This document shows positions 1 to 53,401 of a DNA stretch of 53,401 nt, one piece after another (the stretch's first letter is position 1; every line of letters starts with the position of its first letter). The notes beneath the pieces are model-generated. The model searched no databases and was not told the DNA's origin. It worked only from the letters and a program-made list of their open reading frames with translations. Both the position numbers and the translations under genes were made by a program. This DNA comes from Candidatus Bipolaricaulota bacterium (GTDB taxonomy: Bacteria; Bipolaricaulota; Bipolaricaulia; M55B111), in contig JAGXLB010000003.1 of NCBI GenBank assembly GCA_018334915.1, positions 1-53,401 of the forward strand, written 5' to 3'.

Positions 1-27
1 GCCCTGGGGCTTCCTCGGCAAGTTTTG
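1..27 (+). mobile_element. Terminal fragment of an IS200/IS605-type element, cut by the window edge
   Basis: Bases 7-32 (GGGCTTCCTCGGCAAGTTTTGGTGAA) are identical to 44429-44454, the end of the 44-kb element and its GTGAA flank. Confidence 0.7.
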
Positions 28-134
28 GTGAAGCCCCGCGCTTGAAAAATATAGGGTTTTAAAATCTAGTGCCACGCTTAGCTGTTTGCTCGTGCAGTTG
101 TTACAGGTCTTGGGTGCGGCTAAAATTTAGGGCT

Positions 135-1076
135 ATGAAACACCGAAGAAGTACCCGGTTATATTTCAGTATGATCCCGGTTATCATCCTGCTGTCATTA
201 CTTGGCACGGGTCGGGCACTTTACAATATTGGCGAAACAATTAACGGTCAGGTTTACGATACACCGAGAGGGGAGGTTGGAACCGTTAATCCGGGGGACT
301 GGGACCTGCCGTTCGAAGACGTGGAGTTTAAGACGAGCGACGATCTCACGGTAAAAGGATGGTATGTTGACAACGAGGGTTCCACTAGGGCGGTGATTCT
401 GGCACCGGGTAAGGGAGCAAACAGGTGGGATATCCTTAGAGCGGCTCCTGTAATACGCCTCTACGAGAACAATTTCGACGTGTTATTGTTTGACCCCCGG
501 AGCACAGGAGAGAGTGACGGAGATAGATACGGATTTGGCTACTTTGAAAGTCAGGATATCGCTAACGCAGTAGAGTTCCTAAAAGAAGAGAAAGATGTGA
601 CGAGTGTTGGTGTGTGGGGCGCCTCGGCGGGAGCCTCAGCGGGAATAATAGCCGGCCTGGAGACTCCCGGAATAGACGCAATAGTAGCGGATAGCCCGTA
701 CGCGAACCTGAAGATCGCTGCCTCTAATTATGGTAAAGAAAGAGAGGATAAGGTTATGCAGATATTCTTTCCGTTCTACATGGGTATAGCAAGGTTTAGT
801 TTGAACTTTGACGTTTACGGAAAGACCAATCTGGTTGAAAGGGTAAAAAACCTCGAAACACCGCTCTTCCTGGTTCACGGTCTGGAAGATCGGGCACTTG
901 GACCTATAAATTCCCAATTAATATACGAAAATGCCGGAGGCCCCAAGCGGTTGTGGCTCGTAGAGGGAGCGTGGCACGTGGGTGCTCACGAAATATACCC
1001 CGAAGAGTATCTAAGAAGGGTAACATCGTTCTTTGATAATTATTTGATCAATGATAAGGGAGACCGGTCAGAGTGA
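135..1076 (+). CDS. Membrane-anchored alpha/beta hydrolase
   Basis: N-terminal hydrophobic segment, GASAG nucleophile elbow, HGLED acid motif and GAWH His; ATG at 135 preferred over the ORF-track start at 69. Confidence 0.85.
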   Translation: MKHRRSTRLYFSMIPVIILLSLLGTGRALYNIGETINGQVYDTPRGEVGTVNPGDWDLPFEDVEFKTSDDLTVKGWYVDNEGSTRAVILAPGKGANRWDILRAAPVIRLYENNFDVLLFDPRSTGESDGDRYGFGYFESQDIANAVEFLKEEKDVTSVGVWGASAGASAGIIAGLETPGIDAIVADSPYANLKIAASNYGKEREDKVMQIFFPFYMGIARFSLNFDVYGKTNLVERVKNLETPLFLVHGLEDRALGPINSQLIYENAGGPKRLWLVEGAWHVGAHEIYPEEYLRRVTSFFDNYLINDKGDRSE

Positions 1077-1085
1077 TTGACGTTA

Positions 1086-2174
1086 ATGAAAATTGACAGG
1101 CTGAAGATAACGAATTACCGGAATCTTGGGAATGTCGAGATCGTACCCAATCCAGGGCTAAATATAATTTTCGGCCCGAACGGCTCCGGAAAAACCAATT
1201 TTTGTGAGGCGATTCATTACGTCTCTACGGGGGATAACATAAAGGGGTCGCGACAAAGTGAGTTGATTAACTGGGATTCGGATTACGCCCTGGTCCGGAT
1301 GGGGCTGATTAGTGACGACGAGGTGGTTGTATACCTGAAGGAGGGAAAAGGGAAAGAAGTAAAGATCAACTCCAAATCCGGCAAGCAGTCGGAGGTTAAG
1401 TCTCTAGTCCCGACCCATACTTTCGTTCCCGAGGATCTTTACATTTCAAAAGGTCCACCGCGACGGAGACGGTCCCTGTTAAATCGCCATTTGAGCCAGC
1501 TGAACGAAGACTACGGCCACCTTCTTTCAGATTATAACGCAGAGCTGAAGAAAAAGAACACTCTCCTGAAACAGGACGAGATAAACGAGGACTTTTTGGA
1601 AGTTTTGAGCGAGAGGTTGATCGAACTTGGGGCACAGATAACCGTAGAAAGGATTAATTACCTGGGGGAATTGAATCAGTGTCTTCCCGATATTTACGGG
1701 CAGTTCGTTCGGACCGAACAGGAGCTTAATTTAAGTTATCCCGATGACGGTCTGATTAACTGTTCGAAAAAAGAAATAGTAGAGATGCTCTCGGATAAAC
1801 TCGAGCGTAATCGGGCAAAAGAATTAAACCGCGAGACCTCAGTAGTCGGTCCCCACAGGGATAAGTTCGAATTTCTTCTGGACGGGAAAAACCTCAGGAC
1901 CTTCGGGTCTCAGGGCGAGTTACGGACTGCTGTAATTGCAACGTACCTGGCCTACCTTGAGCTATACGAGGAAAAATTCAATGAGCTACCGATTCTCGTG
2001 CTGGACGACATCCTCAGCGAACTCGACAGGAGCAGAGGAGAGGCCTTTCTCGAAAACCTGCCGGAAGAACCACAGGTTTTCATGACCACTGCAACCAGAT
2101 CTCCTTCGTTCAGGAAATTATCCGGCGAGTTCACCGTTTTGAAGATTGAAAAGGGGAGGTTAGAGAAACAATGA
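1086..2174 (+). CDS. recF: DNA replication/repair protein RecF
   Basis: NYRN, Walker A GPNGSGKTN, GPHRD, GSQGE, LDDILSELD. Confidence 0.95.
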   Translation: MKIDRLKITNYRNLGNVEIVPNPGLNIIFGPNGSGKTNFCEAIHYVSTGDNIKGSRQSELINWDSDYALVRMGLISDDEVVVYLKEGKGKEVKINSKSGKQSEVKSLVPTHTFVPEDLYISKGPPRRRRSLLNRHLSQLNEDYGHLLSDYNAELKKKNTLLKQDEINEDFLEVLSERLIELGAQITVERINYLGELNQCLPDIYGQFVRTEQELNLSYPDDGLINCSKKEIVEMLSDKLERNRAKELNRETSVVGPHRDKFEFLLDGKNLRTFGSQGELRTAVIATYLAYLELYEEKFNELPILVLDDILSELDRSRGEAFLENLPEEPQVFMTTATRSPSFRKLSGEFTVLKIEKGRLEKQ

Positions 2175-2725
2175 CTCTCAACAGAGGATCTCTCGCGGCC
2201 ATCTTCAGAAAGAATAACCTCCTTTCCGAGTACGAAGAACAGGAACCAGTTTTCGTCTGGACAGAGATCGCGGGAGAACTCGGTAAGGTCGCCCGTCCGA
2301 AGAAGGTCCAGGGTAAAAGCCTTGTGTTAGAAGTCCCATCAGCAGCGGCAAAGCAGGAGTTATCTTTTCTGGAAGAAGAGTTCCTGGATAAACTGAATGA
2401 AAAGTTGACTCATTCGAAAATCGATAATTTAAAGTTCCAGCTGGGTCAGTTTTCGGAGAATACCGGAGGATCCGATGATAGTTACGATATAGAAGAAATT
2501 AGCCTTACGGACGAGGAGAGGGAGAAGATAAAAAAAGCTCTGGCGGATACCGATCTTGATTATCCTCTGAAGAAGAGTCTGAAATCCCTTCTCATTACTC
2601 AGCAGAAAAAAAGAAAGGTCAGGCTTAAACAGGGGTGGCACAAATGCCCGGCCTGCGGTGGAGTTTTTCCGGATTATAAGTGTTCTCATTGCGGGTTTGA
2701 TAGAAGGGAAGTTGATACTGGTTGA
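2171..2725 (+). CDS. DUF721/DciA-family protein with C-terminal Zn ribbon
   Basis: W..IAG...A.P...L.V...A.KQEL pattern, CPACG/CSHCG; ATGA overlap with recF (usual synteny). Confidence 0.75.
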   Translation: MTLNRGSLAAIFRKNNLLSEYEEQEPVFVWTEIAGELGKVARPKKVQGKSLVLEVPSAAAKQELSFLEEEFLDKLNEKLTHSKIDNLKFQLGQFSENTGGSDDSYDIEEISLTDEEREKIKKALADTDLDYPLKKSLKSLLITQQKKRKVRLKQGWHKCPACGGVFPDYKCSHCGFDRREVDTG

Positions 2726-2895
2726 CCGAGTCGGTAAACTTCTACAACCTCGGCTGGATAATTCACAATACGGTTTTGTTTGCCTGGATCCACATCACGT
2801 ATTGAGGGGTTACAGTTTTACATTTTTATTTTTGAACCTTTTAGTGGGGTATATTTATGTTAGCTAACGAGAAAAATCGCAAACCAGACAGGAAC

Positions 2896-3435
2896 ATGAT
2901 AGAAAGTACTACTATAATTGCAGTTAGAACACCAGAGAACCGCACAGCAGTAGTTGCTTCTGACGGACAGGCGACCATGGAGGATACCGTGGTAAAGAAT
3001 AATACGAACAAAGTCCGGGTACTTTACGATGGAGATGTATTGGCCGGGTTCGCCGGTTCAACTGCTGATGCAATGACTTTATTTGATAAATTCGAGGGCA
3101 AACTGGAACAGTACAGCGGTAAACTGGAAAGGGCCGCTGTGGAACTTACGAAAGAGTGGAGGACGGACAAGATACTGAGAAAACTGGAAGCTCTAATGGT
3201 CGTTGTCAATTCGGAATCCCTGCTTTTGATATCCGGAGCAGGAGACGTGCTTCGTCCGGATCACAACGTGATCGGTATTGGTTCCGGTGGTTCCTATGCC
3301 CTTGCAGCCGCTCGAGCTCTACTGGAAAACTCTCAGCTGTCGCCTGTCGAGGTGGCCAGAAAGTCGCTGCTTCTCACTTCCTCTATTGACGTATATACAA
3401 ACGATCAGTTATCGGTTGAATCGATCGAATGGTAA
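2896..3435 (+). CDS. hslV: ATP-dependent protease peptidase subunit HslV
   Basis: TTIIAV, DGQAT, GFAGSTADA, WRTDKILRKLEA, GSGG. Confidence 0.95.
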   Translation: MIESTTIIAVRTPENRTAVVASDGQATMEDTVVKNNTNKVRVLYDGDVLAGFAGSTADAMTLFDKFEGKLEQYSGKLERAAVELTKEWRTDKILRKLEALMVVVNSESLLLISGAGDVLRPDHNVIGIGSGGSYALAAARALLENSQLSPVEVARKSLLLTSSIDVYTNDQLSVESIEW

Positions 3436-3451
3436 GAGTTAAGGAGGAATA

Positions 3452-4822
3452 ATGATCAATTTACCGACAATACTCGATTCCGACAAGAAAGAATTAACTC
3501 CGCGGCAGATAGTTAATAAACTGGACGAGTACATAATAGGCCAGGACGAAGCCAAGCGGTCCGTAGCTATTGCGTTGAGAAACAGGGTCAGAAGACAGAG
3601 AGTCGAAGGCGAGATAAAGGAAGATATAAAGCCGAAGAATATCCTGATGATAGGTCCCACGGGGGTGGGGAAGTCGGAAATATCGCGCCGCCTGGCAAGT
3701 ATTGCTCAGGCCCCTTTTCTGAAGGTAGAAGCCACTAAGTTCACGGAAGTAGGGTATATGGGTCGGGATGTGGAGTCCATGATAAGGGACCTGATGAGTC
3801 GAGGTATAGAAATGGTCCGGCAGCACGAGGTGGAAAAGGTCGAAGAGGAAGCCCGGTCCATGGTCGAGGATAGAATACTGGACAAATTGTTGCCCGCGGA
3901 GGAGGCAAAGGAAGAACGGGCTGAAAGCCTGGAGCGGACCAGGGATAAGCTGAAGCGTAAACTTCGACAGGGAGATCTGGACGACCGCTACATAGAAGTC
4001 TCGGTAAAACAATCGAGCGTTCCGCAGGTGGAAGTCTTCTCCGATCAGGGTATGGATCAGATGGGGATCGACATGGGAAACATGCTAGGTAACATATTCC
4101 CGTCAAAAAAAGAAACCAAAAGAGTGAAGATAGAAAAGGCAAGAGATATTCTTTTCGACGAAGAAGTAGATAAGCTCCTTAACGAACAGGAGATCAAGCG
4201 TAGAGGGATCGAGCTTGCCGAAGAATCCGGAATAATATTTCTTGACGAGATAGACAAAATAGCCGGAGATAGACCCGGTGAGTCAGGTGGGAGCGGTCCA
4301 GGAGTTTCCAGACAGGGAGTTCAGCGGGACATATTGCCACTCCTTGAAGGCTCGACGGTTAGGAGCAAACAGGGAACCATTAATACCGAAAACATCCTAT
4401 TTATAACCGCCGGGGCGTTTAACGTCTCCAGTCCTTCGGATCTGATCCCCGAACTGCAGGGTCGGCTGCCGATCAGGGTCGAGCTCGATAGCCTGGACGC
4501 GCCCGAGTTCAAAAGAATTTTGACCGAGCCCAAAGACGCCCTTGTAAAACAGTACAGGGCATTACTGGACGTGGAAGAGGTAAATCTGGAGTTTACCGAG
4601 GGAGCTATAGACGAAGTAGCCCGGGCTTCCGCTAAGCTTAATGAAACCACGGAAAACATAGGGGCCAGACGACTGGAAACAGTAATGGAAAAATTGATGG
4701 AGGAAATTTCGTTCGATGCCCCGTCCATGGAACCGGGTGTTGAAGAAATAGATCGTGATTATGTTAAGGACAAGCTGGAAAGAATAATCGAAGATAGGGA
4801 TCTTTCCCGATACATTCTGTAA
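3452..4822 (+). CDS. hslU: ATP-dependent protease ATPase subunit HslU
   Basis: GPTGVGKSE, EATKFTEVGY, DEIDK, GVQRDILP, C-terminal DLSRYIL. Confidence 0.97.
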   Translation: MINLPTILDSDKKELTPRQIVNKLDEYIIGQDEAKRSVAIALRNRVRRQRVEGEIKEDIKPKNILMIGPTGVGKSEISRRLASIAQAPFLKVEATKFTEVGYMGRDVESMIRDLMSRGIEMVRQHEVEKVEEEARSMVEDRILDKLLPAEEAKEERAESLERTRDKLKRKLRQGDLDDRYIEVSVKQSSVPQVEVFSDQGMDQMGIDMGNMLGNIFPSKKETKRVKIEKARDILFDEEVDKLLNEQEIKRRGIELAEESGIIFLDEIDKIAGDRPGESGGSGPGVSRQGVQRDILPLLEGSTVRSKQGTINTENILFITAGAFNVSSPSDLIPELQGRLPIRVELDSLDAPEFKRILTEPKDALVKQYRALLDVEEVNLEFTEGAIDEVARASAKLNETTENIGARRLETVMEKLMEEISFDAPSMEPGVEEIDRDYVKDKLERIIEDRDLSRYIL

Positions 4823-4863
4823 TTTTAAACAGAGCAAAAATTCTTTTATCAGGGGTGAATAAA

Positions 4864-6789
4864 ATGAAGCTTACCCTGCCGGACGGAGACGAGTTGGAAA
4901 TCGAAGAAGGAAAAAGAGTAATCGATATTGCCTACGATATAGGACCTGGATTGGGTGACGCTACGGTGGGGGCTACGCTGGACGGTGAATTGCTCGATCT
5001 GAGAGACGAAGTGGTTGACGAGGGTGAGTTCGAGATAATCACTATAGATTCACCCAGGGCGGTAGAAATTATAAGACATACCGCGTCTCACGTCCTGGCT
5101 CAGGCCGTCAAGCGGCTGTATGACGACGTAAAACTGGCGATAGGCCCGTCAATAGAGGACGGGTTTTATTACGACTTCGATCTTCCGGAAACCCTGTCGG
5201 AGGATGATTTCGACGAGATCAAAAAGGAAATGAGGAAGATTGTAGAGGAAGAGTACGAGATAGAGAGGTTTGTTCTGACTGCTGCCGAGGCAAAAGAACA
5301 CCTCCAGGAACAGGACGAGGAGTACAAGCTGGAACTTCTGGACGAATTCGTTTCCGAGGGCGAGGAAGAGGTAACTTTTTACCGGCAGGACGGGTTCACG
5401 GATCTATGTGAGGGACCTCACCTCAGGAATACCGGTCAACTTGAACACTTTGAACTTCTCGACGTTGCCGGTGCTTACTGGAGAGGCGACGAGGATAACA
5501 TTATGCTGCAGCGGGTTTACGGTACTGCCTTTACCGAGGAAAAGGAATTAAATGAATATATCGAAAGGCAGGAAGAAGCAAAGGAACGGGACCACAGGAA
5601 ACTGGGACCTGAACTGGATCTGTTTACTTTCCATCCCGAAGTCGGGCCCGGTCTTGTCTACTGGCATCCGAAGGGAACCGAAATGCTCAACGTTATCAAG
5701 GATTTCTGGCGGGCCAAACACAGGGAAGCCAACTACGAATTCGTCTCCACTCCTCACATAGGGAAGAGCGATCTCTGGAAAAAGAGTGGACATCTTGATT
5801 ACTTTCGAGAGGACATGTTTCCGCCTATGCGGGAAGATAATCAGGAGTACTTTCTCAAACCGATGAATTGTCCGTTTCACGTGCAGATATATCAGAGCCG
5901 CACCAGAAGTTACAGGGACTTGCCTCTTCGATGGGCCGAACTCGGTACAGTATATCGCCACGAGAGATCCGGAGTTCTCCATGGATTACTCAGGGCCAGG
6001 GGATTTACTCAGGACGATGCTCATATTATAGCGACCCCCGATCAGGTAAAAGAAGAAGTCACGGGAGTTCTTAATCTTACTTTCGATATACTCTCCGCTT
6101 TTGGGTTCGAAGACTACGAGGTAGCACTTTCGACCAAACCGGAAAAGTCCGTGGGTGACGAAGATAAATGGGAGAAAGCAACAGAAGCGCTGAAGGAAGC
6201 GATAGTAGATCTCGGACTTGATTACAATGTTGAGAAAGGCGAAGGGGCGTTCTATGGGCCAAAGATTGACGTTCATTTAGAGGACGCTCTCGGTCGATTA
6301 TGGCAGACCACCACGGTCCAGTTTGACTTCAACCTGCCCGAGAGGTTTGACATGACTTATATGGGATCCGACGGAGAGGAGCACCGGCCATACATGATTC
6401 ACCGGGCCTTACTCGGAACCCTGGAGAGGTTTTTCGGAATTCTGGTCGAGCACTACAAGGGAGCTTTTCCTGTTTGGCTTTCTCCACTTCAGGCTGTGGT
6501 ATTGCCTGTAACTGAGGATAACAACGAATACGCGGAAGAAGTCGCCGGAAAGATATCCGAGTCCGGGATCAGGGTAGAGGCAAAGACCGACGTGGACGAG
6601 AACCTGTCTCGCCAGATTCACGAGGCTCAACTGGAAAAGATTCCTTACATGCTGGTGGTTGGTGATAGAGAAGAGGAATCCGGGGAGGTTTCACTCAGGC
6701 TACGGACGGAAGAAGATCTTGGTCCGAGACCGCTGGACGAATTCATCGATTTCGCTGAAGAGAAGATTCGAGACAAAGCCCTGATCTGA
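4864..6789 (+). CDS. thrS: Threonine--tRNA ligase
   Basis: TGS domain, RHTASH, DLCEGPH editing motif, KPMNCP, GAFYGPK, anticodon-binding domain. Confidence 0.97.
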   Translation: MKLTLPDGDELEIEEGKRVIDIAYDIGPGLGDATVGATLDGELLDLRDEVVDEGEFEIITIDSPRAVEIIRHTASHVLAQAVKRLYDDVKLAIGPSIEDGFYYDFDLPETLSEDDFDEIKKEMRKIVEEEYEIERFVLTAAEAKEHLQEQDEEYKLELLDEFVSEGEEEVTFYRQDGFTDLCEGPHLRNTGQLEHFELLDVAGAYWRGDEDNIMLQRVYGTAFTEEKELNEYIERQEEAKERDHRKLGPELDLFTFHPEVGPGLVYWHPKGTEMLNVIKDFWRAKHREANYEFVSTPHIGKSDLWKKSGHLDYFREDMFPPMREDNQEYFLKPMNCPFHVQIYQSRTRSYRDLPLRWAELGTVYRHERSGVLHGLLRARGFTQDDAHIIATPDQVKEEVTGVLNLTFDILSAFGFEDYEVALSTKPEKSVGDEDKWEKATEALKEAIVDLGLDYNVEKGEGAFYGPKIDVHLEDALGRLWQTTTVQFDFNLPERFDMTYMGSDGEEHRPYMIHRALLGTLERFFGILVEHYKGAFPVWLSPLQAVVLPVTEDNNEYAEEVAGKISESGIRVEAKTDVDENLSRQIHEAQLEKIPYMLVVGDREEESGEVSLRLRTEEDLGPRPLDEFIDFAEEKIRDKALI

Positions 6790-6978
6790 AAATTGCCTCA
6801 GAGGTAAATTGTGTACTTGGGCAATGGATTTCCTGCTCAGTTCTTTCACCAACGTTGTACACAATTATTTTGTTCTCATGTGCCTCATGCCCCTTACCTG
6901 GCTGCCGGGATTTTGTCTACTGGTAAGATTTTAAGGTTAAATCAGTCTGCTATTGTAAAGGGCAGGGGAGTTGTGTCA

Positions 6979-8163
6979 TTACAGCAACTTTTCCCTGAGA
7001 TCTTCCTTTCTGTCCGTCTTTTCCCAGGCAAGACCCAGTTCTTCTCGACCAAAATGTCCGTAAGCGGATAGAGGGGTGTATATCGGCCGCCTCAGCTGAA
7101 ATTTATCTATTATCGCCGCAGGTCTCATGTCGAATACCTCTTTGGCCGCTTCAACTATCCTGTCGTCCCCCAGGTCGCTGGTGCCAAAAGTATCTATGGT
7201 TACAGCCAGAGGATTCGCTTTCCCTATGGTGTAAGCAATCTGGACTTCACACTCTTCGCTTATTCCCGAAGCTACTATGTTTTTTGCGACGTAGCGGGCC
7301 ATATAGGAACCGGAGCGGTCTACTTTGGTCGGATCCTTACCCGAATAAGCTCCACCTCCGTGGCTTCCATATCCACCGTAGGTATCCACTATGATTTTTC
7401 TCCCTGTCATTCCGGCATCTGCCGGCGGCCCCCCTTTTACGAATTTACCCGAAGAGTTGACAAATATATTAGTGTCTTCGTCAAGCCACCTGCCTATAAC
7501 CGGTTTGATAACTTTGCCAAGAAGCTTCCTCGCAAGGTCTTCTTCGTCCAGCTCGGGATCGTGCTGGGCAGCAAGGATGACCGTATCGGCTCTTATTGGC
7601 TTTCCCTCTTCGTACTCGATAGTCACCTGAGATTTGCCATCGGGTCTAAGGTGTGGAATCAGTTCGGTCCTGCGAGCTTCCGTGAGTTTCTTGGTCAACC
7701 GATGGGCGAGAGTAATGGGTAAGGGCATATAAGATTTGGTCTCTTTACAGGCATATCCGTAAACTATGCCCTGATCGCCTGCTCCGAGTTCGTCGTAATG
7801 ATTTTTTTTGTCTTTTCCTTCTCGGACCTCCTGGGCTTCACTTACTCCCTGTGAAATATCGGGAGACTGTTCGTCTATGCTGGTAAGTACGGCGCAGTCC
7901 TCTCCGTCGAATCCGTATTTGTTATCGTTGTAACCAACGTCCAGTACAGTGTTTCTGGCTACTGTTGGAATGTCCACGTAGGTTTCCGTAGTGATTTCTC
8001 CCCCAATCAGGACCAAACCCGTACTAACGAAGGTTTCGCAGGCAACTCTTCCATGAGGATCGTTTTTAAGGACACTATCCAGAACCGCATCTGATATTCT
8101 GTCGGCGACTTTATCGGGGTGCCCCTCCGTTACCGATTCAGAAGTAAAATATCTTCCTTTCAT
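6979..8163 (-). CDS. metK: S-adenosylmethionine synthetase
   Basis: FTSESVTEGHPDK, GAGDQG, GGGAYSGKD; ATG at 8163. Confidence 0.97.
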   Translation of the reverse strand: MKGRYFTSESVTEGHPDKVADRISDAVLDSVLKNDPHGRVACETFVSTGLVLIGGEITTETYVDIPTVARNTVLDVGYNDNKYGFDGEDCAVLTSIDEQSPDISQGVSEAQEVREGKDKKNHYDELGAGDQGIVYGYACKETKSYMPLPITLAHRLTKKLTEARRTELIPHLRPDGKSQVTIEYEEGKPIRADTVILAAQHDPELDEEDLARKLLGKVIKPVIGRWLDEDTNIFVNSSGKFVKGGPPADAGMTGRKIIVDTYGGYGSHGGGAYSGKDPTKVDRSGSYMARYVAKNIVASGISEECEVQIAYTIGKANPLAVTIDTFGTSDLGDDRIVEAAKEVFDMRPAAIIDKFQLRRPIYTPLSAYGHFGREELGLAWEKTDRKEDLREKLL

Positions 8164-8302
8164 TGTTTCACCCTTTAACGAGCAAAATATTAGCAAAGTG
8201 TAAAAAATAAGTTTCAGTTCGTCAACTAGTGAGGTTACCAGGAGAACTGTTAGCAAACGTTGTGAAAATATTGAGTAAGGGGGAGAGAATACGGATTAAT
8301 GA

Positions 8303-8330
8303 TTGAACCTTTTCTCGATTTTTGTATAAT
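8303..8330 (+). promoter_or_regulatory. Putative sigma70-type promoter for the mttB-family gene
   Basis: TTGAAC-16 nt-TATAAT. Confidence 0.45.
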
Positions 8331-8508
8331 GCGATTATATTCATAAACGTGACAAAAAAATAGCTGCGAAGCAACTGATGATTTCGGTTGATTTGCGTAG
8401 AGGTAATTATTAGTTGTAGAATAGCTGGGACAGTGACTGATACGGGGTAATCACCAACTTGAGTCGGTTAGTTCTGGCACTTTAAAAGCGAAAGAACAGG
8501 GAGGAACT

Positions 8509-9927
8509 ATGATAGAACAGAATTTTTTAACCAGGGATCTACTTTCGGAAGAGGACATCGATCTGATACATGAAACTTCACTGGAAATATTTGAGGAGAC
8601 AGGTGTTGAGATCCATAACGAGCAAGCCAGAGAGGTATTTGAGGATCACGGAGCCCGGGTAGAAGGAGAGAAAGTATTTTTACCGGGTGAACTGGTCGGG
8701 GAATATCTGGAAAAGGTGCCTTCGTCCTTTACCCTTCACGCGAGGAATCCCGACAATAACGTAGAAATCGGGGGAAATAATGGAGTTCTGGCACCGGGTT
8801 ATGGCGCTCCATGGGTAACGGGAATGGACGGTAACAAGCGTGACGCGACCTACGAGGACTACGGGAACTTCACGAAGTTATCTCATGATAGCGATAATCT
8901 GGACGTCCTTGGTGGCGTATTGGTAGAACCGACGGATTTAGCTGAAGAAGAGAGACACGTGAAAATGATGTATGCCGGGGCAAAGTACTCCGACAAGCCT
9001 TTGATGGGAAGTGCGCTGGGTAAGAAGAAGGCAAGAGAAGCCATGCAGATGGCCAGCATTCTCATGGGGGAAGAAGAGATAATACGTGATCGTCCTGTAG
9101 TAATTACGTTAATAAGTACCACGAGCCCGCTGGGCTACGATAACCGGATGCTAGAATCTCTCATAGAACACGCAAGGTTTAATCAACCTACGGTCATTGC
9201 TTCTCTTATTATGGCTGGCTCGACTGGTCCGGTCACCGTTCCCGGCACGATAACACTTCAGAACGTAGAAGTTCTGACCGGAATCGTCCTTTCTCAGATG
9301 GTGAATCCTGGAACTCCCGTCGTTTACGGCTCCGCTTCAACTATAGTGAACATGAATACCGGCGATCTTGCCGTTGGGAGCCCTGAGTACGCCAAATTTA
9401 TCGGAGCTACTGCCCAGCTTGCCCGGCACTACGACGTACCGGGTCGAGGTGGTGGTTCCACTACTGATTCCCTGATAGCGGATGGTCAGGCGGGGTACGA
9501 GTCGATGATGATATTTAACGCTTCAATGGGGCACGGCACGGACTTCGTACTCCATTCGGCCGGACTGCTCAAGAACTATATGGCTATGTCCTACGAGAAA
9601 TTCGTCATGGACGACGAAATCCTGGATATGGTAAATAATTACCAGAAAGGTCTGGACGTAACAGAAGAAACCGTTGCGAAAGATGCAATCCAGAATGTGG
9701 GCCATTCGGGCCATTACCTAAAAGAGCCGTCCACCATAAAATACATGAAAGATTTTCGGGACCCGGCCTTGAGCAATAGAAAGGGCTTCGATTCAGAGGA
9801 AGCCTCAAAATCCACAAAAGAGCGAGCCCACGAGCTCTACGAATCGATACTGGCCGATTTCGAGGCTCCGCCGTTGGATCCCGAGATCGACGAGAAACTT
9901 CAGGATTACATGGACCGAGTTACCTGA
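8509..9927 (+). CDS. mtgB: Trimethylamine methyltransferase (MttB) superfamily, non-pyrrolysine; probable glycine betaine:corrinoid methyltransferase
   Basis: F.LHARNP, APGYGAP, SPLGYD, NPGTPVVYG, PGRGGG..TDS...DGQAGYES; no in-frame TAG. Confidence 0.8.
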   Translation: MIEQNFLTRDLLSEEDIDLIHETSLEIFEETGVEIHNEQAREVFEDHGARVEGEKVFLPGELVGEYLEKVPSSFTLHARNPDNNVEIGGNNGVLAPGYGAPWVTGMDGNKRDATYEDYGNFTKLSHDSDNLDVLGGVLVEPTDLAEEERHVKMMYAGAKYSDKPLMGSALGKKKAREAMQMASILMGEEEIIRDRPVVITLISTTSPLGYDNRMLESLIEHARFNQPTVIASLIMAGSTGPVTVPGTITLQNVEVLTGIVLSQMVNPGTPVVYGSASTIVNMNTGDLAVGSPEYAKFIGATAQLARHYDVPGRGGGSTTDSLIADGQAGYESMMIFNASMGHGTDFVLHSAGLLKNYMAMSYEKFVMDDEILDMVNNYQKGLDVTEETVAKDAIQNVGHSGHYLKEPSTIKYMKDFRDPALSNRKGFDSEEASKSTKERAHELYESILADFEAPPLDPEIDEKLQDYMDRVT

Positions 9928-10116
9928 TCCGGTCCTGTATATTCGGCCAGTCAATCATCAAGAAAGCTTGCTATAATAAGATTAATTATGGCATATGGAG
10001 TTATCAGGATAGTGCAATATCGAAACTGACTCTCAGCTTCGGTATTGACACTACCGATCAACTTAACAATTGGCACTAACCAAACTATCACCAATAAATC
10101 CTAACAGGAGGAGTTC

Positions 10117-10657
10117 ATGTCTAACACGACAGAAACAGAAAGATCATATGGTCCATCCATATTTTGGTTTTCAGCCATTTTGATCGGAGGGTTTCTCCTT
10201 TGATCCATAGACTTTCCGGTCCACAGGGAAAACGTTATCCAGAATGTATTCAACTGGATGACTACCTCCTTGGCCTGGCTCTGGCTGTTGACCGCATTTA
10301 TCAAATTCACGCAGAATACCCCGTCCTGTGATCGGGGATGAATGCGAAAGTTCGTAATTAAATAGAAATCGCGGTGGCGAAGCCAGGAATCGGGCGTAAT
10401 GCCCCGCCCTATGGGTTGGGATAGCGCGATTCAATCGATTTATTTACTACGTAATAGGTGATCACGTCGGAGAATTCTGGAGAAAGGTGATTGACGTAAT
10501 AGGTGTATTTGCCACAGTTGGAGGACTATCGACGACCACGGGCCTTATCGGACTACAGTTTTCGTCGGATCTGAAACACCACTACGGGTTGGAGGTGCCC
10601 CAGTACGGAATATATCTGATTATCGGGGTTATAACCCCCATATTTTCAAATAAATAG
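10117..10657 (+). pseudogene. Decayed BCCT (betaine/choline/carnitine) transporter
   Basis: RBS AGGAGGAG and ATG at 10117; reads IFWFSAILIGGFLL*(TGA 10201)...NVFNWMTTSLAWLWLL, then after an insertion IGDHVGEFWRKVIDVIGVFATVGGLSTTTGLIGLQ, resembling BetT/OpuD segments; internally deleted and truncated. Confidence 0.8.
10302..10434 (+). mobile_element. 133-bp non-autonomous IS200/IS605-type element inside the BCCT pseudogene
   Basis: TTTAT|CAAA junction, left hairpin CGCAGAATACCCCG...CGGGGATGAATGCG, right hairpin GCCCCGCCCTATGGGTTGGG, ends ...CGCGATTCAA; no coding region. Confidence 0.65.
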
Positions 10658-10690
10658 CTGAGAATGCCCTGGGGGTGGATCGGCGGTTTT

Positions 10691-10728
10691 GAGCCCCGCA
10701 ACTTGATACGGGAAGGAATTGGCTGGTT
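10691..10728 (+). repeat. Degenerate IS200/IS605-type end remnant
   Basis: GAGCCCCGCAACTTGATACGGGAAGGAATTGGCTGGTT resembles the reverse complement of the 44-kb element end (GAAGCCCTGCAGCTCGCTGCAGGGAGGAATCGGCTGGTT). Confidence 0.45.
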
Positions 10729-10765
10729 GTTGTTACAACCTCGCACCTTTGATGAGGTAATTGAC

Positions 10766-10794
10766 TTGACAGCGTCAAACTATTTTAATACTAT
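10766..10794 (+). promoter_or_regulatory. Putative sigma70 promoter of the thr/asp operon
   Basis: TTGACA-17 nt-TACTAT. Confidence 0.55.
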
Positions 10795-10832
10795 AATGTA
10801 AATCTAACTGGCAGGAAAGAAGGGAAACGTCC

Positions 10833-10955
10833 ATGAATAAAACCATAAGTTTAAAAAATTTTGATTCTAGCAGATTTAACGGAACCTGTTTCTCTTCTGT
10901 TGACAATCAGACCATGGCTACTCACATGACGGAGGGGACTCCTTCCCTCCATTAG
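10833..10955 (+). CDS. Putative 40-aa leader peptide with Thr/Met-rich C-terminus
   Basis: Purine-rich RBS; MNKTISLKNFDSSRFNGTCFSSVDNQTMATHMTEGTPSLH; lies between the promoter and thrC. Confidence 0.35.
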   Translation: MNKTISLKNFDSSRFNGTCFSSVDNQTMATHMTEGTPSLH

Positions 10956-11061
10956 TATCCTACCACCTCTATATTATTAATTTGCTTTTTTCGAGTTTAC
11001 TTACTTCCTTTTAGCTCGAATTTTCTCAGGATTTTCTGTCTTGATGTTCAGGAGGTTTTTC

Positions 11062-12117
11062 ATGGAATGGAATGGTGTGCTTGATCAGTACTTTGATCAT
11101 TTACCGATAGACGAGCGGGATCACATCGTAAGTCTAAATGAAGGTAATACCCCCTTAATAAGAGCAAATAATATTGAAGAGGGTTTAGAAGACGAACTGG
11201 AAATTTATCTGAAATACGAGGGAGCAAATCCTACCTGTTCTTTTAAGGACAGGGGCATGACGGTGGCAGTGTCAAAGGCAGTTGAACGGAGTGAAAAGGC
11301 AGTGATATGTGCTTCCACGGGCAACACTTCTGCTTCGGCTGCGGCGTATGCAGCCCGGTCCGGACTGGAAGCAATAGTCGTAATTCCGGAAGGAAAAATC
11401 GCTTTCGGAAAACTTTCCCAGGCGATGATGCATGGTGCCAAGGTTGTCCAGATAAGGGGGAATTTCGACGAGGCCCTCGAGCTGGTTCTCGAAATTTCTG
11501 ACAGCTATCCGGTTACCCTTGTTAATTCTCTGAATCCAAACAGGATAGAAGGCCAGAAGACTGCGTCGTTCGAAATATCCGATTTTCTCGGCAGGGCTCC
11601 GGATTATCATCTTCTTCCCGTTGGTAATGCAGGAAATATCACTGCCTACTGGAAGGGTTATAAAGAGTATCACGAGACAGGGGAAACTGAGCGATTGCCA
11701 AAGATGACTGGTTTTCAGGCGGCGGGTGCCTCGCCGATAGTGGAAGGAGAGAGATTTGAAGACCCCGAAACGGTGGCGACGGCCATCAGAATAGGTAACC
11801 CGGCAAGCTGGAATAAAGCTGAAAACGCCAGGGACGAATCGGGAGGAATGATCGGTAAAACGACCGACGAGGAATTGGTTGATGCGTACAGGTTCCTGGC
11901 AGACTGCGAGGGGGTCTTCTGTGAACCCGCTTCCGCTGTATCTGTTGCGGGACTGCTAAAACTGGATGGCACCGGCTATTTCGACCAGGGCAGCGTGATA
12001 ACCTGTACACTGACCGGACACGGGCTTAAGGACCCCGATATAGCGATCGAATCGAGCCCGGAGCCAAAAACGGTCGGAGTTGACGTTAGTGAAGTACTGG
12101 AGGTTGCGGACCTGTGA
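11062..12117 (+). CDS. thrC: Threonine synthase
   Basis: EGNTP, NPTCSFKDRG (PLP Lys), ASTGNTSAS, PVGNAGN, TGHGLKD; RBS AGGAGG. Confidence 0.95.
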   Translation: MEWNGVLDQYFDHLPIDERDHIVSLNEGNTPLIRANNIEEGLEDELEIYLKYEGANPTCSFKDRGMTVAVSKAVERSEKAVICASTGNTSASAAAYAARSGLEAIVVIPEGKIAFGKLSQAMMHGAKVVQIRGNFDEALELVLEISDSYPVTLVNSLNPNRIEGQKTASFEISDFLGRAPDYHLLPVGNAGNITAYWKGYKEYHETGETERLPKMTGFQAAGASPIVEGERFEDPETVATAIRIGNPASWNKAENARDESGGMIGKTTDEELVDAYRFLADCEGVFCEPASAVSVAGLLKLDGTGYFDQGSVITCTLTGHGLKDPDIAIESSPEPKTVGVDVSEVLEVADL

Positions 12118-13307
12118 AGTACGTGATAATCCAGGGAGACGGAATGGCGGATCATCCTCTTAAGGAACTTTCAGGAGAGACCCCGCTGGAAGCTGCAAGT
12201 ACACCGAACATGGATGAGGTCGCCTCTGCCGGGGAACTGGGGGTAGTTGACACAATACCGTCTGATCTGCCGCCGGGAAGTTCGGTGGGAAACATGAGCC
12301 TGATGGGTTTGGACCCCGGCGAATACTTTTCCGGTCGGGCACCACTGGAAGCTGGAGGTCAAGGAGTTCCCGTGAATAGTGATGACCTGGTTTTTCGTTG
12401 CAATCTTGTCAGGTTGAGAAAAACCGGGGGCGGGAAAATTATGGAAGATTACAGCGGAGGCCAACCCGCCACGGATAAAGTAGACCAATACATAAAGCTG
12501 CTCGACGAAAAGTTAGGAATGAACGGATTCAAGTTCTACAGCGGGGTAAGTTACCGGAACCTTCTGGTCTGGCATAACGGAAGGAACGAAATTGATCTCG
12601 ATGACCTTTATCTCAAGCCGCCTCACGATATTACGGGTAAAACAGTAGGAAGATATCTACCCCGGGGTTCCGGTGCTGAAAAACTGAATGGAATTCAAAC
12701 GAAAGCAGGAGAGATACTTGATAAAAATAGCGAGTCCTTCAACGGGATCTGGCTCTGGGGAGCGGGCGTAAAGCCTGATCTACCTACGTTTCAGGAACGG
12801 TATGGGCTGGACGGGGCGGTCGTAAGCGCCGTCGATCTTATTAAGGGCCTGGGAGTTTTTACCGGTCTAAAGCCTATAAAAGTTGAGGGAGCCACCGGCT
12901 CCATCGATACGAATTACGAAGGCAAGGTGCGGGCGGGAAAAGAAAACATCCAGGAAGGCTCGCTTCTCTTCCTTCACGTGGAAGCACCGGACGAGGCCGC
13001 ACACGCCGGTGATCTTGAATTGAAGATAAAAGCAATTGAACGGTTTGACAAGAGGATTGTAGGACCTCTGGTCAACTACCTGTCCGGCAGGAACGACTCA
13101 AAACTTTTAATCGTTACTGATCATATTACTGGAATAGAGTCGAAGACGCACGAGAGGGGACCTGTCCCGTTTGCTATAACGGAGTTTACCGGATCGAAAG
13201 TTTCTCCCTGGAGGAAATTTGCCGAGGAGGAGGCTTCCAGGACAGGCAAAGACTTGAATACTGGTGAAGATTTGATCGAGATATTTTTAGAAGAGGAGGT
13301 GGGGTAA
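12114..13307 (+). CDS. apgM: ApgM-like cofactor-independent phosphoglycerate mutase homolog (proposed homoserine kinase type)
   Basis: GDGMAD, TPLEAA.TPNMD, PGS, GRAPLEA, HVEAPDEAAH, TDH; overlaps the thrC stop. Confidence 0.8.
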   Translation: MKYVIIQGDGMADHPLKELSGETPLEAASTPNMDEVASAGELGVVDTIPSDLPPGSSVGNMSLMGLDPGEYFSGRAPLEAGGQGVPVNSDDLVFRCNLVRLRKTGGGKIMEDYSGGQPATDKVDQYIKLLDEKLGMNGFKFYSGVSYRNLLVWHNGRNEIDLDDLYLKPPHDITGKTVGRYLPRGSGAEKLNGIQTKAGEILDKNSESFNGIWLWGAGVKPDLPTFQERYGLDGAVVSAVDLIKGLGVFTGLKPIKVEGATGSIDTNYEGKVRAGKENIQEGSLLFLHVEAPDEAAHAGDLELKIKAIERFDKRIVGPLVNYLSGRNDSKLLIVTDHITGIESKTHERGPVPFAITEFTGSKVSPWRKFAEEEASRTGKDLNTGEDLIEIFLEEEVG

Positions 13308-14489
13308 ATGGCCCTGAAAGATACCGGGTGCTTCAAGTGTAGCAATAACAACAACCAGGAGTGGGGAATAAAAAGGAAACCTCGGTACGGGTTAGCAGGA
13401 GCACAAGAGTCCAGCGGAGATAATAACGCAAAACCAGTGGTACCTCTGATCCAGCTTGGAATAGGAACTGTTGGAAGGGAATTAATAGAAAAGGTAATTG
13501 GCAGGAATAACCGGGAAAGCCCCGGGCACAGTTATTGCTACGTGGGATTTGTCGATAAAAGCGGATTAGCTGTGAATAAAGACGGGTTTTCAGAAGAGAA
13601 ATTAGAGGAGATCCTAAAAGTAAAAGAGAGTGGAGAGAAACTGGCTGGAATTTACAGCGAAAAAATTGAAGATATCGACTTCCTCGAAGACTTATTTGAG
13701 GAGAAAGAGAGAGGAATTCTTGTCGACGTTACGGACGCTGATAAGTTTACGGACCACTATAGAATGGCTCTGAAAAAGGGGTGGTCGGTGGTTCTTGCTA
13801 ACAAAGTCCCACTCACGGGAGTCGAGCCGGAAGAATTCAGACGCTTAAGGAACTCGAGCCTTCGCTATGAAGCAACAGTTGGTGCGGGGTTGCCAGTGAT
13901 ATCTACACTGGACCACTTAAAGCGTCATGGAGAAGAGTTTGAGGAATTAGCGGCTATATTGAGCGGGTCCCTAAGTTTTATCCTCTCCCGGATGGAGAAA
14001 GGTATGGATTTAAAAGAGGCAGTGTTAGAAGCAAAAGAAAAGGACTTTACTGAGCCGAATCCGGCGGAGGACCTTCTGGGCAATGACGTAGCTAGAAAAA
14101 CGGTGATTCTTGGCCGGAGCCTTGGTCTTGACCTCTCGCTAGACGATATAGCTCTTGAGCCGATGGTTGAACTGGAGGAAGATATTTCTTCGCAGAGGCT
14201 TGAGGAGGAACTCGAGGCAGCCAGCCCCGACTTTCGGCAAAGAGTTGGGTCCGCTGGGGATGCCGGAAACCGGCTACGATACGTTGCCAGGATTGCTGGA
14301 AATAAAGTTACCGTGGGATTGGAGGAGGTAAGTGAAGAATCTCCTCTCGCACAGGGAAATAGCACAGCAAATGTAGTTCTCTTTCGCACCGGTAATTACA
14401 CCGAACCACCGTTGATCGTTCAGGGGCCGGGGGCAGGTCCAGAAGTAACCGCAGGAGGAGTATTTTCCGATATAAAACGTCTGGTGTAG
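13308..14489 (+). CDS. hom: Homoserine dehydrogenase
   Basis: GIGTVG, ANK, YEATVGAGLP, TEPNP..D..G.DVARK, GPGAG..VTAGGV. Confidence 0.9.
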   Translation: MALKDTGCFKCSNNNNQEWGIKRKPRYGLAGAQESSGDNNAKPVVPLIQLGIGTVGRELIEKVIGRNNRESPGHSYCYVGFVDKSGLAVNKDGFSEEKLEEILKVKESGEKLAGIYSEKIEDIDFLEDLFEEKERGILVDVTDADKFTDHYRMALKKGWSVVLANKVPLTGVEPEEFRRLRNSSLRYEATVGAGLPVISTLDHLKRHGEEFEELAAILSGSLSFILSRMEKGMDLKEAVLEAKEKDFTEPNPAEDLLGNDVARKTVILGRSLGLDLSLDDIALEPMVELEEDISSQRLEEELEAASPDFRQRVGSAGDAGNRLRYVARIAGNKVTVGLEEVSEESPLAQGNSTANVVLFRTGNYTEPPLIVQGPGAGPEVTAGGVFSDIKRLV

Positions 14490-14546
14490 TTGGGGGAAGC
14501 ACATTTTTGAAGACTAACTAGCTTTAATCTTTTATCATGGAGGAGA

Positions 14547-15560
14547 ATGATGAGTGAATATACGGTCGGAGTTATTGGCGCGCTTGGCGCGGTTGGGGGC
14601 CAGATGCGGGATATTCTGGCCGTCAGCAGTATCAATATCGGTGAGGTAAAAATGTTCGAACGGCCGGAGCTGGAGGGTAAAACTGCTGAATTTGCAGGGG
14701 AAAAAATACCCTGCGAGGTCGCAACACCGGAGGCTCTTTCCGAATGTGACCTGGCTACAATGTCCGCTGGGTCCGATGTCTCAAAAAAGCTGGCACCCAT
14801 GGCAGCGAATGCTGGCTGTGTTGTAGTTGACAATTCGAGCCAGTGGCGACTGGACCCCGAGGTTCCTTTAGTGGTACCCGAGGTAAATCCGGAAGATCTG
14901 GACTGGCACGAAGGAATAGTGGCAAACCCTAACTGCTCGACTATCCAGATGGTAGTGGCTCTTAAACCAATTCACGACAACTACGGTATTAACAGGGTCG
15001 TAGTCTCGACCTACCAGGCGGTTTCAGGTTCGGGTTCCGACGCAATAGGAGAGTTAAAAAGCCAAACGGAAGATATCGTAAACGGGGAAGAGCCCAAAGC
15101 CGAGGTATATCCCCACCAGATTGCCTTTAATGCTTTGCCCCATATAGATGTTTTTAGGGACAACGGGTATACCGAAGAAGAGATGAAAATGGTGAATGAG
15201 ACGAAAAAGATAGTTGGAGAGGAACTAGAGGTAAGTCCCACTGCCGTCAGGATACCGGTTTATAGGTCTCATGCGGAATCGGTTAATGTTCAAACGGAAT
15301 TATCTCCGGACGTTAGAGAGGTGAGAGAAATTCTGGCCGACAGTCCTGGAGTCGCAGTTGAGGACGATCTGGAGAACAACGTATACCCTCTTTGCACCAG
15401 AGCGGAGGGAAAAGACGAAGTGTTCGTTGGCAGGATCAGGAAAGATCCCACGATCGAAAACGGGCTTAATTTCTGGGTCGTTGCGGACAATCTAAGGAAA
15501 GGGGCCGCACTTAATACAGTACAAATCGCGGAATCTATGGTCGAAAGAGGGCTTGTCTAA
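14547..15560 (+). CDS. asd: Aspartate-semialdehyde dehydrogenase
   Basis: GALGAVG, DNSS.WR, ANPNCSTIQ, YQAVSGSG, DNLRKGAALN. Confidence 0.96.
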   Translation: MMSEYTVGVIGALGAVGGQMRDILAVSSINIGEVKMFERPELEGKTAEFAGEKIPCEVATPEALSECDLATMSAGSDVSKKLAPMAANAGCVVVDNSSQWRLDPEVPLVVPEVNPEDLDWHEGIVANPNCSTIQMVVALKPIHDNYGINRVVVSTYQAVSGSGSDAIGELKSQTEDIVNGEEPKAEVYPHQIAFNALPHIDVFRDNGYTEEEMKMVNETKKIVGEELEVSPTAVRIPVYRSHAESVNVQTELSPDVREVREILADSPGVAVEDDLENNVYPLCTRAEGKDEVFVGRIRKDPTIENGLNFWVVADNLRKGAALNTVQIAESMVERGLV

Positions 15561-15593
15561 CCCCATCGCGGGGTCCGGAGATGGTGAGATGAA

Positions 15594-16718
15594 ATGGCTA
15601 AAATCGTAAAAAAATTTGGCGGAACGTCCCTTCAGACCGAGAAAAGGATAAAATTAGCCGTTGAAGAAGTAATTGAGGGCATTGAGAATGGTAACGAGGT
15701 TATTTCGGTCGTATCCGCTCTGGGGAGAGGTGGTGATCCCTATGCTACGGATACTTTGATAGATCTTATGAAAGAAATATCTCCGGAAATAGATCCACTT
15801 AAACAGGATCTCATGATGTCCTGTGGCGAGGTAATATCGGCGTCCCTGTTTTCACACTACCTGGATGCGGCGGGCTACGATTCGGTGCCTCTGACAGGGT
15901 CTCAGGCGGGCATAATTACCGACAGAGAATTTGGTGAGGCCAGGATTGTTGATATCAATACCGAAAGAATGCTTGAATATATGGCTCAGGATAAATCCGT
16001 CGTACTTGCCGGTTTCCAGGGTATAACTAAAAAAGGTGAAATTACCACGCTGGGGCGAGGAGGTAGCGATACTACGGCTTTAGAGATAGGTGGGGCTTTG
16101 AACGCGGACAAGGTAGAGGTATATACCGATGTACCCGGAGTGGCCGTGGTCGACCCCCATAGAGTAAAAGACCCTCCGTTTTTTGACGCCATACCCAGGG
16201 GAGTTTTACGTAAACTCTCGAATAACGGTACTAGTGTTATTCATCCACGGGCCATTTCAGCTGCCAACCAATACGAAATTCCTTTTTCCATCAAATGTTC
16301 ATGGGGAAGTGGAGAAACCTTGGTAAACGGCAGGCCTTCTTCTGCAAAAACACCTCTTGCCGTTGCTGTGAAGGATGACTGTAGCCTGGTGAGAGTGTCA
16401 AACTTCGACTCGAAGAAGAACGCTGGAAGCGGGAAGAGTACTGAGCGGGTTGTGGCAAAGGGGAATGAAGGTAAATTTTATCTTTTGGAAGGTGAAAGTA
16501 AACGTAGAGTCCAGGATTTTAATTCCCGACCCGCTTCCTTAGTAACGGCCGTCTCTACGCTTCCTGAACGGTCTAACACCCTGTTGAGTAAGGTGTTAGA
16601 TGTGGTTGGTCGGGAGCACTACGTAGAAAAAAAGGTTGGTTCCAGCCTGGTTAAGTTTATTGTAGAGCCGGGAATGGAGTCAGAGGTAGTCCGTCGTATT
16701 TACAATCGTTTTTATTGA
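15594..16718 (+). CDS. Aspartate kinase (DapG/AK-I-like)
   Basis: KFGGTS, SALGR..DPYATD, TTLGRGGSDTT, YTDVPG; degenerate C-terminal regulatory region. Confidence 0.9.
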   Translation: MAKIVKKFGGTSLQTEKRIKLAVEEVIEGIENGNEVISVVSALGRGGDPYATDTLIDLMKEISPEIDPLKQDLMMSCGEVISASLFSHYLDAAGYDSVPLTGSQAGIITDREFGEARIVDINTERMLEYMAQDKSVVLAGFQGITKKGEITTLGRGGSDTTALEIGGALNADKVEVYTDVPGVAVVDPHRVKDPPFFDAIPRGVLRKLSNNGTSVIHPRAISAANQYEIPFSIKCSWGSGETLVNGRPSSAKTPLAVAVKDDCSLVRVSNFDSKKNAGSGKSTERVVAKGNEGKFYLLEGESKRRVQDFNSRPASLVTAVSTLPERSNTLLSKVLDVVGREHYVEKKVGSSLVKFIVEPGMESEVVRRIYNRFY

Positions 16719-17024
16719 GCCCCAGACAATTATCTATTTAATCAAATCCGTGTACTCCGGGACTCGGTAATTCGAGTCCGATCAGGCTAGAATTTTGAAT
16801 ATCTCTTGCAAGATAGAACTGGTCCTGTTAGTTTTGGTATCAGTGAAGGAGGGGCAAGCTGTGCATCGAAGTGTTTAAACTACCCATATCCAACTGATAG
16901 TGTTTAGGACTTTTCTTTAACCGGGGGTTGGGGGGTAATTCTTTCGCCAAGTTTATTTAATGGTAATAGTTTGGTTCTTTTGCGAAAGAGTTGGTCAGTA
17001 AGTAATCTTTGGTGACGTGTTGAA

Positions 17025-17056
17025 ATCAATGATCACGTTACAGGGTGCGGGGCTTG
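17025..17056 (+). repeat. Degenerate copy of the GTCAA...GGGGCTTG element-end motif
   Basis: ATCAATGATCACGTTACAGGGTGCGGGGCTTG versus GTCAATTACCCCGCACCAATGTGCGGGGCTTG at 21631 (about 23/32 identical by eye). Confidence 0.4.
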
Positions 17057-17314
17057 CGACAAAAATCTGTGAGTTTATGAGTTATGTTCTTTAACGATAA
17101 AAGCCTCGTAATCCTGCATACCATTAGAAACTTATCCATGTTTAAAGTTGGTTTGAGTAGTGAAGATACCAATCCCTTGGATTATCTGTTATTAACCTCC
17201 CAAATTAATTGGTGTATTGCCTATTCTGTCTGGACGAATAACCGGCTTATACCCACAAGCTTTGTGTGGAGGTAGTGACCAGTGTAGATGAAGTATTTTT
17301 TAAAAGGGGGCCGA

Positions 17315-18406
17315 ATGAAAGATACCGATCAGAAAATTTCTTTCGACCGTGGAGTACCTGCAACCGAATCCTTTTCAGTAAAGAAGATTGGTGCAGTAGC
17401 CAAAAAAGTAATGGATAAGTACGGTAATTCGCTCTTACAGTACGGGGACGCCCGGGGCTTCTCCCCTTTAAGAGATAAGCTGGCTGATTGGCATGAGGGG
17501 TCTGTGCGTGGGGATATTTTGATTGGTAATGGCTCTCTTCAGATACTTGATATGATCGCCAATCTATACATAGAACCGGGGGATACAGTGTTAGTGGAAA
17601 GACCCTCTTACGATAGAGCCATCACTATATTCAATCGGGCAGGGGCAGAAGTTCAGGGAGTAAAACTCGAGAACGACGGCCCGAATCTGGATAAACTGGA
17701 AACCCTGCTTGAGACTCATCATCCTGAGCTTCTCTACACCATTCCCGACTTTCAGAACCCGACGGGTGTTTGTGCTTCCGCCAGAAAAAGAGAGGAAGTA
17801 GCTGAGCTTACGGCGGAGCAAGGGACTCTGGTGGTGGAAGATTCCCCTTACAGAAAATTGAGATACCGTGGAGCCGAAAAACCTACCCTGAGGAGTTTCA
17901 ATCCGGAAGGAGTAGTTCAGATGTCGTCTTTCAGTAAGTTGATCGGTCCGGGAATGAGGGTTGGCTGGGTCGTTGGCAACTCGGAGACCATCGACGATCT
18001 GGCCGTCTACGCGGAGGATACTTATATTACTCCCAGCTTGCTCAGTCAGGGAATGATAAACCACCTAATAGAAGAAGGATGGCTTGAGGAAAACATCAAG
18101 GAATTAATTGCTCTGTACAAACCCAGGCTCGAAGCTACTCTAGTTAGCCTGCAAGAGTACTTCCCTGAAGCTGGCTGGGTCCAGGCTCAGGGAGGTTTTT
18201 TTGTCGGTCTCTGGCTTCCGGATAGTTCCCTGGCTAGTAAGTTCTACGATCGAGCAGAAAAGGAGAACTTGATTCTTTCAACATCAGAAGGGTTCTTTCC
18301 CGACTGTAAGGCTGAAGGTTTTGTTAGGCTTCCGTTCCCCGCACTTTCTCCCGATTTAATCGAAGAGGGAATAAGAAGGATCGGAAGGGTCTGGAGAGAT
18401 CTCTGA
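17315..18406 (+). CDS. PLP-dependent class I/II aminotransferase (Aro8/LysN-like)
   Basis: LQYG...G, PDFQNPTG, EDSPY, SFSKLIGPGMRVGW. Confidence 0.9.
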   Translation: MKDTDQKISFDRGVPATESFSVKKIGAVAKKVMDKYGNSLLQYGDARGFSPLRDKLADWHEGSVRGDILIGNGSLQILDMIANLYIEPGDTVLVERPSYDRAITIFNRAGAEVQGVKLENDGPNLDKLETLLETHHPELLYTIPDFQNPTGVCASARKREEVAELTAEQGTLVVEDSPYRKLRYRGAEKPTLRSFNPEGVVQMSSFSKLIGPGMRVGWVVGNSETIDDLAVYAEDTYITPSLLSQGMINHLIEEGWLEENIKELIALYKPRLEATLVSLQEYFPEAGWVQAQGGFFVGLWLPDSSLASKFYDRAEKENLILSTSEGFFPDCKAEGFVRLPFPALSPDLIEEGIRRIGRVWRDL

Positions 18407-18429
18407 ACGTTTCAAAAAGGAGGGGTTAT

Positions 18430-20076
18430 ATGTTCGAGATGAAAGACAAATTAAGAAACGCTATAACTGAGCACTCTAACCTAAAAGACAATCTCGATAG
18501 CGAAACGCTAATTGAACAGTCGGTCTCTCAAGGGGAGGCTCTCGTGAGTAAACCGGGAGCACTCGCCACCTGGACTCCCCCGGAATCCACAGGGAGAAGT
18601 CCCGAGGACACCGTAATAGTTAACCGGGATGAGATCGAGAGTACAATAGATTGGGATTCGCCCAACAATATACCGGTCGAACCGGAGACTTTCAGAATGG
18701 TCTTTGCGGACGCTCTGGAGTATATGAACGGTAAAAACAAGCTGTATCGGACGGATAGAGTTATCGGGGCGGATCCTTCCTACGCTCTGCCAACGAGAAC
18801 GATAACCGATCAAGCACTTACGTCTTTGTTTACACTAAATATGTTCCGTCCGGAGCCGGAGGATATAGGGCAAAGTATATTTGCGGATGAAGTATTTGAT
18901 CTCATTGTTTTGCCCTATGACAAGCTGGACCGGGAGAGATACCGGGGAAGACTGAGAGAGACCGAAGAAGGAAAAACTTCTAACATGATTGTTGCCATGG
19001 ATTTCGAAAAGCTTATCGGGGTGGTAATTGGTTCCGCCTACCTCGGGACGGTTAAAAAGTTAATGTTCACTACAATGAACTACCTGTTACCCGAGGAAGG
19101 AATCCTGCCGCTTCATTGTTCGGCGAACGAAGGCGAGGAAGGCGATCCCGCCCTGTTGCTTGGTTTGTCCGGCACGGGAAAGACGACCCTTTCTGCCGAT
19201 CCGAACAGAGCACTTCTTGGTGATGACGAACACGGCTGGGGCGACGACGGGATTGCGAATTTCGAGAACGGTTGCTACGCCAAACTGATCGACCTGGAGG
19301 AGGAAGAAGAACCGGAAATCTGGAACGCAATTATGCACGAGGACGACTATCGGAACCATGGTGCAATAGTGGAGAACGCCCTAATGTATCCGAATGGTGA
19401 ATTCGACTTCTTTGACGACAGGTTGACTCCAAATTCAAGGGGTTCCTATCCACTCGAATATCTTTCCAACACCAAACCATCCTCCGTATCGGATCACCCG
19501 GAAACCATATTGTTCCTGACTGCGGATGCCAACGGGGTGATACCTCCCGTATCCAAGCTCGAACCCAGCCAGGCGATGTTGTGGTTCCTTATGGGATACA
19601 CGAGTAAACTAGCAGGGACCGAAACCGGAGTTACGGAGCCGGAGTCTATCTTTTCCCGATTTTTTGGACAACCGTTTATGCCAAGAAATCCTGACGTCTA
19701 CGCCGAGATGCTGGGAGAAAAGATGAAAGAACACGGCACAGATGTATACTTGATTAACACCGGCTGGACAGGCGGACCTTATGGAGAAGGTAAAAGAATT
19801 GACCTTCCTTACACCAGGGCAATGGTAGATGCGGCATTGTCAGGTGAGCTCAGGGACGTTGAATACGAAGAAGATGAGTGCTTCCACTTAAGAAGACCTA
19901 AGACCTGTCCTGGTGTGCCGGATAGGGTATTGAATCCAAAGAAGACCTGGGATGACCCCGAGGCCTACGATAATAGAGCAAAAGAACTGGCTGCTGAATT
20001 CTCGAATCACTTTGATAGGGCATACGGGGACAAACAAATCGATCAAGGAGTTGTTAAGGAGTGTCCCGGTAAGTGA
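18430..20076 (+). CDS. pckA: Phosphoenolpyruvate carboxykinase (ATP)
   Basis: TGRSP, LHCSAN, GLSGTGKTTLS, GDDEHGW, NFENGCYAK, NSRGSYP, NTGWTGG. Confidence 0.95.
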   Translation: MFEMKDKLRNAITEHSNLKDNLDSETLIEQSVSQGEALVSKPGALATWTPPESTGRSPEDTVIVNRDEIESTIDWDSPNNIPVEPETFRMVFADALEYMNGKNKLYRTDRVIGADPSYALPTRTITDQALTSLFTLNMFRPEPEDIGQSIFADEVFDLIVLPYDKLDRERYRGRLRETEEGKTSNMIVAMDFEKLIGVVIGSAYLGTVKKLMFTTMNYLLPEEGILPLHCSANEGEEGDPALLLGLSGTGKTTLSADPNRALLGDDEHGWGDDGIANFENGCYAKLIDLEEEEEPEIWNAIMHEDDYRNHGAIVENALMYPNGEFDFFDDRLTPNSRGSYPLEYLSNTKPSSVSDHPETILFLTADANGVIPPVSKLEPSQAMLWFLMGYTSKLAGTETGVTEPESIFSRFFGQPFMPRNPDVYAEMLGEKMKEHGTDVYLINTGWTGGPYGEGKRIDLPYTRAMVDAALSGELRDVEYEEDECFHLRRPKTCPGVPDRVLNPKKTWDDPEAYDNRAKELAAEFSNHFDRAYGDKQIDQGVVKECPGK

Positions 20077-20104
20077 ATTACAGTTGAGCTAGTTTTGCAT
20101 TAAA

Positions 20105-20122
20105 CTGTGAATATAGTAACAA
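20105..20122 (+). promoter_or_regulatory. Possible Rex-like operator upstream of gdhA
   Basis: CTGTGAA-TATA-GTAACAA versus TTGTGAA-N4-TTCACAA (11/14), just downstream of a TTGCAT -35-like hexamer. Confidence 0.25.
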
Positions 20123-20167
20123 TAATAGTGGCAATAACACAACTATTCTCCTAAGAGGGGGCATAAA

Positions 20168-21433
20168 ATGAAGGAAATGAACCCGTTTAAGACTGTGCAG
20201 CGCCAGCTGGACAAAGCTGCTGAAGTTTTGAATTTGGACGAGTCAGTTCATCAGGCGTTAAGAGAACCTATGCGGACTTTTATTATTAATTTTCAAGTTA
20301 AGATGGATGATGGATCGTCCAAGACGTTTAAAGGGTATAGAGTTCAATATAATGATGCGCTAGGGCCGACAAAAGGCGGGTTGAGATTTCATCCCGATGA
20401 GACGCTTGACACTGTCAAAGCTTTAGCTGCCTGGATGACCTGGAAGACCGCCGTGGCTGATATACCTTACGGTGGGGGCAAAGGAGGGGTTGTCTGCTCC
20501 CCGAACCAGCTCTCGGAAAGAGAGATGGAAAGGGTGGCCAGGTCGTATTTATCCGCTATCTCTGATTATATTGGTCCGGATAAGGATATACCCGCTCCAG
20601 ACGTATACACGACATCTCAGACGATGGCATGGATGATGGATGAATATAGCAAAATAAAGGGTGTCAACGCTCCCGGCGTTATAACGGGTAAACCTGTCGA
20701 AGTGGGTGGTTCACTGGGGCGGAGTGACGCGACGGCCCGAGGAGTAATTTATACAATTCGGGAGGCCGCGAATAAGTTAAACAGGTCCCTCGATGATGCA
20801 ACAGTCGCGGTTCAGGGTTACGGTAACGTTGGCTCTCACATCCACAGGTTAATGGAAGAACAATTGGGGGCTAAAGTGGTGGCGATTGGTGACGAAGAGG
20901 GGGCCATCTATTCAGAAGACGGTATATGTTACAGTAAAGTCCTGGATAATATGAAAGACCACGGGGTCTTCTCAAAAGAGATGGGTGGAGTAGAATACCT
21001 GGGAGATGTCAAAGAGGGAAACGAAAAGTTACTTGAACTGGACGTGGATATTTTAATACCTGCCGCTATTGAAAACGTTTTAACCGAGGAGAACGCGGAT
21101 AATGTAAAAGCAGATATAATAGCGGAAGCGGCAAACGGACCCACTACGCCTGAGGCGGACGATATCCTGAACCAGAAAGAAATATACATAATACCCGATT
21201 TTCTCTGTAACGCGGGTGGGGTGACAGTTTCGTACTTTGAGTGGGTTCAGAACAGAAATAGGTACTACTGGTCCGAGGCGGAGGTCTACGAACGGCTGGA
21301 TAAGAAGATGACCAAGGCTTTTGCCGAGGTCCACAATAGAGCTCGGAAAGAAGGGCTGGACAATAGGACCGCTGCTTATATGGTCTCGATTGAGAGAATC
21401 GCCAGGGCAATGGAGCTAAGAGGATGGGTCTAA
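20168..21433 (+). CDS. gdhA: Glutamate dehydrogenase (Glu/Leu/Phe/Val family)
   Basis: GPTKGGLRFHP, GGGKGG, DIPAPD, GYGNVG, EAANGP, NAGGVTVSYFEW. Confidence 0.95.
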   Translation: MKEMNPFKTVQRQLDKAAEVLNLDESVHQALREPMRTFIINFQVKMDDGSSKTFKGYRVQYNDALGPTKGGLRFHPDETLDTVKALAAWMTWKTAVADIPYGGGKGGVVCSPNQLSEREMERVARSYLSAISDYIGPDKDIPAPDVYTTSQTMAWMMDEYSKIKGVNAPGVITGKPVEVGGSLGRSDATARGVIYTIREAANKLNRSLDDATVAVQGYGNVGSHIHRLMEEQLGAKVVAIGDEEGAIYSEDGICYSKVLDNMKDHGVFSKEMGGVEYLGDVKEGNEKLLELDVDILIPAAIENVLTEENADNVKADIIAEAANGPTTPEADDILNQKEIYIIPDFLCNAGGVTVSYFEWVQNRNRYYWSEAEVYERLDKKMTKAFAEVHNRARKEGLDNRTAAYMVSIERIARAMELRGWV

Positions 21434-21511
21434 GTCCCTGAACTCAGTTCTTTCACCACTATTCGGAAGTAAGGTGAAGGTCACAAAGAATCACCATATT
21501 TTTTGGTTCAA

Positions 21512-21598
21512 GCCTCCTGCCTCTTACCTGGCAACTGATTTGACCTTAAAATCTTACCAGTAGACAAAATCCCGGAAGCCAGGTAAGAGGCAGGAGGC
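21512..21598. repeat. Perfect 21-bp inverted repeat with 45-nt spacer
   Basis: GCCTCCTGCCTCTTACCTGGC (21512-21532) and GCCAGGTAAGAGGCAGGAGGC (21578-21598). Confidence 0.9.
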
Positions 21599-21630
21599 AT
21601 AGGAGGACAAAACAATGATGTACGGGGATA

Positions 21631-21836
21631 GTCAATTACCCCGCACCAATGTGCGGGGCTTGGAGAAAAGCAAATTTGACTACGGATTTTGGTCTTTTAC
21701 AAAAAAAGACCCAGCACTCAAATGAGGAAAGCTGCTTGGGCTAAGAATCCGTTAATTTTACCTATTCCCCTACAGTCTTGGAACTAGCCTAGAGTACGTG
21801 AGCCAAGTTGCAGGTCTCATTTGAGTGCTGGTTTTG
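21631..21836 (+). mobile_element. Non-coding IS200/IS605-ended element with internal long stem-loop (copy 1)
   Basis: Starts GTCAATTACCCCGCACCAATGTGCGGGGCTTG...TTGAC; 16-bp stem 21711-21726/21816-21831; ends GTTTTG|GTGAA. Confidence 0.6.
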
Positions 21837-21846
21837 GTGAAACAAT

Positions 21847-21878
21847 CAAGCCCCGTCAATCTTGACGGGGCTTTTAAC
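21847..21878 (-). repeat. Inverted copy of the element-end hairpin; may act as a terminator between convergent genes
   Basis: Minus strand GTTAAAAGCCCCGTCAAGATTGACGGGGCTTG; 12-bp inverted repeat 21848-21859/21862-21873. Confidence 0.6.
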
Positions 21879-21940
21879 TTCCAATTGGAGTGACGATAAA
21901 CCCCAAAGTCCGGAGTTTACTTGAGTGATTTTGTTTTTTG

Positions 21941-23719
21941 CTAGCCTCTTATCAGTTTGAGCAGGTCTTTAGCAGCCTTTTCAGGTCCTTCTTTCTCCAT
22001 ACCTGATACGCCCAGTCTCGTTCTCAGCTGGCCTACGAATATCCCGTCACTGAAGAACTGGTCGAAAAATTCGTCTGCCAGCTGGTCGTGTGTTTCTTTA
22101 AACTGTGGTGGCCCGAAAGGGTTGGCGAAGTAAGTATGGCTTAGTCCTTTCTCAGTGGTGGTACCTTTTGACATTCGGGCTCCTTCGCTGAATATCGACA
22201 GGGCCCTTTCTGGAGTGGAAACCCTTTCTACAGTTGGATGTTCCGAATCCACTTCCTCGTAGTTATTAGCGTAAAAGAGGTAATCTATCGGTACTCCCTC
22301 CAGTACTTTCTCAATTGGTGCGACCGGCATCAAAGCGCGAGCGTTTGTCCTCTGGGGACTCATAAATATTGACCTGTCAAGCTGACTGAATGCGTACCCT
22401 TTCTGGAGATCGTCGAGTCTCACGAAAGCCCCGGTTTCCGTGCCGTAGCCCTGAATTCTCCCATCTTTGTCAATACCCAGTGATCCCATGTCATCGCAAA
22501 TTATTTCCATTTCCTGAATCGAATCTTCAGCTATTACTCGAAATGCTTCTAAAGTCTCGGATTTACCGGCACCGGAACCCCCTAGTATGGCTATTGAGAC
22601 TGGATCCATATCCTTGAAGAATATCCTAGTCATTGCCCCGTGGAGAGGTAGTCGGCCTCTTTTCATGGCAATGACGTTATGGAGCGTTAACATCATTTTC
22701 TTAACGTATCCGAAGTAGCCGAACCTGTCCTCCCTGGGTAAAGCTCCGTAGAGCAGGTCGTTTTCCTCATCCTGAAAAAATACTGTTGGAAGACCTCCGT
22801 AGTCCTTCATTTTTGAAGGATCAATTCCATAGGCGTAGATTGCGTCAGGGCTACTCTTGAGGTCTTCTCCTGTCGCCAGCTCGAACAGGTTGGCTAAAGA
22901 AGCTCCCAGATCTAGAAATTCCTGATGGAAAAATACGTCAATTCTGAGGTCGCCGACCTTTGCGGGATAGCAGAGCCAGTTATGGGGATTTATTTCTGCG
23001 TTTTTCAGGGGGTTTCTGTTGGTCTCCTGAAACCTGCCAGTTCGTTTATTCATCGGGGGATCGATTACAAATGGCGGTTCGATGGTTACCTGTTCGATAA
23101 CCGGAACCTGACCGAATTGCTTCCTCAGGTAATCCGGATATTGAAACTCTTTCTTGTCTACAGCCAGTCCGACCTCAAATCCGGCGGACACCTGGCGATA
23201 GACTATTGGGTGAGAATTGGTGATGTTTTCGGCTATGGACCGGTAAGCAGAGCGGACGAGCTCAGTTAACTCGTCGAGTTCCCGATTGAACTGGAGATAG
23301 GGTCGGGTCCCCTCTTCACTGGAGCCGTATCCCGTCCACTTCACCAAAAACCTGGTATACTCTCGCCAGTAGTCGTAGAGCTTTTCGATAAATTGATGAA
23401 ATTTCCCCCTGTGTTGTAAAATCCTTTCTCCAAGTTCGGATTTCGGACCCACCTTGGTAAGCGGGGACTCCAGAAGATCTATCAGCACAGGATGTATTCT
23501 TTCGGTTATCGTAGGAGCGGGTTGGTTGGCAAGGTCGTCCGGTAGAATTTGCAGCAACCGTGATTGGTCGTTTTTTAATTTCTCGATAAATTTCAATATT
23601 ACTTTTTGGGCAGGGTTACTCTGCAGTAGTTCTTTCTCGGTCTTGCATGGCTGTTCCCTGACCGTCAGTAAAGCCTGGTTCCGTGCCCAGGATAGTTGAT
23701 TGGTTTGCAAGGTTTTCAC
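21941..23719 (-). CDS. Divergent PEP carboxykinase-superfamily P-loop protein
   Basis: YFGYVKK, LPLHGAM, GGSGAGKSET, ICDDMG, GTETGAF and TNARALMP parallel the PEPCK motifs in order; N-terminal half unlike PckA. Confidence 0.75.
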   Translation of the reverse strand: MKTLQTNQLSWARNQALLTVREQPCKTEKELLQSNPAQKVILKFIEKLKNDQSRLLQILPDDLANQPAPTITERIHPVLIDLLESPLTKVGPKSELGERILQHRGKFHQFIEKLYDYWREYTRFLVKWTGYGSSEEGTRPYLQFNRELDELTELVRSAYRSIAENITNSHPIVYRQVSAGFEVGLAVDKKEFQYPDYLRKQFGQVPVIEQVTIEPPFVIDPPMNKRTGRFQETNRNPLKNAEINPHNWLCYPAKVGDLRIDVFFHQEFLDLGASLANLFELATGEDLKSSPDAIYAYGIDPSKMKDYGGLPTVFFQDEENDLLYGALPREDRFGYFGYVKKMMLTLHNVIAMKRGRLPLHGAMTRIFFKDMDPVSIAILGGSGAGKSETLEAFRVIAEDSIQEMEIICDDMGSLGIDKDGRIQGYGTETGAFVRLDDLQKGYAFSQLDRSIFMSPQRTNARALMPVAPIEKVLEGVPIDYLFYANNYEEVDSEHPTVERVSTPERALSIFSEGARMSKGTTTEKGLSHTYFANPFGPPQFKETHDQLADEFFDQFFSDGIFVGQLRTRLGVSGMEKEGPEKAAKDLLKLIRG

Positions 23720-24205
23720 CTCCAGAAAACTTGCCTAGGAGAGATTGGGTAGCGAAAAAACAATATTCGGTGAGAATGGGTAAATTTTAAAGGGGAATTA
23801 TATTCCCCGTATTATCGAGGTATGAGGCGAAAAACAGATAGTAAAGCCTGACCGAATTATGGTTTAAACTGTTCATGATTACCTTAAAAATCAAAACATT
23901 ATAAGCAAAGTTTGTATCTGAAGTCAAGATCGTATTTTTCTCTCGGTTGGGCTTTATCGTTCGTCCAGTCTGCCAGATTACCCCGCGAGAGTTGAAATCC
24001 TTCTAAACTCCGAAAATAAAACCAAAGCGCTTTGTGAAAGTTCGGCCCCTAGCTATTTGGCAGAACTTAACGGGCTGTTGTAATGAGTTTAAGTTTCGGT
24101 TAAATTAAGTTATATTTACTTACTTGTTAAACCTTAATAAGTGGTTAGGTTAGCATGCCGTGAGGGGTGCAGGAAAAAATGCAAGACGAGTAATTAGAAA
24201 TAAAA

Positions 24206-25429
24206 TTGATTACTCGAGGAGTGGTTAAAATTTCTAAAGCTTTTAGAGCGAGTCAGATAATTACGATGGGGGACGAAGGTGAGGTCACTGACGGGTTAAT
24301 TATTTTGAAAGATGGGGAGATAGACTACGTCGGTCCCTACGACTCAACCAAGGTTCCAGAAGATGCCGATGTGGTTGATTTCGGCGATCAAACGATTTTG
24401 CCGGGACTTATCGATGCCCATACACATGTGGGTGTCCACGAAGACGGCGAGGGTTGGGAAGGTCAGGACACAAACGAGATGACAGACCCGGTGACACCTC
24501 AGGTAAAAGCTATTGACGGGATAAATCCGGCAGGGCTTGGCCTTCAGGACGCGGTAAATGCTGGTGTTACGACCGTGAATACCGGGCCAGGGTCGGGTAA
24601 CGTAATTGGAGGTCAGTTTGCCGCGGTAAAGACTTCGGGGTCTATAGTATTGGATGAACTCTTAATTAAAGAACCGACAGCCATGAAGATGGCCACCGGC
24701 GAGAATCCAAAACGCGTTTACAAGGAAAAGGATAGTATCCCCAGCACGAGGATAGGTACGGGAGCTACATTGAGGGAAGCGTTATTCGACGCGAAGGATT
24801 ATATTGAGAGAAAAAAAGAAAACGGAGAGGATAATTCGTTTAAAAAGGATTACAAGCTGGAGGCGCTGGTGCCAGTGCTTAAAGGTGATTTAAGGGCTAA
24901 AATACACGCCCATAGAGCTGACGATATAATTACAGCTATAAGGATCGCGGAGGAGTTCGACCTGGACTATTCTATAGATCATTGCACGGAAGGTCATAAG
25001 ATAGTGGATTTCCTCGCAGAACACGAGTCCGATGCAGTAGTGGGTCCCAGCATGACTTCAAGGAGCAAAAGAGAATTGGTCGAGAGGACGTTCAAAACTC
25101 CTGGTCTACTGGCTGAGGCCGGAGTGAGGGTGGCCATAACAACCGACTCTCCCGTCATACCCATCCAGTACCTTCCCCTGCTCGCTGCATTTGCCGTGAG
25201 GGAGGGAATGGACAGAATGGAAGCCCTAAAAGCAATTACGATTAATAGTGCTCGTATAGCTCAAATAGATGACAGGGTAGGATCGCTTGAGCCAGGTAAG
25301 GACGGAGATTTTATCGTTACGGATGGCTCTATCTTCGACCTGGAAAATAACCTGGAAAGAGTCTTCGTGGAAGGTCATGAAGTAGACAGAAGCGAGCTCC
25401 CTAAGTCCGGTAAATCCAGAACTTTTTAA
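24206..25429 (+). CDS. Metal-dependent amidohydrolase
   Basis: PGLIDAHTH, KMATGENPK, HAHRADD, DHCTEG, GSLEPGKDGD; exact start uncertain. Confidence 0.88.
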   Translation: MITRGVVKISKAFRASQIITMGDEGEVTDGLIILKDGEIDYVGPYDSTKVPEDADVVDFGDQTILPGLIDAHTHVGVHEDGEGWEGQDTNEMTDPVTPQVKAIDGINPAGLGLQDAVNAGVTTVNTGPGSGNVIGGQFAAVKTSGSIVLDELLIKEPTAMKMATGENPKRVYKEKDSIPSTRIGTGATLREALFDAKDYIERKKENGEDNSFKKDYKLEALVPVLKGDLRAKIHAHRADDIITAIRIAEEFDLDYSIDHCTEGHKIVDFLAEHESDAVVGPSMTSRSKRELVERTFKTPGLLAEAGVRVAITTDSPVIPIQYLPLLAAFAVREGMDRMEALKAITINSARIAQIDDRVGSLEPGKDGDFIVTDGSIFDLENNLERVFVEGHEVDRSELPKSGKSRTF

Positions 25430-25460
25430 ATTTCTTACCGAAAGGAAAGTACAATTTAGA

Positions 25461-26714
25461 ATGAACCAATCCAGCTCGAACTTATTTGAACAGGGAGAAC
25501 CCGAGACTGACGAGATATATTCGGTCTCCCAACTAAACAGGGAAGCACGTTATCTGTTAGAGGAAAATTTTCGCTCGATCTGGGTCGAGGGAGAAGTCTC
25601 CAATCTCCATGAATCCTCTGCCGGCCACCTATATTTCACTCTGAAAGAGGAAGACTCAGAGATAGACGCCGTTATGTTTTCGGGCGATAAGAGGAAAATC
25701 GGTCTAGAACCGGAGGACGGAATAGCTCTTATCGCCCGGGGGACTTTGACCGTCTACGAGAAAAGGGGTCGGTATCAGCTGAGGGTTAGAGATCTAAAAG
25801 AAGTGGGCAAAGGGGACCTTCAAAAAAAATTTCAGCAGCTCAAAAAACGGTTGAAAGAGGAAGGTCTATTCGACGATTCGAAGAAGAAAAGTCTCCCGCG
25901 ATTTCCCGGTTCAATAGGGATTATTACTTCACCAACAGGCGCAGCCATTAGAGATATAGTTTCAACGATCGAGGAAAGACTTCCCGCCGTTACCTGTTAT
26001 GTCTTTCCCGTGAAAGTACAGGGTGAAGGAGCAGCAGGCCAGATAGCAGAGTCGATTCGCCGGGCGAACAATCTTCGGCTGAAAATGGATCTCGATCTTC
26101 TGGTTATAAGCAGGGGTGGAGGTTCTCTTGAGGACCTGTGGCCCTTTAACGAAGAGGTTGTTGCCCGGGCTATTTACGACTCGGACCTTCCTGTAGTTTC
26201 AGGCGTGGGGCACGAGGTTGATTTTACTATCTCTGATTTCGTGGCCGACGTAAGGGTTCCTACTCCAACGGCGGCGGGGAAAGAAGTTGTACCTGAGAAA
26301 AGGGATATCTTAAAAGACGTAGACGTATATAAAAATAGAATATTGAAAACGGGGGCTTCAACTGTTGAGGACAGAAAAAGGGAGCTGGATAGGTTAACAT
26401 CCAGTTTTGGGTTTAGACTACCGTTTAGAAATCTCGAAGATAAATCTCAGGAGTTCGACGAGTTAGCAGTAGAGCTTATGGAGAATGGAACAAATATTTT
26501 GTCCCTTCGCAGAGATTCTTTGATCTCCCTGGTTGACAGACTCTCGATTGCCAATCCGACCGAATTGCTCAAGAAGGGGTATTCTGTAACTTATGGGGAA
26601 AGCGGTTCGTTAGTAACCGATTATAGGGACGTAGAAGACGGGGAAAACTTGAAGACCAGGCTGTATAAGGGTATTATTCATTCTGTGGTAACGGGGGTCA
26701 ATAAGAATGAATGA
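25461..26714 (+). CDS. xseA: Exodeoxyribonuclease VII large subunit
   Basis: GEVSN, GHLYFTLK, ITSPTGAAIRD, RGGGSLEDLW, GHEVD, TPTAA. Confidence 0.96.
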   Translation: MNQSSSNLFEQGEPETDEIYSVSQLNREARYLLEENFRSIWVEGEVSNLHESSAGHLYFTLKEEDSEIDAVMFSGDKRKIGLEPEDGIALIARGTLTVYEKRGRYQLRVRDLKEVGKGDLQKKFQQLKKRLKEEGLFDDSKKKSLPRFPGSIGIITSPTGAAIRDIVSTIEERLPAVTCYVFPVKVQGEGAAGQIAESIRRANNLRLKMDLDLLVISRGGGSLEDLWPFNEEVVARAIYDSDLPVVSGVGHEVDFTISDFVADVRVPTPTAAGKEVVPEKRDILKDVDVYKNRILKTGASTVEDRKRELDRLTSSFGFRLPFRNLEDKSQEFDELAVELMENGTNILSLRRDSLISLVDRLSIANPTELLKKGYSVTYGESGSLVTDYRDVEDGENLKTRLYKGIIHSVVTGVNKNE

Positions 26715-26934
26715 AGAAGAAGTAGATATCGAAGGCAACCTTGAAAAACTGGAATCTATAGTAAGGGAACTCGAAGACGAACAGCTGGACCTGGAAAGAT
26801 CTATAGAACTGTTTGAAGAGGGAGTAAAGCTTGCCGAAGAGGTTAAGGGGGGACTGTCGGAGGCTGAACTCCGGTTGAAGAAGGTGGTTGAATCAAGCGA
26901 CCTGGACTTTGAGGCTGAGGATTTTAACCTTTAA
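26707..26934 (+). CDS. xseB: Exodeoxyribonuclease VII small subunit
   Basis: LE.IV.ELE....LE.SIELFEEG pattern; overlaps xseA. Confidence 0.93.
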   Translation: MNEEEVDIEGNLEKLESIVRELEDEQLDLERSIELFEEGVKLAEEVKGGLSEAELRLKKVVESSDLDFEAEDFNL

Positions 26935-26997
26935 AATTGAGGAGCTACCGATTCTCTCTTTTTGGGTTAATTTTATTGCTAAAACGGGGTATCAGAC

Positions 26998-28656
26998 ATG
27001 AAAGAGTACGAGAGCTTGGATTCTCTTTTTACGGACTCAACGTCAGAATTCCCGAGCAGCACGTTCAAAACTTCTGCCCCAACGGCGGATAACGGTTACG
27101 ATTACAGAAGCATGAGTTTCGAAGAGCTTGGTTCTCTTGTGGGTAGGCTTGCCCAGACGATGGTAGACAAGTACGGAATTGAGAAAGGGGACAAGGTTGC
27201 CATCATAGGTAGGCCTCATCCAAAGTGGGCCGCTACTTTCTTTGCTGCCCAGCGTGTTGGGGCAGTTGTCGTTCCGATTGCTTATAACTTTACCGCTGAA
27301 GAAATCCAACGTGTACTACACGAGTCAGAATCCAAACTGGCGATCGTTCAGAGCGATAAACACTCAGTAGTTACCAAAGAATTTGACTCGCTGTCCTATC
27401 TGGAGAATCTTGTCGTATATGGAGGAGAAGAGGAAGAAGGATTTAAGTCGTGGGATTCTTTCCTTTCCAGCGAGGAATTTACGGACTGTCCTCCGCAGGA
27501 TCCTGACGAATTAGCAGTGTTAATGTATACCTCAGGTACGACAGGGCACGGAAAAGGAGTTATGTTATCTCACGAAAACCTTCTTGTAAACGTTCACGAT
27601 ATAGCGGAAACACTGGACGTTACACCTGAAGACTGCATGGTATCCATCCTGCCCTGGGACCACATTTACGGATTGACCACTACTTTGCTTGTCCCCCTGG
27701 CGTTTGGCGCCTCGATGATCTATACAGTGGATTATCGAAACTTGCCAAGCGTGCTCCGGGGCAACGAAGGTACGATACTCCTGGGTGTGCCGAAGCTGTT
27801 AAATGCACTTTACGAGGAAACTCTGGAGAAAATAAAATCCACCTGGTGGACTAGGTGGTTGTACAAACTGGCACCGAGCCTGCTTAAATCCCAGGTGAAG
27901 TCCAAGCTAGCGGGGAAGCAATTCAGGTTTATTGCCTCTGGGGGTGCTCCTCTGAGCCCCAAAACAGCAAAAGGTTTAAGGGACCTGGGAATTGGTGTAA
28001 TGGAGGGGTATGGTTTAACTGAAACTTCCCCTGTTCTAACGTTCACTCGTGACCCCTTTACGGATAAAGAAGGTTGCGTTGGGCTTCCTCTTCCGAGCGT
28101 AGAAATTAAATTGAGAGAGACTGACGACAAGGAGATAAACGAAGTTCTGGTAAAAGGTCCTAGCATCATGAAGGGTTATTACAAGAATGAAGAGAAAACC
28201 AGGGAAGTTTTAGATGACGATGGCTGGCTTCGTACGGGGGATTCGGGTTGGATTGACGAGGATGGAGGATTGCATCTTAACGGGAGAACCAAAAACGTAA
28301 TCGTTCTCGAGTCGGGAAATAACGTCTATCCCGAAGAAGTAGAGCACGAGCTGGGCAGTATCACATTTATAGAAGAAGCTATGGTTAAAGAAGGGCGAAG
28401 GAACGGGCGAACTGTAGTTTCCGCCGTTATATACCCCGATTACGAAAAGCTGGAAGAAAAGGGGATAGTTGAAAAGGACTATATCAAGACGTTTCTCTGG
28501 GAGAAGATAAAGTCCGAGTCAAGGAGTCTTGCTCCGTATATGAGAATAAAAAGTAAAAAAGATATAGAAATCCGTGATGAGCCGTTTAAGAAGACGCCGA
28601 CTCAGAAAGTAAAACGTTACCTATATCAGGAGGAGGAAGAAGTTAGTAGCGGATAG
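26998..28656 (+). CDS. Long-chain acyl-CoA synthetase (AMP-binding)
   Basis: YTSGTTGHGKG, EGYGLTE, RTGD, GR.KNVI, NVYPEEVE. Confidence 0.9.
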   Translation: MKEYESLDSLFTDSTSEFPSSTFKTSAPTADNGYDYRSMSFEELGSLVGRLAQTMVDKYGIEKGDKVAIIGRPHPKWAATFFAAQRVGAVVVPIAYNFTAEEIQRVLHESESKLAIVQSDKHSVVTKEFDSLSYLENLVVYGGEEEEGFKSWDSFLSSEEFTDCPPQDPDELAVLMYTSGTTGHGKGVMLSHENLLVNVHDIAETLDVTPEDCMVSILPWDHIYGLTTTLLVPLAFGASMIYTVDYRNLPSVLRGNEGTILLGVPKLLNALYEETLEKIKSTWWTRWLYKLAPSLLKSQVKSKLAGKQFRFIASGGAPLSPKTAKGLRDLGIGVMEGYGLTETSPVLTFTRDPFTDKEGCVGLPLPSVEIKLRETDDKEINEVLVKGPSIMKGYYKNEEKTREVLDDDGWLRTGDSGWIDEDGGLHLNGRTKNVIVLESGNNVYPEEVEHELGSITFIEEAMVKEGRRNGRTVVSAVIYPDYEKLEEKGIVEKDYIKTFLWEKIKSESRSLAPYMRIKSKKDIEIRDEPFKKTPTQKVKRYLYQEEEEVSSG

Positions 28657-28921
28657 AAAAGTTATCAAACTCGTTTGTAGGCTCTCTTCGATCTACTTCC
28701 ACCTTATTTACATTTGCCAGCCTCGGGCCACTATTCGCCCAGGATATTAGATCTTCCAGGTCCTCCTTGTTTCCTTCCGCGAGGACTTCGACTGACCCAT
28801 CAGCCAGATTCTTTACCCAGCCAGTTAATCCGAGCTGCCTTGCTTTCCTCCTTGTACTGTTTCTGAAACCGACACCCTGAACTCTCCCTGTTATTTCCAT
28901 GTGGGCTCTTTCTTTTTCCAT
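28643..28921 (-). CDS. acyP: Acylphosphatase
   Basis: GRVQGVGFR, GWVKN..DGSVE, C-terminal FSIRY. Confidence 0.93.
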   Translation of the reverse strand: MEKERAHMEITGRVQGVGFRNSTRRKARQLGLTGWVKNLADGSVEVLAEGNKEDLEDLISWANSGPRLANVNKVEVDRREPTNEFDNFSIRY

Positions 28922-29080
28922 GTTTTGGCTAAAGTGCAACCTCCTAATTAATTTTGATTTATGATATCAAATGAAGATTTTTTTTCAATCGGTCGTATTA
29001 ATTGTGCTTTGCTTTTCGTTTACGGTAGATTAAAATTTTAGCTATGGTTAGCCCAGGAGATCTTTATAGAGGAGTTTTCT

Positions 29081-29755
29081 GTGATGGGAGTCCTGACTGA
29101 ACATTATATCGGTATCGGTCTCAGTGTTGTAGGAATTATTGTAGTGGTTTCACTGATTGTACGAAAAGCGGCTGACTCATATATCCGGCGATTTGAAAGG
29201 GTTTTCGCGAATTCGGGAATAATTGCCAGAGTATTCGTCGACAGAGTGCTGGAGTCTGAAGATATTGACATTATTCTGGAAGAGACGGAAGAAAGAAGCA
29301 AGGGAGAGTTTCTTTTTAAGGAAAGTGTAGTAAAATTGCCCGAACTGGAGGACAGTTCTCTTCTCACCCTGGGTATTTCTGCTCACGAGCTAGCCCATGC
29401 CAGTCAGGCTAACAGTCAAAAGTTTTTGGTCGCCATAACCGATATTCTCGATAAGCTGGGTGTCCTTCTTTCTTATATTTTCCCAGTCACCTTAATTATC
29501 GGATTTATTTTATTTTTTCCCTTCCTGCAGGTGGCGTTGATCCTGTATTTTTTAATTTTGTTGTTACTTTTGGCTAAGATACCTCTCGAAGTCGATGCTA
29601 GTATAAAAGCGTTAACCTACCTTGAAAGGTACGGAGAATTGACACAGGTAGAACTTTCCCGACTGAAAAAGTTACTTGTATTGGCTATACTTACCAGACT
29701 TACTGACCTTACGGCAGGTTTTCTCGTTCTTGTAGACCTGAATAAGAAGAGGTGA
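29081..29755 (+). CDS. Membrane zinc metallopeptidase (YugP-like)
   Basis: AHELAHA (HExxH) and PLEVDAS.KAL with transmembrane segments. Confidence 0.7.
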   Translation: MMGVLTEHYIGIGLSVVGIIVVVSLIVRKAADSYIRRFERVFANSGIIARVFVDRVLESEDIDIILEETEERSKGEFLFKESVVKLPELEDSSLLTLGISAHELAHASQANSQKFLVAITDILDKLGVLLSYIFPVTLIIGFILFFPFLQVALILYFLILLLLLAKIPLEVDASIKALTYLERYGELTQVELSRLKKLLVLAILTRLTDLTAGFLVLVDLNKKR

Positions 29756-29759
29756 GAGT

Positions 29760-30422
29760 ATGTCAGAAGTAGTTTTTGCTCCGTCGATATTATCCGCCGA
29801 TTTTGGCCGTCTGATTGAGGAGGTCGAAACCGTAGATGAGGTTGCCGGTTCTATTCACGTTGACGTAATGGACGGACACTTCGTTCCGAATATAACTATT
29901 GGACCGCTCGTGTCCAATAGTCTCAAGAAATCAGGCAGGGTTAACACCCCGTTGAGCATACATTTAATGATCGACGATCCCTGGAAATACGGACCGGAGT
30001 TCGATGTCGGCTCAGAAGATATGATACTGTTCCATTCGGAAGTCACGGAACGTCCTTACGAGCTAATAAAACGGCTTAAAGCACAGGGCTGTAAAGTTGG
30101 AATTTCGCAGAAGCCCGCTAGCCCGGTAGAGGATATATTTCCATTGCTGGAAGAACTTGATGAGGTGCTGGTCATGGGAGTGGAGCCGGGGTTTGGGGGT
30201 CAGGAGTTTATGACCGAATCAATAGAAAGAATAAAGGTATTAGAAAAGCAAATTCGCGAAAACGACTCCGACACGGTAATCTCCGTGGACGGAGGAATGT
30301 CTCCCGAGACAGTAGGTTCGGTCGTACAGGCAGGTGCAGATAAGATAGTAGCCGGGTCGGCAATATTTGGAAAGGAGGACAGAATAAAGGCTGTCAGGGA
30401 TATGCAAAACGCACTTTCTTAG
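29760..30422 (+). CDS. rpe: Ribulose-phosphate 3-epimerase
   Basis: APSILSADF, HVDVMDGHFVPN, PGFGGQ, VDGG. Confidence 0.96.
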   Translation: MSEVVFAPSILSADFGRLIEEVETVDEVAGSIHVDVMDGHFVPNITIGPLVSNSLKKSGRVNTPLSIHLMIDDPWKYGPEFDVGSEDMILFHSEVTERPYELIKRLKAQGCKVGISQKPASPVEDIFPLLEELDEVLVMGVEPGFGGQEFMTESIERIKVLEKQIRENDSDTVISVDGGMSPETVGSVVQAGADKIVAGSAIFGKEDRIKAVRDMQNALS

Positions 30423-30426
30423 CCCC

Positions 30427-31524
30427 ATGAATGAAAATACCGGCCGTAACTACATGAAAAGAGCGCTGAGACTGGCGAAGCGCGGTGGCGGATTCGTGAA
30501 CCCAAACCCCCAGGTAGGTGCGGTAATTGTCAGAGACGGAGAAATAGTAGGTGAGGGCTATCATGAGATGTTTGGTGGTCCTCATGCCGAAGTGAAAGCC
30601 CTGCAAGATGCAGGTGAATCCGCCAGTGGTGCCACGTTATATGTTAACCTGGAACCCTGTGTACATTACGGAAAGACTCCGCCCTGTACTAAAAAAATAA
30701 TAGAGAGTGGACTGGACCGGGTTTACGTAGCGATTGAGGACCCGAACCCCAGAGTGGCGGGGAAGGGGATAAAAAGGTTACGGGAAGAAGGTATAAAAGT
30801 TTCGGTCGGTCTGATGGAAGAAGAGGCTAGGAAAGTAAACGAGATTTTCCTGCACTACGTCGAGAAAAATAGACCCTTCGTTTTACTGAAACTTGCGATG
30901 ACCCTTGACGGGAAGATAGCTACAAGGACCGGTGATTCCCGGTGGATTTCTTCCGAGACGTCACGGAAATTAGTTCACGAATTGAGGGCTAGATACAGTG
31001 CCGTGGGTGTAGGCGTCAGTACGGTGATAGCTGACGACCCTCGGTTGAACGTAAGAAATGCTGAAGGGCCGGACGGTGCAAGGTTTGTATTTGATTCGAA
31101 CGGGAGGACGCCGGAGAGCTCCCGGATATTTACTATTTCGAGCGATGCCCCCACGATCATAGCGACCGGGGAAACCCTACCCGAAGATAGCTTAACTAAA
31201 TTCGAGAAAAATGGAGCGAAGGTCTGGCAGTTCCGGAAGAAGAGGGGCCATCTGGACCTTGATGGTTTGCTGGAGCGCATGGGTGAACGGGGATACGATA
31301 GCCTCCTTGTCGAAGGTGGAGGGGAAATTGCCTGGAGTTTTATCGATCAAAACCTGGTGGACAAAATTCGGTTCTTCTACTCTCCAAAGATAGTTGGTGG
31401 CAAAGAAGCCGTTCCGTCCGTTGGGGGAAGGGGGAGGGCCACGGTGGAGGACGCGCTCGGGATAGAGGATCTAAAAGTGGAGGAGATTGGCGGAGACGTA
31501 TCCGTGGTTGGTTATCCGGTTTAA
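30427..31524 (+). CDS. ribD: Riboflavin biosynthesis deaminase/reductase
   Basis: PNP.VG, HAE, LEPC.H.GKTPPC, LDGKIA, VEGG. Confidence 0.96.
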   Translation: MNENTGRNYMKRALRLAKRGGGFVNPNPQVGAVIVRDGEIVGEGYHEMFGGPHAEVKALQDAGESASGATLYVNLEPCVHYGKTPPCTKKIIESGLDRVYVAIEDPNPRVAGKGIKRLREEGIKVSVGLMEEEARKVNEIFLHYVEKNRPFVLLKLAMTLDGKIATRTGDSRWISSETSRKLVHELRARYSAVGVGVSTVIADDPRLNVRNAEGPDGARFVFDSNGRTPESSRIFTISSDAPTIIATGETLPEDSLTKFEKNGAKVWQFRKKRGHLDLDGLLERMGERGYDSLLVEGGGEIAWSFIDQNLVDKIRFFYSPKIVGGKEAVPSVGGRGRATVEDALGIEDLKVEEIGGDVSVVGYPV

Positions 31525-32474
31525 AGGATTACTAACAGGGCAAGACTCGATAGAACAGCCTGAGGAAGATAGATAAGCAGAACGGCGGTTACGTGACCGA
31601 ACTTACGGTATAATTTATGATGCAGGTGGTCCTGATCGGCTTCCATTACCCCCTTTTCTGATCGTGCCCTTCTGATTATTGCCAGTACCGTGTCAGAGAT
31701 GGGAATACCTAGCAGAATTATTCCTATGCCAAGGTTCCAGCCTGAGTTCGGGCCCGAAACGGAATTCAGGATAATAATCGCAAGGTAGGAGACGAGAAAA
31801 CCCACGAAGTAGGAACCACCGTCGCCCAGAAAAAGCCTTGCCGGGTAAAAGTTGTAGATTAGAATTGCAATTAGTGCCGCGGCTAGACCTGCAGGCATCA
31901 AATACGACACGTGGCCAAAAGTAACTGCTATTAGAGGCAGCAGCGAAATTAACCCGATTCCTGCTGCCAGTCCGTCCAGTCCGTCTATCAAGTTAAACGC
32001 ATTAGTCCCTCCTACAAGCCAGAAGCCAAGGAAGATGCGGTTTGGAATTCCCGATAGGCTAATTTTCAGGTCGGGTAATAAGTAAAAGTCCGTAGCGGGC
32101 ATTGGATAGGAGATTAAGATCATGGAGGCCGCAATAATCTGAAAAAAAAGTTTCGATTCGGGTTTAAATCCCCGTATGTCGTCGATGAGTCCTGTAAGAA
32201 AGACTATTAAGACGGGGAAAAGTAGGGAAAAGGGAGAGGCTCCATCCAGTAAAAGTACAGGGATAAAACCCAATAACAGAGCAGTCCCCCCCAGGGGCTT
32301 TACCCGCTGGTGAATCTTTCTGGCGCTATCACGGGGGTTATCAAAGAGATTGATGGTTGGAGCCCAGCGGATTAGACAGGGAGAGCTGAGTCCGGTAATT
32401 ACAAAGGGTAACCATATCGATGCCCACTGACTGGATAGGAAAATCGACTTTAAAGTTGTTGATATGTTTTGCAT
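31521..32474 (-). CDS. MraY/WecA-family polyprenyl-phosphate GlcNAc-1-P transferase
   Basis: GLIDD, NAFNLIDGLDG, FLGDGGS, DHLHH; multiple transmembrane segments. Confidence 0.9.
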   Translation of the reverse strand: MQNISTTLKSIFLSSQWASIWLPFVITGLSSPCLIRWAPTINLFDNPRDSARKIHQRVKPLGGTALLLGFIPVLLLDGASPFSLLFPVLIVFLTGLIDDIRGFKPESKLFFQIIAASMILISYPMPATDFYLLPDLKISLSGIPNRIFLGFWLVGGTNAFNLIDGLDGLAAGIGLISLLPLIAVTFGHVSYLMPAGLAAALIAILIYNFYPARLFLGDGGSYFVGFLVSYLAIIILNSVSGPNSGWNLGIGIILLGIPISDTVLAIIRRARSEKGVMEADQDHLHHKLYRKFGHVTAVLLIYLPQAVLSSLALLVIL

Positions 32475-32489
32475 AATCTCCTTGAACAA

Positions 32490-33509
32490 ATGAATAGTAA
32501 AGACATTATTTCCCAGGCCGCTGAGAAGGATGAACTAACCCACGCTTATCTGGCACCCGTTAGATCAGGTACGAATCTTAAAAGTTACGCCGCCGAACTG
32601 GGTCAAATAATCCTCTGTTCCCCCGACGACAAAGATTGCAGGGGAAAAGTGATTCGTGACACCCATCCTGATTTCATTCAGGTTAAGGTATTGAATAATA
32701 ATAGCAAGATCTCGATAAACCAAGTTGAAGAAATAATATCCAGATCGTCTTACTCTCCAGTAGAGAGCCAGAGGAAACTATACGCTATCAATCGGGCGGA
32801 AGACCTTTCCATCGAAGGTGCAAATAGTCTGTTAAAAATTCTTGAAGGTCCCCCTGAATTTGTCTATTTTCTCCTACTGACTGAATCACCGAATAGCTTG
32901 TTACCGACAATTATTTCACGGTGTCAGCAGTTACCCCGGGGTGGTACGAGCATAGAAGGAATGAAGGACCTGCTGTCCAGTAAGGGTTTTAATGACCAGG
33001 AGGTTAACTATCTAATAGAGGTCGTAAACAGAAGGGGAAATCTGCTGGACGACCTGCTGGAGGAAGACCTTGAAAAGCCACTGGAGAAAAGAGAAGGGGC
33101 TTTCGAGGAGTACGACGATTCCGAGCTGGTTGAGCTGAGTAAATGTCTGGTGGATAGCGACAGCTACCTCGAAAGAGATGCTTTGACCAGGGTTATATAC
33201 GGGAAACTCCCGGAGGCAAGTCATTTTCAGTTGATTGGCTCTGCGGGAGAACTGGCAAAGTCTTCTCAGAACTACCTCGAATGGTTCCTTGAGAGAGGTC
33301 TCAATATATACCGGAATGGTTACAGAGAAGGGGTAGCTGAAGAGTTTTACTCACGGGCCGGCAACAGAGAAAGCCTCAGGAAGGTGAGGATATTGGACCG
33401 CGCGCTTGGATCGCTAACCGCAAACGTGAATCACCAGTTATTGCTCGAAAGCGTTTTATTGAAACTATCAGGTAGTTCCGCTAGCTTTGACGGCAAGGAC
33501 GGGGTATAA
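32490..33509 (+). CDS. holB: DNA polymerase III delta' subunit (divergent)
   Basis: THAYL, HPD, ANSLLKILE.PP, LLPTIISRC; upstream of ricT. Confidence 0.8.
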   Translation: MNSKDIISQAAEKDELTHAYLAPVRSGTNLKSYAAELGQIILCSPDDKDCRGKVIRDTHPDFIQVKVLNNNSKISINQVEEIISRSSYSPVESQRKLYAINRAEDLSIEGANSLLKILEGPPEFVYFLLLTESPNSLLPTIISRCQQLPRGGTSIEGMKDLLSSKGFNDQEVNYLIEVVNRRGNLLDDLLEEDLEKPLEKREGAFEEYDDSELVELSKCLVDSDSYLERDALTRVIYGKLPEASHFQLIGSAGELAKSSQNYLEWFLERGLNIYRNGYREGVAEEFYSRAGNRESLRKVRILDRALGSLTANVNHQLLLESVLLKLSGSSASFDGKDGV

Positions 33510-33564
33510 GTGTCTTGGGCTTTCGGCTAAAATTGATTAAATAGAGACCTTAAAGGAGATAAAA

Positions 33565-34374
33565 ATGGTGGATGAATATCCTGTTGGGTTGAGGAAGACA
33601 AAACGAAGAAAAGTAGCCGTGGAGTTTGAAGAAACTCAACCTGATCCCGAAGAACAGTATATAATTGAGAAAGATCAGACGAGAGAACTGGGCCTGGTGT
33701 TGCCACCCGAGATGCTGGAGGATGAAGGGAGCGAGGAACCTTGGAAAGCTGTGAGGCAGGCAACCGATCACGATATCCTGCAGGCTGAGTTAAACCAGGA
33801 AGAAGCAGATAAAGCAATATCAAAGGCTCAGCGCCTTGCAGATAAAAGGTCGCTATCCATGAATATTATCGGAGCTGAGTATTCATTCCAGAAATCACAG
33901 CTTAGGTTCTACTTTAAAGCTCCTCACAGGGTCGACTTTCGTGGTCTGGTCAAAGCTCTGGCTAGAAGCTATTCCACCCGAATAGAACTCGAACAGGTAG
34001 GGCCTCGGGAGGCTGCTTCTATTCTGGGGGGTCGAGGTCACTGTGGCCAGGAACTTTGTTGCAGGCGGTTTCTTTACGATCCTGGTCCTGTTCCTATGGA
34101 CTTTGCTGAAAAGCAAGGAATATCTGTTTCCCCGGAAAGAATAACGGGAGTGTGTGGAAGGTTGACCTGCTGCTTGCAGTACGAACTGGAAGATTACGTG
34201 GCTAAATTGGAGGAGCTACCGGAAAAGGGCAGTGAAGTCAACTCGCCAATGGGGAAAGGCGAAGTAATTAATAGAAACGTTCAGAAAGAGACCATCAGGA
34301 TTAGGCTTGGAAAAGAAGAAATCGAGGAATTTGATGCAGGAGAAATAGAACCAATCGAGGGTTCGGGTGACTAA
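33565..34374 (+). CDS. ricT: PSP1/RicT (YaaT) Fe-S regulatory protein
   Basis: RVDFR.LVK, RIEL.Q.G.R, CG.ELCC, G.CGRL.CCL.YE. Confidence 0.9.
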   Translation: MVDEYPVGLRKTKRRKVAVEFEETQPDPEEQYIIEKDQTRELGLVLPPEMLEDEGSEEPWKAVRQATDHDILQAELNQEEADKAISKAQRLADKRSLSMNIIGAEYSFQKSQLRFYFKAPHRVDFRGLVKALARSYSTRIELEQVGPREAASILGGRGHCGQELCCRRFLYDPGPVPMDFAEKQGISVSPERITGVCGRLTCCLQYELEDYVAKLEELPEKGSEVNSPMGKGEVINRNVQKETIRIRLGKEEIEEFDAGEIEPIEGSGD

Positions 34375-34377
34375 CCT

Positions 34378-35727
34378 TCAAGTCATTTCTTCTAGTTCTC
34401 CGTCCGTTAGTTCGTACTTGAGCTCGGAGAGCAGGTGCTGTTCGATTTTCCCCACGATATGGATCTCTTCACCTTTATATTCTTCCGTCTTAACTTCACC
34501 GTTATTGTGTAGCCAGTCGAGAATTTCAGCTTTGTCATAGGGGAGGTGCAATTTGATTTCTTTTACCTCATCACCAAGCTCTACGGCTATCAGGTCCTTT
34601 AGTTCGTCCAGATTGTTCCCTTCAATTGCTGAAATGGCTACGGAATTTTCTATACCGCTGGTAAGGGACGCGATCTCCTTTCCAGGGTCAAGTAGATCTA
34701 TTTTGTTTAACACGTTTATCATCGGTGGCCTTTGCTGATTCCCGTCAAAGATTTCCTCGTTTAGAATCCTGTTTACCGTCTGCCACCTGGCCTCAAGTTT
34801 TTCCTTGGTTGCGTCCATAAGATTTAGTAGCAGATCGGCGGACCTGGCCGATTTCAACGTGGACTTGAATGCAGGAATTAACTGGTGGGGTAGTTTGCGA
34901 ATTAGCCCTACTGTATCCGTAAGAAGCACCTTGCGCCGATCGGGAAGTTCAAATTTTCTCGTAAGGGGGTCCAGGGTGGCGAAGAGCTTGTCCTCTTTAA
35001 ACCCTTCCGAACCGGTTAGGCTATTCAAAAGTGTAGTTTTGCCCGTATTAGTATAGCCTATCAGGGCAACGATGGGTAAGTTGCTTTCCAGTCTCCGTTT
35101 TCTCCTGACATCCAGCTCTTTTTCCGCTTCCTCCAGTTTAGCTCTAATAGAATCTATCCGCCGCTGAACCTTTTCCCTGTCTCTGGCCAGTCTAGTTTGA
35201 CCGGGTCCCCGGGTTCCTATCCCACCTGCCTGTCGCTCAAGAGATTCACCCCAGCCCCTCAACCGGGGAAGGAGATATTCGTACTGGGCCAGTTCGACCT
35301 GGAGCTTGGCCTCTTTGGTTTGTGCGCGCTGGGCAAATATGTCCATGATTAGCTGGGTCCTGTCGACGATCTTTGCTCCTATGCTCTCTTCCAGGTTCCT
35401 CGCCTGCGCCGGTCTTAGTTCGTCGTTAAACAGGATCACGTGAGCCCCCAGTTCCTTTACAAGTTCTTTTATTTCATCTACCTTGCCCTTGCCAATATAG
35501 AACTTAGGATCCGGGTTGCTCCGTCTCTGAATTATTTTATCGGCGATTTTTACCCCCGCCGTTTTGGCAAGCGAGGCTAGCTCTTTTAGGGATTCGTTAG
35601 TTGTCCAGAGTACCTCTTCCTCGGGATAGGTCAAATCGACGCCAACGAGAATAGCCCGTTCCTTTGCTTTGACCCTAGCTCTTTTACCTACTCTGTCCTC
35701 TATTAAGTGCAAATCGTCCTCAGCCAT
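34378..35727 (-). CDS. hflX: Ribosome-splitting GTPase HflX
   Basis: [28 protein letters not shown]. Confidence 0.95.
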
Positions 35728-36982
35728 TTTCGCTGACCCTCTCAATTGTGGCCCCGAGTGATTCAAGGTGACTCTGAAGCTCGCTGTAGCCTCTGTCGAG
35801 GTGTTTCATACCGGAGACTTCTGTTTTACCTTCCGCTGCTAAACCGGCTATTACCAGAGACGCGCCCGCCCTTATATCTGTGGCCTCGACCTCCGTTCCC
35901 CGCAGCTTGTTTTTCCCCTCTATAAATACCGTATTTGAGTTAGTAACGGATATATCTGCGCCCATCTTGCTAAGTTCCGCTACGTGACCGAATCTGCTAT
36001 CAAAGACTGTCTCCTTTACGACACTTTTACCTTTAGCCAGAGTTAATACTGAAGTGATGGGTGCCTGAAGGTCTGTGGGAAATCCCGGGAACGGGAGCGT
36101 AATTACCTCCAGGTTGTCGGGCCTTCCCTGACTTTCTATCTGGATCGAGCGTTCGTTTTCTTCAACTTTGACCCCCGCTTTCCTTAGCTTGAGACTAAGG
36201 GGCTTGATAGAAGAAGGGTCAACGGACTCAACTTTAACTTTTCCTCCCGTTGCGACGCCCGCTAACATGTACGTTCCAGCAGCTATCCTGTCGGAAAGGA
36301 CTTTGTAATTCCCTTTACCGAATTCACTGCCGCCATTTACGGTTAGGACAGACCCTTTCAGTGAAAGGTCCGCTCCCAATTCAGTCAGAAAAAGCGCCAG
36401 ATCACGGATTTCTGGCTCCTGAGCTCCGTTGTATATTGTGGTTTTGCCTTTTGCACAGACAGCGGCCATAAGGAGTTGTTCTGTTGCTCCCACGGAAGGA
36501 TAATCGAGAAAAATGTCGTTGCTTCGTAAATTATTCGCCCGAGCAATTATCCTGCCATCATCCTGATTTATCTCTACACCCAGCCTCTTCAAACCTTGAA
36601 GGTGCAGGTTTACCGGTCTAGTTCCTATATTGCATCCACCGGGTAGAGGAACTTCGGCCCGCCCGGTTTTTCCCAGGAGCGGGGCTAGGACCAGGAAGGA
36701 AGCTCGCATTTTCCTTACCAGTTCTGCTGGAGCTTGGTTGGACGAGACTGCACCAGTTATCCTGACGGTATCGGGACCGGTGGCAGTCACATCTTTACCC
36801 AGCTCCCTGACCATATTGAGCATGGTCTGAACGTCGTCCAGCCTGGGAACGTTTTCTAGATAAACTTCTTTTTCGGTAAGCAGAGTTGCCGCTATAAGGG
36901 GTAGAGCGGAGTTCTTTGCTCCTGCTATTTCAATTTTCCCTTCCAGAGTCTTTCCGCCCCGGATGGTAAGTTTTTCTGTCAT
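35720..36982 (-). CDS. murA: UDP-N-acetylglucosamine 1-carboxyvinyltransferase
   Basis: [35 protein letters not shown]. Confidence 0.97.
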
Positions 36983-38230
36983 TTAACCATTACGCATTAG
37001 TTCAAGAAACTGATCGTTGTCCTCGGTGGCTTCTATCTTCTTTTTGATAAACTCGAGCGCCTCCTGGTTCCCTTCCATTTCCCCGATCATCTTTCTCAGG
37101 ATCCTTAACTTGTTCAGTTTGGAGTCGCTAAGCAGGAGTTCTTCTTTTCTCGTGCCTGTTTGTTCCATGTCGATAGCGGGGTAAATTCTCCTGTTTGCGA
37201 GCTGTCTATCTAGAACTAGTTCCATATTACCTGTGCCCTTGAATTCCTCAAATACGACCTGATCCAGCTTACTTCCTGTTTCCACCAGGGAGGTTCCAAT
37301 TATTGTGAGGCTTCCGCCCTCTTCGATGTTTCTGGCAGCTCCGAAGAATTCTTTTGGCTTGTAAAGTGCAGCTGGGTCGATACCACCTGAGAGCAATTTA
37401 CCACTGTGATCGACAGAAAGATTGTATGCTCGAGCCAATCGAGTGATGGAGTCCATCAAAATCACTACGTCTTTCCTGGATTCCACTAGTCTCTTTGCGT
37501 TGTCGGTTACCAGTTCTGCAACTTCGGTATGGTGTTTGGGTTCCTGGTCGAACGTAGCTGCGACTACTTTGCCCATGTTTATTGATCGCCGTATATCGGT
37601 AACTTCTTCCGGACGTTCGTCTATCAATAGAACTATGAGTTCGACCTCCGGATGGTTTGCAGCCAGGCCATTTGCTATCTTTTTTATTAAAGTTGTCTTC
37701 CCTGCTTTGGGAGGGGAGACTATCAATCCTCTCTGACCTTTACCAATTGGTGCGAAGAGGTCTATAATTCTCGTGGAAATGTCGTTAGAATCATGCTCAA
37801 GCTTTAACCGTTGCTCTGGATGGAGTGGCGTAAGGTACTTAAACTCGGTTCTATCCCTTATGTCGTCCGGGGGCGAGTCGTTTATCGCAACTACCTTTAA
37901 GAGTGCCTTGTAATGTTCGTCATTCTTTGGAGGTCGTGTCTGACCTACTACCTTGTCACCGTTTTTCAATCCAAACCGTTTTATCTGGGACGGGGAAACG
38001 TAAATATCGTTTTTACCGGGAAGAAATGTCTTATCTCTCAAAAACCCGTAACCGTCGGGCAGAATACCCAGAATACCCTCAGAAAAACCCTGCCCCTGTT
38101 CCTTGGCTTCCGCCTCCAAAATCGAATAAATAAGCCCTTCTTTGTTTTGCGAGTTTAGCTTGATATCGTAATCTTCCGCTATTTCCTTTAATTCATCTAA
38201 ATTTTTTTCTCTTAGCTCTTTTAATTCCAA
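36983..38230 (-). CDS. rho: Transcription termination factor Rho
   Basis: [38 protein letters not shown]. Confidence 0.97.
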
Positions 38231-38595
38231 TTAACTCACCTCAAAAATTCGTAAAATTCCATTTCCTGTTACTGCGAGAGGCTCACAAAAAGGTTGGGGT
38301 TGATCATCCCTTTTTATCAGTTTTGGAGAGATTTACGGAATTGCCGTGTTCCGCGGGTCTAAACTAAATGAGTTCGAAATTCCTGCGGAAGAAACTTCCT
38401 TATACAAATCCTGCCACTCCAAGTAACTATAGTTAAGCCTAATATCCAATTCAATTTATTCGGACAGCTGTACTACCCGTCTACATTAACGTCACTGCGA
38501 TCAAACATAGCCAGACAATAAAATACCTTTTTAGAAAAATTCTTTATAGTATAGTGAAGGGTTTCGGGACGACGAATTGATTGTTTTACAAAAAG

Positions 38596-38624
38596 ATTAT
38601 AGATGAAGCCAAAGTGTTTGTCAA
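38596..38624 (-). promoter_or_regulatory. Consensus sigma70 promoter upstream of rho
   Basis: Minus strand TTGACA-17 nt-TATAAT, perfect consensus. Confidence 0.75.
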
Positions 38625-38696
38625 TAGAGTAACCATCTTTGGGCCCAGTTTTGCAATGGAGCCAGGGATCGTCGGTCTTGGTTTCTAACTCATTTG

Positions 38697-39353
38697 TTAG
38701 ATTAATCCGGTAGGGGTAAATGTAGTTTTAATGATGTTTTTGTACATCTTGAGCCTGGATTTTATCCCTTCGGTGAAACCACGTTTCTCTTCCTTCATTA
38801 CGTGAGTTACCCCGGTCAGTTTAACTTTTCCGGTGGATAAGTTTTCCGATAGAGAGAGTTTCGTAAGTGCCATTTCGACGCCGAACTCCTCGGCTTTCGA
38901 CTTATCCAGTTTGTTCCAGGTATCGACGGAGAGAATTCTTTGACCAGATAGATGAGGGCTTATTTTTTGCGATAAGTCCGTATTTAATCTCCCTTTGTGG
39001 AATACTCCTATAACCATGTCCAGATCTTCCTGGTGATAGGTCCGAATCATCTCGTCGACGTGGTCTGATTTGAGCCCGACAAGGTCTGCATCGAGGAACA
39101 TAAGTGTACTATCGGGAGCGGACTCCACGCCCCGAGAAAGCGCCCTGGCTTTGCCCTTGTTATGGTCGAGCTTTATCAACTCGACGTCTGCCTGACTTTC
39201 CCGAACCTTTTTAGTTGTTTGATCTGTTGAACCGTCATCCACAACTATAATATGGTTGACAAGTTCGGCATTCTCTATAGCTTCGAGGACGGATTTAATC
39301 CTTCCCGCTTCGTTATAAGCGGGTACTATTACGGAGACTTTCACGCGCTTCAC
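38697..39353 (-). CDS. Family 2 glycosyltransferase
   Basis: VPAYNE, VDDGSTD, NKGK, FLDAD, LSGQR. Confidence 0.88.
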   Translation of the reverse strand: MKRVKVSVIVPAYNEAGRIKSVLEAIENAELVNHIIVVDDGSTDQTTKKVRESQADVELIKLDHNKGKARALSRGVESAPDSTLMFLDADLVGLKSDHVDEMIRTYHQEDLDMVIGVFHKGRLNTDLSQKISPHLSGQRILSVDTWNKLDKSKAEEFGVEMALTKLSLSENLSTGKVKLTGVTHVMKEEKRGFTEGIKSRLKMYKNIIKTTFTPTGLI

Positions 39354-39447
39354 CTTTTATTTATCTGAAAAACTAACCCTTTGTGAAAATTTGAGTTTAC
39401 CATTAGATAATCTCTGGAAAGCTGTACTGGCCACTAATCATTCTATT

Positions 39448-41175
39448 TTAACCCAGAGCCGATATCCTTTCTCCCAGTTTCTCGGCAATTTGTTTAACAT
39501 CTTTGTTTTCGAGGTTTAGCTCTTCTTTATCTCCCGACCTGGACTCTACTTCCAGAACTCCACTTTCTAACCCCCTTGGTCCTATTATTATTTTAATCGG
39601 AGCACCTATAAGATCCGCATCGTTGAATTTGAAACCTGGGCTGACCTCCCTGTCGTCAACCAGAACTTCGTAGTCAAGTTCCTTCAGTTCTTTATAAAGT
39701 GCTTCGCCGAGCCGAAAGGATTCTTCGCCCTCTGAGCCCAGTACGATAAGTGCGGCGGAAAAGGGACTTACCGCGCCGGTCCAGTTTATCCCTTTACTGT
39801 CGTATTTTTGCTGTATTACCGCCGGAATTAGGCGACTTATTCCTATTCCGTAACAACCCATGATGTAGGGGTTTAAATTGCCATCCCGATCCTGATATTC
39901 TCCGTCAAGACTGTCTGAGTACTTGGTTCCCAGCTGGAATATCTGGCCTACCTCGATGCATTTGTGGAAATCTAGTTCGCTTCCACACTCAGGACAGCGA
40001 TCTCCCTCGCGGACTTTTCTCAAGTTGATAAATTTCACGTCCTCGATATCTCTGTCCCAATTTACGTTAGTGAGATGGAATCCGTTTTTGTTAGCCCCTA
40101 CGGTAAAGTTGGTAAGCGATTTAAGATCGAGATCCGCGTAGACGGGAATATCGTCTTTTAACCCAATCGGTCCGATGGACCCAAAATTTGCTCCGGTTAT
40201 CGCTTTGATATCCGCCTGGGAAGAGACCATTTCTGCCTTTTTCGTCCCCAGGTGGTTGATTAGCTTCATTTCTTCAATATCGTCATCTCCACCAACCAGG
40301 GCAGCTACCAGCCCATCGTCAGTCCTGTAAATGAACGTTTTTACTACCTTCTGGCTAGGAATACCCAGGTGGTTCGCCACTTCTTCGACTGTTTCCATCC
40401 CCGGAGTCTCTACTTCCTTTAACTCAGCCGGGCTATTTTCGCTGTATTCCGATGAAACTTCGTATCTTGCTATTTCTATATTAGATGAATAATCACAGTC
40501 ATCGCAGACGACTATTTCTTCCCCGCCTTCGTCAGCCAGGGCCATGAATTCCTGAGAATAACTACCCCCCATTAAACCCGTTGGTGCCTCCACAGCGACC
40601 CAGTCAAGTCCCAGCCGATCGAAGACCCGGGCGTAGGCGTCGTACATACGTTCGTAGGTCTTGTCGAGACTTTCCTGAGTTGAGTGAAAGCTATAGGCGT
40701 CCTTCATGAGGAACTCCCGCGATCTCATGACGCCGTGTCGGGGTCTAATTTCGTCCCGGTATTTGTCGTTTATCTGGAACAGAACAAGTGGCAGATCTTT
40801 ATAGGAGTTTAATTCGTTACGAACCAAATCAGTTATGATTTCCTCGTGGGTGGGACCCAGTGCAAATTCCCGTTCCTTCCGGTCAGCTAGCTTAAACATT
40901 TCGGGCCCGAAGTCGTCCCACCGGCCGCTCTCTTTCCAGAGCTTGGCTGGCTGAATGATAGGTAACTTTATCTCCTGCGCTCCTGCATTGTTCATCTCTT
41001 CTCTGACTACCTCTTCAATCTTTTTAAGAACCTTAAACCCCAGCGGTAAATAATCGTAAACTCCCGCGGTCACTTTTCGAATTAGTCCTGCCTTTAACAT
41101 CAGCTTGTGGCTTTCCATTTCCGCGTCCGCCGGTGTTTCTTTCAGCGTTGGTAGGAAATAATTGCTAAGTTTCAT
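39448..41175 (-). CDS. proS: Proline--tRNA ligase (with editing insertion)
   Basis: GPTHEE, RDEIRPR, REFLMKDAYSF, EVGQIFQLG, MGCYGIG. Confidence 0.97.
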   Translation of the reverse strand: MKLSNYFLPTLKETPADAEMESHKLMLKAGLIRKVTAGVYDYLPLGFKVLKKIEEVVREEMNNAGAQEIKLPIIQPAKLWKESGRWDDFGPEMFKLADRKEREFALGPTHEEIITDLVRNELNSYKDLPLVLFQINDKYRDEIRPRHGVMRSREFLMKDAYSFHSTQESLDKTYERMYDAYARVFDRLGLDWVAVEAPTGLMGGSYSQEFMALADEGGEEIVVCDDCDYSSNIEIARYEVSSEYSENSPAELKEVETPGMETVEEVANHLGIPSQKVVKTFIYRTDDGLVAALVGGDDDIEEMKLINHLGTKKAEMVSSQADIKAITGANFGSIGPIGLKDDIPVYADLDLKSLTNFTVGANKNGFHLTNVNWDRDIEDVKFINLRKVREGDRCPECGSELDFHKCIEVGQIFQLGTKYSDSLDGEYQDRDGNLNPYIMGCYGIGISRLIPAVIQQKYDSKGINWTGAVSPFSAALIVLGSEGEESFRLGEALYKELKELDYEVLVDDREVSPGFKFNDADLIGAPIKIIIGPRGLESGVLEVESRSGDKEELNLENKDVKQIAEKLGERISALG

Positions 41176-41197
41176 TGATGGTGGATCTCCTTGTTTT

Positions 41198-41632
41198 TTA
41201 CAGTAATGCACCCAGAAGGTCTATTCTCTGGACTATGCCGGTGAGCATGCCGTCTTCATTAACCACGGGTACGCGATTTAGCTCGTTCCTGATTATTAGA
41301 TCCGCTACGTGAATGTCTTCTTCGTCTTCGTTTACGGTGATAACATCTTCCACCATGTACTCTGACACCGAATCTTCCTTTATCTCTTCCAGCCTGCGGG
41401 AAAGCTGATTGATATCGGGTAGGTACGAGGCGGTTCGCAGCATCTCGAAATAGTTAGGCAGGGCTGCTTGTATGACGTCTCGTTCTGATATGAAGCCAAC
41501 TACGGTTCCTTGCTTGTCGATTACTGGGACCCCGGATAGCTCGCTTTTTTCCAGCATGAATATAAGTGCTTTTAGGGTCTGATTTTCTTTTACCGCAGTT
41601 AGATCTTTGGTCATGATATCTTTGACTCTCAT
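41198..41632 (-). CDS. CBS-domain protein
   Basis: Tandem CBS motifs VKDIMT..SGVPV..GFISE and YMV..RVPVV..GIV.R.D. Confidence 0.88.
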   Translation of the reverse strand: MRVKDIMTKDLTAVKENQTLKALIFMLEKSELSGVPVIDKQGTVVGFISERDVIQAALPNYFEMLRTASYLPDINQLSRRLEEIKEDSVSEYMVEDVITVNEDEEDIHVADLIIRNELNRVPVVNEDGMLTGIVQRIDLLGALL

Positions 41633-42591
41633 TTCAGCGAGTCACCCAGTTCGTTTAAACTAATTTGGTCAAGCTGTGCCTGGACCAGCGATGCGTCCCG
41701 ACATATCTTTTCGTAAACCTCCAGGCTGGCCATTCCTGCTGCTAGACCGAATCTAACTGCTTCCGGTACGGACTTGCCCTCTTCTATCTGATAAATTATC
41801 CCACCAATCAGGCTATCACCGGCACCGACTCGATTTCTTATGGTTAATTCTTCTCTGTTGGCCTCGAGCTCCCATATGTTGTCCTTGCTAACGAGGATAT
41901 CTCCCGTCAAGCCGTGTGAAAGAAGCACGTATTCTGTACCAAAGTCCAGCATCTTCCGTCCCGCGTCAACAATAGATTGGCTGTTAGTTAACTCTTCCCC
42001 CATTACTGCTTTTCTTTCACGAATGTCCGGTTTTATCAGAAAAGGTCCGGCTTCTGCGGCAGGCCTTACATAATCTCCTCCGGTATTTACTACCGTTCTT
42101 ATTCCCATTTCTTTAGCCCGGTCCGCCAGCTCTCGATAGTAGTTTTTCGGAACCCCCGGAGGAAGACTTCCCGACAGAACTACGAAGGACGCGCGGTGCA
42201 GCATTGTTTCATACTGGTCCATAAACTGATCCAGGACTCGCTCAGATATTTCCGGTCCGGTGCTGTTTACCTCTATAGGGTTACCCTCCTGGCCTTTTTT
42301 GAGTATCGCTACGTTGCTTCTAGTTTCCTCGGATATCCAGGTGAAGTTAGTTACGATCCCTTCTTCTCTGAGCGAACGTTTAATCGCACGACCGGTATGA
42401 CCACCAATAAGCCCCATTGCAATATTTTCCATGCCTACGCTGGCCAGATAGATTGAAACGTTAATCCCCTTACCGCCTGCGCTCGAATGCGTGCGAAAGG
42501 CCCGGGAAAGTTGAGTTTCTCCTTTTTGCTCTATTTCCTTTACCCAGTAAATAAGGTCATACGCCGGGTTTAACGTGATGGTCAGAATCAT
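41629..42591 (-). CDS. 1-phosphofructokinase-family (PfkB) sugar kinase
   Basis: TLNPAYD, GGKGINVS, LSGSLPPG, GAGDS. Confidence 0.9.
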   Translation of the reverse strand: MILTITLNPAYDLIYWVKEIEQKGETQLSRAFRTHSSAGGKGINVSIYLASVGMENIAMGLIGGHTGRAIKRSLREEGIVTNFTWISEETRSNVAILKKGQEGNPIEVNSTGPEISERVLDQFMDQYETMLHRASFVVLSGSLPPGVPKNYYRELADRAKEMGIRTVVNTGGDYVRPAAEAGPFLIKPDIRERKAVMGEELTNSQSIVDAGRKMLDFGTEYVLLSHGLTGDILVSKDNIWELEANREELTIRNRVGAGDSLIGGIIYQIEEGKSVPEAVRFGLAAGMASLEVYEKICRDASLVQAQLDQISLNELGDSLK

Positions 42592-43900
42592 TTTTTACAC
42601 TCCCTTCGTCTGGATTTAATAGGTAGCCGGTGTTTTCTGATTCAAGCCTAACTTTCCTAAATTCACCGGCCATAGATTCGGTTCCTTCGAATTCGACGGT
42701 TTTACGAAATTCGTTCTTGCCGTACATCTTATTATCCTTTCTGGCCTCCCCTTCTACCAGGACCTCCACCGTTTTACCGATAAATTGTCTATCGTATTCG
42801 CGAGAAGTTTCCTCCTGTTTTTCGAGCACCGCTTCCAGGCGTCTCTTCTTCTCCTCCTCGGGCACGTGATCGTCCATTTGTGCGCTCCTGGTTTTTGGTC
42901 GAGGAGAGAACTGAGCCACGTAGATTGAACCATATTTAACCTGGTTAATTACGTCCAGGGTTTTCCGGAAATCCTCCTCGGTTTCTCCCGGGTGTCCGAC
43001 GATAATATCAGTTGTAATATTAATTAACGGATCCGTCCGGCGAGCTTTACCTACGATCTCCAGATACTCTTCTCTCGTGTAGTTCCGGTTCATAATCTGC
43101 AAAACCCTTGTTGAACCGGATTGAAGCGGGAGATGGATATGTCGAACTAAGTTTGGGTTATCGTTCATTACGACCAAAGTCTCTGCGTCCAGGTCGGCAG
43201 GATGAGGGGTTGTGAAGCTTATTCGGGGGATTCCAGTAGCTGCCACCCGTTCCAGCAACCAGGCAAAGTCTACATCTCCTTTTTCGATGTCCTTACCGAA
43301 GGCATTGACGTTTTGCCCGAGTAACTGGACTTCCCTGTAGCCATTTTCCGCGAGTTGTTCAACCTCTCGTATAATTTTGTCCGGGCCCCTGCTTCGGAGT
43401 GGGCCCCGAACCTGAGGAACTATGCAGTAAGAGCAGGCGTTAGAACAACCTTCTGCAATTGTTACCCAGGCAAAGTAATCTGACTGTCGTAACACGGGTA
43501 AATTCTCGAACCCGCTTGGTTTTGGTATAGATGCTACCGGTTCACCCTGTCTCGCTCGATTTGCCAGATCCGGAATTTCGCCAAGGTTTGACGTACCAAA
43601 TACGAAGTCAACGCCGCCCGATTGGGAAAAGAGATCTACCCCAAAATGCTGGGCCATACAACCGCCTACACCCAGTATGCTATCTTCCTTTCGTTGGTTT
43701 TTTACCTGACCGATCCTTCCGCGGACTTTTTCCTCGGATTTCCCCCTAACCGCACAGGTATTAAAAATTATCAGATCAGCTTCGGTTATTTTCTCAACGG
43801 GTTTATAGCCGTAGTTGCTGAGATGGCCTGTTATTTTTTCAGACCTGTGGTAATTGAGCTGACAGCCCCAGGTTTCGACATACAGGTTTTTCTCGTCCAT
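42557..43900 (-). CDS. miaB: tRNA methylthiotransferase MiaB
   Basis: TWGCQLN, NTCAVR, GCMAQ, CSNACSYC radical SAM motif, C-terminal TRAM-like region. Confidence 0.93.
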   Translation of the reverse strand: MDEKNLYVETWGCQLNYHRSEKITGHLSNYGYKPVEKITEADLIIFNTCAVRGKSEEKVRGRIGQVKNQRKEDSILGVGGCMAQHFGVDLFSQSGGVDFVFGTSNLGEIPDLANRARQGEPVASIPKPSGFENLPVLRQSDYFAWVTIAEGCSNACSYCIVPQVRGPLRSRGPDKIIREVEQLAENGYREVQLLGQNVNAFGKDIEKGDVDFAWLLERVAATGIPRISFTTPHPADLDAETLVVMNDNPNLVRHIHLPLQSGSTRVLQIMNRNYTREEYLEIVGKARRTDPLINITTDIIVGHPGETEEDFRKTLDVINQVKYGSIYVAQFSPRPKTRSAQMDDHVPEEEKKRRLEAVLEKQEETSREYDRQFIGKTVEVLVEGEARKDNKMYGKNEFRKTVEFEGTESMAGEFRKVRLESENTGYLLNPDEGSVKNDSDHHVKPGV

Positions 43901-44190
43901 ATCACTCGCCCCTAGAAAATTATAATGGGAATGCTGAAGACTGGCTGGCAATAAAGTTATAAGCAACATTATTTTAAATGATGGAGTTTAGTAAATCCAG
44001 TCATTAAAAGGGCGTCAGTATTAAGAGTGCTGGTCTTTTTGTGTATTTATTGACTTAAAACTGCTAATTTTTTCTGTAGGGACGGGGACGATCTAACCAT
44101 TCGTATTTCAGGTTAACCGGTTGGGAAGGTTGGTCCGAGCTTGGTCTTTGGCCATAATATCTTATCTCGGCTTAAAGAGTTTAATCCGGA

Positions 44191-44449
44191 GTCAAGAAAC
44201 CTACACCGAAGGACGGGGCTTGAAAAAACATATGAACAACAGTATTTTAAGGTTAACAATCGGGAATTGACCCAGCGCCCAATTGAGGAGACTAACTTGG
44301 CCAAATTAAACCAAAACCTTCTCATTGGCTTTGCCTAATAGGTTACGCGTACGATAACTTCACCAGGCTCCATATCTCAACTGGGTGCTGGAGGTAAACC
44401 AGCCGATTCCTCCCTGCAGCGAGCTGCAGGGCTTCCTCGGCAAGTTTTG
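44191..44449 (+). mobile_element. Non-coding IS200/IS605-ended element with internal long stem-loop (copy 2)
   Basis: Starts GTCAAGAAACCTACACCGAAGGACGGGGCTTG; stem 44272-44287/44376-44391; terminal hairpin GCCGATTCCTCCCTGCAGCGAGCTGCAGGGCTTCCTCGGC; ends GTTTTG|GTGAA. Confidence 0.7.
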
Positions 44450-45196
44450 GTGAAAAATTTGAGAAAATACTTCTTAATACCGGTATTAATTCTTCTTCTA
44501 TCAGCAAGTGTTTTTTTATGTTTTGGGGAACAAACTGAAAATATCGCCGATAATTATTCTTTTGAAAAGGCCCTTGATCTATCTAGGATATTGGATAGGC
44601 AGTTAGTATTTTCGTTCGTTTCGGCAAGTTGTCACCTCTGCCAGGAGTTTGAGGACGATATACTTTCCAATCCGGAAGTAAGGAAGCTCTTAAATAATCA
44701 CTTTGTGCTTTCGCTGGTAACCGTTGACGAAACTTTCAAAGTTGAACTTCCAGAACGTGGTGAAGTAACAAATATACAGCTGGCTTCGGGGTTGGGTGTG
44801 AAAGGTACACCTACGACATTTATCTTCTACCCTCCAGATCCCGGACTGTTAAAGGAAGAAAATGCAATAACGGGATTTAACAAACCTCCAGATACTGAAT
44901 ACATGATAGATTTACTTGAAAGAGTAGTTACCGAGACTTTCAGGGAGAAAGGAAATAAGGAAGGACCTACTTACTACAATTACAACCCAACGATAAAGGA
45001 GATAGGTAAAAAAGATTTTAATATATTAAAAGAAACGTCAATTGATATTCCAGTAATAAACAAGAAATTGTCGGCAACTTCTCTCCCTGAAGATCGGGAA
45101 TTAATACTGAATTTCTCCGGGGATTCTCTAAAAGATTATTCTCAGAATATCATATCTGAGACTGACATAGAGAAGGTCTATCTTGTTCAGGGGTAA
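44450..45196 (+). CDS. Exported thioredoxin-fold protein (SoxW-like)
   Basis: Signal/TM segment, CHLC motif, GVKGTPT; start is GTG 44450 or TTG 44459. Confidence 0.8.
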   Translation: MKNLRKYFLIPVLILLLSASVFLCFGEQTENIADNYSFEKALDLSRILDRQLVFSFVSASCHLCQEFEDDILSNPEVRKLLNNHFVLSLVTVDETFKVELPERGEVTNIQLASGLGVKGTPTTFIFYPPDPGLLKEENAITGFNKPPDTEYMIDLLERVVTETFREKGNKEGPTYYNYNPTIKEIGKKDFNILKETSIDIPVINKKLSATSLPEDRELILNFSGDSLKDYSQNIISETDIEKVYLVQG

Positions 45197-45360
45197 TTCC
45201 CCTGACTGAAATATCATTTAATGAATCCGGTAAAACCTGACTTATTCTGAAACCGAATATGGCAGTTGGGGCAATAAATTTAGCCAAATAATAACCTTTT
45301 GCACCCTTATTTCTGACACCTGTCCGTGTGGTACATCGTCAGTCGGTTAAGATAATAAAA

Positions 45361-45999
45361 ATGTTATCAAAGACAATTAAATCGGTATTGGTTTCCATAA
45401 TAATCCTTTTTCTGTTGACGCCTTCCGGTTCGGCACCGGGAAAAGCAAACCAGACTTCAACGGTTAAAATCACAATTGATGCGGGACATGGAGGGCACGA
45501 TCCAGGCTCAATTGTATCCGGGATAACAGAAAAGAGTATTAACCTGCAAATAGCTTTGAAGATTAAAGAGCTTGGAGAGAAACATCCTGGTCTGGATTTT
45601 GCTTTTACAAGAACTACTGACAGCTATATTCCTTTACTGGACCGGCTGGAGTACGCAGAAAGACACGGTAGTGCTGGTTACCTATCAGTTCAGGCAAATT
45701 CATTCTGGGATCCTGACGTTGACGGTGTAGAAACAATTCTCGATCGAACCCGCGCGCAGGGGGGAGCGAGCTGGGATATGGCAAACTTGATCCAGGAATC
45801 CATAGTTAGCAGCACCGGTGCGAGAGATAGAGGTCTTAGGTATCAGCGTCTTTATACTAGGCATACGAATATACCTTCAGCCGTATTAGAAGTAGGTTTT
45901 CTTACCTCCCCTTCCGAGCGGAGGAGGCTCACCAGTTTGAATTATCAGGAGTCAGTTGCCCGGGGGATTATTCAGGGACTTTTGATTTTTTTCTCATGA
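45361..45999 (+). CDS. N-acetylmuramoyl-L-alanine amidase (Amidase_3), exported
   Basis: IDAGHGGHDPG, EKSINL, TR..D, SVQAN, AVLEVGFLT. Confidence 0.88.
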   Translation: MLSKTIKSVLVSIIILFLLTPSGSAPGKANQTSTVKITIDAGHGGHDPGSIVSGITEKSINLQIALKIKELGEKHPGLDFAFTRTTDSYIPLLDRLEYAERHGSAGYLSVQANSFWDPDVDGVETILDRTRAQGGASWDMANLIQESIVSSTGARDRGLRYQRLYTRHTNIPSAVLEVGFLTSPSERRRLTSLNYQESVARGIIQGLLIFFS

Positions 46000-46064
46000 A
46001 GGTTTTGACTCTAGTTCTACCGAAAGAAGTGCAAAATTGACCTTTAATATTACCTGGAGCAAAT

Positions 46065-46787
46065 ATGGGAAATAATACGTTTACCTGGATAACAGCTTTT
46101 GCAATTTCAGCGGCGCTCGTTAACGGTCTGGGTATACTAACTATTTTTCGGTTCAAAGAGTGGGCTAAAAGAGCAAAAGCGTATTTCATTTGTTTTGCCG
46201 CCGGCATGTTGATATCCACACCATTGATGCTTGCCCTTCCCAATGCTCTTGAGAAATCCGGAAATGCAGGGTTCTTCGCTCTAGCGGGATTCCTTTTTAT
46301 GCTCTTTAGCAATAAATTTATTCGTCATAGAACAAAGGAGGAACCTCTTGCTTTTGGGATTACTGCAGTGGAGGGAATAGCTATTCACTCATTAGTGGAT
46401 GGCGTAATTTATGTTGTGACGTTTAAAGCGTCCGTCTTAATCGGGATTATGGCCGGTACGGGCCTTTTAGTCCACGAATTCGCCGAAGGTATTATTACTT
46501 ATACTGCACTCCTAAAGGGTAATATTAGAGAAAAGTCCGCTATGGTTTACGCATTTTTTGTAGCGGCACTTACCACGCCCATAGGTGCCTTTGTCGCTTA
46601 CCCTTTTATAGACAAATTCAGTGCCTCAAACGTCGGTTTGCTGCTCGGATTCGTTTCCGGAGTTCTGATTTACGTTTCAGCTTCTCATCTGCTTCCGGAA
46701 GCGCGTGATTCTGACAGAAAACATTCCATAGTAGCTTTTTTGCTAGGTGTTGTTATCGCCGGGTTTATCGTCCTTACAAAAATTTAG
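46065..46787 (+). CDS. ZIP-family metal transporter
   Basis: FAAG, IHSLVDG, VHEFAEG, LLPEA. Confidence 0.88.
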   Translation: MGNNTFTWITAFAISAALVNGLGILTIFRFKEWAKRAKAYFICFAAGMLISTPLMLALPNALEKSGNAGFFALAGFLFMLFSNKFIRHRTKEEPLAFGITAVEGIAIHSLVDGVIYVVTFKASVLIGIMAGTGLLVHEFAEGIITYTALLKGNIREKSAMVYAFFVAALTTPIGAFVAYPFIDKFSASNVGLLLGFVSGVLIYVSASHLLPEARDSDRKHSIVAFLLGVVIAGFIVLTKI

Positions 46788-46796
46788 GAGAATAAT

Positions 46797-48128
46797 TTAG
46801 GCGGGAAAGAATGGCAGGTCCGCTGGAGTAATTATCTGGATGGATATAACCGTTCCTGCTATCATAGTTGTTATTAGGGTAATTACTGTTCCGTATTTTA
46901 TCCAGTATTTCATGGAAATTGGCTCCTTATGATCCTCGCTAATGGTGACGATCATCTCATTGGCAGGAGACCCTATGTAGGTGGCATTGCCGCCGAAGCC
47001 CGTTCCAAAAGCCAGAGCCCACAATAGAATATTTGATTCTCCGGGTAAATTTGCAGAGAGAGTTCCAATGATCGGTAGCATAACAGCAGTAAGGGGAATA
47101 TTGTCTACCAACCCGGAACCCACTGCGGCTAGAAATAGTATGGTGAGTGCTGATAGCAAAAGGTTGCCCCGAGTTAAACGGAGAACTCCCTGGGCAATTT
47201 TCGTTAACAGGGCGGTGTTTGCGACTCCGTGAACGAGGACAAATAGGCCAGCGAAGAAGAGTAATGTTCGCCACTCTACCCGGTCCAATATCTTGCTCAT
47301 ATCCGGTCGAGCTAGTATTAATATTAGAGCAGCACCTGCTAGGGCCACGGTGGCGGGAGTAATAGAGAGGACGCTCTGAAGGATAAACATGATTACTATA
47401 AACCCCAGTGTGACGAGGCTTTTACTCAGCAAGGACCAGTCCGTTATTTCCTTTGAAGGTTTTCTTGCCATTATGTCTCTCAAGGCTTCTCGGTGGATCT
47501 TTTTGTTTTCCTGTTTGGTTTTCTCGGAAAATATGAATTTGAATACGATCACGGTGACTGTGGTGCATATTATGACCGTAGGCGCAAGGTTGTAGATATA
47601 ATCCAGGTAATTGAACCCTCCGGCGGTGGATATCATGATGTTTGGCGGGTCTCCTATAAGCGTACTGACGCCCCCGATACTGGAAAAGAGGCCCTGGCTG
47701 AGTAATATCGGTTTCGGATCGACCCCTAGGACGGAACTTATTGACATTGAGATAGGAGCAACTAGAAGTACTGTTGTAATATTGTCAATCGTTGTGGATA
47801 AGATAGCTGCGAGGAGTCCGAATAGCAGTATCATATAGAAATAATCGCCGCGGGATAGTTTTGCTGCCCAGATGGCCAGGGTCTCAAACAAACCGGTGTC
47901 CTTTAATATACCGACAAAGATCATCATTCCAAGCAAGACTCCGATTGTATTCCAGTCAATTGCCTCTGTTATTACTTCTCTTTCGTTATAAAACCCAAAA
48001 ATGAGCCCCGCCCCAACCATTAAAGCACCACCGGAGACGGCAGCGAGTGATCTTTCCAGTTTGTTTGTAAGAATAACTACATACGTCCCGACGAATATCG
48101 AGGCGGAGATAAGTAGTTCAGGGCTCAT
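46797..48128 (-). CDS. ArsB/NhaD (IT superfamily) ion permease
   Basis: IDWNT, DNITT, TLIGDPPNIMI, DNIP, GGNATYIGS.AN. Confidence 0.88.
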   Translation of the reverse strand: MSPELLISASIFVGTYVVILTNKLERSLAAVSGGALMVGAGLIFGFYNEREVITEAIDWNTIGVLLGMMIFVGILKDTGLFETLAIWAAKLSRGDYFYMILLFGLLAAILSTTIDNITTVLLVAPISMSISSVLGVDPKPILLSQGLFSSIGGVSTLIGDPPNIMISTAGGFNYLDYIYNLAPTVIICTTVTVIVFKFIFSEKTKQENKKIHREALRDIMARKPSKEITDWSLLSKSLVTLGFIVIMFILQSVLSITPATVALAGAALILILARPDMSKILDRVEWRTLLFFAGLFVLVHGVANTALLTKIAQGVLRLTRGNLLLSALTILFLAAVGSGLVDNIPLTAVMLPIIGTLSANLPGESNILLWALAFGTGFGGNATYIGSPANEMIVTISEDHKEPISMKYWIKYGTVITLITTMIAGTVISIQIITPADLPFFPA

Positions 48129-48169
48129 CTTAACCCGCCTCCGTTTACGGGTACAACCTTATTAATCTC

Positions 48170-49468
48170 TTACATATAACCTAGTTGCATTCCGAAAAAC
48201 AAGAGTATGCTGGCCAGCGTCAGATTGAGGACTGTTAGAGGCACACCGACTTTGAGCCACTTGGTAAAGGATATAGGATTATCAGTCCTTTCGCTAAGTG
48301 ATACGGTAATTACGTTTGCAGACGATCCAATTGGAGAACTTATTCCGCCAAGACATGCACCAAGGGCAAGAGCCCACCAATAAGAGGATAGATGTATTCC
48401 ATGAATACTGCCGAGCCCCTGTATTACCGGTATTAATGCTATGGTGAGGGGAACGTTGTCAATTATTCCAGATAGTATCCCCGCTAGCCATACAAGGATC
48501 AACGGTGCGAGCAACGGAAAGTTTTCAGCTATGACCCCAAATTCTCGGGCGATTTGATGGATTATTCCCGTTTGTTCTAACCCTCCGACTAGTACAAATA
48601 GCGAAGAATAAAATAATAGAACGCTCCATTCTACGTTGGCGAGAGTCTCCTTGACATCCGGCCTTATTAAAAGAAGTGCAAGGGTAGCTCCGACAAAAGC
48701 CACTGTCTGGGGTTGTAGGCCGATCATTCCATGAATCAAGTAGAGTCCTATTACTAATATCATTACTCCGGATGCCTTTTTCACGTCGTTCCAGTCCTCC
48801 ACTGTCCTAGCAGGATCAATTTCCTTTAGAGCCTGTCTCTGCTTGACAGTTGAAGGCATAGTTTTATTGAATCTAAACCAGAAATAGACGACGGATGCGA
48901 GCCATACCACCACCGCAATCGGACCCAGGTGAGTAACAAACTCTGTAAAACTCAAGTTTGCAGCCGAACCGATTATAATGTTGGGAGGATCCCCGATTAA
49001 GGTTGACAGTCCTCCAACGATCGATAGCATGGATTCAGAGATCAGAAAGGGTATAGGCGAAAGTCCGAGTAGGTCTGTGATCGATAGCGTGGTAGGTACA
49101 ACAATAACCATGGTTGTCACGTTATCCATAACGGCTGAGGCTACGGCGGTAAAAGCACCCAACCCCAGTAAAAGTAGCCATACCCGCCCCCTGCTTTTCT
49201 TGGCCATAATTATCGAGAGGTACTCAATTAGGCCGGTTTTCTGGACCGTACCGACCATAATCATCATTCCAAGAACCAGGGCTATTGTGTCGAAATCTAT
49301 TGCAGAAAAGGCTTCGGGCTGAGTATAAAAACCTAAAGCAATTCCTGTTAGGAGGATGGAAAGAGCTCCGGCCAGAGTTACGATAGTTCTGTCGACTCTT
49401 TCCGAAAATAAGATTACGTACGTTATGAAGAAAATTGTGAGAGCAATAACCCAGTTCATATAACTCAT
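48170..49468 (-). CDS. ArsB/NhaD (IT superfamily) ion permease, tandem paralog
   Basis: IDFDT, DNVTT, TLIGDPPNIII, DNVP, PIGSSAN. Confidence 0.88.
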   Translation of the reverse strand: MSYMNWVIALTIFFITYVILFSERVDRTIVTLAGALSILLTGIALGFYTQPEAFSAIDFDTIALVLGMMIMVGTVQKTGLIEYLSIIMAKKSRGRVWLLLLGLGAFTAVASAVMDNVTTMVIVVPTTLSITDLLGLSPIPFLISESMLSIVGGLSTLIGDPPNIIIGSAANLSFTEFVTHLGPIAVVVWLASVVYFWFRFNKTMPSTVKQRQALKEIDPARTVEDWNDVKKASGVMILVIGLYLIHGMIGLQPQTVAFVGATLALLLIRPDVKETLANVEWSVLLFYSSLFVLVGGLEQTGIIHQIAREFGVIAENFPLLAPLILVWLAGILSGIIDNVPLTIALIPVIQGLGSIHGIHLSSYWWALALGACLGGISSPIGSSANVITVSLSERTDNPISFTKWLKVGVPLTVLNLTLASILLFFGMQLGYM

Positions 49469-49534
49469 AATAACTAGACTGGGTAGTTAAGTCAACAGAA
49501 AATAAGGAGTCAGTTTCGGGAGATATTTGTGGCT

Positions 49535-50389
49535 CTAGATACGAGAACCTCTATTTTTATCCCAGTTGAGCTTGTTTCTCACGGTTTCGAAAAAATTGCT
49601 CCGAAAATCCGGTACCAACATGAGTGTAGGCGTATTTGCCCTGTTGATTTCTATTGACTCATTTTTCTCCAGATCTCCGATATGCCTTCCATCAATCTGG
49701 ATTGAGACTGGAGTGTTGGTTTTGACATTTATTTCCGTTTCGTCTGAGCAAATGATTGGCCTGAGACCGAGCTTATGGACGTTAAGGGGTGTTATGCTGA
49801 AGGCGGAAGTATTCCGGGTAATAAGTGGTCCTCCACAAGATAACGAGTATGCTGTGGACCCCGTGGGTGTAGAAACTATTAGTCCATCTCCGGGGTAAGT
49901 AGCTACTTTTTGTGACTCCAGGTACAGCTCAACTTCAGCCAGGCCCCCTGCAGTGCCTCGAGTAATCGTAACTTCGTTAAGTGCAGTAAAGACGCCACTT
50001 TCTCCGGACTGTATGGAATCCGAGCTGCACCGGAGTCTTGTCAGTTCCCTGACGGAGGACCCTTCTTTGAGGGCTCTTGTGAGGCTCTGAGTTAGTTCGG
50101 ATGAGTCCAGTCCCGTTAAAAAACCGAGTTTGCCAAGATTGATTCCCAGGATAGGAATGCAATAGGGTGCGATCAGATCAGCTGCCTGAAGGAAGGTGCC
50201 GTCCCCACCGAGACTGAGTAAAACCATTTCCTTGTCTCTTTCTTTTGCTTTTTTTTCGACGTCTTTTTGATTAGCAACTTCCCTGAGGGGCACCTCGTGG
50301 TCCCTGCACCATCGTTTAATCGTTCGAATAGCTTCGAAAATCTTGTCGGATTTCTTGCCCTTGTAGAGTAGGATTTGCTTATAATTCAT
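49535..50389 (-). CDS. nadK: NAD kinase
   Basis: GGDGTFL, NLGKLGFL, LNE, DGLIVSTPTGSTAYSLS.GG. Confidence 0.95.
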   Translation of the reverse strand: MNYKQILLYKGKKSDKIFEAIRTIKRWCRDHEVPLREVANQKDVEKKAKERDKEMVLLSLGGDGTFLQAADLIAPYCIPILGINLGKLGFLTGLDSSELTQSLTRALKEGSSVRELTRLRCSSDSIQSGESGVFTALNEVTITRGTAGGLAEVELYLESQKVATYPGDGLIVSTPTGSTAYSLSCGGPLITRNTSAFSITPLNVHKLGLRPIICSDETEINVKTNTPVSIQIDGRHIGDLEKNESIEINRANTPTLMLVPDFRSNFFETVRNKLNWDKNRGSRI

Positions 50390-50414
50390 TTATGTTTCCT
50401 CATCGATTAATGTT

Positions 50415-51179
50415 TTATTGGTCAAGATAATTCCACCTGCAAAATGCTTTTTCAAGGACCTCCACCAGTAGGTATAACCCCAGTCCCAGGGCGGCGAAAG
50501 CAAGGATACCGGCAAACACGTCAGTATAGGAAAATACTTTCCAGGAACTATTGATATAGTAACCAAGGCCAACATTAGTGTAGGACAATTCCGCGAGATA
50601 TAAAGCAGCTATTCCCAGGCCGATACTGATACGAGCGCTGCTCAATACGCTGGGAAGTGTTGCGGGAATTACTACGTGACGATAAATTTGGAATTTACTG
50701 CCCCCCGAACTTCTTACTGCTTTGATCCACTGAGGTGAAATATTTTTTGCCGCGTCCCGGGCGCTAATCATGACCTGAAAAACAGCGACAAGAAAAATGA
50801 ATATGACTCTAGAGATATCTCCTAGCCCGAAAAGAATTAGTATTACGGGTAGAAATACTATTTTTGGAACCGGGTAAACGAGGTACAAAATCGGTGAGAT
50901 AAATCGGCTGATCTTTTCCTCGAACCCCGTTATCAAGCCAGCAGTGGAGCCTACAAAGATTGCCGCCATGAGGGAAACTAAAAGGCGTATAGCGCTTCGG
51001 ACGAAGTTCGGCCAGATTATTCCCCAGTGGTTTATTAACGCGGAGAAAGCCTTAACCGGGTTTGGGAGGACCGAGCTTTTAGGTCCGGAAAGGAAGAAAC
51101 CCACTGCAATACTTGCCAGCCACCAGAGAAGCAACACCGCTGTAAAGCTTATTGCGTATCGAACCAGGTCTTTCTTCAT
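50415..51179 (-). CDS. NitT/TauT-family ABC permease
   Basis: P.PKIVFLP, EAA-like loop (AVRSSGGS...YRHV.IPA.LP), AEL....GLG. Confidence 0.9.
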   Translation of the reverse strand: MKKDLVRYAISFTAVLLLWWLASIAVGFFLSGPKSSVLPNPVKAFSALINHWGIIWPNFVRSAIRLLVSLMAAIFVGSTAGLITGFEEKISRFISPILYLVYPVPKIVFLPVILILFGLGDISRVIFIFLVAVFQVMISARDAAKNISPQWIKAVRSSGGSKFQIYRHVVIPATLPSVLSSARISIGLGIAALYLAELSYTNVGLGYYINSSWKVFSYTDVFAGILAFAALGLGLYLLVEVLEKAFCRWNYLDQ

Positions 51180-51889
51180 GGTAGTTCCTGCCTCGTTTTT
51201 TTGACTACCCGATAAAACTCTTCACTACGCCTAAATCCTTCCGTTCCCATTTTTGGGTTTTCGATCCAGGTTTTAACGCTCGCGGGAGCTTGAGAAAGAA
51301 CTGCAATGTTCCGCCCGAGAAATGCTACTTCTTCCATGTCGTGGGTTACTAGAGTCAAAGTTAACTTTCGATCCTGCCAGAGCTTCAATACCTTGTCCTG
51401 CAGGCTTTCCCTTGTGAATTCGTCGAGAGAGACGAACGGTTCATCCATTAAAAGTATTTCGGGATCGACGGCGAGGGCCCGGGCGAGCCCCAATTTTCTC
51501 TTTTGACCGCCGGACAATTGTGCCGGGTAGCTGTCCCTATAAGAGTAAAGGTCGAGCTCGTGAAGGAGGTCTTCTACCCCGCATTCGTCTCCCTGTCGGC
51601 CTAAATCCAGGCCCAGTGTCGCGTTCTTCCAGATCGTCTTCCAGGGAAGCAACCCAATATCCTGAAGAATTAAGGCGATCCTGTCTTCAGTTGTATCAAC
51701 CTGAATTAGTCCCGAATAATTCTCGTGCAAACCTGCTATCGTGTGAAGAAGAGTGGTCTTACCGCAACCGTTGGGCCCAATAACCCCCAGGCTGTCTCCT
51801 TTATCCAGGGAAAGGTTTAACCCGGATATGACCTTTTCGTTTTCTCCTCCTGATTCGTACTCAACTGAAAGACCAGTAATCTCTATCAT
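51176..51889 (-). CDS. NitT/TauT-family ABC ATPase
   Basis: GPNGCGKT, LLPW, LSGGQ, MDEPF, VTHD. Confidence 0.93.
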   Translation of the reverse strand: MIEITGLSVEYESGGENEKVISGLNLSLDKGDSLGVIGPNGCGKTTLLHTIAGLHENYSGLIQVDTTEDRIALILQDIGLLPWKTIWKNATLGLDLGRQGDECGVEDLLHELDLYSYRDSYPAQLSGGQKRKLGLARALAVDPEILLMDEPFVSLDEFTRESLQDKVLKLWQDRKLTLTLVTHDMEEVAFLGRNIAVLSQAPASVKTWIENPKMGTEGFRRSEEFYRVVKKTRQELP

Positions 51890-52989
51890 TTGGATTTCTC
51901 AACCAATTTGGCCGAATATCCGTCGTAAGCTTTTTCGAAGGGAATTCTTTCATTTAAGTATCCTTTCGAAATTGTCCAGTCAAGAACGGAATCAAATACC
52001 TCTTCATTTAAGGGTTTAGGGCTGGAAAAGCTGGGAATCTCAAATAAACTCGCGAACTCCTCGGTGAGCTCTGCGTTTTCTATTGCGTTACGAAGACCGG
52101 GAAGTGTCTCGGAAATTATCTGAGTTGTGAGATCCAGGAGTTGAATGTTACTGCTGGAATTTGTTTCTTTTAAAGAGCCTTCCCAACCTTTATAAAATCT
52201 GTCGATCAACTCCGGATCTTTATCTAAAAACTTCCGGTTGAAAGCGAATACGAACGGTGGTAGGGCAACCTCTCCATAATTGCTAAGTAGTTCTATCTGG
52301 TATCTCTTGAATCCCGGATTTTCTAAAGCGAGGGTTAATAGTGGCTCTGGAAGAACGGTAGAGACGAAACCCTCGTTTAGCAGGAAGTTAAGGCGAGAGA
52401 TTAGATCTTCCCGGTTTAAGTAGTACTTATCATCGTTCTCTGGGTAACCTTCACTTTCCATTAACTGATCCGTTGCATAATGATCGTCCCGGCTAAGTGA
52501 TAGAATGATCGAATTTTTAGGGGAATTGTCAAGCCAGTTTTCTACAAGGTCATTCAAGGAAGAAACATTGTGGTAAAGATTACTAAATGCCAGACCCATG
52601 TGTCTGCCTGATTCGTTCGGGTCGAAAGCAGTGGAGGAAATTTTTAAATTCCCGGTACCCTGTATGGCATACAGAGAGCTAGAAAGGCCGGTTATTGCAC
52701 AGTCGGCCCGATCCCCGGTGACCAGCCTGGCTGCGTCGCTGGAGCCCCTGGATGGAATTAGATGCAACTTAATATCTTGTTCCAGGAAGGGATCGATAGA
52801 ATTCTCCCCAAGAAAAAATTCTCGCTGAACCCCCTTAGCCAAAGGCAGTGCTGCGATAGTCGGAGGGTAGGCTACTTTTACCTCAGTCAGATTTGAATTA
52901 CCTGATTCTGAAAAAACCTTATTGCCCGTAGCCGCCGTTAGGGTGGCCGTGCCAAGGAGCTTGATGAATTTTCTTCTGGTTAATTTCAT
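51886..52989 (-). CDS. Tat-exported ABC substrate-binding protein (NitT/TauT/SsuA-like)
   Basis: TRRKFIK twin-arginine signal, LPEP motif, operon context. Confidence 0.8.
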   Translation of the reverse strand: MKLTRRKFIKLLGTATLTAATGNKVFSESGNSNLTEVKVAYPPTIAALPLAKGVQREFFLGENSIDPFLEQDIKLHLIPSRGSSDAARLVTGDRADCAITGLSSSLYAIQGTGNLKISSTAFDPNESGRHMGLAFSNLYHNVSSLNDLVENWLDNSPKNSIILSLSRDDHYATDQLMESEGYPENDDKYYLNREDLISRLNFLLNEGFVSTVLPEPLLTLALENPGFKRYQIELLSNYGEVALPPFVFAFNRKFLDKDPELIDRFYKGWEGSLKETNSSSNIQLLDLTTQIISETLPGLRNAIENAELTEEFASLFEIPSFSSPKPLNEEVFDSVLDWTISKGYLNERIPFEKAYDGYSAKLVEKSK

Positions 52990-53401
52990 TTTAAAGATTA
53001 TAGATAGTTACCTATCCCTATTAGTCATTAATGGATAAAAAATTATAGCTGAGGGGAAGTATGGGTTCAATTCAATAAAGAGTTTCCCAATCAAGCGGCT
53101 TTCTCTATTTCCTGGTTATTACGGGACGGTAACGGTAAGAGGGGCATCTGGTGTAATTTTCATTACCTCACTCCAGAATTTTAGCTTTTTCGACGAAACC
53201 TCCTCGGATTTTGCTAAAAAAATTTATTTGATCTTTTATATAAATTTTTATTATCGGTGTTTCGGTTATAGGCTCTTGAAATCCCCCCACCCAACCACTA
53301 TATTTTCAAGCGCAATCAGGAAGAATTTGATCTTTGACAGACGGGTGAGGTTAATAGGCATCCTGTAGTAAGTAGCAACGGATTGACAAGGGCAGATGGT
53401 G

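Follow-up and report, generated by a model that had tools for sequence, protein, structure and literature searches.

Protein-less IS200/IS605-type cassettes in a Bipolaricaulota genome as probable pairs of nested mobile elements

Two short cassettes in the genome of a Candidatus Bipolaricaulota bacterium from a salt lake share ends of the IS200/IS605 type and a long stem that covaries between them while enclosing interiors of nearly constant length and mostly different sequence. They lie in a stretch of 53,401 nt (contig JAGXLB010000003.1), which as a whole we call the window, and they raise the question of whether such a stem is the scaffold of a new guide RNA or belongs to something else. 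A first-pass annotation made from the letters alone had leaned towards a guide-like RNA that would stand alone and vary in its interior. Its description of the cassettes proved correct to the base, including their coordinates, layout, ends, 16-bp stem and interior lengths (table 1). The arms of copy 1 (CCAGCACTCAAATGAG/CTCATTTGAGTGCTGG) pair perfectly, those of copy 2 (CCAGCGCCCAATTGAG/CTCAACTGGGTGCTGG) contain one G-T at position 6 (annotated as G-U) and one A-C mismatch at position 11, and two compensatory changes, at positions 8 and 12, separate the two stems. The interpretation held up in part, the guide-like RNA finding no support: we consider it probable that each cassette comprises two nested non-autonomous mobile elements, a PATE-like outer element and a separate palindromic inner one.

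Table 1. Positions of the cassettes and their parts in the window.
Feature	Position	Strand	Detail
Third copy, truncated by the contig start	1..27	+	...GGGGCTTCCTCGGCAAGTTTTG, then GTGAA at 28-32
Copy 1, protein-less IS200/IS605-type element (PATE-like)	21631..21836	+	206 nt; internal deletion
GTCAA end of copy 1	21631..21680	+	homologous to HEARO model positions 1-52
GTCAA-end hairpin of copy 1	21639-21658		CCCCGCAC/GTGCGGGG; then GGGGCTTG; TTGAC at 21676-21680
Linker hairpin of copy 1	21691..21710	+	GGTCTTTT...AAAAGACC; type-A linker
Hairpin module of copy 1	21711..21831	.	subfamily 2; 16-bp perfect arms, 89-nt interior
Target motif GTGAA of copy 1	21837..21841	+	bottom strand TTCAC, TAM-like; already there in empty sites
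Copy 2, complete element	44191..44449	+	259 nt; lineage-specific insertion, no target duplication
GTCAA end of copy 2	44191..44271	+	degenerate hairpin; GGGGCTTG to 44222; type-B linker
Hairpin module of copy 2	44272..44391	.	subfamily 0; 16-bp arms, one G-T, one A-C, 88-nt interior
Near-terminal palindrome of copy 2	44402..44441	+	GCCGA...CCCTGCAGC GA GCTGCAGGG...TCGGC
Target motif GTGAA of copy 2	44450..44454	+	at empty orthologous sites in L133 and L134

Both copies start with GTCAA, a hairpin and GGGGCTTG, followed later by TTGAC, and both end GTTTTG|GTGAA. These ends, as first annotated, are the true boundaries of the elements, because empty orthologous sites exist for copy 2 and empty paralogous sites for copy 1. 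Copy 2 is missing from all four orthologous same-genus loci and is therefore a real insertion; the empty junction reads GGA|GTGAAAAA with no duplication, GTGAA proper being present in two of these loci, while L132 reads GTAAC and L135 GGAAT at that position. Copy 1 is flanked by a palindromic repeat, 11 paralogous copies of which read GGGGATG|GTGAA with no insertion. Across 181 distinct flanks, GGTRA is conserved directly after the element end and the sequence is random beyond it. The GTCAA and GTTTTG ends are not inverted repeats of each other, and no ORF of at least 80 aa was found within copy 1 or copy 2; one ORF begins at position 44447, on the last nucleotides of copy 2.

The subterminal hairpins of the outer element show structural conservation. 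In the near-terminal palindrome 97.8% of cells are paired, with four compensatory pairs (35 cells) and none of 500 shuffles scoring as high, and the hairpin of the GTCAA end has three compensatory pairs. Copy 2 and 32 relatives carry both hairpins, with compensatory changes in them. Copy 1 lacks the 58-nt module with the near-terminal palindrome (the segment from the stem to GTTTTG) that copy 2 and most family members possess, a difference that the first-pass annotation did not mention, and, with one subterminal palindrome missing, is probably now immobile. By the TnpA convention, as set out in a study of such transposons (10.1101/2023.03.14.532601), the GTCAA end is the transposon right end in a bottom-strand reading, and the near-terminal palindrome corresponds in the same reading to the left-end hairpin.

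A search for further genomic copies found dozens in the metagenome-assembled genome (MAG) that carries the window, which is 84% complete: 78 copies of the GTCAA end and 40 of the GTTTTG end (at most two mismatches), and 31 exact matches to the cassette end pattern. Within our sample of the phylum the cassette family is restricted to one family-level clade, where the end pattern is present in 17 of 19 genomes. Complete copies in the window's genome and at the loci of relatives span 124-340 nt and contain no ORF, and minimal versions of 50 nt exist too, as do solo ends.

Elements with genes share these ends, confirming the IS200/IS605-type assignment of the first-pass annotation. An IS200 tnpA copy of the window's genome (C241) has an end that aligns with the GTCAA end, and so has a genuine HEARO/IscB element of a sister genome (G071), in which the HEARO (55 bits) is followed by the start of IscB; Pfam confirmed Y1_Tnp and RRXRR plus HNH. 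The search for tnpA and iscB genes with the same ends thus succeeded in these two cases, but the window's genome yielded no iscB, nor any match to RRXRR, the IscB of the genus or TnpB. Among the 19 family genomes (MAGs 70-90% complete) the only strong Y1_Tnp match is the C241 copy, which has an in-frame TAG, and no intact TnpA able to move the outer element was found there.

The annotation had also likened the 5' end to the adaptor of IscB omegaRNA (HEARO) and had not recognized the canonical core, and both observations stand. Using cmscan, copy 1 aligns well with HEARO (RF02033) at positions 1-52, after which 115 model positions are skipped, and it reaches 29.1 bits where the gathering score is 83; for copy 2 nothing matches at E up to 10. 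The likeness consists of GUCAA, a CCCC...GGGG hairpin, GCUUG...CAAG and UUGAC, together with the location at a transposon end. Unlike omegaRNA genes, the cassettes fall far under the gathering score, leave the core (model positions 53-211) unmatched, have no iscB or isrB ORF adjoining copy 1 or copy 2, and often have a broken P1, the central C-G pair being disrupted in 18 of 25 distinct type-A family members. Two loci, L107 and L108, align with the model in full, and a same-genus genome encodes IscB with a true HEARO (92.5 bits). The window's genome contains 20 weak HEARO matches of about 15-32 bits. Given the partial match to positions 1-52, ends like those of iscB- and tnpA-bearing elements and no iscB here, the cassettes are, as far as their sequence allows them to be classed, PATE-like non-autonomous IS200/IS605 elements and not omegaRNA genes.

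PATEs are protein-less IS200/IS605 derivatives described in Haloquadratum walsbyi (PMC3119063) and also present in Geobacillus stearothermophilus, where they are related to IscB/TnpB elements (10.1101/2023.03.14.532601). PATEs and the cassettes alike have no coding capacity, no terminal inverted repeats, near-terminal palindromes, a short specific motif adjoining the insertion, no target duplication, and ends common to tnpA- or iscB-bearing elements, with copies that greatly outnumber the transposase genes. Even the terminal-only mini forms agree, at about 50 nt here and 52 bp in Haloquadratum (PMC3119063). Compared with the PATEs so described, the cassettes differ in their host, a Bipolaricaulota bacterium, and in their IscB-type parent, one end retaining nt 1-52 of the HEARO/omegaRNA scaffold.

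We propose an IscB-type IS200/IS605 transposon as the source of the outer element. What has been kept of it is GTCAA with its subterminal hairpin and, in complete copies, another subterminal palindrome that runs up to GTTTTG; the omegaRNA core and the iscB gene would have been lost. On the model of IS608 and ISGst elements, a Y1 HUH transposase (TnpA) acting in trans would bind the subterminal hairpins on single-stranded DNA, excise the element and reinsert it 3' of TTCAC (5' of GTGAA on the + strand) with no target duplication.

The stem that prompted the guide RNA reading behaves differently from the rest of the cassette. Seeding with CCAGCA recovered 73 hairpins with reverse-complement arms from the window's genome, a pattern that exceeds chance (6 in the reversed, 4 in the complemented and 14 in the direct control). 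The distinct modules (n = 121) fall into size classes of 70, 105-108 and 119-123 bp and have 16-bp arms that almost always begin with the six bases CCAGCA and that covary at positions 7-16. Structural constraint on the stem, as the first-pass annotation had suspected, is borne out by four compensatory pairs and by 97.1% of cells being paired, with none of 500 shuffles as high, although the percentage is inflated because the hairpins were picked by arm complementarity (at most three mismatches), and the compensatory cells are not independent events because many were inherited within subfamilies. Conservation is limited to the outer stem and an inner stem of 5 bp. The interiors sort into a few discrete, internally homologous subfamilies and occur in the same or the inverted orientation relative to the cassette (16/1 in subfamily 0, 5/7 in subfamily 2, 3/7 in subfamily 4 and 6/1 in subfamily 6); the module of copy 1 is itself opposite in orientation to those of C209:7633-7753, L044, L053, L085 and L093.

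Could the hairpin nonetheless be an ancestral, built-in part of the cassette? It might have replaced the long-range stem that follows P1 in HEARO, or be what is left of it; recombination between the 16-bp arms would then account for the inversions, deletion stimulated by the hairpin for the hairpin-less forms, and recombination for the copies in other repeats. Its position just after GAC is constant in nearly all cassettes, across diverged genomes, and the hairpin-less cassettes (C257:6099, 124 nt; L076, 138 nt) retain CCAGC there, reading TTGAC-CCAGCC, which resembles the cAGcc after P1 in HEARO (UUGACcAGcc). Together the fixed site and the retained motif leave room for a built-in stem lost by deletion, and a CCAGC direct repeat around the module would suit loss by slippage. 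Free-standing insertions are also rare, since single-copy sequence lies to both sides of just six of the 73 hairpins, of which two are probably chance hairpins. We nevertheless regard this origin as unlikely, because the same hairpin is found well outside the cassette framework. It occupies at least five repeat contexts in the window's genome, many of the 73 sitting in cassettes and others in other repeat families; besides the cassettes these include an unrelated repeat of about 340 nt, in which the hairpin is central with homologous interiors and of which three hairpin-less copies exist, and at least three further contexts. Hairpin-less forms are known, accordingly, in two host families. The hairpin also has a second site inside near-terminal palindromes (L059, L063 and L031), is nested within other hairpins (L037, L060, L086 and L094), and recurs as a pattern in a single genome from a different family-level clade that yielded no cassette end pattern. 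In metagenome contigs, positions 44270-44397 are skipped in two of three runs.

The covarying stem is probably a module separate from the cassette, and a guide scaffold is not supported. This comes close to an alternative that the first-pass annotation had itself named, that the stem belongs, as an inverted repeat, to an unrelated element nested in both cassettes, except that no catalogued MITE corresponds to it. The inner element is best pictured as a repeated palindrome, about 70-123 bp in length, whose ends are 16-bp inverted repeats. It would be gained or lost as a unit, could flip, and is also embedded in further repeat families of the genomes that carry it. In our reading the arm covariation does not point to an RNA scaffold for a guide; it may instead reflect selection for, or homogenization of, a hairpin or inverted repeat in the DNA that the module requires to propagate itself. 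At two sites inside cassettes 5-nt direct repeats (CCAGC and GGGCT) border the module, which is compatible with target duplication, microhomology-mediated deletion or target mimicry.

In architecture the module can be likened to the SMR-A repeats of Haloquadratum walsbyi (HqIRS42, 43 and 55), which are described as repeats of about 110 bp with inverted terminal repeats that insert into PATEs and IS605 elements with no clear target duplication (PMC3119063). Within that description, both repeats are about 110 bp, have prominent inverted termini, number in the tens of copies and sit mostly inside PATEs or IS605-type elements, including their near-terminal palindromes, and neither has been linked to a mobilizing enzyme (PMC3119063). 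In contrast to SMR-A as described there, the main site of the module is internal (after GAC) and not a palindrome, it also holds a fixed place in other repeat families, and our data on it show covarying arms, flips in orientation and forms that lack the hairpin. A bolder proposal, which we put forward tentatively and at well under even odds, is that the CCAGCA hairpin represents an uncharacterized class of mobile hairpin, a bacterial counterpart of SMR-A that moves as a unit in either orientation, without its own transposase gene or ordinary target duplication, and preferentially parasitizes IS200/IS605 relics by means of an enzyme not yet linked to it. Candidate movers would be a Y1 transposase acting on the single-stranded hairpin by CCAGC-like sites, or an IS110-type recombinase, in which case the strict covariation of the arms would mark the need for a DNA hairpin.

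Much less probable is that the cassettes are stand-alone structured RNA genes descended from omegaRNA, in which the GTCAA adaptor and a new scaffold, the covarying stem, would offer the variable interior or the upstream flank as guide to a nuclease encoded elsewhere. The HEARO-like first 52 nt, the existence of IscB in the genus, predicted folds with z-scores of -4.31 (copy 1) and -2.64 (copy 2), and the pairing of GUCAA with UUGAC, seen in copy 2 (TTGAC at 44267-44271) and retained in all seven type-B copies, would all suit such genes. However, the model score, the unmatched core and the broken P1 argue otherwise, IscB was found in 1 of the 19 family genomes against 17 with the cassette end, and the interiors form discrete subfamilies in either orientation instead of spacer-like diversity. 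G-U pairs are not in excess, with G-T and A-C equal at 12 each of 960 cells on the cassette sense strand. A convincing promoter or terminator is absent inside the elements, and searches returned no phage match for either element and no match to plasmid records for copy 2.

REP and REPIN elements are short, abundant palindromic repeats that form a long hairpin, show compensatory arm changes and are associated with RAYT transposases, and REP sequences are targets of IS110-family insertion sequences. The module shares the long-hairpin palindrome, and one IS110-family element lies precisely inside a hairpin arm (C274) and another inside a cassette palindrome (L121). It differs in that no RAYT-like gene was found with the hairpins, which are mostly nested in repeats and not free in intergenic sequence. 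The idea that the hairpin is a REPIN moved by a RAYT, or an ordinary MITE of a DDE transposon, whose autonomous partner is missing from fragmented MAGs draws on its 16-bp terminal inverted repeats, uniform size and many copies, on the direct repeats at two sites, and on genomes that are incomplete and fragmented at repeats (22 of the 78 GTCAA ends are no more than 300 nt from the edge of a contig), but we give it very little credence: matching arms 200-6000 bp apart enclosed no autonomous element with the same inverted ends, the scan yielding just C274, a hairpin split by the IS110-family insertion, and one poor pair; no candidate gene lies between closely spaced hairpins; none of the three weak Y1_Tnp loci of relatives has a complete hairpin nearby (L115 has one lone GTGCTGG); no direct repeats were noticed on a reading of the listed hairpin flanks; and the arms covary instead of keeping one transposase-binding sequence.

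Replacing a putative new stand-alone guide RNA by a documented kind of element has consequences for how such loci are read. IscB-type IS200/IS605 transposons decay into numerous relics that encode no protein and are stripped down to the requirements of the transposase. The first part of the omegaRNA scaffold is retained among these owing to its overlap with the transposon end. Weak partial HEARO matches in genome scans should thus be read as possible transposon-end relics. Small hairpins within PATEs have already been described in salt-loving archaea and are here seen in a salt-lake bacterium, so that the two-level nesting reported from Haloquadratum (SMR-A in PATE, PMC3119063) occurs in a bacterial phylum of the same kind of habitat. 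The filled and hairpin-less forms in two host families, the flips and the arm covariation provide material on how hairpin repeats move, to which IS110-family elements using palindromes as landing sites add further.

The two protein-less cassettes described in the first-pass annotation are present, and their boundaries are exact when the window is re-read and empty sites are compared. They belong to a modular family whose anatomy was derived by aligning 18 complete copies of the window's own genome (G000) and from a list of 39 distinct copies at the loci listed by our scans (see table). Complete cassettes span 124-340 nt and none contains an ORF; 50-nt mini forms, in which GTCAA and GTTTTG flank one hairpin, also occur, as do solo ends consisting of module (d). 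Copy 2 has an additional 58-nt module ahead of GTTTTG|GTGAA compared with copy 1. Copy 1 has no module (d), and because its junction is unique among the BLAST matches it represents an internal deletion. The predicted folds of both cassettes are more stable than those of shuffled sequences (z-scores of -4.31 for copy 1 and -2.64 for copy 2), and promoter and terminator scans gave nothing convincing within either element. No full-length ORF-bearing element with cassette ends was present among the loci listed by the end-pattern scan (to L105); two long left-to-right end distances considered as larger elements were rejected as artefacts of the search pattern.

Features of the cassettes, their modules and associated repeats (window positions unless a contig, C, of G000 or another genome is named)
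Feature	Position	Description	Basis
Copy 1	21631-21836	GTCAA, CCCCGCAC/GTGCGGGG hairpin, GGGGCTTG	window sequence
Copy 1 TTGAC	21676-21680	after GGGGCTTG, before small GGTCTTTT/AAAAGACC hairpin	window sequence
Copy 1 stem	21711-21726 with 21816-21831	16 bp, perfect, loop 89 nt; then TTTTG|GTGAA	
Copy 2	44191-44449	plan of copy 1 with the other linker; stem enclosing 88 nt, then GTTTTG|GTGAA	
Third cassette copy	1-27	truncated by contig start	
Module (a)		A|GTCAA, CCCC...GGGG hairpin, then CTTG	
Module (b)		linker, one of two unrelated kinds (type-A in copy 1, type-B in copy 2)	
Module (c)		CCAGCA...TGCTGG hairpin, interior ~38, 74 or 88-91 nt	
Module (d)		GCCGA, CCCC-hairpin-GGGG, CTTCC, TCGGC, AAGTTTTG	
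Long palindromic repeat	21440-21629 (also 6857-6966)	~190 nt, directly upstream of copy 1	
Terminator-like hairpin	21848-21873, minus strand	AAGCCCCGTCAA..TTGACGGGGCTT; just past copy 1, where the convergent gene ends	
~340-nt repeat	C19:6078-6420, C81, C103, C311 and others		
~340-nt repeat without hairpin	C105:6064, C134:5106, C105(-):13533	three copies, 214-223 nt	
Further hairpin contexts	C231:7255, C258:1619, C140:5, C187:16; C140:35356, C89:3477; C110:3622, C69:26733, C263:7755		
CCAGCA hairpins in G052	C1:63687-63808, C24:22181-22302	genome of another family-level clade	

The outer element, bounded by GTCAA and GTTTTG, is missing at the place of copy 2 from all four orthologous same-genus loci; one of these empty sites is CCTGGA|GTGAAAAACGTG, as against CCGGA[GTCAA...GTTTTG]GTGAAAAATTTG in the window. 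Similarly, 11 other copies of the palindromic repeat that hosts copy 1 read GGGGATG|GTGAA. Across 181 distinct flanks the element is followed by GGTRA with random sequence beyond, A stands ahead of GTCAA in 66 of 78 flanks, and cassette insertions show no target duplication. Viewed on the bottom strand, the joints correspond to insertion 3' of TTCAC, the IS200/IS605 hallmark. In contigs assembled from three DNA runs (X1, X2 and X3) of one salt-lake metagenome study, no joint cleanly skipped the whole element; a hairpin-less joint was seen and, in one relative, a 948-nt rearrangement.

The palindromic repeat upstream of copy 1 has dozens of matching places in G000, and its end, GGGGATGGTGAA, supplies the GTGAA that served copy 1 as target. 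MicroRNA-model matches at 21491-21621, returned by a permissive Rfam search near copy 1, were disregarded as driven by the palindrome of this repeat. The terminator-like hairpin on the other side of copy 1 has GTCAA and GGGGCTT strings resembling those at a cassette end, and it may be a piece of another copy. At window 44440-44470, a few bases separate copy 2 from the beginning of a downstream ORF (listed from 44447); relatives have GGAG immediately ahead of GTGAAAAA at this place, so the insertion has cut this gene off from its former upstream region.

No Rfam model matched the window at gathering thresholds. Copy 1 aligns to HEARO (RF02033, the IscB omegaRNA) with 29.1 bits against a cut-off of 83, positions 1-52 aligning well and the next 115 model positions being skipped, and copy 2 gave no match at E up to 10; the first-pass annotation was accordingly right in seeing no canonical HEARO core. 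An omegaRNA gene was rejected at this score, no IscB having been found in G000. Twenty weak HEARO matches of the same kind occur in G000, and 2 of 151 genomes of the phylum sample have HEARO at or above the cut-off. One of these two genomes belongs to the same genus; its locus L107 (G026:C51:62-1634) combines a 92.5-bit HEARO with a following 438-aa ORF containing RRXRR and HNH, that is, IscB, and its 5' end is unlike the cassette end. In a same-family genome, a 55-bit HEARO whose first 50 nt closely resemble the cassette GTCAA end precedes an IscB-like start truncated by the contig end. The only strong Y1 transposase match in G000 (138.8 bits; C241:920-1285, L001) is an IS200-type tnpA with an in-frame TAG, and its flanks resemble both cassette ends. 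Like ends are thus found beside a tnpA and at a HEARO start, and together with the alignment to HEARO 1-52 they bear out the earlier reading of the cassette ends as IS200/IS605 ends resembling the HEARO adaptor.

G000 itself gave no RRXRR match, in a search that matched no reference genome either, no match to the IscB of the genus and no zinc-ribbon match indicative of TnpB. IscB was found in one and Y1_Tnp in four of 19 family genomes, the latter strong only in G000, all counts being from incomplete MAGs. The convention for left and right ends follows the TnpA literature (Meers et al., 10.1101/2023.03.14.532601); the GTCAA end is therefore the right end in the bottom-strand reading and the GTTTTG end the left. 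Across 32 sequences the module (d) hairpin shows 97.8% pairing, and four of its pairs have double-sided changes (35 cells; 0/500 shuffles as high). Among 27 type-A sequences, three pairs of the GTCAA-end hairpin are compensatory. The omegaRNA P1 helix retains its central C-G pair in just 7 of 25 distinct sequences. Since the hairpins are compensated and the P1 pair is mostly lost, the conserved parts are those required by a transposase, not those required by an omegaRNA.

The covarying stem behaves as a module separate from the cassette. CCAGCA-seeded hairpins number 73 in G000 (reversed, complemented and direct controls gave 6, 4 and 14, respectively) and occur not only in cassettes but also in four or more other kinds of repeated context. 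One is a ~340-nt repeat of ~25 copies with complementary ends (ACCTAAGT... / ...ATTTGGGT), in which the hairpin is central. Three further repeated contexts have a like hairpin between other flanks, e.g. ...CTCGGCTCGCTCT|hairpin|AACCGTGCCCGCTCGCCTCCGATAG. Conversely, cassettes exist without the hairpin (C257:6099, 124 nt; L076, 138 nt), and metagenome contigs omit 44270-44397 in two of three runs. The module is also found within the module (d) palindrome (L059, L063 and L031) and within other hairpins, and just 6 of the 73 hairpins are bordered by single-copy sequence on each side. Inside cassettes it is adjoined by the 5-nt repeats CCAGC and GGGCT, and module boundaries are therefore approximate. 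No target consensus for the hairpin was derivable from the flanks, no RAYT-like or other gene lay between or was flanked by hairpins, and no autonomous element with the arms of the hairpin was found. Two CCAGCA hairpins occur in G052, a genome that gave no match to the cassette end pattern, so the distribution of the hairpin may be wider than that of the cassette.

The first-pass comparison of the stem arms of copies 1 and 2 is exact: positions 8 and 12 carry compensatory changes, position 6 is a G-T and position 11 an A-C. Pooling G000 with the loci of relatives yielded 121 distinct modules in size classes of 70, 105-108 and 119-123 nt, in which arm positions 1-6 hardly vary and covariation lies at positions 7-16. 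For the 119-123-nt class (37 hairpins), pairing reaches 97.1% in the outer helix, which has four compensatory pairs, and 89.7% in an inner 5-bp CUUGG/CCAAG helix, which has one. The two helices together have 62 cells changed on both sides, a number reached in 0/500 shuffles, in a set chosen by arm complementarity in which many compensatory cells are inherited inside subfamilies; the covariation noted earlier is upheld by this test. The interior has no conserved part beyond these helices.

The first-pass annotation had proposed that the covarying stem encloses the variable interior of a stand-alone guide-like RNA. This reading is not supported by the sequences compared: interiors fall into discrete oriented subfamilies, none of them self-complementary, they occur in both orientations relative to the cassette (16 and 1, 5 and 7, 3 and 7, and 6 and 1 in four subfamilies), and the P1 pair is mostly lost. 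The interior of copy 1 is the reverse complement of that at C209:7633-7753. Guide-like matches were absent for both copies against phages and for copy 2 against plasmids. Mismatches on the cassette sense strand are symmetric (12 G-T and 12 A-C of 960 cells), in a test of RNA- versus DNA-level selection that is weakened by the flips of the module within the cassette.

Cassettes are themselves sites of IS110-family insertions. At L117 (G000:C274, ~676-2270), an element encoding a 402-aa DEDD_Tnp_IS110 and Transposase_20 protein interrupts a cassette hairpin exactly within its 3' arm, with CTCAAGTGA on one side and GTGCTGG on the other. The 3' non-coding part of the element (~290 nt) includes CGCAAGTGAGAGCTGG, which is nearly identical to the target, a match that a bridge/seek-RNA target loop would be expected to show. 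At L121 (G026:C80, reverse strand ~1360-1800), a different IS110-family element, with a transposase 28% identical, follows CCCCACAGCGAGCT inside a cassette's near-terminal palindrome. Six of the 19 family genomes yielded IS110 homologues, of which four are in G000.

The G000 MAG (2.9 Mb, 316 contigs, 84% complete) contains dozens of BLAST matches to copies 1 and 2, many at contig ends, establishing that further genomic copies exist. Pattern counts allowing up to two mismatches gave 78 GTCAA-hairpin ends and 40 GTTTTG-side ends, and the IUPAC end pattern has 31 exact matches. A one-genome-per-species scan found at least 93 stretches with the end pattern, and the matches listed were only in MAGs titled Candidatus Bipolaricaulota, Acetothermia or 'uncultured Thermotogae'. 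Within a phylum sample of 184 genomes the pattern occurs in 17, all in the family-level clade of the window (G000 and 16 of 18 clade relatives; 0/165 genomes outside the clade). Summed contig depth in the three salt-lake runs was 1,900-5,800 over 44212-44514 and ~20 (X1), 3-12 (X2) and 0-2 (X3) on the copy-2 flanks. Within 300 nt of G000 contig ends lie 22 of the 78 GTCAA ends and 13 of the 40 GTTTTG-side ends, and cassette repeats are probably among the main reasons why this MAG is fragmented.

Judged by titles and the beginnings of abstracts, no account of repeats in Bipolaricaulota was found in the literature. The closest parallel is in Haloquadratum, for which the portion of Dyall-Smith et al. 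(2011, PMC3119063) considered here describes palindrome-associated transposable elements (PATEs), including 52-bp terminal-only forms, and SMR-A repeats, which are ~110 bp long, end in prominent inverted terminal repeats, leave no target duplication and number up to 54. SMR-A favour PATEs and IS605-type elements as sites, often their near-terminal palindromes, and their mobilisation is there termed enigmatic. As far as that description extends, the two-level picture of the cassettes matches this nesting feature by feature, the hairpin being likened to SMR-A by description. The cassettes differ in that their host is a bacterial phylum and their parent IscB-type, not TnpB-type as in Haloquadratum. 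Among known kinds of element, they are best filed as a PATE with a nested small hairpin repeat.
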